Positions 1-64,000 of a stretch of 64,000 nucleotides of DNA are shown here, in pieces; position 1 is the first letter of the stretch, and every line of letters begins with the position of its first letter. The translations under genes and the position numbers were made by a program. The stretch spans positions 4,092,001 to 4,156,000 of the forward strand of contig JBHGNT010000001.1 of the NCBI GenBank assembly GCA_043228905.1. Reading direction: 5' to 3'. The notes under the pieces are model-generated. The model saw only the letters and a list, made by a program, of their open reading frames with translations. It had not been told where the DNA came from and ran no database searches. This stretch comes from Azolla caroliniana (Eukaryota; Plantae; Polypodiophyta).

Positions 1-91
1 TGGACAATATGTAATTTTTTTGACAATTTAATATCGAATAAAGAGATAATAATGTTGAATAAAGAGTGTAATGTGCTGGGCACCATTTCAG

Positions 92-1339
92 GTTCATCCA
101 GTTTTGATGCTGATTGGCTACATTGTCCTTACAAGTGAAGGTAAAATTGCTTAATTATTATCAAATTTTAGTTTACCATCCATTCGAGTCTGGTTATGTT
201 GAGGAAGAATACTACTTGTTGCAGCAATTCTAGTTTTTAAGGGTGTACATGGTACAAAATCCTACAAGAAAGGAGTTCACCTCACAATTCAAGCTTTGGC
301 CTTTGTCATGGCCATTTTGGGGATATGGGCGGCTTTTAAGTTTCATAATGCAAAGGGAATCGACAATCTGTACAGTTTGCATTCATGGCTTGGAATAATG
401 ACTATTGTTCTGTTTAGTCTCCAGGTATGCATGCTTGGCTGAAAAACATGCAAAATTGAAAAACCTGCTTATTTATCCGTAATGAATATGACGGCTCCTT
501 CTTACTTTTGTGGCGGTGAATTTGTGGTTCATCATTAGATTGGACCCAGTAAATGTATAGGAGTGTCAGTGCATACTCTTCCCGTACGTTGAGGTTCCTC
601 TTACTTGTTTTGCCACGCATGGACACACACAAGACATGTGAGAGTGACGTGTCCTTTAGGGAATGGGTTGAATATGGCTTTCTATGGAGAACATTGGTGC
701 AGCAAATCTACAAGGATACATTTCTTAAAGGGGCATGATGAGCATCATTGTGGCATGCATGGGAAGGTAGACAAAGGAACTATCCATGTGACAGAATATG
801 ATAGTTTTGTTTGTACCAGAAGGGTATTATTTTAACTTGTATTAGCTATGACCTTAGCAACCTAGTTGCGGATCATCTGACGAGGTTCTTGATGGTTAAT
901 TTTGGACTAGAAGGCCTATTTTCTCAAATAGAAGTATTTTTCCTTGTGGGGTAAACACTGAACAGTAACACTTCAGAGAACTCTTGTTGTCTTGAATAGT
1001 TGAGAATTTGACATTCTAGATTGATTTATTTTCCAGTGGATTTCGGCATATTTTGTATATTGGTATCCGGGGGCTATTGGAAAAGTACGAGCTGCTATGC
1101 TGCCATGGCATGTATTCATGGGCCTTTCAACCTATTCTATGGCACTGATAACAGCAGAAACAGGATTTCTTGAAAAGATGACATTTTTAATCGTAAATAA
1201 GGTGATTGAAAGATACAGCTTGGAAGCAATGTTTGTGAACAGTACTGCATTGCTTTTGGTTGTTTATGGTCTGGTTGTCATTTTGGTCACCGTAGTGCCA
1301 AAGACCACAAAAGGAGAGCCGATAAGGAATCTTGATTAA
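92..1339 (+). CDS. CYB561: Cytochrome b561 (transmembrane ascorbate ferrireductase family), last three coding exons 92-140, 225-424, 1037-1339; 5' exon(s) lie before the window
   Basis: AG/GT-bounded exons splice in frame to VHPVLMLIGYIVLTSE-AILVFKGVHGTKSYKKGVHLTIQ...FKFHNAKGIDNLYSLHSWLG...LQ-WISAYFVYWYPG...LPWHVFMG...ETGFLEK. This contains the four heme-ligand His and the SLHSWLG motif of plant cytochrome b561. Stop TAA at 1337-1339. Confidence 0.92.
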
Positions 1340-3021
1340 TTGCATGAAGTGATGTAACTCCTATTATTGAGTAATTGACAGAAAAACCATTTACTGCTGA
1401 GTCATCTGTATATTTATCAAGTTTTTTGCTGGAATTGGTGGGCAAGGACCGAGGTACTTGGGTTTGCTAGATTCGCATTGTTTGCCTATTTTATCTAAAG
1501 GCATTGTATAGAATTACTGGCGGTTTTAACTTGCCAAAGAGAGTTGATTACATCCATGAAATTTGATCTCCAAGTAACAAATGCAGTTTACCAATTCAAT
1601 TTTCAAACAATAGCTTTGCATATCAACTGTATATTTTCACTCTTGTTTGAGACACCTTTGATCACATACACCATTGTAGATTTAGTGGGATTTTCTCTTC
1701 GGTTTCTGCCAAGGAATGTAGTGAGAAGTCTTGGTCATCACGAATGTTTTAAGCCTGTCCTTAAAAATTCATTCTCGTCATTTCAGAAGGTTTCCACTAA
1801 GCTCAAATTCATAGAAGGTTGAGTTAGAGTTATTATATTAAATTATCTATGATGCAGAAGTGCTCTATTGTATGTGGCTGATGGATGTGAGATAGAATGT
1901 GATTGTCTATTTAAATCAGTTTAGTTTGTAACACATTGTCAAAGAGAAAGTGTTGTAATTGTAACTAGGAAGGGCTTTGGGGGACATTTTAACCAGTGTA
2001 TGTGAAAGTTGAAGACCTATGGCTAAAACAACTATGAAGGGTTTGGACATTTACCTAAACCACCACTTCTACCAACATTCAGAAGCTTGTTTCTCTAAGC
2101 TAGTATTATCAATGATGATTTAGATGTGGAGTCACAATCAACTCTATAAGCCAATTGCACTCTAGCAGTGGAGTACATATTTTGATGTAAGATGAGGGGG
2201 AAGCAGTAGCACATATATACATGATGAAGGTTGTTTTGATGCCTCCACCAAATATCATGCAACAACGTACACCTTACATCTTGCAAAAGCTATCATTCCC
2301 AAATGTAATTAGAAGCTATTATTTCTCAATTATAATAAGAACTTATAAAGTAACATCACAAGCTATTATTCCGCAATAAAGGAATTATCAATTTTAAAAA
2401 CTAATGGAAAGAAGCAAATTTCCTAGATATTTGCCTGAATCAAGACAGTTTAGAGTATGTCAAGATGTATGCCAAGCATGTTTATAGCAAGATGTGTGAA
2501 AATGAGCCTTACTACACGAGGTTGAGATTCTACAATAAAAATATGTCCAATTTGATAAGCCTACTTACAATATCAAATTTCTACATGATTGCAATTTCTA
2601 TATCAAATTTGATTTTTAGGCATATGTACAATATCAACATTCAACATAATAGTACATATTCAAGAACAATCAATGTGCACTATTCATATTTCATAGATTG
2701 CAAAATCTTCATAGATGATTGATGTATAAAAGATAAAATGGAAATATGATTTCATACCCTGCAGAAGTGTTGGCTGATTCTTCAAGGTTTGTGTTCTATT
2801 GGACCCCTAAACAATAAAACAAAAAGAAATGACGTAGGCTCCAATCCCAACTCTACATAAAAACCACCCCCTCGTATTCCAATTTTCTGTCATATGAGGC
2901 AGTCATTAGATTCTTGCTGGATACAGAATGCAGTCTGGAAAGGGTATGAACTGGAAAGTACTTTTTGTCATTAAACAAAACATAAGGATCCTCACAAGAT
3001 TACGCCTTACATGATACTATG

Positions 3022-6000
3022 TCACAACATGTTCATCATAGGAATTCCTTTCACACTGATCTCTTGGCTTGGAAGTTGATATCCTATACCGAGATCCTCT
3101 AATTGCTGTTTCAAATGCAGCAGCAAATTGCTTCTTCTTTGATATCTCTCACAGATGTCCTGATAAAATTTGCATGCATTTGCGAGTCAGAACTGTTTGT
3201 GTATTATAAGCCAGAAATCTCAATATGAGAAAACGCTACTACAAATAAGTGACTTCCAGGGTCATGATATGCTTCAACCAGAAGAAAACAATAAAAGAAA
3301 AGTGCATTAGCTATGCACTTCAGTCTGGTAAAGCATCATTATAAATAGTGTAACAAATATATAGAGGGAATGGTATAATCCAGACTGAATTTCTCTAACC
3401 GCATATATTATTTCATGGAATGTTAGTGGGTGCAAGATACAGAGTGCTGACATTTTATATAGTGGACCACGACAACTACACAATGGATCGGCACTCAAGG
3501 CTACAAACCTCCCCATCCAAAACCTCTGAAAACTTAAGGCTAAATACACCATTGCGTGAAGAAATGTTTCTACTGAAAACATGCTAGTCAGCATAAATTA
3601 ATATGAAGATTCTTTTGTCTTTAAAAAATAAACACAAAATACATCTCAGGTCTAAAAAATTGAAAACCTGATAGTTTATTCGATGTCTTAGCCAGATCAT
3701 CAGGTTCATCTTGTTGCAGTCATGAATTTTATCACACATAATACGAAATTCAGGATACCAAAATTGTGGCAAGCTTTCAAGGTATTGCTGGATTCTCTCC
3801 TTCAGTATTCCTAATTTTTTAACTGGAGTTTTCATATTTATCTGAAAATCAATTGAATCACCCTGATCTGGACTTCTATTGTAATTTACTATCCATTTTT
3901 GACCAAGAACAGCATTAGGAAAATATATCTTGTCATTTGTAGGCCTGAATGCAAGAAAAATCAAAATTAAGAGCCATAAAAAAAAGTACCATCATTATTG
4001 CAGTCACAAGTGATGGCAAGCTTACCCCAGGAAGACAGTATTGAGGATATGCATCTCCTGCAGCAGAACACAAGCAACTTCAGATATTGAGGATATGATT
4101 GTTAATCCACAACATGGCAAACAAGAAAACATAATTGACGCGCAGTGCACATGTGTAATAGGTACAGAAAATATTCATAAGCTACACTTGCAGAAACATG
4201 TTTCAAATACACCACCTACATGATTTAAGTACCAGGTCTCAAATTTCCATGCCAGTACTAAAGATAGAATGTTCCACAACAGTTCATCAAACATGAGCAG
4301 GAAGATACTATGAGCTGTTACCGTAGTACTATCCCAAAATTGAGAAAACGTTGGAATCATTTGAGCAGTCCAAGATGAGCCCACTGAAAGTATCCATAGT
4401 TCAAGTGTGAATCAACTCAGTTCACATGCATGCTAAAACCTTTGAAGTGGAGGTGATCACCACCAAGAATCATGAACAGCAAGCAGGACTTCCAGTTTTC
4501 CATTATCCTCATTTGCAATCCCAAATTTCCTATATCTTATCCACCCAATGGCTTTCTGAGTAGCCCATCTTCTTTATAATGTGTATATGAGGATTATATT
4601 GTTTTCCAATGCAGTATTCCCCTGAATGGATGGTCGATAGATTATCTTAAAAGAAATGCCTACAATTGGCAGCAAACATCCTTGGCTATCATTAGGGCTG
4701 CTATCAAAGCATATTCACAGAACAAAATCCCTATAAGCCTGGGATGCTTTCCTTGAGGAAAGGGTGCATATTGTTTTCAACTCCAAGCATGCCATTCTGA
4801 CCCCAAGGAATTCAAATCCAGTCATATGATTCCTTCTTTCAAACTGCTATATCCTGAAATGTGTCCGTCAGTATAAAGAAACTCATAATTTTAATTTAAT
4901 CCTAGATACACAAGTTGACTCCATCCTCCAAACACCACCACCCTAACATCCTTACCTTTACTTCTACTATAACAAGATCACTATCTGGTGATATATCCTG
5001 GAATTGACTAGGAAGATAACATTACATGTAGTGGAAATACATATGTTAACTGCATTATATTATTATATGAGTCATCTGCATTGACTAGGCTCCTCTCTAG
5101 CCTCAGCTGATGCATTATATTATTATATGAGTCAACTGCATGTCAAACTTTTAGTTGTGTACAAATAAACTATGCCAAATGCAATCCACACATAGTAAGC
5201 ATGCCAATTACTTTGAGAAAAAATCATTAAATACCTCAACAATCATACGTTGTCCATCAATTACAACTCTATCACCCACATCAAATGGGTGTACAACGAA
5301 AAGAAATAGGAGGGCTTCAAATGTAGTCCTTGCAGAATTTCCAAAAATAAATACAGATGGAATGAAAAATGAAGAGAAAAAGAGCAATAGTTTTGACGTC
5401 TCGATGCCAAAAATAAGAAGAAAAACAATGACCAACGCTGCACACAGGACCTGGTGTCAAAACAAGGCATGAGATGATATTCTTTGAGAACTTAAAACTC
5501 CATTAACTTATAGCTTCAATATAATCAATCTAACTTACGACAGTAAGCACTTTGTGAAGTTTCGCAACAACAGTTCTGTTATCATTTAATGTCAGAGACA
5601 AAGCACGATGTTCCTTATAAACTGATATCACCCACTTGGCAAGGGCTTTCTTTGTTATTTCACCAGCTTCTGTAACTTCAAAGAGTTGGAATGCTCTCAT
5701 TGCTTGATCCTCAGGAAGAAAATATAGGAAATCCTTTATTGTGAGAGACTTCTGACCAGGCCTGGCCATATTATAAAAAATCTGGAATAGTAGACATTGA
5801 ACATCATGCATTATTTTCTTTTCAGTAAAAGGTAAATAAGATATAACCAAGTTCAACATGGATACTCATCTCAACGATTCTGAATCATTGATATGCAGAA
5901 AGAACAAGTTTGAACCTGTTTTGCTGCGGCTTTTGCCTGCCCCTCACTGTCGATTTCTCCCTCAATTTTTTCATGTGATATGATCGAAGAGTATGTTGAT

Positions 6001-8486
6001 ATGTTTGCCTTTCGTATAGTCTTCATTAAATTTTTGACGGTCCAGACAGAAACAGTCTACAATATCCAATAATATGTTCATCATTCTCAAAATATAGGAA
6101 ATCTTTAACAGAGAGTTGGCAACAATTAAATTAGGAACAACAATCATACATCTGAAGTTAGCTCTTGAATCTTGCTTTGCTCAAAAGGTAACTCAATATT
6201 ACGGGAGAATCTCCGTGTTCTTTGCATAGATGGAGTACTGGTTGACTGTTTTCCCCCTGCTTTATGCATGCCTTTTTTGTTTTCCAAGTCTGCGGACTGT
6301 CTATCATTACTGCATCCAGTATCTCCCGTCCTTGGGGGTCCAGACAATACCTCTAGGAGATATTGATTGAATATACATTCTTGCATCCTCTCAAAATACA
6401 CTTTCCGATGAAAGGTGCTCGCTGCAACTTTTACAGCTAGAACTTTGAACATCCAAGAGACTGAAGCCGTGAATATACAAAAAAGAATCTGTGTAACATT
6501 TGAGATTAGTTAATGACAAAGATGAAAAGAATTTAGAGCTCGGAGCTTTCAGATTTGCAGGGTTTCAGATACCTTTGTTAAGATATAAACAAGTAAATTG
6601 CCTTCAATTCCTTCGAAGATGCTCTCCCAAACAGCAAGAACTAATGCGAGCCATATACAGTTCTTCACAGATTGTCTTAGCCCATATACAAAGTAGAGCA
6701 CTCTCTTCTTCAACATATAGTGTCTTTTAATCAACATTTCTAGCAGCTTCATGAAGAATAAATAAACTTAAATCTGTGAGTTGGATTCATCAATTCCAAA
6801 AATAGTTTATGATGATACCAAAAAACAGTCCAATTCCAGAGTTGGATTTTCTTAAATATACCGTAATTATGAGACAGGTGAACAGAGCCTCCTAATCTAT
6901 TTCTCTCTCAAGGACTAAAGAAACTTGCTCTCCTAAGTTCGTGTTATGATGAATCCCTCTAATCACTCTAGCAGACATGCTTGACGAGTGCAAGGTCTCT
7001 CAAAGTTGACAAAACATCTTGGAAATAATCAGGGTGATGTTTCCAAGAATAAAATATTTACATCCATAACTCTGAATACGCTGAACTATTCTATGTATTT
7101 GACAAGTATTTAAAAGTTTCCATCAATTTAAAATAATAATAATAATTTTAAAATTTAAGATGTATTTAATGTATTCTACACTTATTTAATGTATTTTATC
7201 TGTACCATACGTACTCTAAGTATTTTTAAAAAATGGGTAGAATACCTTTAGAATATATAGCATACGTATTCTACACATATTGAATGCTAAGTATTCTACA
7301 ACTATGATCAAGAGCGAGGAGATAATTTATAGTAGGGTGGTGAACCCATTTTGAGCTATAGTGCATAAATGCAACTATTCATGGATCCAGAAGCTTGTGA
7401 CAGGGAATAATTGGCTAAGTAGATTATCTGTAGATGCAGAAAGACTTGTAAGGATACTGTTTAATTATCTTGTATACATGCAACTGGACTGTGCAGGCAA
7501 TTCATGTTGTTTAAACAGCTTCAAATGCATAAGATCAATAAAATTTTATGATTTGGGAGATTCTGAAAACAGCTAACCTTAACAAACCAGTCTGAGAGAA
7601 GGCGACCACAGAAAACAACAAGAGTAAGAGAATCCCAACGCCACAAATGGAGGTCCAAGAAAGTTGCATCTTTCAAGACCTCAATTTTATAAGAACAGAC
7701 TAAAAAAACTATCAAGAATATGAGAATAATAAGCTGAAAATATGTAGACCACTTAATCCCTTGTTGTTTCCTCTTTTTTGAGGCTGGAATAACATCATCA
7801 TCTAGAAAATCACCATCTTCTTCTGATGATGGATCATCAACATCATCTGACATTACATTGGACTCTGAATCATTTTCATTTTCCTCTGGAGTTCGAGAGC
7901 AAACACTTGAGTTTCCTCCATCTCCTCGCCTCAAATGCTGCTGCTCCTTCAACATATCCAAAGAGGTTGTTTTCTTAAGAAAAGATGATCTGCAATGTGT
8001 GAGCTGGCGATGTATAGCTTGTGTGTGATGTGGTGCATCATGAAATCGTGTTTTTGCCCGACTGGGTGCCATCGACATTCTCCTGAGCAGTGATGGGAAC
8101 TCTTGTTCATTGCCATCGCTATCACTTGAGAAGTCATCATCTTGGTTTTCTGCTATTTTCTGCTTGAAATCAAGTGTAAGGGCTCTTTTTTGTGATGGAT
8201 CCTTAGTCACGCTGTTTTGTAGATTATCAGACAAATCATCAGAATTTGAGACCAAGTCCCGCTCAGAAGACGTTAGAGTAGGTCCCACTTCAGCAAACTC
8301 TGGTTTCTTCTCAGTAACACTGCATACAAATTCAATCTTTTCAGAAGACTCTGAAACATCCATCAACGGAACTGGTTCTTCTGGGAAACCTATATCAAGA
8401 CCCACAAAGGCTCCATTTTCTCTTGGGATTTCATTCTTCTCTTCATTACTTGCACCCTTCAAATTCTGTGTGCTGGTTGTTGACAT
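3022..8486 (-). CDS. MSL: MscS-like mechanosensitive ion channel (MSL4-10-type), ~822 aa, 9 coding exons: 8486-7578, 6746-6573, 6488-6150, 6056-5916, 5781-5539, 5450-5235, 4057-4026, 3944-3668, 3159-3022
   Basis: All introns are GT-AG and phase-consistent (2469 nt = 823 codons). Motifs typical of plant plasma-membrane MSL proteins: RVLYFVYGL, STFHRKVYFERMQE, LSLTLNDNRTVVAKL, FIFGN..FEALLFLFVVHPFDVGDR, EEMHILNTVFL, NYNRSPDQGD. The exon 2 acceptor (AAG) was chosen by similarity to MSL10-type proteins. Confidence 0.9.
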
Positions 8487-11400
8487 TGTTTACTTCACAT
8501 AATGTGCAGCAAAGTCTTTCTCAATACGAGGGAAAACAAAATGCAGTAGCAGAAAACTTCAATTATATCTGTGCACAAATGTTGAAAACGTCTCGATCAT
8601 TTCAAATATTATTTACCCACAACTGCATGAAACCTGCAAACAGTGCACCTGCAGCTTGTTAATGGAAATTCAAAGCAGTATGATTATCTTCCAGGATATT
8701 CCTTATAAGAACTAATGTGGAATTTGATAAAAATGTCAACCTGATGAAGGAGCTTTAATAAGCCTTATATTCATGATTGCATCATGCAATAATATTTGCA
8801 CAATGCAAGATAAGAAAATTGATTTTTGGTATATTCTGTAAAGTCTTCATTTTTGAGAGGTTATACCCTTATTCATTAGTGACACACAACAACATTATTC
8901 AGCACAAACACAAAATGTCTATACATATTTAGAAAACTCGTCAATATATTTGCCTCTCCCTAAAAACCTTCTAATGCAAATAACGAAGATGACAAAAGAA
9001 CATACCTCTGTTTTCTCTTCAAAATCCCCACAAGTGCATCTCCTGACCATATCAAAGCATGAAAACCAAGAGCATCTTTCCACGCATCCTGGAACCACTA
9101 CAACACACGATTATCTTCGAAATCCCTCAACGATTGACTCTTAAACTCAAAACAGCATCTTGCAATCGATCCCTTTTTTTATGTTCCATGAGCTATTTCT
9201 GCTTTAGAAACCCAGAAATTTGGGCCATAATGTTGCTTTCAATAACACCCAATTCAGCTAATAGAATATAAAGATAAGAACTCCAGAATTGAAGCCATAT
9301 TCCAGCATCCAGACTGAAATGGTCTGCCTAAAGCACTTGATTGTATTGGTATTATACTATATTGAGATTCAATTACTCCGCAATTCTGACCCAATTTTGT
9401 ACAGTTAATATCCAGCTTTTTCTTTTAGAAAAAGACAGAAAAAGAGTGTGCCAACAGGACCACTTTCAATTTTGGTTTATGTTTCTCAGTTCCAGTAGCT
9501 CATATGTAGCTTCCTGTCGCACAAGGACTGTTTGATTAGCCAATTTCACTCAGCTTTGAGAGAAGAGTCATGGATCTGGCTTTAGTACTGCATACCCTTG
9601 CTAACCAATGAATGTGACAATCAGTTCATGAAGAGAGCAGCATAAACTAAAAACACCCTCAATAACCAGTATGGAATAACTGAGTTCCATATCAAGTCTG
9701 ATGACAACAAACTTCAGTTTGAAGACCTTAGAGTGATTGATGCTAGCTCATGGATAACAAGATTAAAATGATTCCTAGGAGGTGAATCACCCAACAATGA
9801 TACATGTCAATTCCACAAGGAAGATGCACAATCAATTGGGGATGTATTGCAGTGTATTTGGACATCGCCCGGACGTATCTTGCTAAACAAAAACTACAAA
9901 TAAGAATATTACTACCCCATCAAGGTCAGCAAACGTGGTGGGCCAATCATAGACACTAGTATAGCTTGTTGACCAGTTAAGCTCTTGAAGAATTAGGTTG
10001 GAGAGTTCCAATTTGGATAACAGAACTTTCTGAATTGCAATAAACCGATGGTCCTTCTAGCTAGCTATGTGGAAATTCCTCAATGTGATTTCAATTCAAA
10101 ATGTAGTCACTCACATTACAACCCATTACCTTATCCATTTGCTTCAAGTATTCCTACAGCAATCTTTCTAGTCCTTGATAATTGTTGTAATCTTCTATTT
10201 TAAGGGATTAAAAATCTTTCAAAGGAATAATCACAATATTTTGTAAGTACTAGTCTATGTCTTCACGAATTTACAAACCAATTCTTACATTTTCTTAGGG
10301 TACAAATTTTGACTTCTGCACCCTCCATCTGTATCTTCCTCCATGCATATCTTTATGCTAAGTTTGACAAAACTAATAGTGAGGAATGAGAGGATTTATG
10401 AACAATGTTGAGGTGTTCATTATCATTTTAATACCACCTGGAAGAAAATGTTCACACACATAATCTAAGGCACTTTCTGTCTCGATATATGGCACCATTC
10501 ACATTCCTAGAAATATGGACATTCAAACCAAATGCATTATATATATGTCACAAGTTTAATGTTCTTGACCTTCTAAAGATGCAAAATATTAAATATTGTC
10601 TTAGCCCCCAATTGCTCAGGCCAAACTCTGCTTGCCACTAGCTACACCTTGCATGTGTTTTGACTAACGAAAGTATATTCAAAGTTTGACTCTCGTAGAA
10701 CTTCAGATACTATTAAATATTGGCTTTTAGCACCCATTCCTTCAGCCAAACTCCGATTGCCACTTGCCCTTGCCAGTGTTTGACAGACTTTCTCATCTAA
10801 CCAAAATAGAATCTAACTTTGACTCTCATAGACAAATAGCTTCAGATGCTATGGTGCATAAAGAAAGACATTTTACTATCTCGAACAAGAAAATTTTATC
10901 TACAGTTCAAGCATGCCCAAAGGCTAGAGGGGCTGGCATCCTAGATGCAAAATCCCAATCCCCAGCATAAAATCGATGTCAAGTCCTGCCAGAAACATCC
11001 CAGCCAGATATCAAACGAGACAACATGCCAGCCTCTGGTTACTGAGGAGCGGCAAATGGCAACCAGCCCATCTCCCAATGGAAAAAACAACCTACAGCCG
11101 CCTGCAGTGGCCCTTTAATCGGGGCTGGTTTTTACCTTTTTCTTTGTCTCCCCTTTCATTCATTCGTCATCATCAACGTATGGTAAATCTCCAGGTAAAC
11201 CATGTCTATCATACTATTCAGTAATAACGCAATGCATAAATCCAGATCTGAGCTACACATGCTTTTTCCTTATTGCTTTATTTATCTTTTTGGGTTGCTC
11301 CTGTTTCACAAGTCCACAAACTTAACTGGTGTCTTACAAAATGAGGGCGTGTTTTTCCAATGTTGTGTAATTAGTTAGCTACAAGAAATTTTGTTTTTTG

Positions 11401-12150
11401 GAGGGGTAAGGGACATCTACGTAAGGTGAAACTCCCACCATGAAAAATGATGATAGCAAAGGAACCAAAATGTCACTCTATAGGTCTTGAGACAAGAAAT
11501 GTCCATAGAAGAATCCACATAGATGCTCCTCTATATCTTCTCAGACATAGGTAGATTTTGAAGGTCTCCAAGTACGTGTGCATTTGTATATGGGCTTCCG
11601 TCCGTGTTTCTGCACAAAAATACATATGCATAAAACCGACTGCTTATTTATGATCAACGTATGCATGAAACCTACTTCCAAGACATGCAGACAAGCGCAA
11701 CATATACACGATCATGTAATTTTGGTGCCGTCATATACATTTCGAAATCCATGAGCAAATTCTTGGCCTTGGGAAAGCATATTTCCTGACACTAATATAC
11801 ATACCCAGAATGATTTAAAAAAATGCGAGCACTGATTGAATAAAACCAGTGCTGAGCACATGAAATAAAGATCAGTTTTTTGGGTCAATTGAGAGAGGCA
11901 GAGACGGGATGGTTGTCTGATGAACGTCCAAAAAAATCGGATCAAAAGGACAACAGAGGAAGCAGTCTGTGCTGATTTTTATAAGTACCTGGTGGAGACC
12001 GGCGATCGCAGAGAATCAAAAGGGATGAAAAGAAGGCAAGAGAGGGGAGCGTTAAATTTCCCGGTTTTTAGATGCAGAGAGGTTCGTTCCAATTTTTTGG
12101 TTATAACTCGTGAAATCTCGTCTCAGCAGCACAAATTCAAAAGACCACAC

Positions 12151-12185
12151 GTGTGTGTGTGTGTGTGTCTCTCTCTCCCTCTCTA
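12151..12185. repeat. (GT)n(CT)n compound microsatellite
   Basis: gtgtgtgtgtgtgtgtgtctctctctccctctcta read directly. Confidence 0.9.
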
Positions 12186-12471
12186 TGTGTCACAGATAAA
12201 ATGTATTGTATTGTATTGTATGAGCACCCAAAACTATCGTATATTGTATGCATATTGACATGGTCCTCACACAATATGTATAGCAATGGCCTTTTCTTAA
12301 GTCTATCGGTGATTGTAAATCAAGTTAGTCCAAGAGATTGCCCCGTGACAACTATTACGTGCCTCCCTTCTTGTTGAGACGATACAATGTTCATTGTTGT
12401 TGCTCGAGCATGAAGGAAAAGGGAAGACTCTTTGTTTTGATTGTGCACATCTTACAATGTGTAAGAAGACA

Positions 12472-12493
12472 AAGAAGAAGAAGAAGAAGAAGA
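12472..12493. repeat. (GAA)n microsatellite
   Basis: aagaagaagaagaagaagaaga read directly. Confidence 0.9.
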
Positions 12494-13091
12494 CAAGATC
12501 TCGATGTGAGTTAGTTAAGTTGGTTGGGTTTACCGAAATGGATATAGTAGCCCCATTAAAATTAAAATAAAAGCGAGCAAAGAAGAAATCTCCGTGTTGG
12601 TATCGAGTCGAAGAAGCAAAATTTTACAATAACATATGTAGCTGGTGCACGCCAAGCACAAGTTGTGCGGGGACAATGTTGCCTTGAGTTCAGTGTGATG
12701 GGACATAAGGTGGTGGTGGGGGGATAGTAAGTTAGTAGTGGGTAGGCTACATTTTTCGAATCTAAGAAGAGAAAAAAGGACTCATCCACGGGGTGGGAGG
12801 TTTAACTTCCGAGACATAACCGGGACTTGATAACCGGGGACATTTTGCGAGGCGGAATTGGCATGAAGGGAGAAACCAAAGGGGGGAGAGCGCAATGACA
12901 GAGAGAGAAAGAGAGGGAGGGAGAGTGTATAAGAAAGAATGAGAAGAGCACACCGGAGCAGCGCGGCGAGAAGCCCAAAAAGGGGAAAAAAAAACGGGAA
13001 AAGAAAAAGAATGGTAAAGAAATGTCCGTCCGTCCATCCGTCCGTCCGAGTGGGCGAGTGGGCGAGTGGGCGAAGAGGAAGTAATGTAGAG

Positions 13092-14810
13092 TCAGGAGGA
13101 GTCGAGTTGAGGGAGGGGGTAGTCACAGAAGCGCGCATGCGTGAGGCACAGGAAGAGGCGCTCGTAGGACAGGCCCATCTTGGCGGAGGTGAAGGTCCGG
13201 GTGGCCTGCTGGAACGCCGCCTGCCCTTTCTCCGCTAGCGCCACCCTCCCCTCCGCCACCACCCGCTCCAGCTCCACCCTCAGCGACGCCGCGTTGGGGC
13301 TGAACGTGTAGCCCACTCCGCTCCCTTCGTACACCACGCTCCTGGTAATGCTGGCGAACCTGGTGGCCACCACGGGCGTCCCGGACATCATGGCCTCCAG
13401 CAGGGTGAGGTCCAGCCCCTGCGCCCTCAGCGTCGGGTTCACGAACACGTCGATCCCGTTGTAGAAGGCTGCCAGCTGCTCCGGCAGCATGGAGCCCAGC
13501 ACCTTGACGCACGGCGCCAGGTCTCGGTAGCGCACCGCCCATGGCCCGTCCCCGGCGATCAGGACGCGGGCCTTGCATTCCGACTCCTCTTGTTGGACAC
13601 CACCTCCTCCGACGAGCATCTTCTCCAGCACCTCTATGAGCAGCGGATGGCCTTTGTCCTTCACCAGCCGCCCGGCCACGCCCAGCACCACCGCGTCCTC
13701 GTCCACCACCCCCACCGCCCGCCGGAACGCCGCCCCGCGCTCCGCCCACGGCCGGAATATCGCGCCGTCCACCCCGCTCAGGATGACGTGCACGTTCCCC
13801 GTGGGGATCTCGTAGATCGTCCGCAGCACCTCCCCCACGTAGTCGCTGATCGCGATGTGGTGGCGGTAGTTGCCGAAGAAGCGGACCTCGTTGGAGACCT
13901 TGATGAGCCTCTCCGACAGCGTGCGCTGCAGCTCCGGGCTGCGGGACTCGTTGGCAGGGCGGAGGAGCTCGCTCACGATGTCGGAGTGGACGACCTCGAA
14001 TGAGATCCCGTGCCAGGATGCCACCACGTTGGGGACCAGGGCGGCGAACGTGTGGTGCAGGGCCACGCTCTCCGTGTGGACGATATCGAACGGGGTGGAC
14101 GCGTTGGCGCCCACGAATGCCGACCACGCGGTGGACGGGTTGTAATTCCAGGAGGCGGTAATGGGGTTTGGGGGATGCGGGTGGACGATGAGGGAGGAGC
14201 GGTGGGTATGGCTGAAATTGCCTGGCCCTGTGAAGACATGGACTTCGTGTCCGCGGTCGGCTAGAAAGCGGTGGAGGGTGTAGGCGTGCCGCTCCAGGCC
14301 GCCCGGGGTTGCGCCGGACGGCCATTTCCGGACGAAGACGGCGATGCGGAGCTTTAGTGGTGGTGGAGGAGGAGAAGAAGAAGAAGAAGAGGGGTCGTCA
14401 GATTCAGAAGGTGGGCCGAAGGAGAGGTAGTTCCAGGGGGTTTGGAGGAGGAGGAGGTTGCGTGGTGGGGAGTTGGCGTTTGGGGGGGCGACGGGGGGCG
14501 GCAAGGCGGAGGCGACGAGCAGGGGATTGTTATTATGGCCGCCGCCCAGGAAACGGGCGGCGGCGGAGGAGGAGGAGATGGAGATGGTTTGCTGGAGCAG
14601 GCAGGAAGTGTTTAGGAGCTGCAATGAGAACAGAACGATGAAGAAGATGGCACCGATGAGGAGAATGGCTTGTCGGAGGCTCCACACAAATGGTGACAAA
14701 TGGCGCTTCCCAACCGCGGCGGCGGCGGCGGCGGCGCCACCGCCACCGCCACCACCACCTGCTGCTGCTGCTGCTGCTGCGCCGCCTCTCATCAAACTCG
14801 CCTTCATCAT
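13092..14810 (-). CDS. Intronless glycosyltransferase family 4 (GT-B fold) type II membrane protein, ~572 aa
   Basis: ORF has an N-terminal TM helix (LLIGAIFFIVLFSLQLL) and a Pro/Ser-rich stem. It then shows KLRIAVFVRKWP..PGGLERHA, DIVHTES, GVAGRLVKDKGHP and FYNGIDVFVNPTLRAQGLDLTLLEAM (GT4 nucleotide-sugar signature). First in-frame ATG is at 14810; the ORF-track start at 14858 is a TTG. Confidence 0.9.
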   Translation of the reverse strand: MMKASLMRGGAAAAAAAGGGGGGGGAAAAAAAVGKRHLSPFVWSLRQAILLIGAIFFIVLFSLQLLNTSCLLQQTISISSSSAAARFLGGGHNNNPLLVASALPPPVAPPNANSPPRNLLLLQTPWNYLSFGPPSESDDPSSSSSSPPPPPLKLRIAVFVRKWPSGATPGGLERHAYTLHRFLADRGHEVHVFTGPGNFSHTHRSSLIVHPHPPNPITASWNYNPSTAWSAFVGANASTPFDIVHTESVALHHTFAALVPNVVASWHGISFEVVHSDIVSELLRPANESRSPELQRTLSERLIKVSNEVRFFGNYRHHIAISDYVGEVLRTIYEIPTGNVHVILSGVDGAIFRPWAERGAAFRRAVGVVDEDAVVLGVAGRLVKDKGHPLLIEVLEKMLVGGGGVQQEESECKARVLIAGDGPWAVRYRDLAPCVKVLGSMLPEQLAAFYNGIDVFVNPTLRAQGLDLTLLEAMMSGTPVVATRFASITRSVVYEGSGVGYTFSPNAASLRVELERVVAEGRVALAEKGQAAFQQATRTFTSAKMGLSYERLFLCLTHARFCDYPLPQLDSS

Positions 14811-16935
14811 CAAATATTTACCTCTCTTCTTCCCATGCGGGAGGTTGTCTGTCACCAAACTCTTGTTTTTCTTTTCTTTTTCCTTTTTTTTGGCTTGGGC
14901 CCTCCTCCTTAATGCCTTCTAATCCCTCCCAACACACCCACTTTACAGTAAAGTACAGTAAGTAAAACGCACACGCATGTACACAAAACGTGGTGTTGCG
15001 TGCGTGTGTGTTTTCCGCTTTTGTTCTGATTAAAATTTTGAGACAAAACTCTGAAAATGCCCCCCACCCCACCCCACCCCTCTCCTTTTTCTCTTTGCAT
15101 TTATTTTACTGGCCATGGCTCCCGATCGTATCTATCACACAAGATCGTCATCGAATCAGCCAATGCTTCGAGGAAATGTCGATGGGGTGCACATCCTACA
15201 AGAGTTTCATCCTCCTTCCTCCTTCCTTCTCGAATTGTGACTTTCTCTTTTCGCGTTACCCTCCTTGAAGATTGTGATTTGGTCCTTCCCCCCAAAAGGA
15301 AAAAAAAAAAAAAGGTTTTACAACTTCCTACATCATGAGACATGAGTTATTCCAAAGTTGCTCCTATCTATCACCCACGATGCGCGACATGGGTAATTAT
15401 ACCTCATGTTCTTCTCTTGTGGTTTAATTATTAATATAACGTAATCCGGTATTGACCATTCTCAACTCGATGTCACTCATTGCTTCAAATGTATCTAGTC
15501 AATGAATTGTAAAGAGATTTCGAATTTCTTCGACCTTGTAACAAATTAGTTGCAATGCTCTACCTCGATTATATTTATTTCACATTATCTACATTTACCT
15601 TGTGGCTTATGAATTAATCACCTTATCTTATCTCCACACAAATGCATTAGTCTTTATGAATGAAATAAAGGCTGGAATTTTTTTACATTGCTCTTTTTGG
15701 CTATTCATTGTTCTTTATCTAACTCGTTATTGTGACATGTATTATCATTGAGCTCTCAACTAACTATATTTAGCCACATTGCCTCTCATTTACATAATGT
15801 TACTATGCACCTTGTGACATGGGTAATTTAAATGCTTCTTGACATGTGTTAAGTTGTATATACATTGGAGAGTGTATCATATATGATGTCTCCATGACCA
15901 ACCAAATATTATCCCCCATCTATAAAACTTAAAAAACATTTTAGAATAATTTCTCCGTATGGTTCATCTACCTTGTGAACGACACAAAAAATAGTTCTTA
16001 GTTCTTTGAACATGGTCAAAAAAGAATGTTTATTAAACTTGTAATGTTCATAGCCGAGGGAGAAAAGTAGGTGAACATAACATTTTACAATGATGCATGT
16101 TAATGAACATGCTTGTATGTTAAAAATATTAGATTAGACATTCGTTGTCTAAGGAGGCACATCAAATTATTTTACAAATTTTGTTGCAATTTGAAAATGA
16201 TACTACCAAATCATTTGTGCATGCATTCAACAATCTCAATAGTTTCACACTGCAAATATGTATTCCTTATGTCCTCGTGGAAGGTTGGTAATAAAGCCAT
16301 AATCTCATACACATTATCTAAATTTAAACAATGGTTTAATGATAAATGTGGTGCCCTCTAATTGATTTAACCTTCGCGTAGGTTTTGTAAGGTTGCATAA
16401 ACCATGTTATATTTCGGTTAACAATACATATATAAACATGATAGCTTAATGATAACCTGTGTTATGCAATACAACTAACTTCATTGTATTTTTGGGCACC
16501 AGAAGAAACGTGCTCATACTTCACTCGTAAAGTGTGGCTTTAGATACTCACGCTCCCAACAAATATAACGGCTTTACAATTCCACTTTCCACAACTCACG
16601 GGTTGAGAACGATGATCTTCTTGATGTTTGCAACCATCAATACATACGTGCACACATACATATGTCACAACAAACACCAACTTACTTATTCACAAGTAAT
16701 AAAGTATAAACCATGAAACAATTATGCATTTTTGTTAGCGTTATTTTTCAATACATTATTATTATTTTATTGATGCATATATTACCAATGAGAAAGCAAA
16801 AAATTAATATAAAATTTTAGTGCTCAATAGCACCCTAAATGTTTCCCATAGTTATTTAGTTATATTTAAACATTGAATAGAATTCTTCTATAATATGGCA
16901 CATGCAAATGCTTTCTCTTCAACATTAACGGACAA

Positions 16936-17172
16936 TGTTTTGTTTCTTTTCTATTTCCATAAATGATCACATCCAAATTCTTACATCTTCTATTGATTCC
17001 AAAACAATCCTTCACGGTGTTTTGTTTCTTCTCTATTTCCATAAATGATCACATCCAAATTCTTAAATCTTCTATCGATTCCAAAACAATCCTTCACGGT
17101 GTTTTGTTTCTTCTCTATTTCCATAAATGATCACATCCAAATTCTTACATCTTCTATCGATTCCAAAACAAT
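16936..17172. repeat. 82-bp tandem repeat, ~2.9 copies
   Basis: Unit tgttttgtttcttctctatttccataaatgatcacatcc...ccaaaacaatccttcacgg starts at 16936, 17018 and 17100. Confidence 0.92.
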
Positions 17173-17696
17173 AATTGAAGTGCTAGACATCGAACCATAT
17201 GAATGACTAAGAACATTCATGAGGATTTGAAACAACACTTTCTTGCATTCTTCAAATGCCTTTCTTTTTGCACACTAATACCGCCCATATAAATATGAAA
17301 TCAAAACCTTTGCTACATCTACGTCTTTCTTAGATTGACAATACAAACTAAAAACTTTAACGCTTTGTTTCAATTCATAATTTTTAGATTTGTATTATCA
17401 ACGTCAGCAAGACATAAAAAGAAACAATATCAAGATCCATATAAAAATGTCTGCACTTCTTTGAAGTAAGGAAAATAATTCAATCCTAAAAAATTATTAT
17501 ACTCTAGAAAGGTGACAAATGAGGATCATACACGTTGATAATATAACTTCAATATACATATTCTAACATCCTACTTTTTAGATCGTGGCATTGATGACAT
17601 GAATTGAATATCCTTTTGATGTGATGTGATGTTTTGTAAATAACACTCTTGTTTGTCTAAATGATCTCAATTTAAAATGTACATGGACAATCACGT

Positions 17697-18975
17697 TGTC
17701 GTGGTATTCCGCGCGGATGCGTAGAAACGGGGCAGGACCACGGGGGTCTTGAACTGAGGAATCGAGAAAGGAGGAAGAGGTCCGCGAGTTGTGTACACAC
17801 AAACACCGTGAATCAAACAGAGAGGAGTAGGAAGGAGGTGGTCGTAGGTTTCAGACTCAATGCAGTACGAGAGAATAGCAACGCGAGAACGACACAAGGG
17901 AAAAAAAAACAACGTAAAGCAACGAAATAGATTGTCAATAGTAGTTAGGACGATGTCGCGTTGTTACGCGCGTGCGTGTAGAAGGGGCGGGACCACGAGG
18001 GTCTCGGACTAGGGAGTAGAGGAGAAAGAATAAGACATGATATGGAGGCTTAGCTCAAGAGGAGAAGAAGAAAGAATAAGATCACCACATAGAAGGAGAG
18101 ATCGGCCAAGGCAAGATGCTCAACAAGTTATATTAAAACGAACGAATGATTACAACAATGGTGGCCGCATGGGCCGCACCAAACGACTATGAGAAAACCC
18201 TAACCGAAGATGAATAAGGAAAACCCTAAACGAAACCCTAACCCTAAAACGGTAAGAACTCTAGACTAAGTGGTATACCTCTCATACGCAAAATAGGCAA
18301 CAACCTCATAAGTGACCCCTCCCTTCTTTTTATAGCCTAAGGAGGGAGGGACCTTACAATGTGGGATAAAATTTCCCCTCTTATTTCTATACACCATTTC
18401 CTAGTATACGTGTGCACATGTTGCACACCACCGACTTGCCCTTTCCACCCCGGTTTCCGCCTATGGACGAAAATCTTCACGCCAACGCACGTGTGAAGCG
18501 TAGGGAATACAACTGATTAGAGCCGGGAATAGAGCTTCGAGCTCTAGAGCAAACACACGGAAGAAAAGGGGATCTTTGGCGAGGAGCGCGCGAGCGTCTG
18601 ACGTGAACCGAGGGTTCCTCCCAGGGTTTGGTCGTAGAGGGTCGGAAGAGAACGAGTGAGCGAGCTACTTCTTCCTGTTCGGTAGCATCCTCTGCTTCTC
18701 AAGAAAAAAAAACGATCCCTCAAACAATCTGAGGCCGCCCCATTTATAGCACAAGGAGTAGCCGTTAGATCAAGTTTAATGACTCCTTGATATTCTCTCC
18801 TAGATTCTCTTCTTGATGTGGTCTCACTATCTCACCTTTGTTTCTCCGCCCCTACCCACGCGATATTAAATCCTCTAATAGTGTCTAACTTCCTAGTAAT
18901 CCACAAAACCTACCGACACCTAGTACTTACATAAATTAGTACAAAAAAAAGGGGTGCACTTGTACACACCTGCGT
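17697..18975 (-). mobile_element. Old, diverged family-W-like LTR remnant, interrupted by a solo LTR at 17954-18484
   Basis: Starts tgtcgtggtattccgcgcggatgcgtag...ggaccacggggg, a variant of the family-W terminus, preceded by ACGT. Its other end was not found. Confidence 0.55.
17954..18484 (-). mobile_element. Family-W solo LTR (subfamily resembling 54715-55400)
   Basis: tgtcgcgttgttacgcgcgtgcg...aatcttcacgcca termini; flanks ACGA / ACGC; internal AAACCCTA repeats and a TATA-like cttttatag. Confidence 0.75.
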
Positions 18976-19102
18976 TGTTGTGTTGTTATGCGCGTGCGTG
19001 GAGAAAGGCGGGACCACGGGGGTCATGGACTAGAGAGTGATGGAGCGTAGGAAGTCGTGCTTCACTGTTTCTGGGGCATCCCAGAGACACACCGGAAGCA
19101 AC

Positions 19103-19137
<35 letters not shown>

Positions 19138-20433
19138 TGCTTAACACCGACTCACGCACATGCACACGCACACTCGCACAACCCGACTCGCGCCTTATGT
19201 ACAGAAAACGCAGGAAAGGGTAAGCACCCGACGCCAACAACAACACGAATATACACAGACAAACGTATATATATATATATATATATATGAAGGGAAGAAT
19301 ACATTCCCGGCGTCGAGCCGGACTGACGTAGGTTATAGTAGTCGTCTGTTGTCAAACCGCCGTCGGGGAGCTCTCAGCTCGTCGCGCCGAGCAGGGTCTT
19401 GCACAGGAGGCCGAACCAAGCAACCCTAAGCGAAACATGCAGAAGGAGAAGAAGAAGAACCTAACTCTAAACCTAACGGTATACCCTCTAATGCAAAATG
19501 GGCAACCCTTTCACAAAGGGCGTTCCCTTCCTTTTATAAAACAAGGAAAGGGATGCGTTACAATGTGGGACAAATCCCGCCTTACATGGGATCGTCTGCC
19601 CCGACTTGACTACTCTTCGGCGCCATAAAGGCGCCCTCGATATTCACACTAAATGTACATGGGTGCGTTCACACGCTGCACCCCGTCAATGTAGCCAATG
19701 TTCCCGGTTTCCGCCTCTAGCCGAAATTCTTCACGACATCCGCCCCCACCTAACTGCACGTCCACCGGTACGTGCCAAATCCGGTTGAAGGGTGAGAGAT
19801 TTCGGCCGGTGAGAAACCGGTCTTTCGTGATCCGCATCCCGGCTCGCTACCGGTTCGACCCCTCGGCTTCGAGTCTTCCTTCGCGCTCGCCTCCCCGTAG
19901 GCTCGTTCGACCCGTCGATGGGTCCTCTGCCATGATCTCCGTAGTACGCGTACTTCCGTTGGCCCTTGTTCGGCCGTATGAACGCCCCGCTTCCCGCCGT
20001 ATGACCGATGTCATGGCAAGACTCGAACCCTTGACTTTATGCTACATGGGTCGAGCTCTTACCATTAGATCATGTATTGTAATACGTAGGATATTATTTT
20101 CATTTACATTTTATTATAGGAAATTAGTGTATATTCCAGATTTCTCTGGAACATTCTAGAAGCTTCAGGATTACTCCTGAAAACACTATAAAAGAGGGCA
20201 CTAGGCATTATGTTGAACCAAATTGGTTCAACACCAGTCTTAAGCCTCTTAGTCGATTTGTACTTATCTTTCATATAATATAAGAGCTGCTGTCATCATC
20301 TTATTTCCCTCTCTCTCTCTCCTCTTCTCACTTTCTCTCTCTCGGGAATCTTACGCAGTCCCGTCCTCTTAGTACTAATAGTACTACTCTTCTTAGTACT
20401 AATTCCATCTCTGTTTTAGTACTATTCCTGACA

Positions 20434-20447
20434 GTTTGAACCAATTT
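20434..20447 (+). other. Self-priming primer-binding site of the Tcn1-like element
   Basis: ttgaaccaattt right after the 5' LTR is complementary to aaattggttcaa (20220-20231), ~30 nt downstream of TATAAAA (20187-20193). There is no tRNA-type TGG PBS. Confidence 0.8.
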
Positions 20448-20502
20448 TTTCCTCTAGCCTACTTGTCACTCTCCCTCATCCTCCTACCCTTTTCCCTATA
20501 CT

Positions 20503-21660
20503 ATGGCTACTGTTAGCGCCCAAGAATACCAATCTGTTTTCTCCGAGCTACAGTGCCTAAAAGAAAAGTTTGTTGCCCTGGAACAAGAAAACCAACGGCT
20601 GATAGGGGATCTGCAACAAATCGCTCTAGAAAAACAACAAACGCAACAACAACATGGGGAGTTAGCGTTACGGGTACAACAACTCGAAGCAGCGTTGCAA
20701 CAACAAGGATCCAGTCCCCAAGGATTTCATAAAGAGCCCAAGATTGGACTTCCTGTGAAATTTGATGGAACGCGTTCGCAATTCCGGGGATTCCTTAATC
20801 AGGTACGCTTAGTCATCCAGATGCATCCTTCCCGATATCCCACTGATGCATCTCGAGTCGGCCTAATAGGCACGCTACTTAGCGGCTCAGCCTTGGCATG
20901 GTTTGCTCCGCTTCTAGAAAAACAATCACCCTTACTTAATAACTTTGAAGATTTTATTGGTGAGTTTAAAGCCTGCTTTGGAGACACCGACAGCATCAGG
21001 ACGGCGATCAACAAGATCCGGCGATTGCGTCAAGGCGATCGTCCAGCCTCTGCCTACGCGGCGGATTTCCGCCTACTTGCTTCAGATATACCCTGGGATG
21101 ATCAAGCACTAATGGAGCAGTTTCGCTATGGCTTGCGAAACGATGTCAAAGATCTACTTCTAACTTTCCCCGAAGAACCAAAGTCTCTTACGGAGGCAAT
21201 CAGTCGAGCAGTTCGATGTGACAACCGCCTTTTTGAACGGCGTTCAGAACGTCAATTACAGATACCACGCTCTAGGCCAGAGCCCACTTACGCCGCAGTC
21301 GCGGCTAAACCGTTTGCACGAGACACACCTCAAGCAAATACTTCGACACCGATGGAGATCGATACCATGCGTCGACGCGGCCCGTTATCGGAAGAAGAAA
21401 AGCAACGACGACGTGCCAATCGATTATGTCTTTATTGCGGTGGACCAGGACATATCGCCATCAATTGTCCCCATAGGCCAAGAAGACAGGTAAATCAAAT
21501 CGTCGCCTGTACTAAACCCGAGTCAATTCTTCCCTTTGGAGTATCTGATAGTATTAATAGTACTAATAGAGTGTCAGATAGTATTCATAGTACTAATAGC
21601 CCAAGTATCTCAAATAAATTTGAAATCCTTAGTCAATTAGATGAAGAGTTAAACGATTGA
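20503..21660 (+). CDS. gag: Gag of Tcn1-like chromovirus (coiled coil, capsid, CCHC knuckle)
   Basis: 385-aa ORF with KFDGTRSQFRGF, LRQGDRPASAYAADF, PMEID and CLYCGGPGHIAINC. Confidence 0.92.
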   Translation: MATVSAQEYQSVFSELQCLKEKFVALEQENQRLIGDLQQIALEKQQTQQQHGELALRVQQLEAALQQQGSSPQGFHKEPKIGLPVKFDGTRSQFRGFLNQVRLVIQMHPSRYPTDASRVGLIGTLLSGSALAWFAPLLEKQSPLLNNFEDFIGEFKACFGDTDSIRTAINKIRRLRQGDRPASAYAADFRLLASDIPWDDQALMEQFRYGLRNDVKDLLLTFPEEPKSLTEAISRAVRCDNRLFERRSERQLQIPRSRPEPTYAAVAAKPFARDTPQANTSTPMEIDTMRRRGPLSEEEKQRRRANRLCLYCGGPGHIAINCPHRPRRQVNQIVACTKPESILPFGVSDSINSTNRVSDSIHSTNSPSISNKFEILSQLDEELND

Positions 21661-21702
21661 GTCCAGCCAAAATAGGAGCCATTTGGTTGGACAGCAGCCC
21701 TA
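21648..21702 (+). other. -1 programmed ribosomal frameshift signal (G_TTA_AAC plus hairpin/pseudoknot)
   Basis: Pol is in the -1 frame relative to gag. Heptamer at 21648-21654, 6-nt spacer, 11-bp stem 21661-21671/21682-21692; the loop can pair with 21697-21702. Confidence 0.75.
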
Positions 21703-22294
21703 GATCTGTACAGCCCATTAGTGGTTCCATTCCTTCCAAGCAAGTTAGCAATGTGTTCCTAGCCCAAGTCATTGTTAGTACTAAAAGTACTCCCCCAGTA
21801 CCCGTCCTAGCACTTTTAGATTCCGGAGCTAATTCCTGTTTCATGGATCGAAATTTTGCCCAAGCTTCTCAGATATCCTTAAGAAAACTTCCTTGTCCCG
21901 CATCTGTAGTGGTCATTGATGGTCGTCCCATTGCTTCCGGGAATATTGTAGAAGAATCAGAACCCATTCAAGTTGTCCTAGGTAGTTTTGTGTGTATAAT
22001 ATCATTTAATATAATTAGTAGTCCAGAGCATCCCATTGTCCTAGGATTACCTTGGCTTGAATTACATAATCCAGCCATAGATTGGAGAACAAGAGAAGTC
22101 CGATATCGACCACCCCAAGAATCAACTCACCGAGTTTCGACCATTTCACTCCATCAACTACGCGAAGAAGGACCCAAGGAGGCAATGTTCCTATTTGCCA
22201 TATCAGTACATCCTTCTAGTACTATTAAGAAGGACTCCTCAATACAACTTCCGGCAAAATATCATCCTTATGCCGATGTATTTGACAAGGTAAA

Positions 22295-25200
22295 TGTTGG
22301 AAGCGAGGTCGTCAATGCGGAAGATCCAGAAGCATTCAGTTCTGTTCTGAATACCTGCGTATGAGAGATTGTAGGTCGTTGCACAGAGAGAGAGAGAGAG
22401 AGAGAGAGGCACAAAAGACTTTTTCTTTCATAAAGCAAATAATACAACAACCAACCTCACAAAGAGGTTACAAGGTCACTATATATAGTGACCGACTTAG
22501 GGCAACTACCCTTTATGCTAATTACATAAATGGCCACAACGGGATGGTGTGAATACGTCCATTATACACATGTATTCGACACTCCCCCGTAATGGGCGTA
22601 TACATGGGTTATCTAAGATTACAGGTATAGACTTAGGTTCTCGGACATATCAGCTTTGTTCGAGTCGGCAGGATCCGAAGACAGAAGACCGAACTGGTCG
22701 GGTCGGAACAGTTGAAGCCGATCATTAAGGAGCTGATGTCGGTTGTCGGGAACCATCCTGCTCTGTGTCCGGCTCTAACCGGACTGGTTTGTCGTTACGC
22801 CCATCTGATGCCGAAGAGACCGAAAACGGTCTGCCGAGAGACATTTGGTCATTCCATCTGCGACATTATCGGTTGTGGATATTTTCTCTAGACCGATTTT
22901 CCCTGAAATGACGCAGTCCCGAACGAAGTGATATCGAACGTCGATATGTTTGGAGGCGTTGTGGTGAACCGGATTTTTCGACAGGGCAACAGCACCTTGA
23001 CTGTCGCTGTAGACAACTGGAGTTGAGTCGTGGTCGACTTGCCGAAACGTGTGCGCCAGCCGACCGAGCCACAAAGCTTCTTTTGCTGCGTCGGACGCAG
23101 CTACATATTCTGCTTCGGTTGTTGAGGTCGCTGTGCACTCCTGAAGTTTCGACTTCCACGAGATTGCTCCATTGCCGAATTTGAAGCAGTATCCGGTTGT
23201 TGATTTTCGACTGTCTATACAGCCGGCGAAGTCCGAGTCGGTGTAACCGACTACACCTGAGGTTCGGTTCGGTCCGAAAAGAATGCCATGGTCTTTTGTG
23301 CCAGCCAGATATCTGAACACATGCTTGACTGCGTTCCAATGCGATCGGCCAGGATTGTGCATAAATCTGCTAACGACTCCTACGGCATGAGAGATGTCAG
23401 GCCGTGTCGCGACCATCAGGTACATAAGGGAGCCGACTGCCGGTGCATACGGTACCGACTTCATATCTTCCCCCTCCGAACCGGATGTCGGGCAGTCTCG
23501 CTGAGAGAGCCGAAGATTCATAGGGAGTGGGGTTGAAGCAGATTTGGCTGATTGCATGTTGAAGCGTTCCAAGACACGTCCGATATAGTCGGTCTGAGAC
23601 AAAAAAAGATGTCGTTTATCGCGATGCCGACTAATCTTCATGCCGAGTATGTGTCATGCCGGACCGAGGTCCTTCATGGCAAACTTCAACCGCAGTTGCC
23701 GAATGAGATCGGCAAGTTCGCCCGCGTGGCGTCCAGAAATTAGCATGTCGTCCACGTAAATGATGAGGAAGATGGGTGATCCATCTTGAGCTGTGTTGGT
23801 GAAGAGACAATGGTCCTCATCGCTTTTTGAGAAGCCGATCGATTGGATGAAGTCGTCGAACTTCTTGTACCATTGTCGCGGTGCCTGTTTGAGGCCGTAT
23901 AGACTCTTCCTGAGTCGGCAGACTAGATGTTCTTGGCCGGTTGCCACGAAGCCTTTTGGCTGCTCCATATAAATTTCCTCCTCGAGATCACCATGGAGGA
24001 AGGCTGTTTTGACATCTAGCTGAATCAGCTCCAAGTTGTCGGCTGCCACTACGCCGAGTAGGAAACGAAGGGTTGTCATTTTCACCACTGGTGAAAAAAT
24101 CTCGTCGAAGTCGACGCCATATTCTTGTCGGAAGCCCTTCGCAACTAATCTGGCCTTGTACTTTGGGGTGGTCGAATCAGACGTCTCTTTTAGTCGATAG
24201 ACCCACTTGCAAGGAAGAGCACGTCGGTTCCTAGGTAATTCGACCAGATCCCAAGTCTTGTTTGCCCGAATGGAGTGCATTTCCGACTCCATCGCCAGAT
24301 GCCAGGTGGCGGAATCGACAGATGTCGATGCTTCTTTGTAAGACGTCGGTTCGCCGGCGTCGGTGAAGAAAATTCCAGGAGAATACCTCTCCGGAGGTTG
24401 CGACAGTCGCTCGGATCGTCGAGGTATGATTGGACTGGTCGCATCGGGTATCGAGGTCGGATGGTCCGAAAGCGAATCATTCGGCTGTGCCGAGTCGGAG
24501 TTGTCCGAGTCGGTAGTGTAAGGTTCAGCTACCCGTGAAGCTGACCGTGTGTGGAGAGCGGGGCCTTCTTGAAGGGTCGGCACATCGGAGAATGTTACCC
24601 TTCGGACTTCGATCGGTTTTTCGACTGATGGATTCATAGCCGACTCGTTGAACACAACGTCCGAACTTCGAACGATTTGTCTGCGTTCGGGGTCCCAGAG
24701 TCGGTATCCCATTTCGCCGTCGGATCCATATCCAAGGAAAATGCATTTCCTGGACCGAGGTGCAAGTTTTCGGCAATCATCTTTCGGAATAAGGGCGTAC
24801 GCCTCGCATCCGAAGATCCTCAGCTTGTCGTAATTCGGCTTACTGCCGATCCATAGTTCCTGAGGAATTTGAAGTCCTAGAGGTCTACTTGGCGACATAT
24901 TGATTATGTGTACTGCCGTGAGTAGAGCCTCTGCCCAGAAGCCATCCGATAGTCCGGAGTGTTGGAGCATGGAAACTATCCGTTCTTGGATTGTCCGATT
25001 CATGCGTTCGGCAATCCCGTTTTGCTCCGGACTGTGTGGTGCCGTAAATTCACGTCGGATGCCGCGTTGTCGGCAGAATTTGACGAATTCTTCGGATTTG
25101 AACTCTCCCCCATTGTCTGTCCGAAAGCATTTCAGCTTTCGGTCGGTTTGATTTTCTACCATAGCGAGCCAGTCGGTGAAGATCGAGAAGACACGATCTT

Positions 25201-27750
25201 TAGTGCGAATTGGATAAGCCCACACCTTTCGAGTCGAGTCGTCAATAAAAGTGACGAAGTAAGAGGCACCGCCTAGAGACTGATGCGGCATTGGGCCACA
25301 GACGTCCGAATGGACTAAATCGAGAGGTCTCGTTTCTCTTGGTGCGGATGTCGGGTGTGATGCGGCTGCTTGTTTGCCATACTGGCAATGCTCGCAGAAT
25401 TGATGGTCCGAGAAGGAGAGTTTGGGGATGTATCCGGCTCTGGATAGGTGCGTGATGCCGGCCTTGCTGAGGTGTCCTAATCTTCGGTGCCATAGTGATG
25501 ACACAGGAATATCCACCAAAAACAGGTTACCCTCTCTGAGCGTAACATGTAACGGATACAAGGAGTGTATCTTAGGTCCTCTAGCAAGCAGAAGGTTCCC
25601 CCTGTGGAGTGTCCACCCTCCCGAAGAGAAACCGGCACGAATGCCGTCTTCATCTAGTTGTCCGACTGAGATCAATGGCCTTGAGAGCTCGGGTACATGT
25701 CGGACATTGTGGAGTACAAGTGTAGAGCCACCTGCAAGGTTGAGCTCTACTGTGCCGATTCCGATGATGTCACAGTGTTGCGAGTTGCCGACCCGAACTG
25801 AGTCGGAGTGACGGATCGTATATTGCCGAAATTGGGACCGATGAGGAGTCACATGAAATGACGCGCCCGAATCCAAGAGCCATGTGCTCGATTCTTCAGT
25901 CGTGAGCAGAACTTCTGATCCGACTTGATTTTCGATTGATAGTATGTTCGGGTCGTCTGGTAGCACATCAGCTGAGAAGCTGACGTAGTTGACCTCCTCA
26001 TGCCGGCCACTCTTCTTGTTGTTCTTGTTCTTGAGTGCGCGGCAATCGGCTTTGATGTGTCCGGGTTTCTTGCAATAGTTGCAGATTCGATTATCCCGTG
26101 ACTGGCTCCGTCTTCGCTGATTGTTCGGCGGTCGTGAGGAATCTCTTCCTCGTATGTTCGATCGGTCTGTCGAACCTTGTACTACGTAAGCGTCGTCTGT
26201 TGAGTCTTTGGCGAAAGACTTTCTCCGAGCTGCTTCGGTCAGGATTGCGCTCGTGACTTCGGAGTATTTAACAGCCGTGGTTGACGCGTTGCACACGGTT
26301 GTGACGAAAGTTTCCCATGATGAGGGAAGGCTGCTCATGAGTATCATTGCTCTGAGTTCATCCTCGATTGCCGTCCCCTGTGACGAGATTTGGGAGCTTA
26401 TGCTTTCGTACTCATTGAGGTGTGCTTGAACCGAGTCGGATTCTTTCATCCGCAAGTTGTAGAGGCGCCGGATCAGAAACATCTTCGTTGCGGCGACCTT
26501 CTTTTCGTAAGTGTCCGACAGTGTTTTCCACAGTTCGAATGCTGTCGTACACGATTGCACCGTAAAGTATACCGATTCCGATAGGTGCATCCGAATCGTG
26601 GCGCGGACGATTCTGTCCAGCTTCTGCCACTCAATTGGTTTGTATCCTTCTGGAGGTTCTTCGTTTTCGATGGGATCGATTTGCCCCTTGACTATGAGAT
26701 AGTCCTGCATTTGCTCCTTCCAGAAGTTAAAGTTCGATCCATCGAACTTTCGTAGACTCATTTCTGACGAGCCGGATGTTGATGCCATCAAATTCGGTTT
26801 CGGTTGACGAAGCTCGGTTCGGAGTTGACTGTGAACCTTGTTGGAGTGCAGCCGGTTGGCTCACCCGATATCGTTCTAGTCGGATTTGAACCCGAGTCGG
26901 TTCGGCTTCGGAACTTGCTCGAATTGACTCCGGTAACTTGAGGGACAGAACCGACTGGTCTTCCCGAATGTCGCCGAGTCGGAGTGAGCCCGGTTCGCTT
27001 CGGATATATGTGCCGAATACCGATTATTTGGAACCGATTATCTGGACCGATTCTGCTTCGGGTGGCTGCAGCGACGAGAGAGACAGATCCAACTGATCCT
27101 CTCGAATGTCGATCAGCCGGATGAAGCACGAATTGGGGTTGTTGTCTTGAGACCGATCTGCACCGGGTGGTTACAACGAGCAGCGTTTGGTGACCTCTTC
27201 GGATGCCGTTTAACCGAATGGAGCACGATCGTGTCAATGATGCACAAGGGGATTTCACCTCGAGCGGTTACGATCACAAGGAACAGAGTACAACCTGAAG
27301 GCTTACTCCAAGCAAGAGGATCTAACGCGATGAGGTGCAAACCTCGTTTTTGTTCTTCTTCTCTCTTTCTTCGAATGACGCGAATACTGTGCAGGCCGAG
27401 ATGGAGTGAAGAACCGAATGCTGTGCAGGCGGTGATGACGGCCGAACCTTCGCTCTGATACCAGATGTTGGAAGCGAGGTCGTCAATGCGGAAGATCCAG
27501 AAGCATTCAGTTCTGTTCTGAATACCTGCGTATGAGAGATTGTAGGTCGTTGCACAGAGAGAGAGAGAGAGAGAGAGGCACAAAAGACTTTTTCTTTCAT
27601 AAAGCAAATAATACAACAACCAACCTCACAAAGAGGTTACAAGGTCACTATATATAGTGACCGACTTAGGGCAACTACCCTTTATGCTAATTACATAAAT
27701 GGCCACAACGGGATGGTGTGAATACGTCCATTATACACATGTATTCGACA
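22295..27750 (-). mobile_element. Ty1/Copia element, family A copy 1
   Basis: LTRs 27466-27750 (5') and 22295-22581 (3') differ only in (GA)n length. TSD GTAAA (22290-22294 / 27751-27755); tRNA-iMet PBS (rc gctctgatacca, 27452-27463); PPT at 22582. Confidence 0.96.
22775..26788 (-). pseudogene. Copia-A1 gag-pol polyprotein with one premature stop in RT
   Basis: Nearly identical to the 1337-aa ORF at 34983-38996, but CGA>TGA at 23654-23656 (GPA*HILG vs GPARHILG). Confidence 0.93.
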
Positions 27751-30700
27751 GTAAAAGCCGGTACCCTTCCTCATCACCGTCCCTATGACTGTCCCATCGA
27801 TTTACAACCAGGAACCGAGCCACCATGGGGACCAATTTACAACTTGTCACCCACCGAGTTAGAAGTCCTTCGAGCCTACATAGAGGAGAACTTGGCAAGC
27901 GGGTTCATCCGTCATTCAAAATCTCCGGCCGGTGCACCCATCTTCTTTGTCAAGAAGAAAGATGGCTCACTTCGTCTTGTCGTTGATTACCGCGGATTGA
28001 ATAAAGTCACCATCCGGAATAGGTATGCACTTCCTCTTATATCAAGTCTTTTAGAGCGAGTTAATGGTGCCAAGTTTTTTACTAAAATCGACCTACGAGG
28101 AGCGTATAATCTCGTGCGGATCCGACCGGGAGATGAGTGGAAGACCGCTTTTCGCACGCGGTATGGGCATTTCGAGTATACTGTTATGCCGTTTGGCCTA
28201 ACCAATGCACCCGCAGTCTTCCAACACATGGCAAATGATATATTCAGAGACCTCTTGGATATCTGTTTGATCATTTATCTGGATGATCTGTTGATTTATT
28301 CGAAGACCCAGGAAGAGCACGATTCTCATGTACTATTAGTACTAAAGCGACTCCGCGAGAATGGTCTTTATGCTAAGCTAGAGAAATGTAGCTTTGACTG
28401 CAAGCAAGTGGAATTTCTAGGCTACGTCATCTCCTCAAAGGGCATCGCCATGGATCCAGCTAAAATCCAAACTGTACTAGAGTGGCAAATTCCACGGTCG
28501 GTACGAGATGTACAATGTTTTCTAGGCTTTGCTAACTTCTACCGTAAGTTTATACAGGATTACTCGAAGATTATTTTACCTCTCACACAACTTACGAAGA
28601 AGGGCCAAGCATTTCTTTGGTCCATCGAAGCGGATATGGCTTTTCGGCATCTTAAGAAAGCCTTTACATCAGCACCGATTCTAGCTCATGTGGATACAAG
28701 CAAACCATTCATCATGGAGGCCGACGCATCAGATTTCGCCCTCGGTAGCATCCTTTCTCAACAAGGCGATAAAGAAGAGTTGCATCCGGTGGCTTTCCAT
28801 TCGCGCAAATTCAATGTCGCAGAAATCAACTACGAAATACATGACAAGGAGTTATTAGCCATCGTGGATTCATTTGTACAATGGCGGCATTTCTTAGAGG
28901 GCTCTCCACATCAGGTCATTGTCTTTAGCGATCATAAAAATCTTGCTTATTTTCAGAACGCTCGCGTACTAAATCGACGGCAAGCTCGGTGGGCGCAATT
29001 CCTCACGCGTTTCAACTTCGAAATCACATATCGACCGGGGAAGCAGCAAGGAAAAGCAGATGCACTATCACGGCGTTCATATCTTGCACCTCGTCCTGGT
29101 GACGCAACATTTGATAATCAAAAGCAAGTAATCTTGGGACCAACACGACTGCACACGACGCGGATTTTTCACACCCCGATGGATTCAGGGATTACCGATG
29201 ACATACGTGCAACCTTGAAGACGGATAGTTTTGCTCAAGACATCCTGGCGCACATTGATACTTCTCGGGCATCCTGTTCTCAGTCTCAACAACCAGGTAT
29301 TGACTACCGACAATTCGAATATCATGATGGTTTGTTATTCTTTAAAAAGCGCGTATATGTCCCCGATTGCTCTTGTCGCCTTCAAATCGTCCAACATTGT
29401 CACGACACCCATACGGCGGGACATTTTGGTAGTACCAAGACGTTGGAGTTAGTGCAACGATCTTTTTGGTGGCCCCACATGCGCCGTTTTGTCGACGACT
29501 ACGTTCGGACCTGTGATGCTTGCTGCCGAGCAAAGATGCCACGACACCATCCATATGGCTTGTTGGAACCTTTACCAATTCCAAGTAAGCCATGGCAGTC
29601 TATTTGTCTTGATTTTATTACAGATCTGCCGGTCTCGAAGGGGTTCGATGCTATCCTAACCGTCGTCGATCGATATACGAAGATGGCACATTTTGTGCCA
29701 TGTACTAAAGCCATCACTAGCGAGGAAACCGCCGCTCTTGTTATGCGTGAGGTATTTCGGCATCATGGCCTACCAGACAGTATTATCAGTGACCGAGGCC
29801 CGCAATTTGTCTCCAAATTTTGGCAGCATCTCTTCAGGATGCTCAAGGTCTCCTGCAACCTCTCCTCCGGCTACCATCCTCAAACTGACGGACAGGCGGA
29901 ACGAACAAACCAAACGTTGGAGCAATATCTCCGGTGTTTCCTGAGTTATCAACAGGACGATTGGGCCGAGATTCTCCACTTTGCGGAGTTTGCGTATAAT
30001 AATGCTATTCACTCCTCGACTCGGGTCTCCCCATTTCTCGCTTATACCGGTTTCCATCCTCGCTGGTCGGTGATCGACACTCCGGAGCTACCTACCAACC
30101 CTCGTGCCGAGGACCATTTGGAGAGGCTACGCAAGATCCAGATGGATCTCTCTACTCACCTTCGTCATGCTCAACACACACAGAAGACTTATGCGGATCG
30201 TCATCGGATTCCCTCCTCTTTTGCCATCGGAGATCGAGTATGGCTCTTACGTCGTCACATCAAGACTACTCGACCGTGCGACAAGTTGGATTATCGACGA
30301 CTCGGTCCTTTCCGTATTACGGGGAAGATTAATGATGTCACCTTCCGCCTGGATCTCCCTCCGCAGCTTCAGATACATCCAGTTTTCCATTGTTCTCTTC
30401 TTGAACCTTATAAAGCAAACACCATTCCCGATCGTGTGACACCACCGCCGCCCCCGCTGGAGTTGGACGCCGGCCCGGAGTATGAAGTTGCTGCCATCCT
30501 CGATTCCAAACTTGTTCGCAACAAACTTTATTACTTGGTCGATTGGCTCGGTTATAGTCCGAGCGAACGTACTTGGGAACCCGTCGAGAATGTTGCCAAT
30601 GCACAAGATCTTCTTGCTGATTTCCACCGAAAGTATCCGGACAAACCCGGTCCGCAATTAGCGCCGACTCGTTCCACTCGTCGTCTTTAAGGGGGAGATA

Positions 30701-31789
30701 GTGTCATGGCAAGACTCGAACCCTTGACTTTATGCTACATGGGTCGAGCTCTTACCATTAGATCATGTATTGTAATACGTAGGATATTATTTTCATTTAC
30801 ATTTTATTATAGGAAATTAGTGTATATTCCAGATTTCTCTGGAACATTCTAGAAGCTTCAGGATTACTCCTGAAAACACTATAAAAGAGGGCACTAGGCA
30901 TTATGTTGAACCAAATTGGTTCAACACCAGTCTTAAGCCTCTTAGTCGATTTGTACTTATCTTTCATATAATATAAGAGCTGCTGTCATCATCTTATTTC
31001 CCTCTCTCTCTCTCCTCTTCTCACTTTCTCTCTCTCGGGAATCTTACGCAGTCCCGTCCTCTTAGTACTAATAGTACTACTCTTCTTAGTACTAATTCCA
31101 TCTCTGTTTTAGTACTATTCCTGACAACCGATGTCCTCCGTTTGAGGAACGCCCGTAGCGGCCCGCTTGGCCTTCGTTGATCATTCGCGTCGTCCTGATT
31201 GCCGTCCCATGTCGTTTCGCGTTGCCCTCGTCCTTTCGCCGCCACCTTCCTTCTCCATGGTCTTACATCGCCGCATCGGCTCGAACCGCCATGGTCTCCG
31301 GAATAGTGTGGAGGATCCCTTCCCGGCCTGATCGTGCATCGCCGCTCACCCGCATACCAGTGTCCTTTGCATCCGAGGAACACCCCGTAGTAGCCCGCTT
31401 GGCCCTTCCCATCTTCGTGTTGCTGCAACAGGTCCTGAGTCTTTCGTTTGTCGTCGTCCCCTCGCCCCCACCTGCTTGTCATCCCGGCTAGCCGTGTCAG
31501 TCTTCGCTACTTTGATGGAGCTACCGAGATCTACGAAGCGAGTGTGGAGGATCCTCCTCCGGCCTCTCTTGCCATCTCCTGACTCCGACCCTGTGCAGCC
31601 CACTAGGCACTTGTCACCTCGTTCCCGGCACCTCCCTTGTGTCGTCTTCCGCTTCCTTCGTTCGGCCCGCCCGCGCCGAACACCGTCACGTAGTCACGCT
31701 TCGATCCAGCCCACGATGGCCACTTGCGAGACTCTTATTCCGTCCCAGGTGTGCCTTTTCGGCCCGACACACCTTCCCGTGTTTGCCCC

Positions 31790-32340
31790 TACCGGCTCCT
31801 TCCGAAACCTCGTGTTGTTGGGTCCCGTTCCCTTCCGCCACCGTCCTTCTCCCTCGGTCCCACGTTGCCATGTTGGCCGAACTGCCGGGGTCTCCGGATC
31901 GGTGTGAGGGTCCCATAGGACTGGACTCCGCGTCTATGCTTGCCGAAATTCGGGTGGTCCCTCTCGGACTCTCCTCGTGTCTTCCGCGTAGTTGGGTCCC
32001 GTTTCCCACCGCCACCAACCTTCTCCCTCGGTCTTACGTTGCCACGTTGGCCGAATTGCCGGAGTCTCCGGTTAAGTGTGGGGATCTCGTAAGACCGGAC
32101 TTCCTTACGCCCATTGCCTTCGTCACCTCGCCGCCACCGTCAGTATCTTGGTCTTACGTCGACCGCGTTGATGACTGCCGAAGTCTCTAGAACCGGTGTG
32201 AAGGATCCTCCGCCGACCGCCCATCCGTACCCCATTTGCCTTCGTCACCTCGCCGCCACCGTCAGTATCTTGGTCTTACATCGACCGCGTTGCCGACTGC
32301 CGAAGTCTCTAGAACCGGTGTGAAGGATCCTCCTTGGGCG
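31790..32340. repeat. Degenerate 120-170-bp tandem repeats inside the family-W internal region
   Basis: ttgccttcgtcacctcgccgccaccgtcagtatcttggtcttac...gaaggatcctcc occurs at ~32115 and ~32236; gttgggtcccgtt...gttggccgaa occurs at ~31817 and ~31991. Confidence 0.75.
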
Positions 32341-32788
32341 TTCATCGCCTTCTCGACCCTGTCCCGGGTCGTCCTTTTCCGCATGCCGAGAGAGCGTTTT
32401 GTTTCGCACCCTCTCCCGTGGTACCGACGTACCGTCTCCTCGGCCCCTTCGTAGGCCTGCTCTCTTCCTCCCTCCCGGAATGGTCATCCGGGAGTCCGCT
32501 CCGCCCGGTTCTCGTCCAGGTCCGTTTGTCCTTCTCCGGATTGCCGAGTCCCGTTCTCCTGTCGCCACCGATCTCTCTTGTCGGACTCACGCCGGCACTC
32601 GGGCCTGCATCCGGATCGGTGTAAGGAAACCCATAGGACCGGCTTTCATTCTCTTTCCTAATCTCGACCTTCGCCTATTCGGTCTTTCTCCCCATGTAAA
32701 AGAGGGTGGCTCGTCCCGCACCCTCTCCCGTATCGGCACCTTCATCCCTGTGAACGTAAGTGTTTGCGGAAGCGTAAAACAAAGAACA

Positions 32789-32833
<45 letters not shown>

Positions 32834-34004
32834 AGAACACAATTTCAAAATTATATCAAAACTCTGTATGCACTCTGTGCTAAGTAGCTCTATTTATACA
32901 AGTCCTCTTGGGACTGACAAAAGTACCATGTACTTCAATGCTCACACGAGCATCTGACACTTACTACGAGACTATAGCTACCTAGTAGTCTATCCTATAC
33001 TAGGCTTCTGATTGGACTTCCGGTTACGGATTGCACCCGGCCTCCACTGCTTGCCGGTTCGGTTGCTCACCGTCATACCGATCCGTTTCGCCCGATCCGT
33101 CTCGCTTACCGGCTCCGGCTTATTCAGCCGATCTGGCTCCGGTTGAGCTTGCCGCTTAACACTCCCCCTCAAGCTCAACCTGAGGTGGGGTCGTAGTGTC
33201 GACCTTTGTGGCAGTCAGTTCTTCCAACCGACTTCTCCTGGCGTCACTCTGCCTTGCTCGCGCTCCTCGTCCGGTCCGGTCCCGTTTGCCGCGACCCCTT
33301 TGGTTCTACGCGCCTCGACCCTCTCGGTCGACATGTCTGCTCAACAGGCCCATCTCAGCACTCACGTTGCTGTGACTCCGGCGCTTGCCGATCCGTCGGT
33401 TCTCCCACAATGGCATCGACTTCCGCTGTGTCCGTGTCCCCTTGGCCTTCAGTCGATCCGACTCATCTAGATCCATCTGTTGATCCGAGTCAGCTGTCTC
33501 CGACTCGTTCCAGCTCTTGTCCGAATCGGTACACTCCGATTCGACTTCCGGCTTCAGGCCTCTCACCACATCGGACCACTTCCGAGTCTTGGCCTTCTCC
33601 ATGCTTCCCTCGGCTTCTTCAGCCGGTGAACCGAAATCGAATTCTTCATTCGACTCCGCATCATGGTCAGTACCATCGTGATGACCTCCGCATAACATGC
33701 ACTTCTCTTCCTGAGTGCACAACTCTTCTTCACAACCGCTTGCTTCGACCTGTTCGGATGTGTCGACTTCCTTCGTCGACTTGGCTTCCTTCAGCTTCTT
33801 GTCTCCTCTTCTTCCGACTCTCCTCTTACCGACGGGTTCAACAGTTTTTTGGCCTTTGCCCGTTTCAGTAGAGACTTTGCCCTTGCTTCTCCCCCTCAAG
33901 TGCGGCACGTCGAGATGCTGAATACCAAGCATGTCGGTAAAGTGCTGCAACTTGTCCGATCCGAGCGGCTTGGTGAAGATGTCGGCAACTTGCCGATCCG
34001 TATG

Positions 34005-37000
34005 TGTCGAATACATGTGTATAATGGACGTATTCACACTATCCCGTTTTGGCCATTTATGTAATTAGCATAAAGGGTAGTTGCCCTAAGTCGGTCACTA
34101 TATATAGTGACCTTGTAACCTCTTTGTGAGGTTGGTTGTTGTATTATTTGCTTTATGAAATAAAGACTCTTTTGTGTCTCTCTCTCTCTCTCTCTCTGTG
34201 CAACGACCTACAATCTCTCATACGCAGGTATTCAGAAAAGAATCGAATGCTCCTTGATCTTCCGCACAGACGACCCTCCTCGCTTCCAACATCTGGTATC
34301 AGAGCAGAGGTTCGGCCGTCATCACCGCCTGCACAGCATTCGGTTCTTCACTTCATCACGGCCTGCACAGTATTCGCGTCATTCGAAGAAAGAGAGAAGA
34401 AGAACAAAAACGAGGTTTGCACCTCATCGCGTTAGATCCTCTTGCTTGGAGTAAGCCTTCAGGTTGTACTCTGTTCCTTGTGATCGTAACCACTCGAGGT
34501 GAAATCCCCTTGTGCATCATTGACACGATCGTGCTCCATTCGGTTAAACGGCATCCGAAGAGGTCACCAAACGCTGCTCGTTGTAACCACTCGGTGCAGA
34601 TCGGTCTCAAGACAACAACCCAAATTCGTGCTTCATCTGGCTGATCGACATTCGGGAGGATCAGTCGGATCCGTCTCTCTCGTCGCTGCAGTCACCCGAA
34701 GCCGAATCGGTCCAGATAATCGGTTTCAATAATCGGTATTCGGTATATATATCCGAAGCGAACCGGGCTCACTCCGACTCGGCGACATTCGGGAAGAACA
34801 GTCGGTTCTGTCCCTCAAGTTACCGGAGTCAATTCGAGCAAGTTCAACAATACATATATCCGAAGCCGAACCGACTCGGGTTCAAATCCGACAAGAACGA
34901 TATCGGGTGAGCCAACCGGCTGCACTCCAACAAGGTTCGTAGTCAACTCCGAACCGAGCTTCGTCAACCAAAACCGAACTTGATGGCATCAACATCCGGC
35001 TCGTCAGAAATGAGTCTACGAAAGTTCGATGGATCGAACTTTAACTTCTGGAAGGAGCAAATGCAGGACTATCTCATAGTCAAGGGGCAAATCGATCCCA
35101 TCGAAAATGAAGAACCTCCAGAAGGATACAAACCAATTGAGTGGCAAAAGCTGGACAGAATCGTCCGCGCCACGATTCGGATGCACCTATCGGAATCGGT
35201 ATACTTTACGGTGCAATCGTGTACGACAGCATTCGAACTGTGGAAAACACTGTCGGACACTTATGAAAAGAAGGTCGCCGCAACGAAGATGTTTCTGATC
35301 CGGCGCCTCTACAACTTGCGGATGAAAGAATCCGATTCGGTCCAAGCACACCTCAATGAGTACGAAAGCATAAGCTCCCAAATCTCGTCACAGGGGACGG
35401 CAATCGAGGATGAACTCAGAGCAATGATACTCATGAGCAGCCTTCCCTCATCATGGGAAACTTTCGTCACAACCGTGTGCAACGCGTCAACCACGGCTGT
35501 TAAATACTCCGAAGTCACGAGCGCAATCCTGACCGAAGCAGCTCGGAGAAAGTCTTTCGCCAAAGACTCAACAGACGACGCTTACGTAGTACAAGGTTCG
35601 ACAGACCGATCGAACATACGAGGAAGAGATTCCTCACGGCCGCCGAACAATCAGCGAAGACGGAGCCAGTCACGGGATAACCGAATCTGCAACTATTGCA
35701 AGAAACCCGGACACATCAAAGCCGACTGCCGCGCACTCAATAACAAGAACAACAAGAAGAGTGGCCGGCATGAGGAGATCAATTACGTCAGCTTCTCGGC
35801 TGATGTACTACCGGACGACCCGAATATACTATCAATCGAAAATCCAGTCGGATCCGAAGTTCTGCTCACGACTGAAGAATCGAGCACATGGCTCTTGGAT
35901 TCGGGCGCGTCATTTCACGTGACTCCTCATAGATCCCAATTTCGGCAATATACGGTCCGTCACTCCGACTCAGTTCGAGTCGGCAACTCACAACACTGTG
36001 ACATCATCGGAATCGGCACAGTAGAGCTCAACCTTGCAGGTGGCTCTACACTTGTACTCCACAATGTCCGACATGTACCCGAGCTCTCAAGGCCATTGAT
36101 CTCAGTCGGACAACTAGATGAAGACGGCATTCGTGCCGGTTTTTCTACGGGAGGGTGGACACTCCACAGGGGGAACCTCCTGCTTGCTAGAGGACCTAAG
36201 ATACACTCCTTGTATCCGTTACATGTTACGCTCAGAGAGGGTAACCTGTTTTTGGTGGATATTCCTGTGTCATCACTATGGCACCGAAGATTAGGACACC
36301 TCAGCAAGGCCGGCATCACGCACCTATCCAGAGCCGGATACATCCCCAAACTCTCCTTCTCGGACCATCAATTCTGCGAGCATTGCCAGTATGGCAAACA
36401 AGCAGCCGCATCACACCCGACATCCGCACCAAGAGAAACGAGACCTCTCGATTTAGTCCATTCGGACGTCTGTGGCCCAATGCCGCATCAGTCTCTAGGC
36501 GGTGCCTCTTACTTCGTCACTTTTATTGACGACTCGACTCGAAAGGTGTGGGCTTATCCAATTCGCACTAAAGATCGTGTCTTCTCGATCTTCACCGACT
36601 GGCTCGCTATGGTAGAAAATCAAACCGACCGAAAGCTGAAATGCTTTCGGACAGACAATGGGGGAGAGTTTAAATCCGAAGAATTCGTCAAATTCTGCCG
36701 ACAACGCGGCATCCGACGTGAATTTACGGCACCACACAGTCCGGAGCAAAACGGGATCGCCGAACGAATGAATCGGACAATCCAAGAACGGATAGTTTCC
36801 ATGCTCCAACACTCCGGACTGTCGGATGGCTTCTGGGCAGAGGCTCTACTCACGGCAGTACACATAATCAATATGTCGCCAAGTAGACCTCTAGGACTTC
36901 AAATTCCTCAGGAACTATGGATCGGCAGTAAGCCGAATTACGACAAGCTGAGGATCTTCGGATGCGAGGCGTACGCCCTTATTCCGAAAGATGATCGCCG

Positions 37001-39476
37001 AAAACTTGCACCTCGGTCCAGGAAATGCATTCTCCTTGGATATGGATCCGACGGCGAAATGGGATACCGACTCTGGGACCCCGAACGCAGACAAATCGTT
37101 CGAAGTTCGGACGTTGTGTTCAACGAGTCGGCTATGAATCCATCAGTCGAAAAACCGATCGAAGTCCGAAGGGTAACATTCTCCGATGTGCCGACCCTTC
37201 AAGAAGGCCCCGCTCTCAACACACGGTCAGCTTCACGGGTAGCTGAACCTTACACTACCGACTCGGACAACTCCGACTCGGCACAGCCGAATGATTCGCT
37301 TTCGGACCATCCGACCTCGATACCCGATGCGACCAGTCCAATCATGCCTCGACGATCCGAGAGACTGTCGCAACCTCCGGAGAGGTATTCTCCTGGAATT
37401 TTCTTCACCGACGCCGGCGAACCGACGTCTTACGAAGAAGCATCGACATCTGTCGATTCCGCCACCTGGCATCTGGCGATGGAGTCGGAAATGCACTCCA
37501 TTCGGGCAAACAAGACTTGGGATCTGGTCGAATTACCTAGGAACCGACGTGCTCTTCCTTGCAAGTGGGTCTATCGACTAAAAGAGACGTCTGATTCGAC
37601 CACCCCAAAGTACAAGGCCAGATTAGTTGCGAAGGGCTTCCGACAAGAATATGGCGTCGACTTCGACGAGATTTTTTCACCAGTGGTGAAAATGACAACC
37701 CTTCGTTTCCTACTCGGCGTAGTGGCAGCCGACAACTTGGAGCTGATTCAGCTAGATGTCAAAACAGCCTTCCTCCATGGTGATCTCAAGGAGGAAATTT
37801 ATATGGAGCAGCCAAAAGGCTTCGTGGCAACCGGCCAAGAACATCTAGTCTGCCGACTCAGGAAGAGTCTATACGGCCTCAAACAGGCACCGCGACAATG
37901 GTACAAGAAGTTCGACGACTTCATCCAATCGATCGGCTTCTCAAAAAGCGATGAGGACCATTGTCTCTTCACCAACACAGCTCAAGATGGATCACCCATC
38001 TTCCTCATCATTTACGTGGACGACATGCTAATTTCTGGACGCCACGCGGGCGAACTTGCCGATCTCATTCGGCAACTGCGGTTGAAGTTTGCCATGAAGG
38101 ACCTTGGTCCGGCACGACACATACTCGGCATGAAGATTAGTCGGCATCGCGATAAACGACATCTTTTTTTGTCTCAGACCGACTATATCGGACGTGTCTT
38201 GGAACGCTTCAACATGCAATCAGCCAAATCTGCTTCAACCCCGCTCCCCATGAATCTTCGGCTCTCTCAGCGAGACTGCCCAACATCCGGTCCGGAGGGG
38301 GAAGATATGAAGTCGGTACCGTATGCACCGGCAGTCGGCTCCCTTATGTACCTGATGGTCGCGACACGGCCTGATATCTCTCATGCCGTAGGAGTCGTTA
38401 GCAGATTTATGCACAATCCTGGCCGATCGCATTGGAACGCAGTCAAGCATGTGTTCAGATATCTGGCTGGCACAAAAGACCATGGCATTCTTTTCGGTCC
38501 GAACCGAACCTCAGGCGTAGTCGGTTACACCGACTCGGACTTCGCCGGCTGTATAGACAGTCGGAAATCAACAACCGGATACTGCTTCAAATTCGGCAAT
38601 GGAGCAATCTCGTGGAAGTCGAAACTTCAGGAGTGCACAGCGACCTCAACGACCGAAGCAGAATATGTAGCTGCGTCCGACGCAGCAAAAGAAGCCTTGT
38701 GGCTCGGTCGGCTGGCGCACACGTTTCGACAAGTCGACCATGACTCGGCTCCAGTTGTCTACAGCGACAGTCAAGGTGCTGTTGCCTTGTCGAAAAATCC
38801 GGTTCACCACAACGCCTCCAAACATATCGACGTTCGATATCACTTCGTTCGGGACTGCGTCATTTCAGGGAAAATCGGTCTAGAAAAAATATCCACAACC
38901 GACAATGTCGCAGATGGAATGACCAAATGTCTTTCGGCAGACCGCTTTCGGTCTCTTCGGCATCAGATGGGCGTAACGACAAACCAGTCCGGTTAGAGCC
39001 GGACACAGAGCAGGATGGTTCCCGACAACCGACATCAGTTCCCTAATGATCGGCTTCAACTGTTCCGACCCGACCAGTTCGGTCTTCTGCCTTCGGACCC
39101 TGCCGACTCGAACAAAGCTGATATGTCCGAGAACCTAAGTCTATACCTGTAATCTTAGATAACCCATGTATACGCCCATTACGGGGGAGTGTCGAATACA
39201 TGTGTATAATGGACGTATTCACACTATCCCGTTTTGGCCATTTATGTAATTAGCATAAAGGGTAGTTGCCCTAAGTCGGTCACTATATATAGTGACCTTG
39301 TAACCTCTTTGTGAGGTTGGTTGTTGTATTATTTGCTTTATGAAATAAAGACTCTTTTGTGTGTGTCTCTCTCTCTCTCTCTGTGCAACGACCTACAATC
39401 TCTCATACGCAGGTATTCAGAAAAGAATCGAATGCTCCTTGATCTTCCGCACAGACGACCCTCCTCGCTTCCAACA
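34005..39476 (+). mobile_element. Ty1/Copia element, family A copy 2, structurally intact
   Basis: 287-bp LTRs at 34005-34291 and 39190-39476. TSD GTATG (34000-34004 / 39477-39481); PBS tggtatcagagc 34294-34305; PPT gggggag before 39190. Confidence 0.97.
34983..38996 (+). CDS. Intact Copia gag-PR-INT-RT-RH polyprotein, 1337 aa
   Basis: Uninterrupted ORF with CNYCKKPGHIKADC, WLLDSGAS, WHRRLGH..CEHC, HSDVCGP/TDNGGE/AERMNR, YVDD and KHIDVRYHF. Confidence 0.96.
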   Translation: MASTSGSSEMSLRKFDGSNFNFWKEQMQDYLIVKGQIDPIENEEPPEGYKPIEWQKLDRIVRATIRMHLSESVYFTVQSCTTAFELWKTLSDTYEKKVAATKMFLIRRLYNLRMKESDSVQAHLNEYESISSQISSQGTAIEDELRAMILMSSLPSSWETFVTTVCNASTTAVKYSEVTSAILTEAARRKSFAKDSTDDAYVVQGSTDRSNIRGRDSSRPPNNQRRRSQSRDNRICNYCKKPGHIKADCRALNNKNNKKSGRHEEINYVSFSADVLPDDPNILSIENPVGSEVLLTTEESSTWLLDSGASFHVTPHRSQFRQYTVRHSDSVRVGNSQHCDIIGIGTVELNLAGGSTLVLHNVRHVPELSRPLISVGQLDEDGIRAGFSTGGWTLHRGNLLLARGPKIHSLYPLHVTLREGNLFLVDIPVSSLWHRRLGHLSKAGITHLSRAGYIPKLSFSDHQFCEHCQYGKQAAASHPTSAPRETRPLDLVHSDVCGPMPHQSLGGASYFVTFIDDSTRKVWAYPIRTKDRVFSIFTDWLAMVENQTDRKLKCFRTDNGGEFKSEEFVKFCRQRGIRREFTAPHSPEQNGIAERMNRTIQERIVSMLQHSGLSDGFWAEALLTAVHIINMSPSRPLGLQIPQELWIGSKPNYDKLRIFGCEAYALIPKDDRRKLAPRSRKCILLGYGSDGEMGYRLWDPERRQIVRSSDVVFNESAMNPSVEKPIEVRRVTFSDVPTLQEGPALNTRSASRVAEPYTTDSDNSDSAQPNDSLSDHPTSIPDATSPIMPRRSERLSQPPERYSPGIFFTDAGEPTSYEEASTSVDSATWHLAMESEMHSIRANKTWDLVELPRNRRALPCKWVYRLKETSDSTTPKYKARLVAKGFRQEYGVDFDEIFSPVVKMTTLRFLLGVVAADNLELIQLDVKTAFLHGDLKEEIYMEQPKGFVATGQEHLVCRLRKSLYGLKQAPRQWYKKFDDFIQSIGFSKSDEDHCLFTNTAQDGSPIFLIIYVDDMLISGRHAGELADLIRQLRLKFAMKDLGPARHILGMKISRHRDKRHLFLSQTDYIGRVLERFNMQSAKSASTPLPMNLRLSQRDCPTSGPEGEDMKSVPYAPAVGSLMYLMVATRPDISHAVGVVSRFMHNPGRSHWNAVKHVFRYLAGTKDHGILFGPNRTSGVVGYTDSDFAGCIDSRKSTTGYCFKFGNGAISWKSKLQECTATSTTEAEYVAASDAAKEALWLGRLAHTFRQVDHDSAPVVYSDSQGAVALSKNPVHHNASKHIDVRYHFVRDCVISGKIGLEKISTTDNVADGMTKCLSADRFRSLRHQMGVTTNQSG

Positions 39477-42400
39477 GTATGAACATACCGTAGGTCAATT
39501 TCACCGCTCAAGACCCGCTCACGCACGAAGTGGTAGTGCACCTCGATGTGCTTTGTGCGAGCATGGAACACAGGGTTCCTAGCGAGCTGCAGGCTGCTCA
39601 TGTTATCGTAGTAAATCGGGATCGGGGTCAGTACCTCGATCCGCAAGTCTCGCAGCAGTCGCCGAAGCTAGATGGCTTCACAAGTGGCAACGGTAGCGGC
39701 CCGGTACTCAGCCTCAGTGCTTGACAAAGCCACTGTGGGCTGCTTCTTGCTGCTCCACGCAACGGCCGCGCTACCTATGGAGAACATGTATCCGGAAGTG
39801 GAGCAGCGATCAGACGCATCACCGGTCCAGTCAGCATCTGTGTAACCGACAAGCTCTTCGGGTATACCTCGCCGGTATAACAGTCCCCGGTCCTTAGTGC
39901 CGCTGACATACCGTAATATTCTTTGCGCGCATTGAGGGTGCTCCACGGTCGGCTTCTGCATGAACTGACTTACCATGCCGACCGGATAGCTGATGTCGGG
40001 TCGGGTGATGGTTAAGTAGATCAGGCTTCCGACAACCTGTCGGAACCGTTTCTCATTGCAGGCTGGTCCGGAGTTGGGACGGAGCTTCTGGTTCTGGTCC
40101 AGGGGTGTGGAGACAGGTCGGCAATCCGTCATGCCGAACTTATACAACATATTCAACACATAATGTTGTTGTGAGAGCAATATGCCGTCGGGGGTCCGGA
40201 TCACTTCGATCCCAAGAAAATAATGAAGGTCCCCCAGGTCCTTCATTTCGAATGCGTCCGACAACTGGGACTTGACGCGGTTGATTTCGGGAAGACCCGG
40301 TCCGGTGATGACTAAATCATCCACATACAAGAGTATACATACCGGACCGTCAGAGCCTTACCGGATGAACAACGAAGAGTTCGACTTAGAGACAACAAAC
40401 CCCAGCTTACGCAACCGGTGCGTGATCTTCGCGTTCCTGGCTCGGGGGGCTTGCTTCAAGCCGTAAAGCGACTTCTTAAGTCGGCATACCGCCGACTTGT
40501 TCATCTCCGATTGAAATCCGGGGGGCTGAGTCATAAAGACTTCTTCTTCAAGCTCTCCTTGAAGGAAGGCGTTCTTCACATCCATCTGGTGAAGATGCCA
40601 CCCCCTTGCCGCAGCAACCTTTAGTACCACACGAACCGTCGTCATCTTCGCCACATGAGCGAAGGTCTCGTCGTAGTCGATTCCGTGGGTCTGCGCGTAT
40701 CCCTTCGCCACTAACCGGGCTTTGTACCGGTTAACAGAACCGTCGGCGTTGTACTTGACCTTGTACACCCACTTGCATCCGATCGGTTTACAGTGACGGG
40801 GAGGATCAACTAGGTCCCAAGTTTCGTTGGCATCGAGTGCCCGCATTTCTTCGTCCATGGCGGCACGCCAATTTGCGTCCTTTGCCGCTTCTGCGTAGCT
40901 CTCTGGCTCACGCACTTCTGTCACCTTAGTCATGTACGCATAATGATGCGCCATGTATTCATTGTACCCATACCGCATGACGGGATCCTTCTGGCGGGTT
41001 GATCGGCGCAACGCACCGTCACCTAATTTGAGGCCCTTCTTGGCCAGTTCGGTCTTCGTTGCCGAAGATCCGCCGTTCTCCTTTCCGGAGTCGGATACGC
41101 ACCGATCCGACTCATCGTTGCCGGTTTCGAATTCCGGCATCTTCCTCTTCCCCTTCTCTTTGCGCGTGAACCGTTTCCTCGGTTCCTTGCGAGGGGAGAG
41201 CACGACAAAGTCTCCACCACTTGCCGTCTCTTCATCCGACTGGTCCAACCGACTCAATCGCTCGTTCGGTCCACTCAATCGTAACGATTCCGGACTCTCA
41301 TCTTGAGTCCCGGCTTCATCATCCTCTGCCAGGGTTGATTCAGGCTCACTGGCCTGATCTTCCGGCATTGGGTCGGGATCGGAAGTCGGAGTCGGTACGG
41401 AGTACCAGGATGCCGATTCATCGAACTCGACATCCCGGCTAACTCGGACTTCCTTTGTCCGGGGGTTATAGCACTTATACCCCTTTTGCTCTTGAGCATA
41501 GCCGACTAGGATGCATTTTTCCGATTTTGCATCCAGCTTTCTCCGCTTCTGATCCGGCACATGCACATACGCTATGCTGCCGAATATCCGAAGGTGTCTT
41601 AAGTTCGGCTTGCGCCCGAAATACAGCTCATGAGCTGACACCTTGTCACCAATTCGGTTTTGTATGTAGACGGCCGTCCGGACCGCCTCTGCCCAGTAGA
41701 ACCGGGGCATGCTCTTCTCCTCCAGCATTGCCCTTGCCACTTCGATGAGTGTCCGATTCTTCCTTTCGGCCACACCGTTTTGCTCCGGTGTGTATCTGCA
41801 GCTGAACTCTCGTCGAATTCCCTTCTGCTGCAGATAACTAGTGAATTGGCTGGAAAAATATTCCTTTCCGCCATCCGACCGAAGGCATTTGATCTTCCTC
41901 TCCGATTCCCGTTCCACCATCTTCTGGAGGCTCCGGAAACAGTCGAAGACTTCGCTCTTCCGCTCAATGAGGTAGATCCAAGTATGTCGAGTATAGTCGT
42001 CGATGAAGGAGACGAAGTACCGGCTCCCGCCAAGGCTTACACTTTGTGCCGGTCCCCACACATCCGAATGGATGAGATCGAGCTTGTTACGGCTCCGGTT
42101 CCGTTCGGTGGGGAATGGAAGCCGGTGTTGCTTCCCAAGTTGGCAAGCTTCACAAATTTCGTCTCTCCGGCCGCTGAACTTCGGCAAACCGACAACGACT
42201 TGTTTCGTTTGCAGGTCTTGAAGCCTCCGGTAGTTGACGTGGCCTATCCGCTTGTGCCACAGGTCGATGTCCGACTCGACCTTCTGTCGATTCGTGAACA
42301 GACCGGTGCCAAAGTCATTGGTGTTGAGGATAAACATCCTCCCGTCTCTACGCCCTTGTGCAATGACTTCGCCCTCATCCTCAATGAAGCACCCGAGGTG

Positions 42401-43808
42401 CGTAAACCGCACCTGCATCCCCTGGTCGACAATCTGACCGACGGACACCAGGTTCTTCGTGATTGTCGGAACGTGTAATATGTTCATTAGCTTCCCTTTC
42501 TGTCCGACGTGGCTTAGAGGGACTTCTCCGACGTGCACGATTGGGTGAGGAGTGTCGTCTCCGGTTTCGACTACTCCTGGTTGATCCGGTTTCTCCAGAA
42601 AGGAGAACCACTCTTTGTGGCTCGTCATGTGGTTCGACGCGCCGGAATCAACGTACCACACTTCCTCCGTTTTGGAAGTGGTCTTCTTCATTGAGTTTGC
42701 CTTGTGATTCATCACCAAGGCTGGCCCCTTACTGGCCTTTTCGGTTCCGGATCCTCCTGATCCGTTTGCGTAGTGCGAGTTTTGCCGGCCATCCTTACCG
42801 GTCTTGCCGGATCCGGATTTTTCCGAATCGGCACGCTTTCTCCAGCACTCGCTTTCCCTGTGACCTTTTTTGCCACAGTACCAGCATTCCGTAGCGGATT
42901 TGTCTTGCCGGCCTCCGGCATCGCCTTGACTCCCCCTGCTTGTGGAAGTCCCGGAACTGCTGTCGGCACGCTCATAGTGCCTCTGTTCCTGCTCTTGCCG
43001 GCCGCCTCGATTGCGTGCCGACCCACCTCTTCCACCACGCCCACGAAGCCGATCCGTTCCTGTGTACAACATTCGGCTGTCCGGGGAAGCACTGGTAGAT
43101 GCACCGGCGTGGTTCTCCTCTACAAGGAGCATCGACTGTAAGTCGAAGAATGAGGGGGTATTCTCCCTTGTACACACCGCAGTCCGGAACGCTCCAAACT
43201 TGGACGCCAGGCCTCCGAGACATACCTGCACCATCTCGTCTTCCTCTACAGTAACATTGATAGAGGCGAGCGAGTCGCAGATTTCCTTTATCCGGCCCGT
43301 GTAGTCTGCCACGGTCATGTTCTTCTGTCGAACATTGCTCAACTCCTGTCTGAGTTGCAGCTTCCGGGCAGTGGTGCTTGTGGCGAAAACCTTTTTCAGG
43401 TTCCCCCAAGCATCCTTCAGTGTCTTGGCGTCACGGATGTGGCTGAGCAGCTGATCGCCGACACTGGACGCGAAGCAGTACATCACCCTGCTTGCCGCCT
43501 GTTCCCATATCGGGAAGTCCTTGTGTGCCGAGTTGGGCGCCATATCATTCGCTCCTTCGACATAACTCCAGTACCCGTGTCCAAGCAGGTACTGGTGCAT
43601 CTTGTAAGACCAGGATGCGTAGTTGCTCCTATCGAGCTTCTCCACCGGGAGCGACGTAGCCATGCCTCTATCCATGTCTTCTACTGTGTCTGTTTTCGAC
43701 CTGTTAGGGTTTTCTTCTCAAGAGTAAATGTCTGCAGCAGAGGTTCTCAACCCTCGCTCTCTGATACCATGTGAACGTAAGTGTTTGCGGAAGCGTAAAA
43801 CAGAGAAC

Positions 43809-43842
<34 letters not shown>

Positions 43843-44548
43843 AGAACACAATTTCAAAATTATATCAAACCTCTGTATGCACTCTGTGCTAAGTAGCACT
43901 ATTTATACAAGTCCTCTTGGGACTGACAGAAGTACCATGTACTTCAATGCTCACACGAGCATCTGACACTTACTACGAGACTATAGCTACCTAGTAGTCT
44001 ATCCTATACTAGGCTTCCGATTGGACTTCCGGTTACGGATTGCACCCGGCCTCCACTGCTTGCTGGTTCGGTTGCTCACCGTCATACCGATCCGTTTCGC
44101 CCGATCCGTCTCGCTTACCGGCTCCGGCTTATTCAGCCGATCCGACTCCGGTTGAGCTTGCCGCTCAACAATCCCGAATCCGGCCCCGATCGAACGATCC
44201 ACGACCGGATTCCGCTCCATACGAATCGGAATGCCAATCTTCTCGTGCCGCTTCCGTCCTCGGCCTCCTCGCAGGCCGTTTCCCATCCTTCTTCGCTGGC
44301 ATCGTGCCAGGACTCCTCGGTACCGCCATCCATCTCCTCGGTCTTACATGGGCATACGGGCCCGAATGCCGAGTTCTCCAGAATTGGGTCCGTGGGCTTT
44401 CGTCCGCTCCTTTCCCGTATCGTCTCGCCGGTAATTCTTGGCCTTTCTCCGCAGCCTTCCTCCGCTTGGGACTCACGTGGGCACTCGGGCCCGACTGCCA
44501 TCGTCTCGGGAGTAAGTGTGGGAAGACATAAAGAATCGCCCGTCCGTT

Positions 44549-45487
44549 TTACGCCCTTGTCCGTAGCCTCGACTCTTCGTGGTCGGCGGTCGTCTTCTTA
44601 CCGATCGCGCAAGCCCCGTCTGGGCTTGCTTCTCCAATGACCTGGATCTCGGGCTGACACGCCCGAAACCGCTGGTCCCAACGTTTCGGTTCCGCGATCT
44701 GTATCTCGGCCTCGTCCTTGGCCGTTCTATCTCCGCAAGTCGAGAGGGCGTTTCGTTCTGCACCCTCTCCCGTGGTACCGTGGTACCGATCTTCCGCCGT
44801 CGCGTGGGGCAAGTCTGTCTTCTCAGTCTCGGCTTGCGGCCTCTGTCTTTCCTCTTCCTCGAGCATCGCCTCGAGAGCTGCGTACGCCTCCGCAATCCTA
44901 GCCCCTACGCCGACCCTTGCTGACTCTCTCTGCCGTTCGGCCTCTTCCCGCTGTGATGGCACGCCGTCGCGTCCCTTCCTCTTAGCCTTCTCGGCTCGCT
45001 CTTTGAACAATAGGACCTTGTCCACCCTCACCAAACCTTGTTCCCGCTCTGGGAGCCGAGCAAGCCGTCGCTCGAACTCTCGGAACGCCTTCGTCGCGCC
45101 CTGATGGGTCTTTGCCGATGCTACCCACTGGTCGAAGTCGTGCCGTCCCTGGCTCTTCCGCCGTCCTCCGTATGCCTTCAGGAGCGCCTCTTCGAAGGCC
45201 CCCCACGAATTATGAGCCTCACGGAGCTCCTTTACTTCCGCATGCATCCGGATAGCCACGACCCGACAGAAGAACTCCAGCCTCAACGCCTCGTCTACGC
45301 CACGCTCCTCCATCTCCGCGTTGTGGGCTTCCATGTAAGATGGGACTTTGTCCCCGTTGAAACGATCGACTCTTTCGACCACTCGCTCAACCGCTTGTTG
45401 CGCTGTTTCTCGCCTCATCACCACTCGTGCTGACTCCAACACCACTTCGGCCACCATCTCCGCAAGGTCATCGTCTTCCGACTCCAT
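44549..45487 (-). CDS. gag: Gag-like ORF of the family-W non-autonomous element (internally deleted relative to the copy at 56814)
   Basis: Starts ~15 nt after the PBS; contains RFNGDKVPSY..LEFFCRV..SWGAFEEALLKAY. Homologous ORF at 56814-55674. Confidence 0.7.
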   Translation of the reverse strand: MESEDDDLAEMVAEVVLESARVVMRRETAQQAVERVVERVDRFNGDKVPSYMEAHNAEMEERGVDEALRLEFFCRVVAIRMHAEVKELREAHNSWGAFEEALLKAYGGRRKSQGRHDFDQWVASAKTHQGATKAFREFERRLARLPEREQGLVRVDKVLLFKERAEKAKRKGRDGVPSQREEAERQRESARVGVGARIAEAYAALEAMLEEEERQRPQAETEKTDLPHATAEDRYHGTTGEGAERNALSTCGDRTAKDEAEIQIAEPKRWDQRFRACQPEIQVIGEASPDGACAIGKKTTADHEESRLRTRA

Positions 45488-45502
45488 CCTCCCTTGCGGC
45501 CT

Positions 45503-45520
45503 TTCACGTCGGGTTCACCA
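45503..45520 (-). other. Primer-binding site complementary to tRNA-Trp
   Basis: Plus strand reads TTCACGTCGGGTTCACCA, matching the 3' end of plant cytosolic tRNA-Trp(CCA) as recalled. 4-nt spacer to the LTR. Second copy with one mismatch at 56830-56847. Confidence 0.8.
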
Positions 45521-46277
45521 AATATGTCGCGTTGTTACGCGCGTGCGTGGAGAAAGGCGGGACCACGGGGGTCATGGACTAGAGAGTGATGGAGCATAGG
45601 AAGTCGTGCTTCACTGTTTCTGGGGCATCCCAGAGACACACCGGAAGCAACCGAAGAGAGAGAGAGAGAGAGAGAGAGAGCATGCTTAACACCGACTCAC
45701 GCACACGCACACGGACACTCGCACAACCCGACTCACGCCTTATGTATAGAAAACGCAGGAAAGGGTAAGCACCCGACGCCAACAACGACGTGAATATACA
45801 CAGACAAACGTATATATATATATATATGAAGGGAAGAATACATTCCCGGCGTCGAGCCAGACTGACGTAGGTTACAGTAGACGTCTGCTATCAAGCCGCC
45901 GTCGGGGAGCTCTCAGCTCGTCGCGCCGAGCGGGGTCTTGCACAGGAGGCCGAACCAAGCAACCCTAAGCGAAACACGCAGAAGGAGAAGAAGAAGAACC
46001 TAACTCTAAACCTAACGGTATACCCTCTAATGCAAAATGGGCAACCCTTTCACAAAGGGCGTTCCCTTCCTTTTATAGAACAAGGAAAGGGATGCGTTAC
46101 AATGTGGGACAAATCCCGCCTTACATGGGATCGTCTGCCCCGACTTGACTACTCTTCGGCACCATAAAGGCGCCCTCGATATTCACACTAAATGTACATG
46201 GGTGCATTCACACGCTGCACCCCGCCGATGTAGCCAATGTTCCCGGTTTCCGCCTCTGGCCGACATTCTTCACGACA

Positions 46278-47769
46278 ACGTTCCCATGCATTTGCCAAAA
46301 TTTCCTACCTATAATATTTGTGTGGGGTTCTTCCGGGCTGTCCGGACTATCGCGGCCCCATGCCTTGATAGCCCTCTCTAAAAATCCCCTTGGTTGTCGG
46401 CATCGAGGGTCTCACGGTTTCGCTCGTGGTTGGGTCGCACTGTCATGAATTGTATGGAATGCCGACCGTCTTGGCTCTTGACGCGCGCATACGCCGAACC
46501 ATTGTTCAATACTTTCGTCTCCATGCGTGCTGCCGTAATGTACGGTTCGCCGAGAATTACCGGGTGCGAGGAAGTCTCCTACACGAAGAAATGCTGATCT
46601 ATCTCAACGTCGCCGATCTTCACTTGTACGTTCGGGCACACACCATGCAACTCCTTTGTAGCGTGCATCGCCGCGCGTATCTTCCACCCCTGCTGGGTGT
46701 TGAATGACCATTTCCCCTTTTTATAGAAGTCCATGGACATTAGGTTGATCTCCGAGCTGTGGTCTACCAATGCCACCACCGGCTCCTGGATGTCGCCGAT
46801 TCGAACAGGGGTTTCCGTAGTGGCCCTGGCCCAATGCGGCTTCGCGTAGTGGCTTTCCGCCAACTCATCCTCTAGGGCCGTGTCTTCTAAGTGCGTTGTC
46901 CGCACTTCCACCGGCCTCTCCGGTTCTAGCTCCGTCGAGAGCCTCTTCCGCTTCACCAAGTGCACGATGGAGTCGTGGAACTCCTTCTTGGCGATTCCCA
47001 ACATCTCCCGTAACGATAGCACAACCTTGTTGTCGAGAATTCTCTCTTCCAGGACCTTCCACAGGTCCGTTGTTCGTTCGATTTTGGTGCTCAGCCGGAA
47101 GCCGACCTCCTTCTTCTCCGGCACGCCGTCGTTGGCAGTCCGAACCGGGTTTCGTAGCGCTGCGAGGGCCCGCCCCCTCCGGTCTTTCCCGCGTGCTTGT
47201 CTTCTACTAGAACCTCGTAGTTTTGGCATGCGGCTGCCACAAAGCCAGTCTTTTCTTCCACCGGGTCGTCCCATCCGGTGACCTCCCGGATCCGTTGTTC
47301 CGCGTGGTCTGCCTCTTCCTTCTTCAGTCATACTCCGGAGAGACCCTCTAGCACTAGCGGCCAGAATCCAGAGTCCTTCGCTTTCCGGGCCTCATCACCC
47401 TCGACCCGGATTCCCGCCGACGCCGAGTAGTTAACGGCCTCCGCCTCTTCCATCAACCGCTTCATTCTATCACGCCCCGTATTCAACTCTAGGGCTTTCT
47501 AGTTCTCGCTCGCGTGCACTCGCCCATTCTAGAGGTACACCACGTTGGTCCCAAGCGCCTCGGCGAAATCCGGGCATTCTTTTCGGATGTGACCGATCAC
47601 GTCGCACCACTTGCATCGCTGCCCTGCCGGCGACCTTCGGTCATGAGACTATTCGCCGCTATCCCTCTGGGCTTGTGCGATTTGGAGATCTTGCACCATC
47701 CGCGACAGCTCTTCAAGAGCCGCGCCTCCGAAGGGACCTTTGACCACTCCGCTCTTCAAGAGGTGCCGG
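46278..47769 (-). pseudogene. Decayed gag C-terminus, zinc knuckle and protease of an autonomous family-W-type Gypsy element (continues 57656-57789)
   Basis: CKWCDVIGHIRKEC knuckle and VVALVDHSSEINLM protease motif. Joining 57656-57789 to 47765 through one CCGG gives in-frame ...SSAARPAPLEE... Confidence 0.75.
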
Positions 47770-48683
47770 AACGGAAAGGTGAGCGTGAACATGGGTTGCG
47801 CGGTTCGGAGGGAGCGCGTGAAAGGTCAGAGGAGGATCCTCCACACCGTTCCGGAGACCATGGCGGTTTGAGCCGACGTGGCGACGTAAGACCAGGGAGA
47901 AGGAAGGTGGCGGCAAGAGGACGAAGGCAACGCGAAACATCATGGGATGGCAATCAGGACAACACGAATGATCGACGGAGGCCAAGCGGGCCACTACGGG
48001 CATTCCTCAAGCGGAGGACATCGGGCATACGGCGGAGAGCGGGGCGTGCATACGACCGAACAAGGGCTAGAGAAAATACGTGTAGTACGGAGATCACGGC
48101 GAAGGACCCATCGACGGGTCGAATGAGCCTACGGGGAGGAAAGCGCGAAGGAAGAACCGAAGCCGACGGTTCAAACTGGCAACGAGCTGAGATGCGGATT
48201 ACGGAAGACCGGTTTCTCAACGGCCGAAATCTCTCACCGTTCACTAGATTTGGCATGTACCGGTGGACGTGCGGTTAGGTGGGAGCGGATGTCGTGAAGA
48301 ATTTTGGCCAAAGGCGGAAACCGGAAAATATTGGTTACATCGGTGGGGTGCACCATGTGCACTCACCCTCGTATAATTGTGTGAATAATAGGAGTTAAGT
48401 CGGGACGAAGAATCCCATGTAAATCGGGATTTATCCAACATTGTAATGCATCCCTCTCCTTGTTCTATAAAAGGAAGGGATGGTCCCTTGTAGAGGGTTG
48501 CCCATTTTGTGTTAGAGGGTATACCGTTAGATTTAGGGTTAGTTTCTTCTTCTTCTTCTTTGCGGGGAGGTCGATGGTTGAGGGTTGTTTCTGCTCGGTC
48601 TCCTATGCAAGACCCCGCTTTGCGTGACAAGCCTGAGAGCTCCCTGAACGACGGCTTGGCAGCAGACTGCTGTTGTAACCTAC

Positions 48684-51600
48684 TGTTGAGAGACAAGCTC
48701 AACATCGGCCAGATCAGCTGAAGAAGCCGAGGACCGGATCGGCTGGGACCGATCGGTTAGGCCGAGTGCGTAAACCGGGAGGTCGTTAGGAAAGATATTC
48801 CGTAAGGAATATATTTGGGAGTTAGTGTAGGAGCTCTTAATGAGCATTGAAGTACTGTCAGTACTTCAGTCAGTCCTTCCAGGACTTGTATAAAAGTATT
48901 CAGTGAGCACGTCTTATGTACAGACTGAGTATTATTGTTGAATATAGTTTTTTCTGTGTTTCTCTCTCTGTCTCTCCCGTGTATACCGTGTGAGCCGAAG
49001 CTCTTCATTGAACCTTAGTTTCCTTCCTTTGTTCTGTCTTCATACCTGCTTCCGCACACTATTCTTTTCATGGTATCAGAGCGCGAGGGTTGAGAACCTC
49101 TCTACAGCCGACACATCTTGACGAAGAAGAACAAGAAGAACGATGGATAGAGGCATGGCAAGCTCGCTTCCAACAGAAAAGCTCGACAGAACCAACTACG
49201 CGTCTTGGTCCTACAAGATGCACCAGTACCTGCTCGGGCATGGCTACTGGAGTTATGTCGAAGGAGCTAATGATGTGGCACCCGAATCGACACACAGAGA
49301 CTTCCCGTTGTGGGAGCAATCGGCGAGCAGGGTGTTGTACTGCTTCGTGTCGTGTGTGGGCGAACAACTATTAAGCTATGTTCGGGATGCAAAGACGCCG
49401 AAGGGTGCGTGGGAAAATCTGAAAAAGATTTTCGCCGCGAGCACCACAGCCAGGAAGCTTCAGCTCCGACAAGAGTTGAGCAACCTACGACAACGCGATT
49501 TGTCGGTGGCGGACTATACCTCGAAGATCAAGGATATCTGCGACTCCCTCGCCTCTATAGAGGTGAACATCGAGGAGAGCGAGATGGTCCAGATCTGTCT
49601 CGGAGGTTTGGCGTCGAAGTTCGGAGCGTTCCGAACGGCTGTGTGTACCCGGGAGAATACGCCGTCCTTTTTCGACTTACAGTCGATGCTCATGGTAGAG
49701 GAGAACCACGCGGGCGCGTCTACAAGCACGCACGCCGACAACAGAATGTTGTACACGGAGGGAGATAGGCCTCGTGGACGTGGAGGACGAGGCGAGTCGG
49801 GGCGTAATGAAGGCGGCCGACGAGATCAAGGAAGAAGGCACCGAAGTGATGCCGACAGCAACTCCGGACCCTCCGGAAACAGGGGGAGTCGAAGCTATGA
49901 GAACCGGCAAGGGAAGTCCATCGCGGAGTGCTGGTATTGTGGCAAGAAAGGCCACAGGGAAAGTGAGTGCTGGAAGAAGCGCGCCGATTCGGAGAGAACT
50001 GGCTCTGGAAACGGCTCCGGACATACCCACAAGGGAAATTGGCAGCGATCGCACTACGCCAAAGACTCCGGGAGAGCTGGAGAAGGGTCTGTCTTTGTGA
50101 CGAGACACGAAGCAAACTCAATGAAACAGAGCACCCCGAGATCGGACGAGGTGTGGTACGTAGACTCCGGTGCGTCAAACCACATGACGAGCCATAAGGA
50201 GTGGTTCTCGTACCTTGAAAAACCGATACAACTTGGAGTAGTCGCAACAGGAGACGACACTCCGCATCCGATCGCGAATGTCGGAGAAGTTCCCCTTAGC
50301 CATGTCGGGCAGAAAGGGAAACTCATGAACGTGCTGCACGTTCCGACAATCACGAAAAACTTGGTCTCGGTCGGACAGATTGTCGGCCAAGGGATGGAGG
50401 TTCGGTTTACACACCTAGGGTGCTTCATTGAGGAAGAAGGCCGTGTGATTGCGCAAGGGCGCAGAGACGGGAGGATGTTCATCCTCGACTCCACTGACGG
50501 CGGCACCGCAATGTTCGCGAAGGGACAAAAGACCGAGTCGTACATCGACTTGTGGCACAAGCGGATAGGCCACGTCAACTACCAGCGGCTTCAAGATCTG
50601 CAATCGAAACAGGTAGTGTTCGGATTGCCCAAATTTAGTGGCCGAAGGGCACAAATTTGTGAAGCCTACCAGCTCGGGAAGCAACACCGACTTCCTTTCC
50701 CCAACGAGCTAAATCGGAGCCGGAATAAGCTCGACCTTATACACTCCGATGTATGGGGGCCGGCACAAAACGTTAGTCTTGGCGGGAGCCGATATTTCGT
50801 CTCCTTCATTGACGACCACATGTGGCACACGTGGATCTACCTCATTGAGAGGAAGAGCGAAGTCTTCGACTGTTTCCGGAACCTCAAAGGGTTCGTGGAA
50901 ACGGAAACGGGACGAAAGATCAAGTGCCTGCGGTCGGATGGCGGGAAAGAGTACTTTTCCGGTCAATTCAACGATTATCTACAACAAATGGGAATTCGGC
51001 GCAAATTCAGTTGTAGATACACGCCGGAGCAGAACGGCGTGGCCGAGAGGAAGAATCGGTCAGTCGTGGAAGTGGCACGGGCAATGCTGGATGAGAAGAG
51101 CTTGCCCAAGTTCTACTGGGCCGAGGCGGTAAGGACCGCGGTATACATCCAGAACCGGATCGGAGACAAAGTGTCGGCGCACGAGCTATATTTCGGAACG
51201 AAGCCGAACTTGCGACACTTGAGGGTGTTCGGTAGCATTGCGTATGTGCATGTACCGAAGGAGAAAAGGAGGAAGCTGGACGCAAAGGCCGAGAAGTGCA
51301 TCTTGGTCGGTTACTCGGAGGAGCAGAAGGGTTATAAATGCTATAACCCTCGCACCAAACAAGCGCGTGTCAGCCGCGACGTTGTGTTTGACGAGTCTGC
51401 AACTTGGTACCTGCCCCCGACTCCAATCCGATCTCTGACGATGAGGTCAGCGAGGCCGAGATGCCTCCGGATGAGCCCGAAATCGAGACCCGCGAAGAGA
51501 GTCCGATTTCACTCCGGTTAAGTGGACCGATTGGACGACTGAGTCGGTATGACCAGTCCGACAAAGAGCCGACGAGTAGTGGAGACTCGGCCGTGCATTC

Positions 51601-53801
51601 CCCGCGCAGGAAGCCGAGGAGACGACTTACGTGCAAAGAGAAAGGGAAGAAGAAGGTGTCGGATTCCGGCACGGAAAGGAACGAGTCAGACCGACGCGAG
51701 TCCGACTCCGAGGGAACCGGTGACGGGTCTTTAAAGGTGAAGACCGCGTCAACCGAGAAGGCCTCGACATCGGCTAATGGGAGATTACGCCGATCTACCC
51801 GCCAAAAGAACCCAGTTGTGTGGTTCGGATACAACGAGTACATGGCGCATCATTATGCGTACATGACCCGTGTAGCGGAAGTACGTGAGCCGGAGAGCTA
51901 CGCAGAAGCGGCTAAAGACGCGAATTGGCGTGCCGCGATGGAGGAAGAGATGCACGCATTAGCGGAGAACGAGACCTGGGAGCTGGTTGAAGCACCGAAG
52001 GGTGCGAAGCCGATCGGGTGTAGATGGGTGTACAAAGTCAAGTACAACACCGATGGCTCGGTCAACAAGTACAAGGCTCGGCTAGTGGCAAAGGGCTACG
52101 CGCAGAAGCAGGACATCGACTACGATGAGACGTTTGCGCCGGTCGCGAAGATGACGACCGTCCGTGTTTTGCTCACGGTAGCCGCGGCCAAGGGGTGGCA
52201 CCTACATCAAATGGATGTAAAGAATGTGTTCCTGCAAGGTGACCTTGAGGAACAAGTGTACATGGTACAACCCCCCGGATTTCACTCTGGAATGAACTCC
52301 TCGGCAGTATGCCGACTGAAGAAGTCCCTTTACGGACTGAAGCAAGCCCCGCGTGCCTGGAACGCGAAGATCACGCAACAACTGCGTCGGATGGGCTTCG
52401 TCACGTCAAAATCAGACTCTTCCCTGTTCATCCGGAAAGGTCGACTCAGACCGGTTAGTAATTTACTCTATGTTGATGACTTGGTCATCACCGGCGCCGA
52501 CCTAGGTGAAATCGACCACGTGAAGCTCCTGCTTGCGGCATCGTTCGACATGAAGGATCTAGGGGACCTTCATTACTTCCTTGGGATCGAAGTAATCCGT
52601 ACCCCCGAAGGCATATTGATCAGCCAACGTCACTACGTGCTGAGTATGCTCTTCAAATTCGGGATGGCCGACTGTAAGACCGTCTCGACTCCTCTAGACA
52701 GAACTGTCAAGCTTCGTCCCAATACGGGAAAGGTATGCGACCCGACGAGGTTCCGACAAATTGTCGGAAGCCTCATATACTTGACCATCACCCGACCCGA
52801 CCTCAGTTACCCGGTCGGGTGATCAGTCAGTTCATGGCGCGACCTACCGAGGAGCACCTTCAATGTATGCAACGCATACTTCGGTATGTCAACGACACTA
52901 AGGACCGTGGACTGCTATATCGGACCGGTGCAGCCGCGCAGTTAGTCGGCTACACCGATGCTGATTGGGCTGGCAATGCCGCCGATCGCCGATCCACGAC
53001 TGGATACGCGTTCTCCCTCGGGAGTGCCGCAATAGCGTGGAGCAGTAAGAAGCAGCCGACAGTTGCACTGTCGAGCACCGAAGCGGAGTACCGAGGAGCG
53101 GCTGTCGCGACATGCGAAGCCATATGGTTGAAGCGGCTACTTAAGGACCTGCAAGAGGAAATGTCAGATCCGACGACGATCTACTGCGACAACCTCAACA
53201 GCATCCAACTCGCGAAGAACCCCGTCTTCCATGCACGGACCAAGCACATTGAGGTGCACTACCATTTTGTCCGTGAGCATGTCCTTTCAGGTGAAATCGA
53301 ACTTCAGTATGTTCCGACGGATCGGCAGACTGCCGACATCTTCACCAAGCCTCTTGGTCTGGACAAGTTGCGACAATTCTTAGGTGCGCTCGGATTGCGT
53401 CCCCTTGACATGCCGAACTTGAGGGGGAGAACAGTCCCGAACGACCGAGCAAGGCAGCAGGAAAGGAGTGGAGACCGCGACACCGAGTCAGTTGACAAGT
53501 TCGACTTCGGATCGGCTGAAGAAGCCGAGGGCGGACCCGGGGAAAAGTTCGGAAGCGAACAGAAGGGGAGCAACCGAAGGAGAGAGCCGAAGCCAACCAC
53601 GCATGGGGAAGATGACGCCATCGAGGGCGAGAAGACCGAAGACGAGTTGGAGACAGCCAACTCGGACGAGAGCCAAAACCGATCAGAGGTAGCCGAGTCG
53701 GTTCGGATGTTTGATTCAGACACGCTGAATCAACCGAGGTCCAAGCGGAAGAAAAGGCAGCAGGAGAAGCATCAACACCGCAAAAGCAGAAGAGCTGATA
53801 A
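48684..53801 (+). mobile_element. Ty1/Copia element, family B copy 2 (diverged subfamily), 3' end deleted
   Basis: 5' LTR 48684-49070 (tgttgag...ttttca); PBS tggtatcagagc at 49071. No final PPT or 3' LTR is seen; the sequence joins the host LTR through filler DNA at ~53802. Confidence 0.88.
49143..53801 (+). pseudogene. Copia-B2 gag-pol with frameshifts (~51420, ~52820) and a post-RNase H extension
   Basis: ORFs 49143-51521, 51404-52822 and 52735-53862 are collinear with the Copia-B1 protein. Confidence 0.88.
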
Positions 53802-54714
53802 GGGAATGTATTCTTCCCCATGGTCCGGCTCGAAGCCGGGAATGTATTCTTCCCCTTTGTAATGTACATACTAGTATCCGTCAGTGCATACTCGTGTCTC
53901 TGTTTGTGTGGGTGTTTTGGTGTTCCCTTCCCTGCGTTGCCTGTACATAAGGGCGTGAGTTGGGTCGGCGCAGTGTGTGTGTGTGTGTGTGTGTGACTCG
54001 GCGTCAAGGGCGCGCTCCCTCTCTTTCTCCCTCCCTTTCTCCCTCTCTTTCTCTCTCTCTCTCTCTCTCTCGTTCGGTTGCTTCTGGAACGCGTCTGGAA
54101 TCGTCTTCTCGGCTTCCCTTTTTCCCTCGTCTGAGACACCTGTGGTCCCGCCCTTCTACACGTTGTCCATTCGCAACTCTTTGCCTTCGTCCCCTCGCTG
54201 CCACTGATCATCACTCTAGGCCGACCGCCGGCTCCTGGGCCGACCGTTGGAGTCTCTAGAACCGGTGTGAAGGATCCTCCTCGGGCTCGTCGTATCTCTG
54301 ACCCTTATCCTGGGTCTTCCTTCTTTCGCAAGCCGAGAGGGTGGCTCGCTCCACACCCTCTCCCGTGCTACTGACGTATGGTGTCCATGGCCTCTTCGTA
54401 GGCCTCCTCTTCCTCCCTCTCGGAATGGTTATCCGGAAGCCCGCTCCGCCCGGTTCTCGTCCGTCATTCTCTGGATTGCCGGGTCCCGTTCTCTTGTCGC
54501 CACCGATCTCTCTTATAGGACTCACGCCGGCACTCGGGCCGACAGCCGGATCAACGTAAGGATCTCCGTAGGACCGGTCTTCGTTCTCCTCTTCCTCCTT
54601 TGTACTTCTCCCTAACTTGTCGTTGCTCTCCTCGCGTACCCGCCTCCATCTCTCATCTCTCTAGGTCCCACACCGGCGCTCGTTGCCGGCTGCCTGAGTC
54701 TCTAGATGAGACGT

Positions 54715-55400
54715 TGTCGTGAAGATTTTCATCCACAAGCGGAAACCCGAGCAACGAGAGCCAAAGAGCGATGTGCAACGTTGCACACATACATAATGTA
54801 TTTGTAATAGTAATAAAGGTATAAAGGTGATGTGGTTGTACGCACATCCACGCGAGAGAGAGAGAGAGAGAGGTACTATGCGGTACATAGGTACCTAGTC
54901 ATTTGTGAGGAGGTGGGAGTTAAGGGGCCATCAATCTCACCCTCCCCCAAATCAAGGCAAATATCCCCTTTGAATGAAAGGGGATATTTTAGTCTCACTT
55001 TTGTAAACGGTCTTCCCTCCTTGTGCTATAAAAGGAGAGAGAAGGCACCATTGTGGGGGTTACCTATTTTGAGTGTGCAAGGTATACCACATAGGTCGAG
55101 CGTTAGGGTTCGGTTAGGGTTTTCTTCTTGGGTTTTCCTTTAGGGTTTTCTTATAGTCGTTTGGTGCGGCCATGGCGGCCACCATTGTAAAGCGTTTATG
55201 TTTTCTTAATCGAACTTCTTGTTGAGTATCTTGACTCCATCTTCTTCATCTTCTTCTATCATAATGTCATATTCATTCTCTTCTCCTCTTGAGCTATGAG
55301 CTAATCTTCCATTCGTTGTCTTAACCTTTCTCCTCTTCTCCCTAGTCCAAGACCCCTGTGGTCCCGCCCCTTCCACACGCACGCGCGTAACAACGCGACA
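54715..55400 (+). mobile_element. Family-W solo LTR with perfect 4-bp TSD ACGT
   Basis: tgtcgtgaagatttt...gtaacaacgcgaca; ACGT at 54711-54714 and 55401-55404. Confidence 0.88.
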
Positions 55401-55673
55401 ACGTGGTGTTTCCGTCCCGTAATGATTTGCGGACGCTTGTTCGGGGTACCACTCCCAAGCATGTTCGGTGAGAAGCATCTGGTTTGTGATCAACCAAGCC
55501 CCGCCTAGGCTTGGTTCTCCAATGTCCGGAGTTTCGGCTTTGATGCCGACCTCTCCGGACTCGTTCTGAACCCTTGATCACTTCCCTTCCAATTCCCGAC
55601 CTTTGCCCGGTCGGTCTTTTTCCCCATGTAAAAGAGGGCGGCTCGTCCTGCACCCTCTCCCGTATCGACATCT

Positions 55674-56814
55674 TCATGCTGAATCCAGCCCCGATCGAAC
55701 GATCCACGACCGGATTACGCTCCATCCGAATCGGAATGCCGATCTTCCCGTGCCGCCTCCGTCCTCGGCCGTTTCCCATCCCTCTTCGCTGGCATCGTGC
55801 CAGGACTCCTTGTCGATGCCTTCCTTCTCTCCGGTCTCATGTCGGCACACGGGCACGACCGCCGGAGTCTCCGGAATTCGCGTGGAGGGCTCTTCTTCGC
55901 TCCCGACCTTGTCCTCGGTCGGCAATTCTCTACAAGTCGAGAGGGCGTTTTGTTCCGCACCCTCTCCCGTGGTACCATGGTACCGATCTTCCGCCATCTC
56001 GTGGGGCAAGACCGTCTCCTCGGTCGCAGCTTGAGGCCTCGATCTTTCGTCTTCCTCGAGCATCGCCTTGAGAGCTACGTACGCCTCCGCAATCCTAGCC
56101 CCAACGCCAACCCTTGCCAACTCCCTTTGCCGTTCGGCCTCTTCCCGCTGTGATGGCACGCCGTCGCGCGCCGTCGCGCGCCTTCCTCTTAGCCTTCTCG
56201 GCTCGCTCATCGTCTAGCCGTCGACACACCCTTCCGACCTTCGACCAGTCCTCTATAAGCCCATTCGCTCCTTCATCGTCTTCGAGCTCCATCCCGATGG
56301 CCTCCCGTTCCGCTCGGTCGATCGACCTAACAAACAATAGGACTTTGTCTGCCCCGACCAAACCTTGTTCCCGCTCCGGGAGCTGAGCAAGCCGTCGCTC
56401 GAACTCTCAGAACGCCTTCGTCGCGCCCCGATGGGTCTTTGCTGATGCTACCCACTGGTCGAAGTCGTGTCGTCCCCGGCTCTTCCGCCATCCTCCATAT
56501 GCCTGCAGGAGCTCCTCTTCAAAGGCCTCCCACGAACTATGAGCTTGTTGGAGCTCCTTCACTTCCGCGTGCATACGGACGGCGACAGCCCGACAGAAGA
56601 ACTCCAGCCTCAACGCTTCATCCACGTCTCGCTCCTCCATTTCCGCATTGTAGGCTTCCAAGTAAGATGGGACTTTGTCCCCGTTGAAATGGCCGACTCT
56701 TTCGACCACTCGCTCAACCGCTTGTTGCGCTGCTTCTCGCCTCATCACCACTCGTGCCGACTCCAACACCAGTTCGGCCATCATTGCCGCGAGGTCGTCG
56801 TCTTCCAACTCCAT
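55674..56814 (-). pseudogene. gag: Gag-like ORF of family-W copy 2, broken by a stop (CGA>TGA at 56407-56409) and a frameshift
   Basis: MELEDDDLAAMMAELVLESARVVMRRE... is homologous to 44549-45487. It retains the VRSIDRAEREAIGMELEDDEGANGLIEDW segment missing in copy 1. Confidence 0.7.
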
Positions 56815-57797
56815 CCTCCCTTGCCGCCCTTCACGTCGCGTTCACCAAAGATGTAGCGTTATTACACGCGTGCGTGTAGAAGGGCGGGACCACGGGGGTC
56901 TCGGACTAGGGAAGAAAGGAGAACAAGAAGACGATTCCGGGCGCGTTCCGGAAGCAACCGAACGGGAGAGAGAAAGAGAGAGAGAGCGCGCTTGACACCG
57001 ACTCACACCCACACACACAAACACCACGCCGACCCAACTCACGCCCTTATGTACAGAAGCAGAGGTAAGAGAACACCAAAAACACCCACACAAACACCAG
57101 ACCCCAACAGAGACATGAATATGCATAGACAGACGCAAATGTATATATATAAAGGGAGGAATACATTCCCGGCTTCGAGACGGACCAAGGTAGGTTACAA
57201 CAATCGTTTGCTGCCAAGCCGCCAGTCGGGGGGGGAGCTCACGGGCTTGTCGCGCCGAGCGGGGTCTTGTGGAGGAGACGAGGTGACACAAACCCTAACG
57301 AACACAAAGGGGGGGGGGGCGGGGAAGAAGAAGAAGAGGAAGAAGAAATGTAGTTAACCCTTAAACTAACGGTATACCCTCTAACGCAAAATGGGCAACC
57401 CTTCTACAAGGGACCATCCCTTCCTTTTATAGAACAAGGAGAGGGATGCGTTACAATGTGGGATAAATCCCGATTTACATGAGATTCTTTGTCCCGACTT
57501 GACTACTCTTCGGCGCCATAAGGCGCTCTCGTTATTCACACTAAATGTACAAGGGTGATCACACATGCTGCACCCCGTCGATATAGCCAACATTTCCCAG
57601 TTTCCGTCTCTAGCCAAAATTCTTCACGACAACGCACGCGCGTAACAACGCGACACCGGCCTTGCCGCCGATGAGTCCTCGTCGCTCTACTCTTGCCACT
57701 TGTCGAAACAACCGTAGACCCTCCTTACCATGGCCCAGTCTGCCGTGAGCCCTTCATCTGTTTCCAACAGGAGACACACCTTCTCCCGGTGTCGCGT

Positions 57798-57870
57798 TGT
57801 CGCGTTGTTACGCGCGTGCGTGGAGAACAAGGCAGGACCACTAGGGTCTTGGACCGAGGAATAGGTGGGG

Positions 57871-57915
<45 letters not shown>

Positions 57916-60691
57916 GCTCACTCACGTATAGACAAAGAAGCGCACGGGGACGCACGGCACAACAACACAGGAGACACGAGTTGAGAACACTAGAGTATAT
58001 GTGTAACAACATGCTTGTATTTGTTGTATGCAGACGACTCGAACGGTTACAACCGACCAGGTCGGCGAGGCGGATGCCGACGCCTGATCACCCACGCACA
58101 TAGGAGAGCAAGATGGAGATTCTGCCGGAAGCACACAGGCGTTCCACTGAGCAAAATCAACCTCCTGAGAGCCTGCGCAAAAGACAGCAATGGAGAACGA
58201 CAGAGAAGAAGAGCTCGGTCCTAGTCCGACAACACTTCGTTCCCTCTAGCGTGCTATCTCCATCTCTCCCCGTCTCCCTCTCTTTTATAGCTCAAGGAGG
58301 GAGGCCGTCCTACCCGTTTACATCACATTAATTCTTTGTCCTTTCGGACAGAGATACTCCTCGATTTCCCCTATAGAATATTGCTACCTAGGATTTAACC
58401 CTTGCGCCTACCTATCTACTTTACGACAAGGGACGTGCCCACGTGTAAGGGCCGATTCACACACATTATACACGATTTGCGCTTGGGGACGGTTTTCTTC
58501 ACGACATCCGCCCCCACCTAACCGTGCATCCACCGGTATGCGCCAAAATCGGGTTCCTATGGGAGAAAACTGATCCTTGCTTTTATTCCTCGTTTACCGG
58601 TTCATCCTCTGCCTCGGGCTGCTCGTCGTCGCTGTCCATGCCCCCTAGCTCCGGCTCCCCGTCGTGCCGTTTCTTGAACACTTTGATCCTCTTCCCCGCT
58701 ACCGGTATCGCCATTCTCGTACCATCGAGCTCCGCGAGATGGTACGTCCCATTGCCGTTGGCGCCTGTTACCACGTAAGGCCCGAACCACCTCCTCGCAA
58801 ACTTCCGCGTGGCCCTGTGCTGATTGTCGAGGCTGCTGTTGTATACTAGCACCTAGTCGCCTTCCTCGATCTTCCTTGGCCTGGACCGGTGTGTTCGGTC
58901 GAACCGGGCTATGTTCCTTATCCTCGCTACTCGAAGTTTCTCCGCGGCTCGCTCTACGTCCTCCGGCCTCCGCTCGAGCTGTCGAATCCGCGCCGCCAAT
59001 AGTTCCTCCCGGCTCATCTCATCCCTCCAGCCCACCATGGCCCACGAGGAGATCGTTCGCTCTGTTGGCATGATCGGCTTCTGTCCGAACATTAGCTCAG
59101 CTGGCATGAACCCGGTTACCGAACTGTGCGTAGTCCGGTGCGCCCACAAGGCATAAGGTAGTAGCCGTGGCCAGTCCCCGACTCGGCCTCCGCACGCCCG
59201 TACTAGCGCTTTGACAATTGGCCCGTGTCCGCGCTCCACCTTCCCGTTCGCCTCCGGATTGTACGCTGTGGTGAGCGAAAGTTTGACTCCTAGCCGGTCG
59301 AACAACTCTTTGTCCTCTTCTGCGTCCAACTCACCACGGTCAGCCACGATCTTCCGTACGCACCCGTATCGGCATACCACGTCCTCAATCAAAAACCGGC
59401 ATACGGCTGCCGTCGTCTTGTTCTGCAGGGCTTGGCCTTCAACCTGGTTCGTTAGATCTTCCCGAGCCAGCACCAGATACCACATCTGTCCTACCCCCAT
59501 TGGCATCGTCACCAAATCCACCATCCACTTGAAGTGGACGGTCGGAGGGTAGGTCGGGTGAAGCTCGTCCCGGTGTCGGATCATGGAGTGCACCTGGCAG
59601 CTTTCGCAAGTCGTCACGAACCAATGCACGTCCCGGTATAGTCCCGACCACTAGTACTTCCCCTTTAGCTTTTCGAACGTGGCCCACATTCCACGGTGTC
59701 TAGCCCACGGGCTATCGTGGTACGCCGCCAGCAAATCCTCCTGTTCCCCCTGCTTCGCGACCACTCGGAGCGGGATGCCGTTCCTCTTCTTCGGGTGCTT
59801 CCAGATGTATCTGTCCCGAAGAAAGAATCGGTAGGCTTTCTTCCGAATCCGGTTGGCCTCATTCGTTGTCCATGCCGCGTCGGGTGTCATTGTTTTCAGG
59901 AACCCGCCGATCTGCAGTCACTCCCCGTCGTACTTGCTCTCGTGGAAGTCGTTAAGCGTTGGAGAGCATTCCCCGTTGGTTGTCACGTAAGCCGCCTCGA
60001 AGAAGTCCACGCCGACTTCCTCGTCCTCTGAAACTATGTCGCCGTCGTTTTCGAACCTCGCCCTTGAAAGCATGTCGGCCATGGTGTTGTCTTTCCCAGA
60101 AATGTGTCGTATTTCCGAATTCAGGGACTTGATGTACGCTATCCACCTGAGCATCGCCAGGTTCGGCGTCGCGCATCCGGAAACCATGCCAGGAATTGGC
60201 AGGCAGTCTGTCTCGATAATTACCTCTGCCCCGATCAGGTAGTCTTTATCGGCCTTTATCGCCGAAACGATACCCCAGAGCTCGCGTTTAACCTAGGCGT
60301 ATCCTTGCTGTCGCTCGCTGAGGACCTTCGCGCCGAACCGGATCGGGAAACGTATGCGCAAAAGAAAACTATGGAGAACGACAGAGAAGAAGAGCTTGGT
60401 CCTAGTCCGACAGCACTTCGTCCCCCTTCCCTAGCGCGCGATCCCCTCTCTCCCCGTCTCCCTCTCCTTTTATAGCTCAAGGAGGGAGGCCGTTTCACTC
60501 GTTTACATCACATTAATTCTCTGTCCTTTCAGACAGAGATACTCCTCGATTCTCCCTATAGAATATTGCTACCTAGGATTCGACTTTTGTGCCTACCTAT
60601 CTACTATACAACAAGGGGCGTGCCTACGTGTAAGGGCCGGTTCACACACGCTATACACGGTTTGCGCCTGGGGACGGTTTTCTTCACGACA
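57798..60691 (-). mobile_element. Family-W autonomous-type remnant: 3' LTR 57798-58506, RH-INT 58583-~60345, partial 5' LTR ~60350-60691
   Basis: PPT tccgcccccacc at 58507; 60350-60691 duplicates ~58175-58506; flanks GCGT / GCGT. Confidence 0.8.
58583..60345 (-). pseudogene. Decayed Gypsy RNase H (C-terminal part) and integrase, no chromodomain
   Basis: RFGAKVLS..Y, HISGKDNTMADMLSR, H..H..C..C zinc finger, WMVDL / ADRGE / NGKVERGH DDE core, WFGPY motif and an acidic tail; several stops. Confidence 0.85.
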
Positions 60692-62315
60692 GCGTGTAGA
60701 AAGAGGCGAGACCACGGGGGCCTTGACCCGAGGAGCGAGAGAGTGAGAAGAGAAGACCCGCAGATATGCAACATGGAGAAGGAAAGAGATACAAACGACA
60801 CACTTAATACATGTAACAGTAGATTACAATATTCAGAGATTGCCAACTCCGACGATTACAACCGGCAAGGCGGCGATGGACCCGACACGGGAACCCTACT
60901 CACGCACATGGACAAAACACACTCAACTCAAAGAAACAAAAAGGGGGAGAGCCTCTGCTGGAAGCACATGGGGGCTGTCCACGAAGCCGAGGCAGCGAAC
61001 TCTCGACACCCACAGAGACCGATGATTGGAGGAGAAGAGAGAGCTCCTCACACAGTTCTGCAGCAACACTTCGTCCTCGCCAACGCGCGATATTTCTATC
61101 TTCCTCCTCTCCCTCCTTAAATAGTTCGCAAAAAGGGGGGAGGGGGTGCCCCTTTCTCCCTAGTCAAATCGCTTTATTCCCTGTCCCTTCTAACAGAGAT
61201 ACGCACAATCCCCTCATAAATGTGTACTTTATGAATCATGTACAAATATCAAGATATCCATTCACGCGTCCATCCATGTAAGAGCCGGTCCATGCGCCGT
61301 TTGCTTCGATTCCGCCCATGGCCGGTTTTCTTCACAACATCCACCCCCACCAAACCGCGCATCCTCCTGCATGCGCCAGAGACGGGTAGATACCGAAGAA
61401 AACCGGCTTCACTCGTCGTTCTCTGATTCTCCATCGGGCCCAAACTGATCGTCGTTGTCGCTCCGGCTCGTAGGCTCCGGCTCGTCTTCGAACCGCTTCT
61501 TGAACGCTTTGATCCGCTTCCCGGCCACTGGCACCGCTAACCGTGTCCCGTTGAGCTCCGCGAGGTGGTTGTGCCGTTGTCGTTCACGCTTGTCACCGTG
61601 TAGGGCCCGAACCATCTCCTAGCGAACTTTCGCACCGCCTTGTGCTGATTGTCGAGGCTGCTGTCGTATACCAAGACCCAGTCGCCTTCCTCGATCTTCT
61701 TTGGTCGCAACCGGTGCGTCCGGTTGAATCGGGTCTTGTTCCGTTCCCTTGCCACTCGCAGCTTTTCCTTCGCTTGTTTCACGTCCTTCGGCCTCCACTC
61801 GAGTTTCCGAATCCGTGCCGCCAGCAACTCCTCCCGGCTCATTTCGTCCTTCCAATCTACTGCCGCCCATGAAGAAATCGTCCGTTCCACTGGCATGATC
61901 GGCTGGAAGCACATGGGTTGTCCACGAAGCAAAGGCACCGAACTCCCGACACCCACAGAGACCGACGATCGAAGGAGAAGAGAGAGCTCCTCACACAGTT
62001 CTGCAACAACACTTCGTCCTCGCCAACACGCGATATTTCTATCTTCCTCCTCTCCCTCCTTAAATAGTTCGGAAAAGGGGGGGGGGGGGGGGGGGTGCCC
62101 CTTTCTCCCTAGTCAAATCGCTTTATTCCCTGTCCCTTCTGACAGAGATACGCACGATCCCCTCATAAATGTGTACTACTTAGTATTTACATTAGCCAAT
62201 CCATTTATGAATCATGTACAAATATCAAGATATCCATTCACGCGTCCATCCGTGTAAGAGCCGGTCCATGCGCCCTTTGCTCCGATTCCGCCCATGGCCG
62301 GTTTTCTTCACGACA

Positions 62316-62677
62316 CCGCACAGTCGTCATCTTTGCCACCGGGGGAAATCTCTCTTCGTAGTCGGCTTCATGTGTTTGTGCGTATCCTTTCGCTATGAGT
62401 CGAGTTTTGTAGCGGTTTACGGAACCGCCTGCGTTATACTTCACCTTGTAGATCCATCTGCAGTCGATCGCCTTCTTGCGTGGTGAGTGGGGGACAAGGT
62501 CCCATGTCTTATTTTTGGAGAGTGCTTGCATCTCCTCATTCATCGCTTCAACCCATTTGGGGTCCTTCACGGCTTTGGAAAACGTTTCCAGCTCTCGTAC
62601 TGTCGCTACCTTCATCATAAAGGCGTAATGGTACACCATATAATCGTTGTCACCGAATCGGCTTACGGGGTTCTTTT
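62316..62677 (-). pseudogene. Copia-B-like RT fragment
   Basis: KKNPVSRFGDNDYMVYHYAFM...WVEAMNEEM...WIYKVKY...VAKMTTVR. Confidence 0.8.
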
Positions 62678-63719
62678 TGTAGGGGATGAACAAGGCCGTC
62701 AGTGCAGAAGAGATCACGCAGTATGAGATTGTGAGGAGGAAATACCTGCGTATGAGACAGGGCAACAACTATAACAATGAACAACCAACCTTTACAAAAG
62801 GTTACAAAGTCACTTTATATAGTGACTCACTTAGGGCAACTGCCCTTTATGTTATTTACAGAAATAGCCCGAACTTGGGCTCTCTAAGAGGATAGTGTGA
62901 ATACGTCCATTATACATTTCTATTCGACACTCCCCCGTAATGGGCGTATACATGGGTTATCTAAAATAAAGTATGGGTATAGGCATAGGTTCTCGGACAG
63001 GTCGGTTTTGTTCGAATCAGCATGATCTGTAGACAGAAGACCGAACTGGTCGGGTCAGAAAAGCTGAAGCCGATTGTCAGTGAACCGATGTCTGTTATCC
63101 GAAACCGTCCTGCACTATGTTCGGCTTCAACCAGACCGATATGTTGTTACGCCCATCTGTTGCCGAAGAGACCGGAACCGGTCTGCCGAAAGACACTTGG
63201 TCATTCCATCTGCGACATTATCGGTTGTGGATATCTTCTCTAAACCGATTTTCCCGGAAATGACGCAATCCCGAACAAAGTGATATCGAACTTCGATATG
63301 CTTGGAGGCGTTGTGATGAACCGGATTTTTCGACAAAGCAATGGCACTCTGACTGTCGTTGTAGACAACTGGAGTCGAGTCGGGGTCGACTTGCCGAAAT
63401 GTGTGCGCCAGCCGACTGAGCCATAAAGCTTTTGAAGTTTCGACTTCCACGAGATTGCTCCATTGCCGAATTTAAAGCAATATCCGGTTGTTGACTTGCG
63501 ACTGTCCACACAGCCGGCGAAGTCCGAGTCGGTGTAAACGACTACGCCTGAAGTTGAGTTCGGACCGAAAAGGATGCCGTGGTCTTTTGTGCCAGCTAAA
63601 TATCTGAACACATGCTTGACTGCGTTCCAGTGCGATCGGCCGGGATTGTGCATAAATCTGTTGATGACTCCTACAACGTGAGAAATATCAGGCCGTGTCA
63701 TGACCATCACGTACATTAG
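62678..63719 (-). mobile_element. Older Copia-A relative: 3' LTR 62678-62929, PPT, decayed RT/RNase H 63127-63719
   Basis: LTR ends ...tattcgaca followed by ctcccccgt; protein fragments nearly match the Copia-A RH with a deletion/frameshift. Confidence 0.82.
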
Positions 63720-64000
63720 TGTAGGGAATAATCCCTTCGTTTCACCTTCTTCTCCCGGCCACAACCGAGTAATCGCGGATCAATGGAGCAGAAAATAGGA
63801 ACCAAAGAGAGAAATACACGAGCACACAGTGATTAACGTGGAAAACCCTAGATGGGAAAAACCACGGGAGTACAAGACTCCAAACAACACTATACAAGGA
63901 GAAGTATACAATGACGAGCTCCAAGGCGACGACCTTGAGCTCGCTGTCCTCGCCACAGGCGGCGGAAATACACAGAGGCGTCGTCCTCTTCCTCTCTCGC
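63720..64000 (-). mobile_element. Start of another LTR inserted into the old Copia-A copy (runs off the window)
   Basis: Coding similarity stops abruptly at TGTAGGG (63720). The motif ttaacgtggaaaaccc...gggaaaaaccacgg resembles Copia LTR sequence. Confidence 0.5.

What the first reader, a model, noticed from the sequence alone, without database searches (positions are those of the whole stretch)
17693..62319. A Gypsy family that integrates at CpG-centred sites with 4-bp TSDs (NCGN)
Seen: every family-W LTR/host junction has a 4-mer with CG in the middle. The sites are ACGT (17693); ACGA/ACGC (17950/18485); GCGT/ACGT (18972/46278); CCGG/CCGG (47766/57656); ACGT/ACGC (54160/57632); ACGT/ACGT (54711/55401); CCGG/CCGC (57786/62316); GCGT/GCGT (57794/60692). 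That is 15/15 flanks at 8 loci. The Copia and chromovirus elements in the same DNA have unrelated 5-bp TSDs (ACCGA, GTAAA, GTATG, ATCCC). Assuming CpG at 10% of positions, 8/8 by chance is ~1e-8. Established: most plant LTR elements make 5-bp TSDs with weak preference, while CGCG-specific 4-bp integration is known for Drosophila ZAM. Inference: this chromodomain-less integrase reads CpG (possibly methyl-CpG or CpG-step DNA shape), steering the family into CG-rich transposon DNA and away from the AT-rich gene space. I cannot tell whether this has been reported for the clade.
Basis: partly seen in the sequence, partly recalled or inferred. Interest (0 to 1): 0.85.

Follow-up and report, generated by a model that had tools for sequence, protein, structure and literature searches.

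The report
CpG-targeting Phygy retrotransposon beyond moss
A family of plant jumping genes inserts almost only at four-base sites centred on CG; this habit is real but already published for the moss 'Phygy' group to which the family likely belongs, and only the host (likely a fern) and a slightly sharper site motif are new.

Summary
The CG-centred target is real. All 15 four-mers are as stated. In 54 metagenome contigs, 37 of 40 distinct host junctions read NCGN, and the 3 misses are CG-to-TG/CA decay products. Four sequencing runs give a flank consensus ending in ACGT. The motif sharpens to VCGB (first base T in 0 of 37). CG at mirror positions from both LTR ends implies a 4-bp duplication.

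It is not new. REXdb (PMC6317226) reports 4-bp NCGN TSDs in 100% of 186 Phygy elements. This family has Physcomitrium and Riccia homologues, no chromodomain, no extra RNase H, and a primer site recalled as tRNA-Trp; direct placement against REXdb sequences was not possible. The best mechanism (inferred) is intrinsic readout by the integrase of a bent CG step, an extreme form of foamy-virus VYRB. Methyl-CpG reading is untested. Steering into CG-rich DNA is unsupported: 20 of 39 flanks are under 40% GC.

The parts
17693..17696 (.). Host flank ACGT of LTR A, in AT-rich DNA (29% GC, CpG 1.2%)
17697..18971 (-). LTR A, diverged subfamily, split by B; its last ~50 bases and purine tract are missing
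   Evidence: aligns to L049 and L005
17954..18484 (-). Solo LTR B, flanks ACGA/ACGC; host roughly contiguous, so probable TSD with one mismatch
18976..46277 (-). Non-autonomous element C: LTRs 18976-19738 and 45525-46277 (96% identical), holding a chromovirus and three Copia elements; flanks GCGT/ACGT lie in non-contiguous host DNA
19739..19754 (-). Polypurine tract directly abutting the 3' LTR of C
45503..45520 (-). 18-nt primer-binding site, 4 nt from the 5' LTR; identity as tRNA-Trp is recalled
46282..47765 (-). Broken gag-protease region (DUF4100) and pol start of an autonomous-type copy; gag continues at 57660-57785
47766..57655 (+). 5'-deleted element E: internal 3' region 47770-48289; 3' LTR in pieces (48290-48683, 53818-54159, 57636-57655); right flank CCGG at 57656. 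The left CCGG at 47766 is a deletion joint
54164..57631 (-). 3'-deleted element D inside the LTR of E; 5' LTR 56852-57631, primer site 56830-56847; flanks ACGT/ACGC with contiguous host
54715..55400 (+). Solo LTR H with perfect 4-bp TSD ACGT/ACGT (five-base flanks differ)
57790..62315 (-). Deleted element F (3' LTR, integrase tail 61340-61898, partial 5' LTR); flanks CCGG/CCGC in non-contiguous host DNA
57798..60691 (-). Deleted element G: 3' LTR 57798-58506, broken RNase H-integrase 58586-60352 ending in an acidic tail with no chromodomain, partial 5' LTR; flanks GCGT/GCGT
20009..31126 (+). Control: chromovirus with chromodomain, identical LTRs, 5-bp TSD ACCGA
13095..14654 (-). Host glycosyltransferase reading frame (66% GC, CpG 9.7%), used to place the host

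Best explanation
This is a chromodomain-less Gypsy retrotransposon family, likely of the Phygy clade, that inserts at CG-centred four-base sites, and its integrase likely picks these sites itself by bending the target at the central CG step and reading the bases. Shown: NCGN (VCGB) flanks at both LTR ends, absence of chromodomain and extra RNase H, homology to moss, liverwort and fern elements. Inferred from the mirror position of CG and two perfect solo-LTR pairs: a 4-bp staggered cut. Inferred from retroviral integrases: the symmetric intasome kinks the target at the central pyrimidine-purine step, as in foamy virus (VYRB), and because TA and CA/TG steps are nearly excluded, bending alone is not enough, so base contacts are added, most likely by the conserved basic loop of the C-terminal domain (QH..RKF.RRWFGPY) and the DRGE motif of the core. 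The choice is local and likely needs no methylation; the few TG/CA flanks are likely later decay of methylated CpG.
For: 37 of 40 distinct 3' junctions and 6 of 9 5' junctions are NCGN; flank consensus ends in ACGT in 4 of 4 runs. Among the 37, T at position 1 or A at position 4 occurs at 1 of 74 positions, against 26-32% T before CG in three backgrounds (p about 1e-8 at 25%). The same avoidance and the VYRB consensus are described for 4-bp retroviral integrases (PMC4422553 passages). The C-terminal loop sets base choice at the cut in MLV and PFV (PMC4477651 passages). A model of a natural homologue (P0062, pLDDT 84.8) matches the PFV intasome chain over all domains (Z 25.1, rmsd 3.9, 359 aligned). 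Loop residues Q, H, K, F, R, W are kept in 87-94 of 94 homologues that carry the W.GPY/F motif (of 120). Seven of 39 targets sit in DNA with at most one other CpG in 200 bases. 16 of 24 transitions between C's LTRs are at CpG, enough to explain the 3 of 40 decayed flanks. REXdb: Phygy 4 bp, NCGN, 100% of 186.
Against: No Physcomitrium RT or integrase was among my hits, and the REXdb sequence files could not be read, so Phygy membership rests on gag-protease homology and features. No residue-level match of the loop to PFV Arg329 was obtained (one search found no PDB hit for the window's C-terminal piece). By the MLV paper's account the loop acts at the cut, and effects at the centre do not imply direct contact, so the residues that read CG are a guess. 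Only 1 of 4 metagenome solo LTRs of the searched subfamily has matching flanks (L042; L026, L050 and L051 do not), which I put down to mis-joined assemblies or recombination without testing it. The 54 loci seem to come from one set of assemblies and favour unique flanks and young copies. No methylation data were available.
Confidence: 0.62

Rival explanations
1. The integrase, or a bound host factor, prefers methylated CpG, so the motif steers the family into silenced DNA without a chromodomain.
For: 13 of 40 flanks lie in retrotransposon DNA and 7 of the window's 8 loci are nested in other elements. No flank scanned lay inside a recognisable host coding domain at the junction, although the one exon I measured is CpG-rich. 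Target CpGs show TG/CA decay. Phygy is reported enriched in liverwort centromeres (PMC12885004 passage) and nested in Tcn1 elements in moss (PMC6911290 passage).
Against: Decay shows methylation after insertion only. Nesting and absence from exons also follow from selection. One insertion lies about 70 bases from an Alba reading frame. ZAM prefers CGCG through its own integrase in vitro (PMC2527525 abstract), in an insect that has next to no CpG methylation (recalled).
Confidence: 0.15
2. Pure shape readout: the CG step is chosen only because it unstacks easily, with no base-specific contact.
For: Central YR preference and avoidance of T/A at the TSD edges are general for 4-bp integrases and match VCGB.
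Against: Shape alone allows TA and CA/TG; TA was seen at the centre in 0 of 40 junctions and TG/CA in 3 of 40. Other 4-bp Gypsy families use TATA or ATAT (PMC3276498 passages).
Confidence: 0.17
3. Artefact: the 4-mers belong to the LTR ends, or come from self-insertion into the family's own CG-rich LTR tips.
For: LTR tips are rich in GCGT/ACGC, and four window flanks (54160, 57632, 57794, 60692) lie in such tips; one flank (47766) is a deletion joint.
Against: Internal-side junctions show a purine tract or T[AC]TT, never NCGN; the outer bases vary between loci; most metagenome flanks are unrelated DNA.
Confidence: 0.02

Closest known systems
Phygy (Ty3/gypsy, non-chromovirus; Neumann et al. 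2019, PMC6317226; passages, section 9 and supplementary table 5 read)
   Same: 4-bp NCGN target; no chromodomain; no extra RNase H; gag-protease homologous to Physcomitrium proteins (15 of 120 listed hits, 39-50% identity); primer site recalled as tRNA-Trp.
   Different: Described there as specific to Physcomitrella; this host's gene groups with neither mosses nor liverworts. Motif here refined to VCGB. Abundant non-autonomous copies keep only the start of gag plus a long non-coding 3' region.
Prototype foamy virus and MLV integrases (PMC4422553, PMC4477651; passages read)
   Same: 4-bp duplication, palindromic site, central pyrimidine-purine step, T and A avoided at the edges; same domain layout.
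   Different: Their preference is weak (VYRB); here the centre is nearly always CG.
ZAM of Drosophila (PMC2527525; abstract read)
   Same: Gypsy element with a CG-rich target (CGCGCg) attributed to its integrase; 4-bp TSD (PMC3276498 table).
   Different: Different lineage (recalled: an env-bearing errantivirus); needs a CGCG run and a second binding site, whereas here the commonest site is ACGT and CGCG runs are not required.
Selgy and TatI (REXdb table)
   Same: Non-chromovirus lineages with 4-bp TSDs; TatI also uses tRNA-Trp.
   Different: No NCGN preference listed; Selgy uses tRNA-Ala; TatI carries an extra RNase H, absent here.

Membership tests
Phygy | 4-bp TSD with NCGN | tested here: met
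   37 of 40 and 6 of 9 junctions; perfect pairs at 54711/55401 and L042
Phygy | Gypsy order RT-RH-INT without chromodomain | tested here: met
   No Pfam hit in the window's integrase tail; no Chromo in P0001, P0003, P0027 or in the precomputed domains of 120 listed homologues
Phygy | No additional RNase H | tested here: met
   One RH region in P0001, P0003, P0027; window RH-INT is colinear with P0001 561-1141 at 77%
Phygy | tRNA-Trp primer site | tested here: inconclusive
   18-nt site conserved in 12 loci and 2 window copies; its complement is the small RNA listed as miR894, mapped to Gypsy repeats in PMC5846777. The Trp identity is recalled; no tRNA gene was found to check it
Phygy | Monophyly with REXdb Phygy on RT/RH/INT trees | not testable with these tools
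   REXdb FASTA too large; no Physcomitrium pol among named hits. Indirect: gag-protease hits Physcomitrium at E 1e-45 to 1e-37, and the Physcomitrium protein P0209 hits only this family in the window; RH-INT groups with Riccia elements (99 support), far from the window's chromovirus
Phygy | Length 7.7-10 kb with coding sequence filling the interior | tested here: inconclusive
   No whole autonomous copy in the window or loci; integrase ends about 80 bases before the LTR in G; copies C, D, E are non-autonomous with long non-coding DNA
Chromovirus (Tcn1 and others) | Chromodomain after integrase | tested here: not met
   RH-INT only about 22% identical to the window's chromovirus
Tat (incl. TatI) | Additional RNase H domain | tested here: not met
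   aRH-less Tat Z1/Z2 lineages (PMC10508981 passages) were not tested against
Selgy | tRNA-Ala primer site, about 5 kb, variable TSD sequence | tested here: not met
   TSD sequence is fixed at the centre; primer identity is recalled as Trp

The most novel reading that the evidence does not exclude
The integrase of this bryophyte-to-fern Gypsy clade is a direct reader of methylated CpG at the centre of its cut site, giving a chromodomain-free route into silenced DNA that has been kept across seed-free land plants.
Probability: 0.13. Interest if true: 0.75.

Novelty: new member of a known kind. Interest (0 to 1): 0.22.

Why it matters
The preference itself is published. What this adds is modest. 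NCGN targeting is seen outside Physcomitrella, in a host that is likely a fern, which suggests the trait is old in seed-free plants. The motif is VCGB, a sharpened form of the rule known for 4-bp retroviral integrases. REXdb names Phygy as the only plant LTR lineage with a sequence-specific target, and my searches found no study of how it works, so a biochemical test is open. If methylation mattered it would be a new way for a retroelement to find silent chromatin.

Tried and rejected
No whole genome is held, so no genome-wide TSD histogram or background. Viral contigs held neither the LTR end nor the integrase. The first read-laying run buried the junction rows; the short-stretch call gave only a consensus, no base counts. 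Looking for a tRNA gene to confirm the primer: none in the window and none in 31 of 31 viral-contig matches; a paper on onion small RNAs did not link miR894 to tRNA-Trp (passages). The Atlas gave only generic Gypsy clusters. Names for deeper relatives: of 20 looked up, named ones were Riccia or 'hypothetical', so no claim on fungal or other origin. The host-gene tree was the quick version with a long branch. PMC7466625 (passages) says nothing on Phygy or TSDs. Earlier-findings look-ups by words and by sequence were empty. Rejected: 5-bp TSD (CG sits at mirror positions; five-base flanks differ at H and L042); 4-mers as LTR termini; '15/15 flanks at 8 loci' as seven TSD pairs; extended palindrome beyond a weak G at +5 (15 of 43 rows, which still include L038 and the duplicates).

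Full report
Observation. All 15 four-mers are at the stated places and have a central CG. Self-comparison and domain scans show a 46-kb nest of retrotransposons beside AT-rich host DNA. The family has LTRs of about 530-780 bases running TGTCGTGAAG...AACGCGACA. The chromovirus and three Copia elements have unrelated 5-bp TSDs as stated. The 4-mers are not LTR sequence: on the internal side the same ends abut a purine tract or a 4-nt spacer plus primer site.

Audit of the pairs. Solo LTR H (54715-55400) has a clean ACGT/ACGT. D (ACGT/ACGC) sits in a contiguous host LTR, though only TGTC of its own 3' LTR is left. B (ACGA/ACGC) sits in a roughly contiguous host LTR. G (GCGT/GCGT) leaves its host LTR 16 bases short, or 57790-57797 is a tandem duplication of one LTR end. 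C and F have unrelated DNA on their two sides, so each likely joins two separate insertions by recombination or has lost flanking DNA. Consistent with that, all four mismatches fall on the outer bases and never on the mutable CG. At 47766 host and element share 10 bases, and three relatives hold 68 more bases of gag across the joint: it is a deletion breakpoint. The window thus overstates the paired evidence, but 14 of 15 flanks remain junctions.

Independent test. The 21-nt LTR end occurs in 54 metagenome contigs. Twelve continue into the primer site; 42 into host DNA, 40 after removing 2 duplicates. 37 of 40 are NCGN, while CG at any other of seven offsets occurs in 0-3 of 40. The misses are ATGT, CCAG and CCAT, each carrying TG or CA at the centre. 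At the other LTR end, 6 of 9 host junctions are NCGN, with ATGT, ACAT and CCTT as misses; two junctions of the diverged A subfamily read ATGT and ACAT. In four sequencing runs the loose ends at the LTR terminus (49, 33, 40, 6 contigs) give a consensus ending in CACGT. CG at +2,+3 after one end and -3,-2 before the other fixes the duplication at 4 bases; L042 is a second perfect pair. Three other solo LTRs in these assemblies have non-matching flanks, unexplained but expected from mis-joins. The motif is VCGB: first base A 23, C 10, G 4, T 0; last base T 24, C 6, G 6, A 1, against 26-32% T before CG in background. Between C's two LTRs, 16 of 24 transitions are at CpG, so later methyl-CpG decay can account for the misses.

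What it is. The integrase's named relatives are Riccia elements (31 of 120 listed). The gag-protease piece carries DUF4100 and hits Physcomitrium proteins (15 of 120 listed) and an Adiantum protein. Full-length natural homologues read RT-RH-INT with no chromodomain and no second RNase H. On an RH-INT tree the window copy groups with Riccia elements and far from the chromovirus (2 of 41 reference rows left out as fused). The host gene groups with two unnamed proteins and outside the moss and liverwort clades on a quick tree with a long branch; earlier notes on this genome call the host a likely fern, which I did not confirm.

What is known. Neumann et al. 2019 (PMC6317226; passages, section 9 and supplementary table 5 read) state that Phygy elements prefer NCGN and list 186 elements, 4 bp in 100%, tRNA-Trp primer in 81%, no extra domain. 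Its element table and FASTA could not be read and bear on membership. PMC6911290 (passages) also reports GC-rich centres in 4-bp TSDs. A whole-word search for NCGN with retrotransposon found only the REXdb paper and one unrelated paper. Searches for Phygy with fern (two listings, not read) and for CpG, methylated and target site duplication (listings only) showed no mechanistic study. The primer site here is the complement of the RNA listed as miR894 (PMC5846777 passages); that it is the tRNA-Trp end is recalled.

Mechanism. Shown: the motif and the domain content. Known from retroviruses: 4-bp integrases kink the target at a central pyrimidine-purine step, give VYRB, and avoid T and A at the edges (PMC4422553 passages); the C-terminal beta1-beta2 loop and the core alpha2 region set base choice (PMC4477651 passages). 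A model of natural homologue P0062 matches the foamy-virus intasome chain best. In the model the segment between the first two C-terminal strands (residues 414-430) is the conserved loop, and DRGE aligns with PFV DQGA. Inferred: the same geometry plus added base contacts narrows YR to CG. Which residues do so is a guess; deeper relatives of unknown target also have basic loops.

Regional steering. Flanks average 41% GC and 3.5% CpG; 20 of 39 are under 40% GC and 7 have at most one other CpG in 200 bases. Thirteen of 40 lie in retrotransposon DNA and one lies near an Alba reading frame. The window's glycosyltransferase exon has more CpG than the TE cluster. Assembly favours unique flanks, so this is not a fair genome sample, but it gives no support for CG-rich steering. 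Methylation of targets before insertion is untested.

Verdict. Real, strong and already described for the clade: a new member with a wider host range and a refined motif. Interest 0.22.

Noticed in passing
window 18976-46277, 47770-57655, 54164-57631; L022, L044, L045: A common non-autonomous subfamily keeps LTRs, primer site, purine tract and only the start of gag, followed by a long 3' region built of repeated 100-170-base units.
   Followed up: partly
window 45521-45524, 56848-56851; 12 loci: A 4-nt spacer (TATT or TCTT; 5 nt in L038) separates the 5' LTR from the primer site while the purine tract abuts the 3' LTR directly, which would give unequal ends for integrase processing.
   Followed up: no
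window 45503-45520: The primer site is the exact complement of an 18-nt RNA filed as miR894 and mapped to Gypsy repeats in a conifer (PMC5846777), hinting at tRNA-fragment silencing and at related elements in gymnosperms.
   Followed up: partly
L013 1112 (minus strand): Two LTRs stand head to tail separated only by ACGT, as if one copy inserted at the TSD of another.
   Followed up: no
window 60354/60355 and 61898/61899: Elements G and F both have a deletion running from pol into the middle of the 5' LTR.
   Followed up: no
window 20009-31126, 22294-27750, 34004-39476: Very young nested insertions: chromovirus LTRs 425 of 425 identical, Copia LTRs 99-100%, inside an element whose LTRs differ by 4%.
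   Followed up: partly
window 16936-17181: Three tandem copies of an 82-base AT-rich unit just before the TE cluster.
   Followed up: no
L002 718-1403: An insertion about 70 bases from an Alba-domain reading frame.
   Followed up: partly
window 48684-53817: A further Copia element inside LTR E whose right end and TSD I could not find.
   Followed up: no
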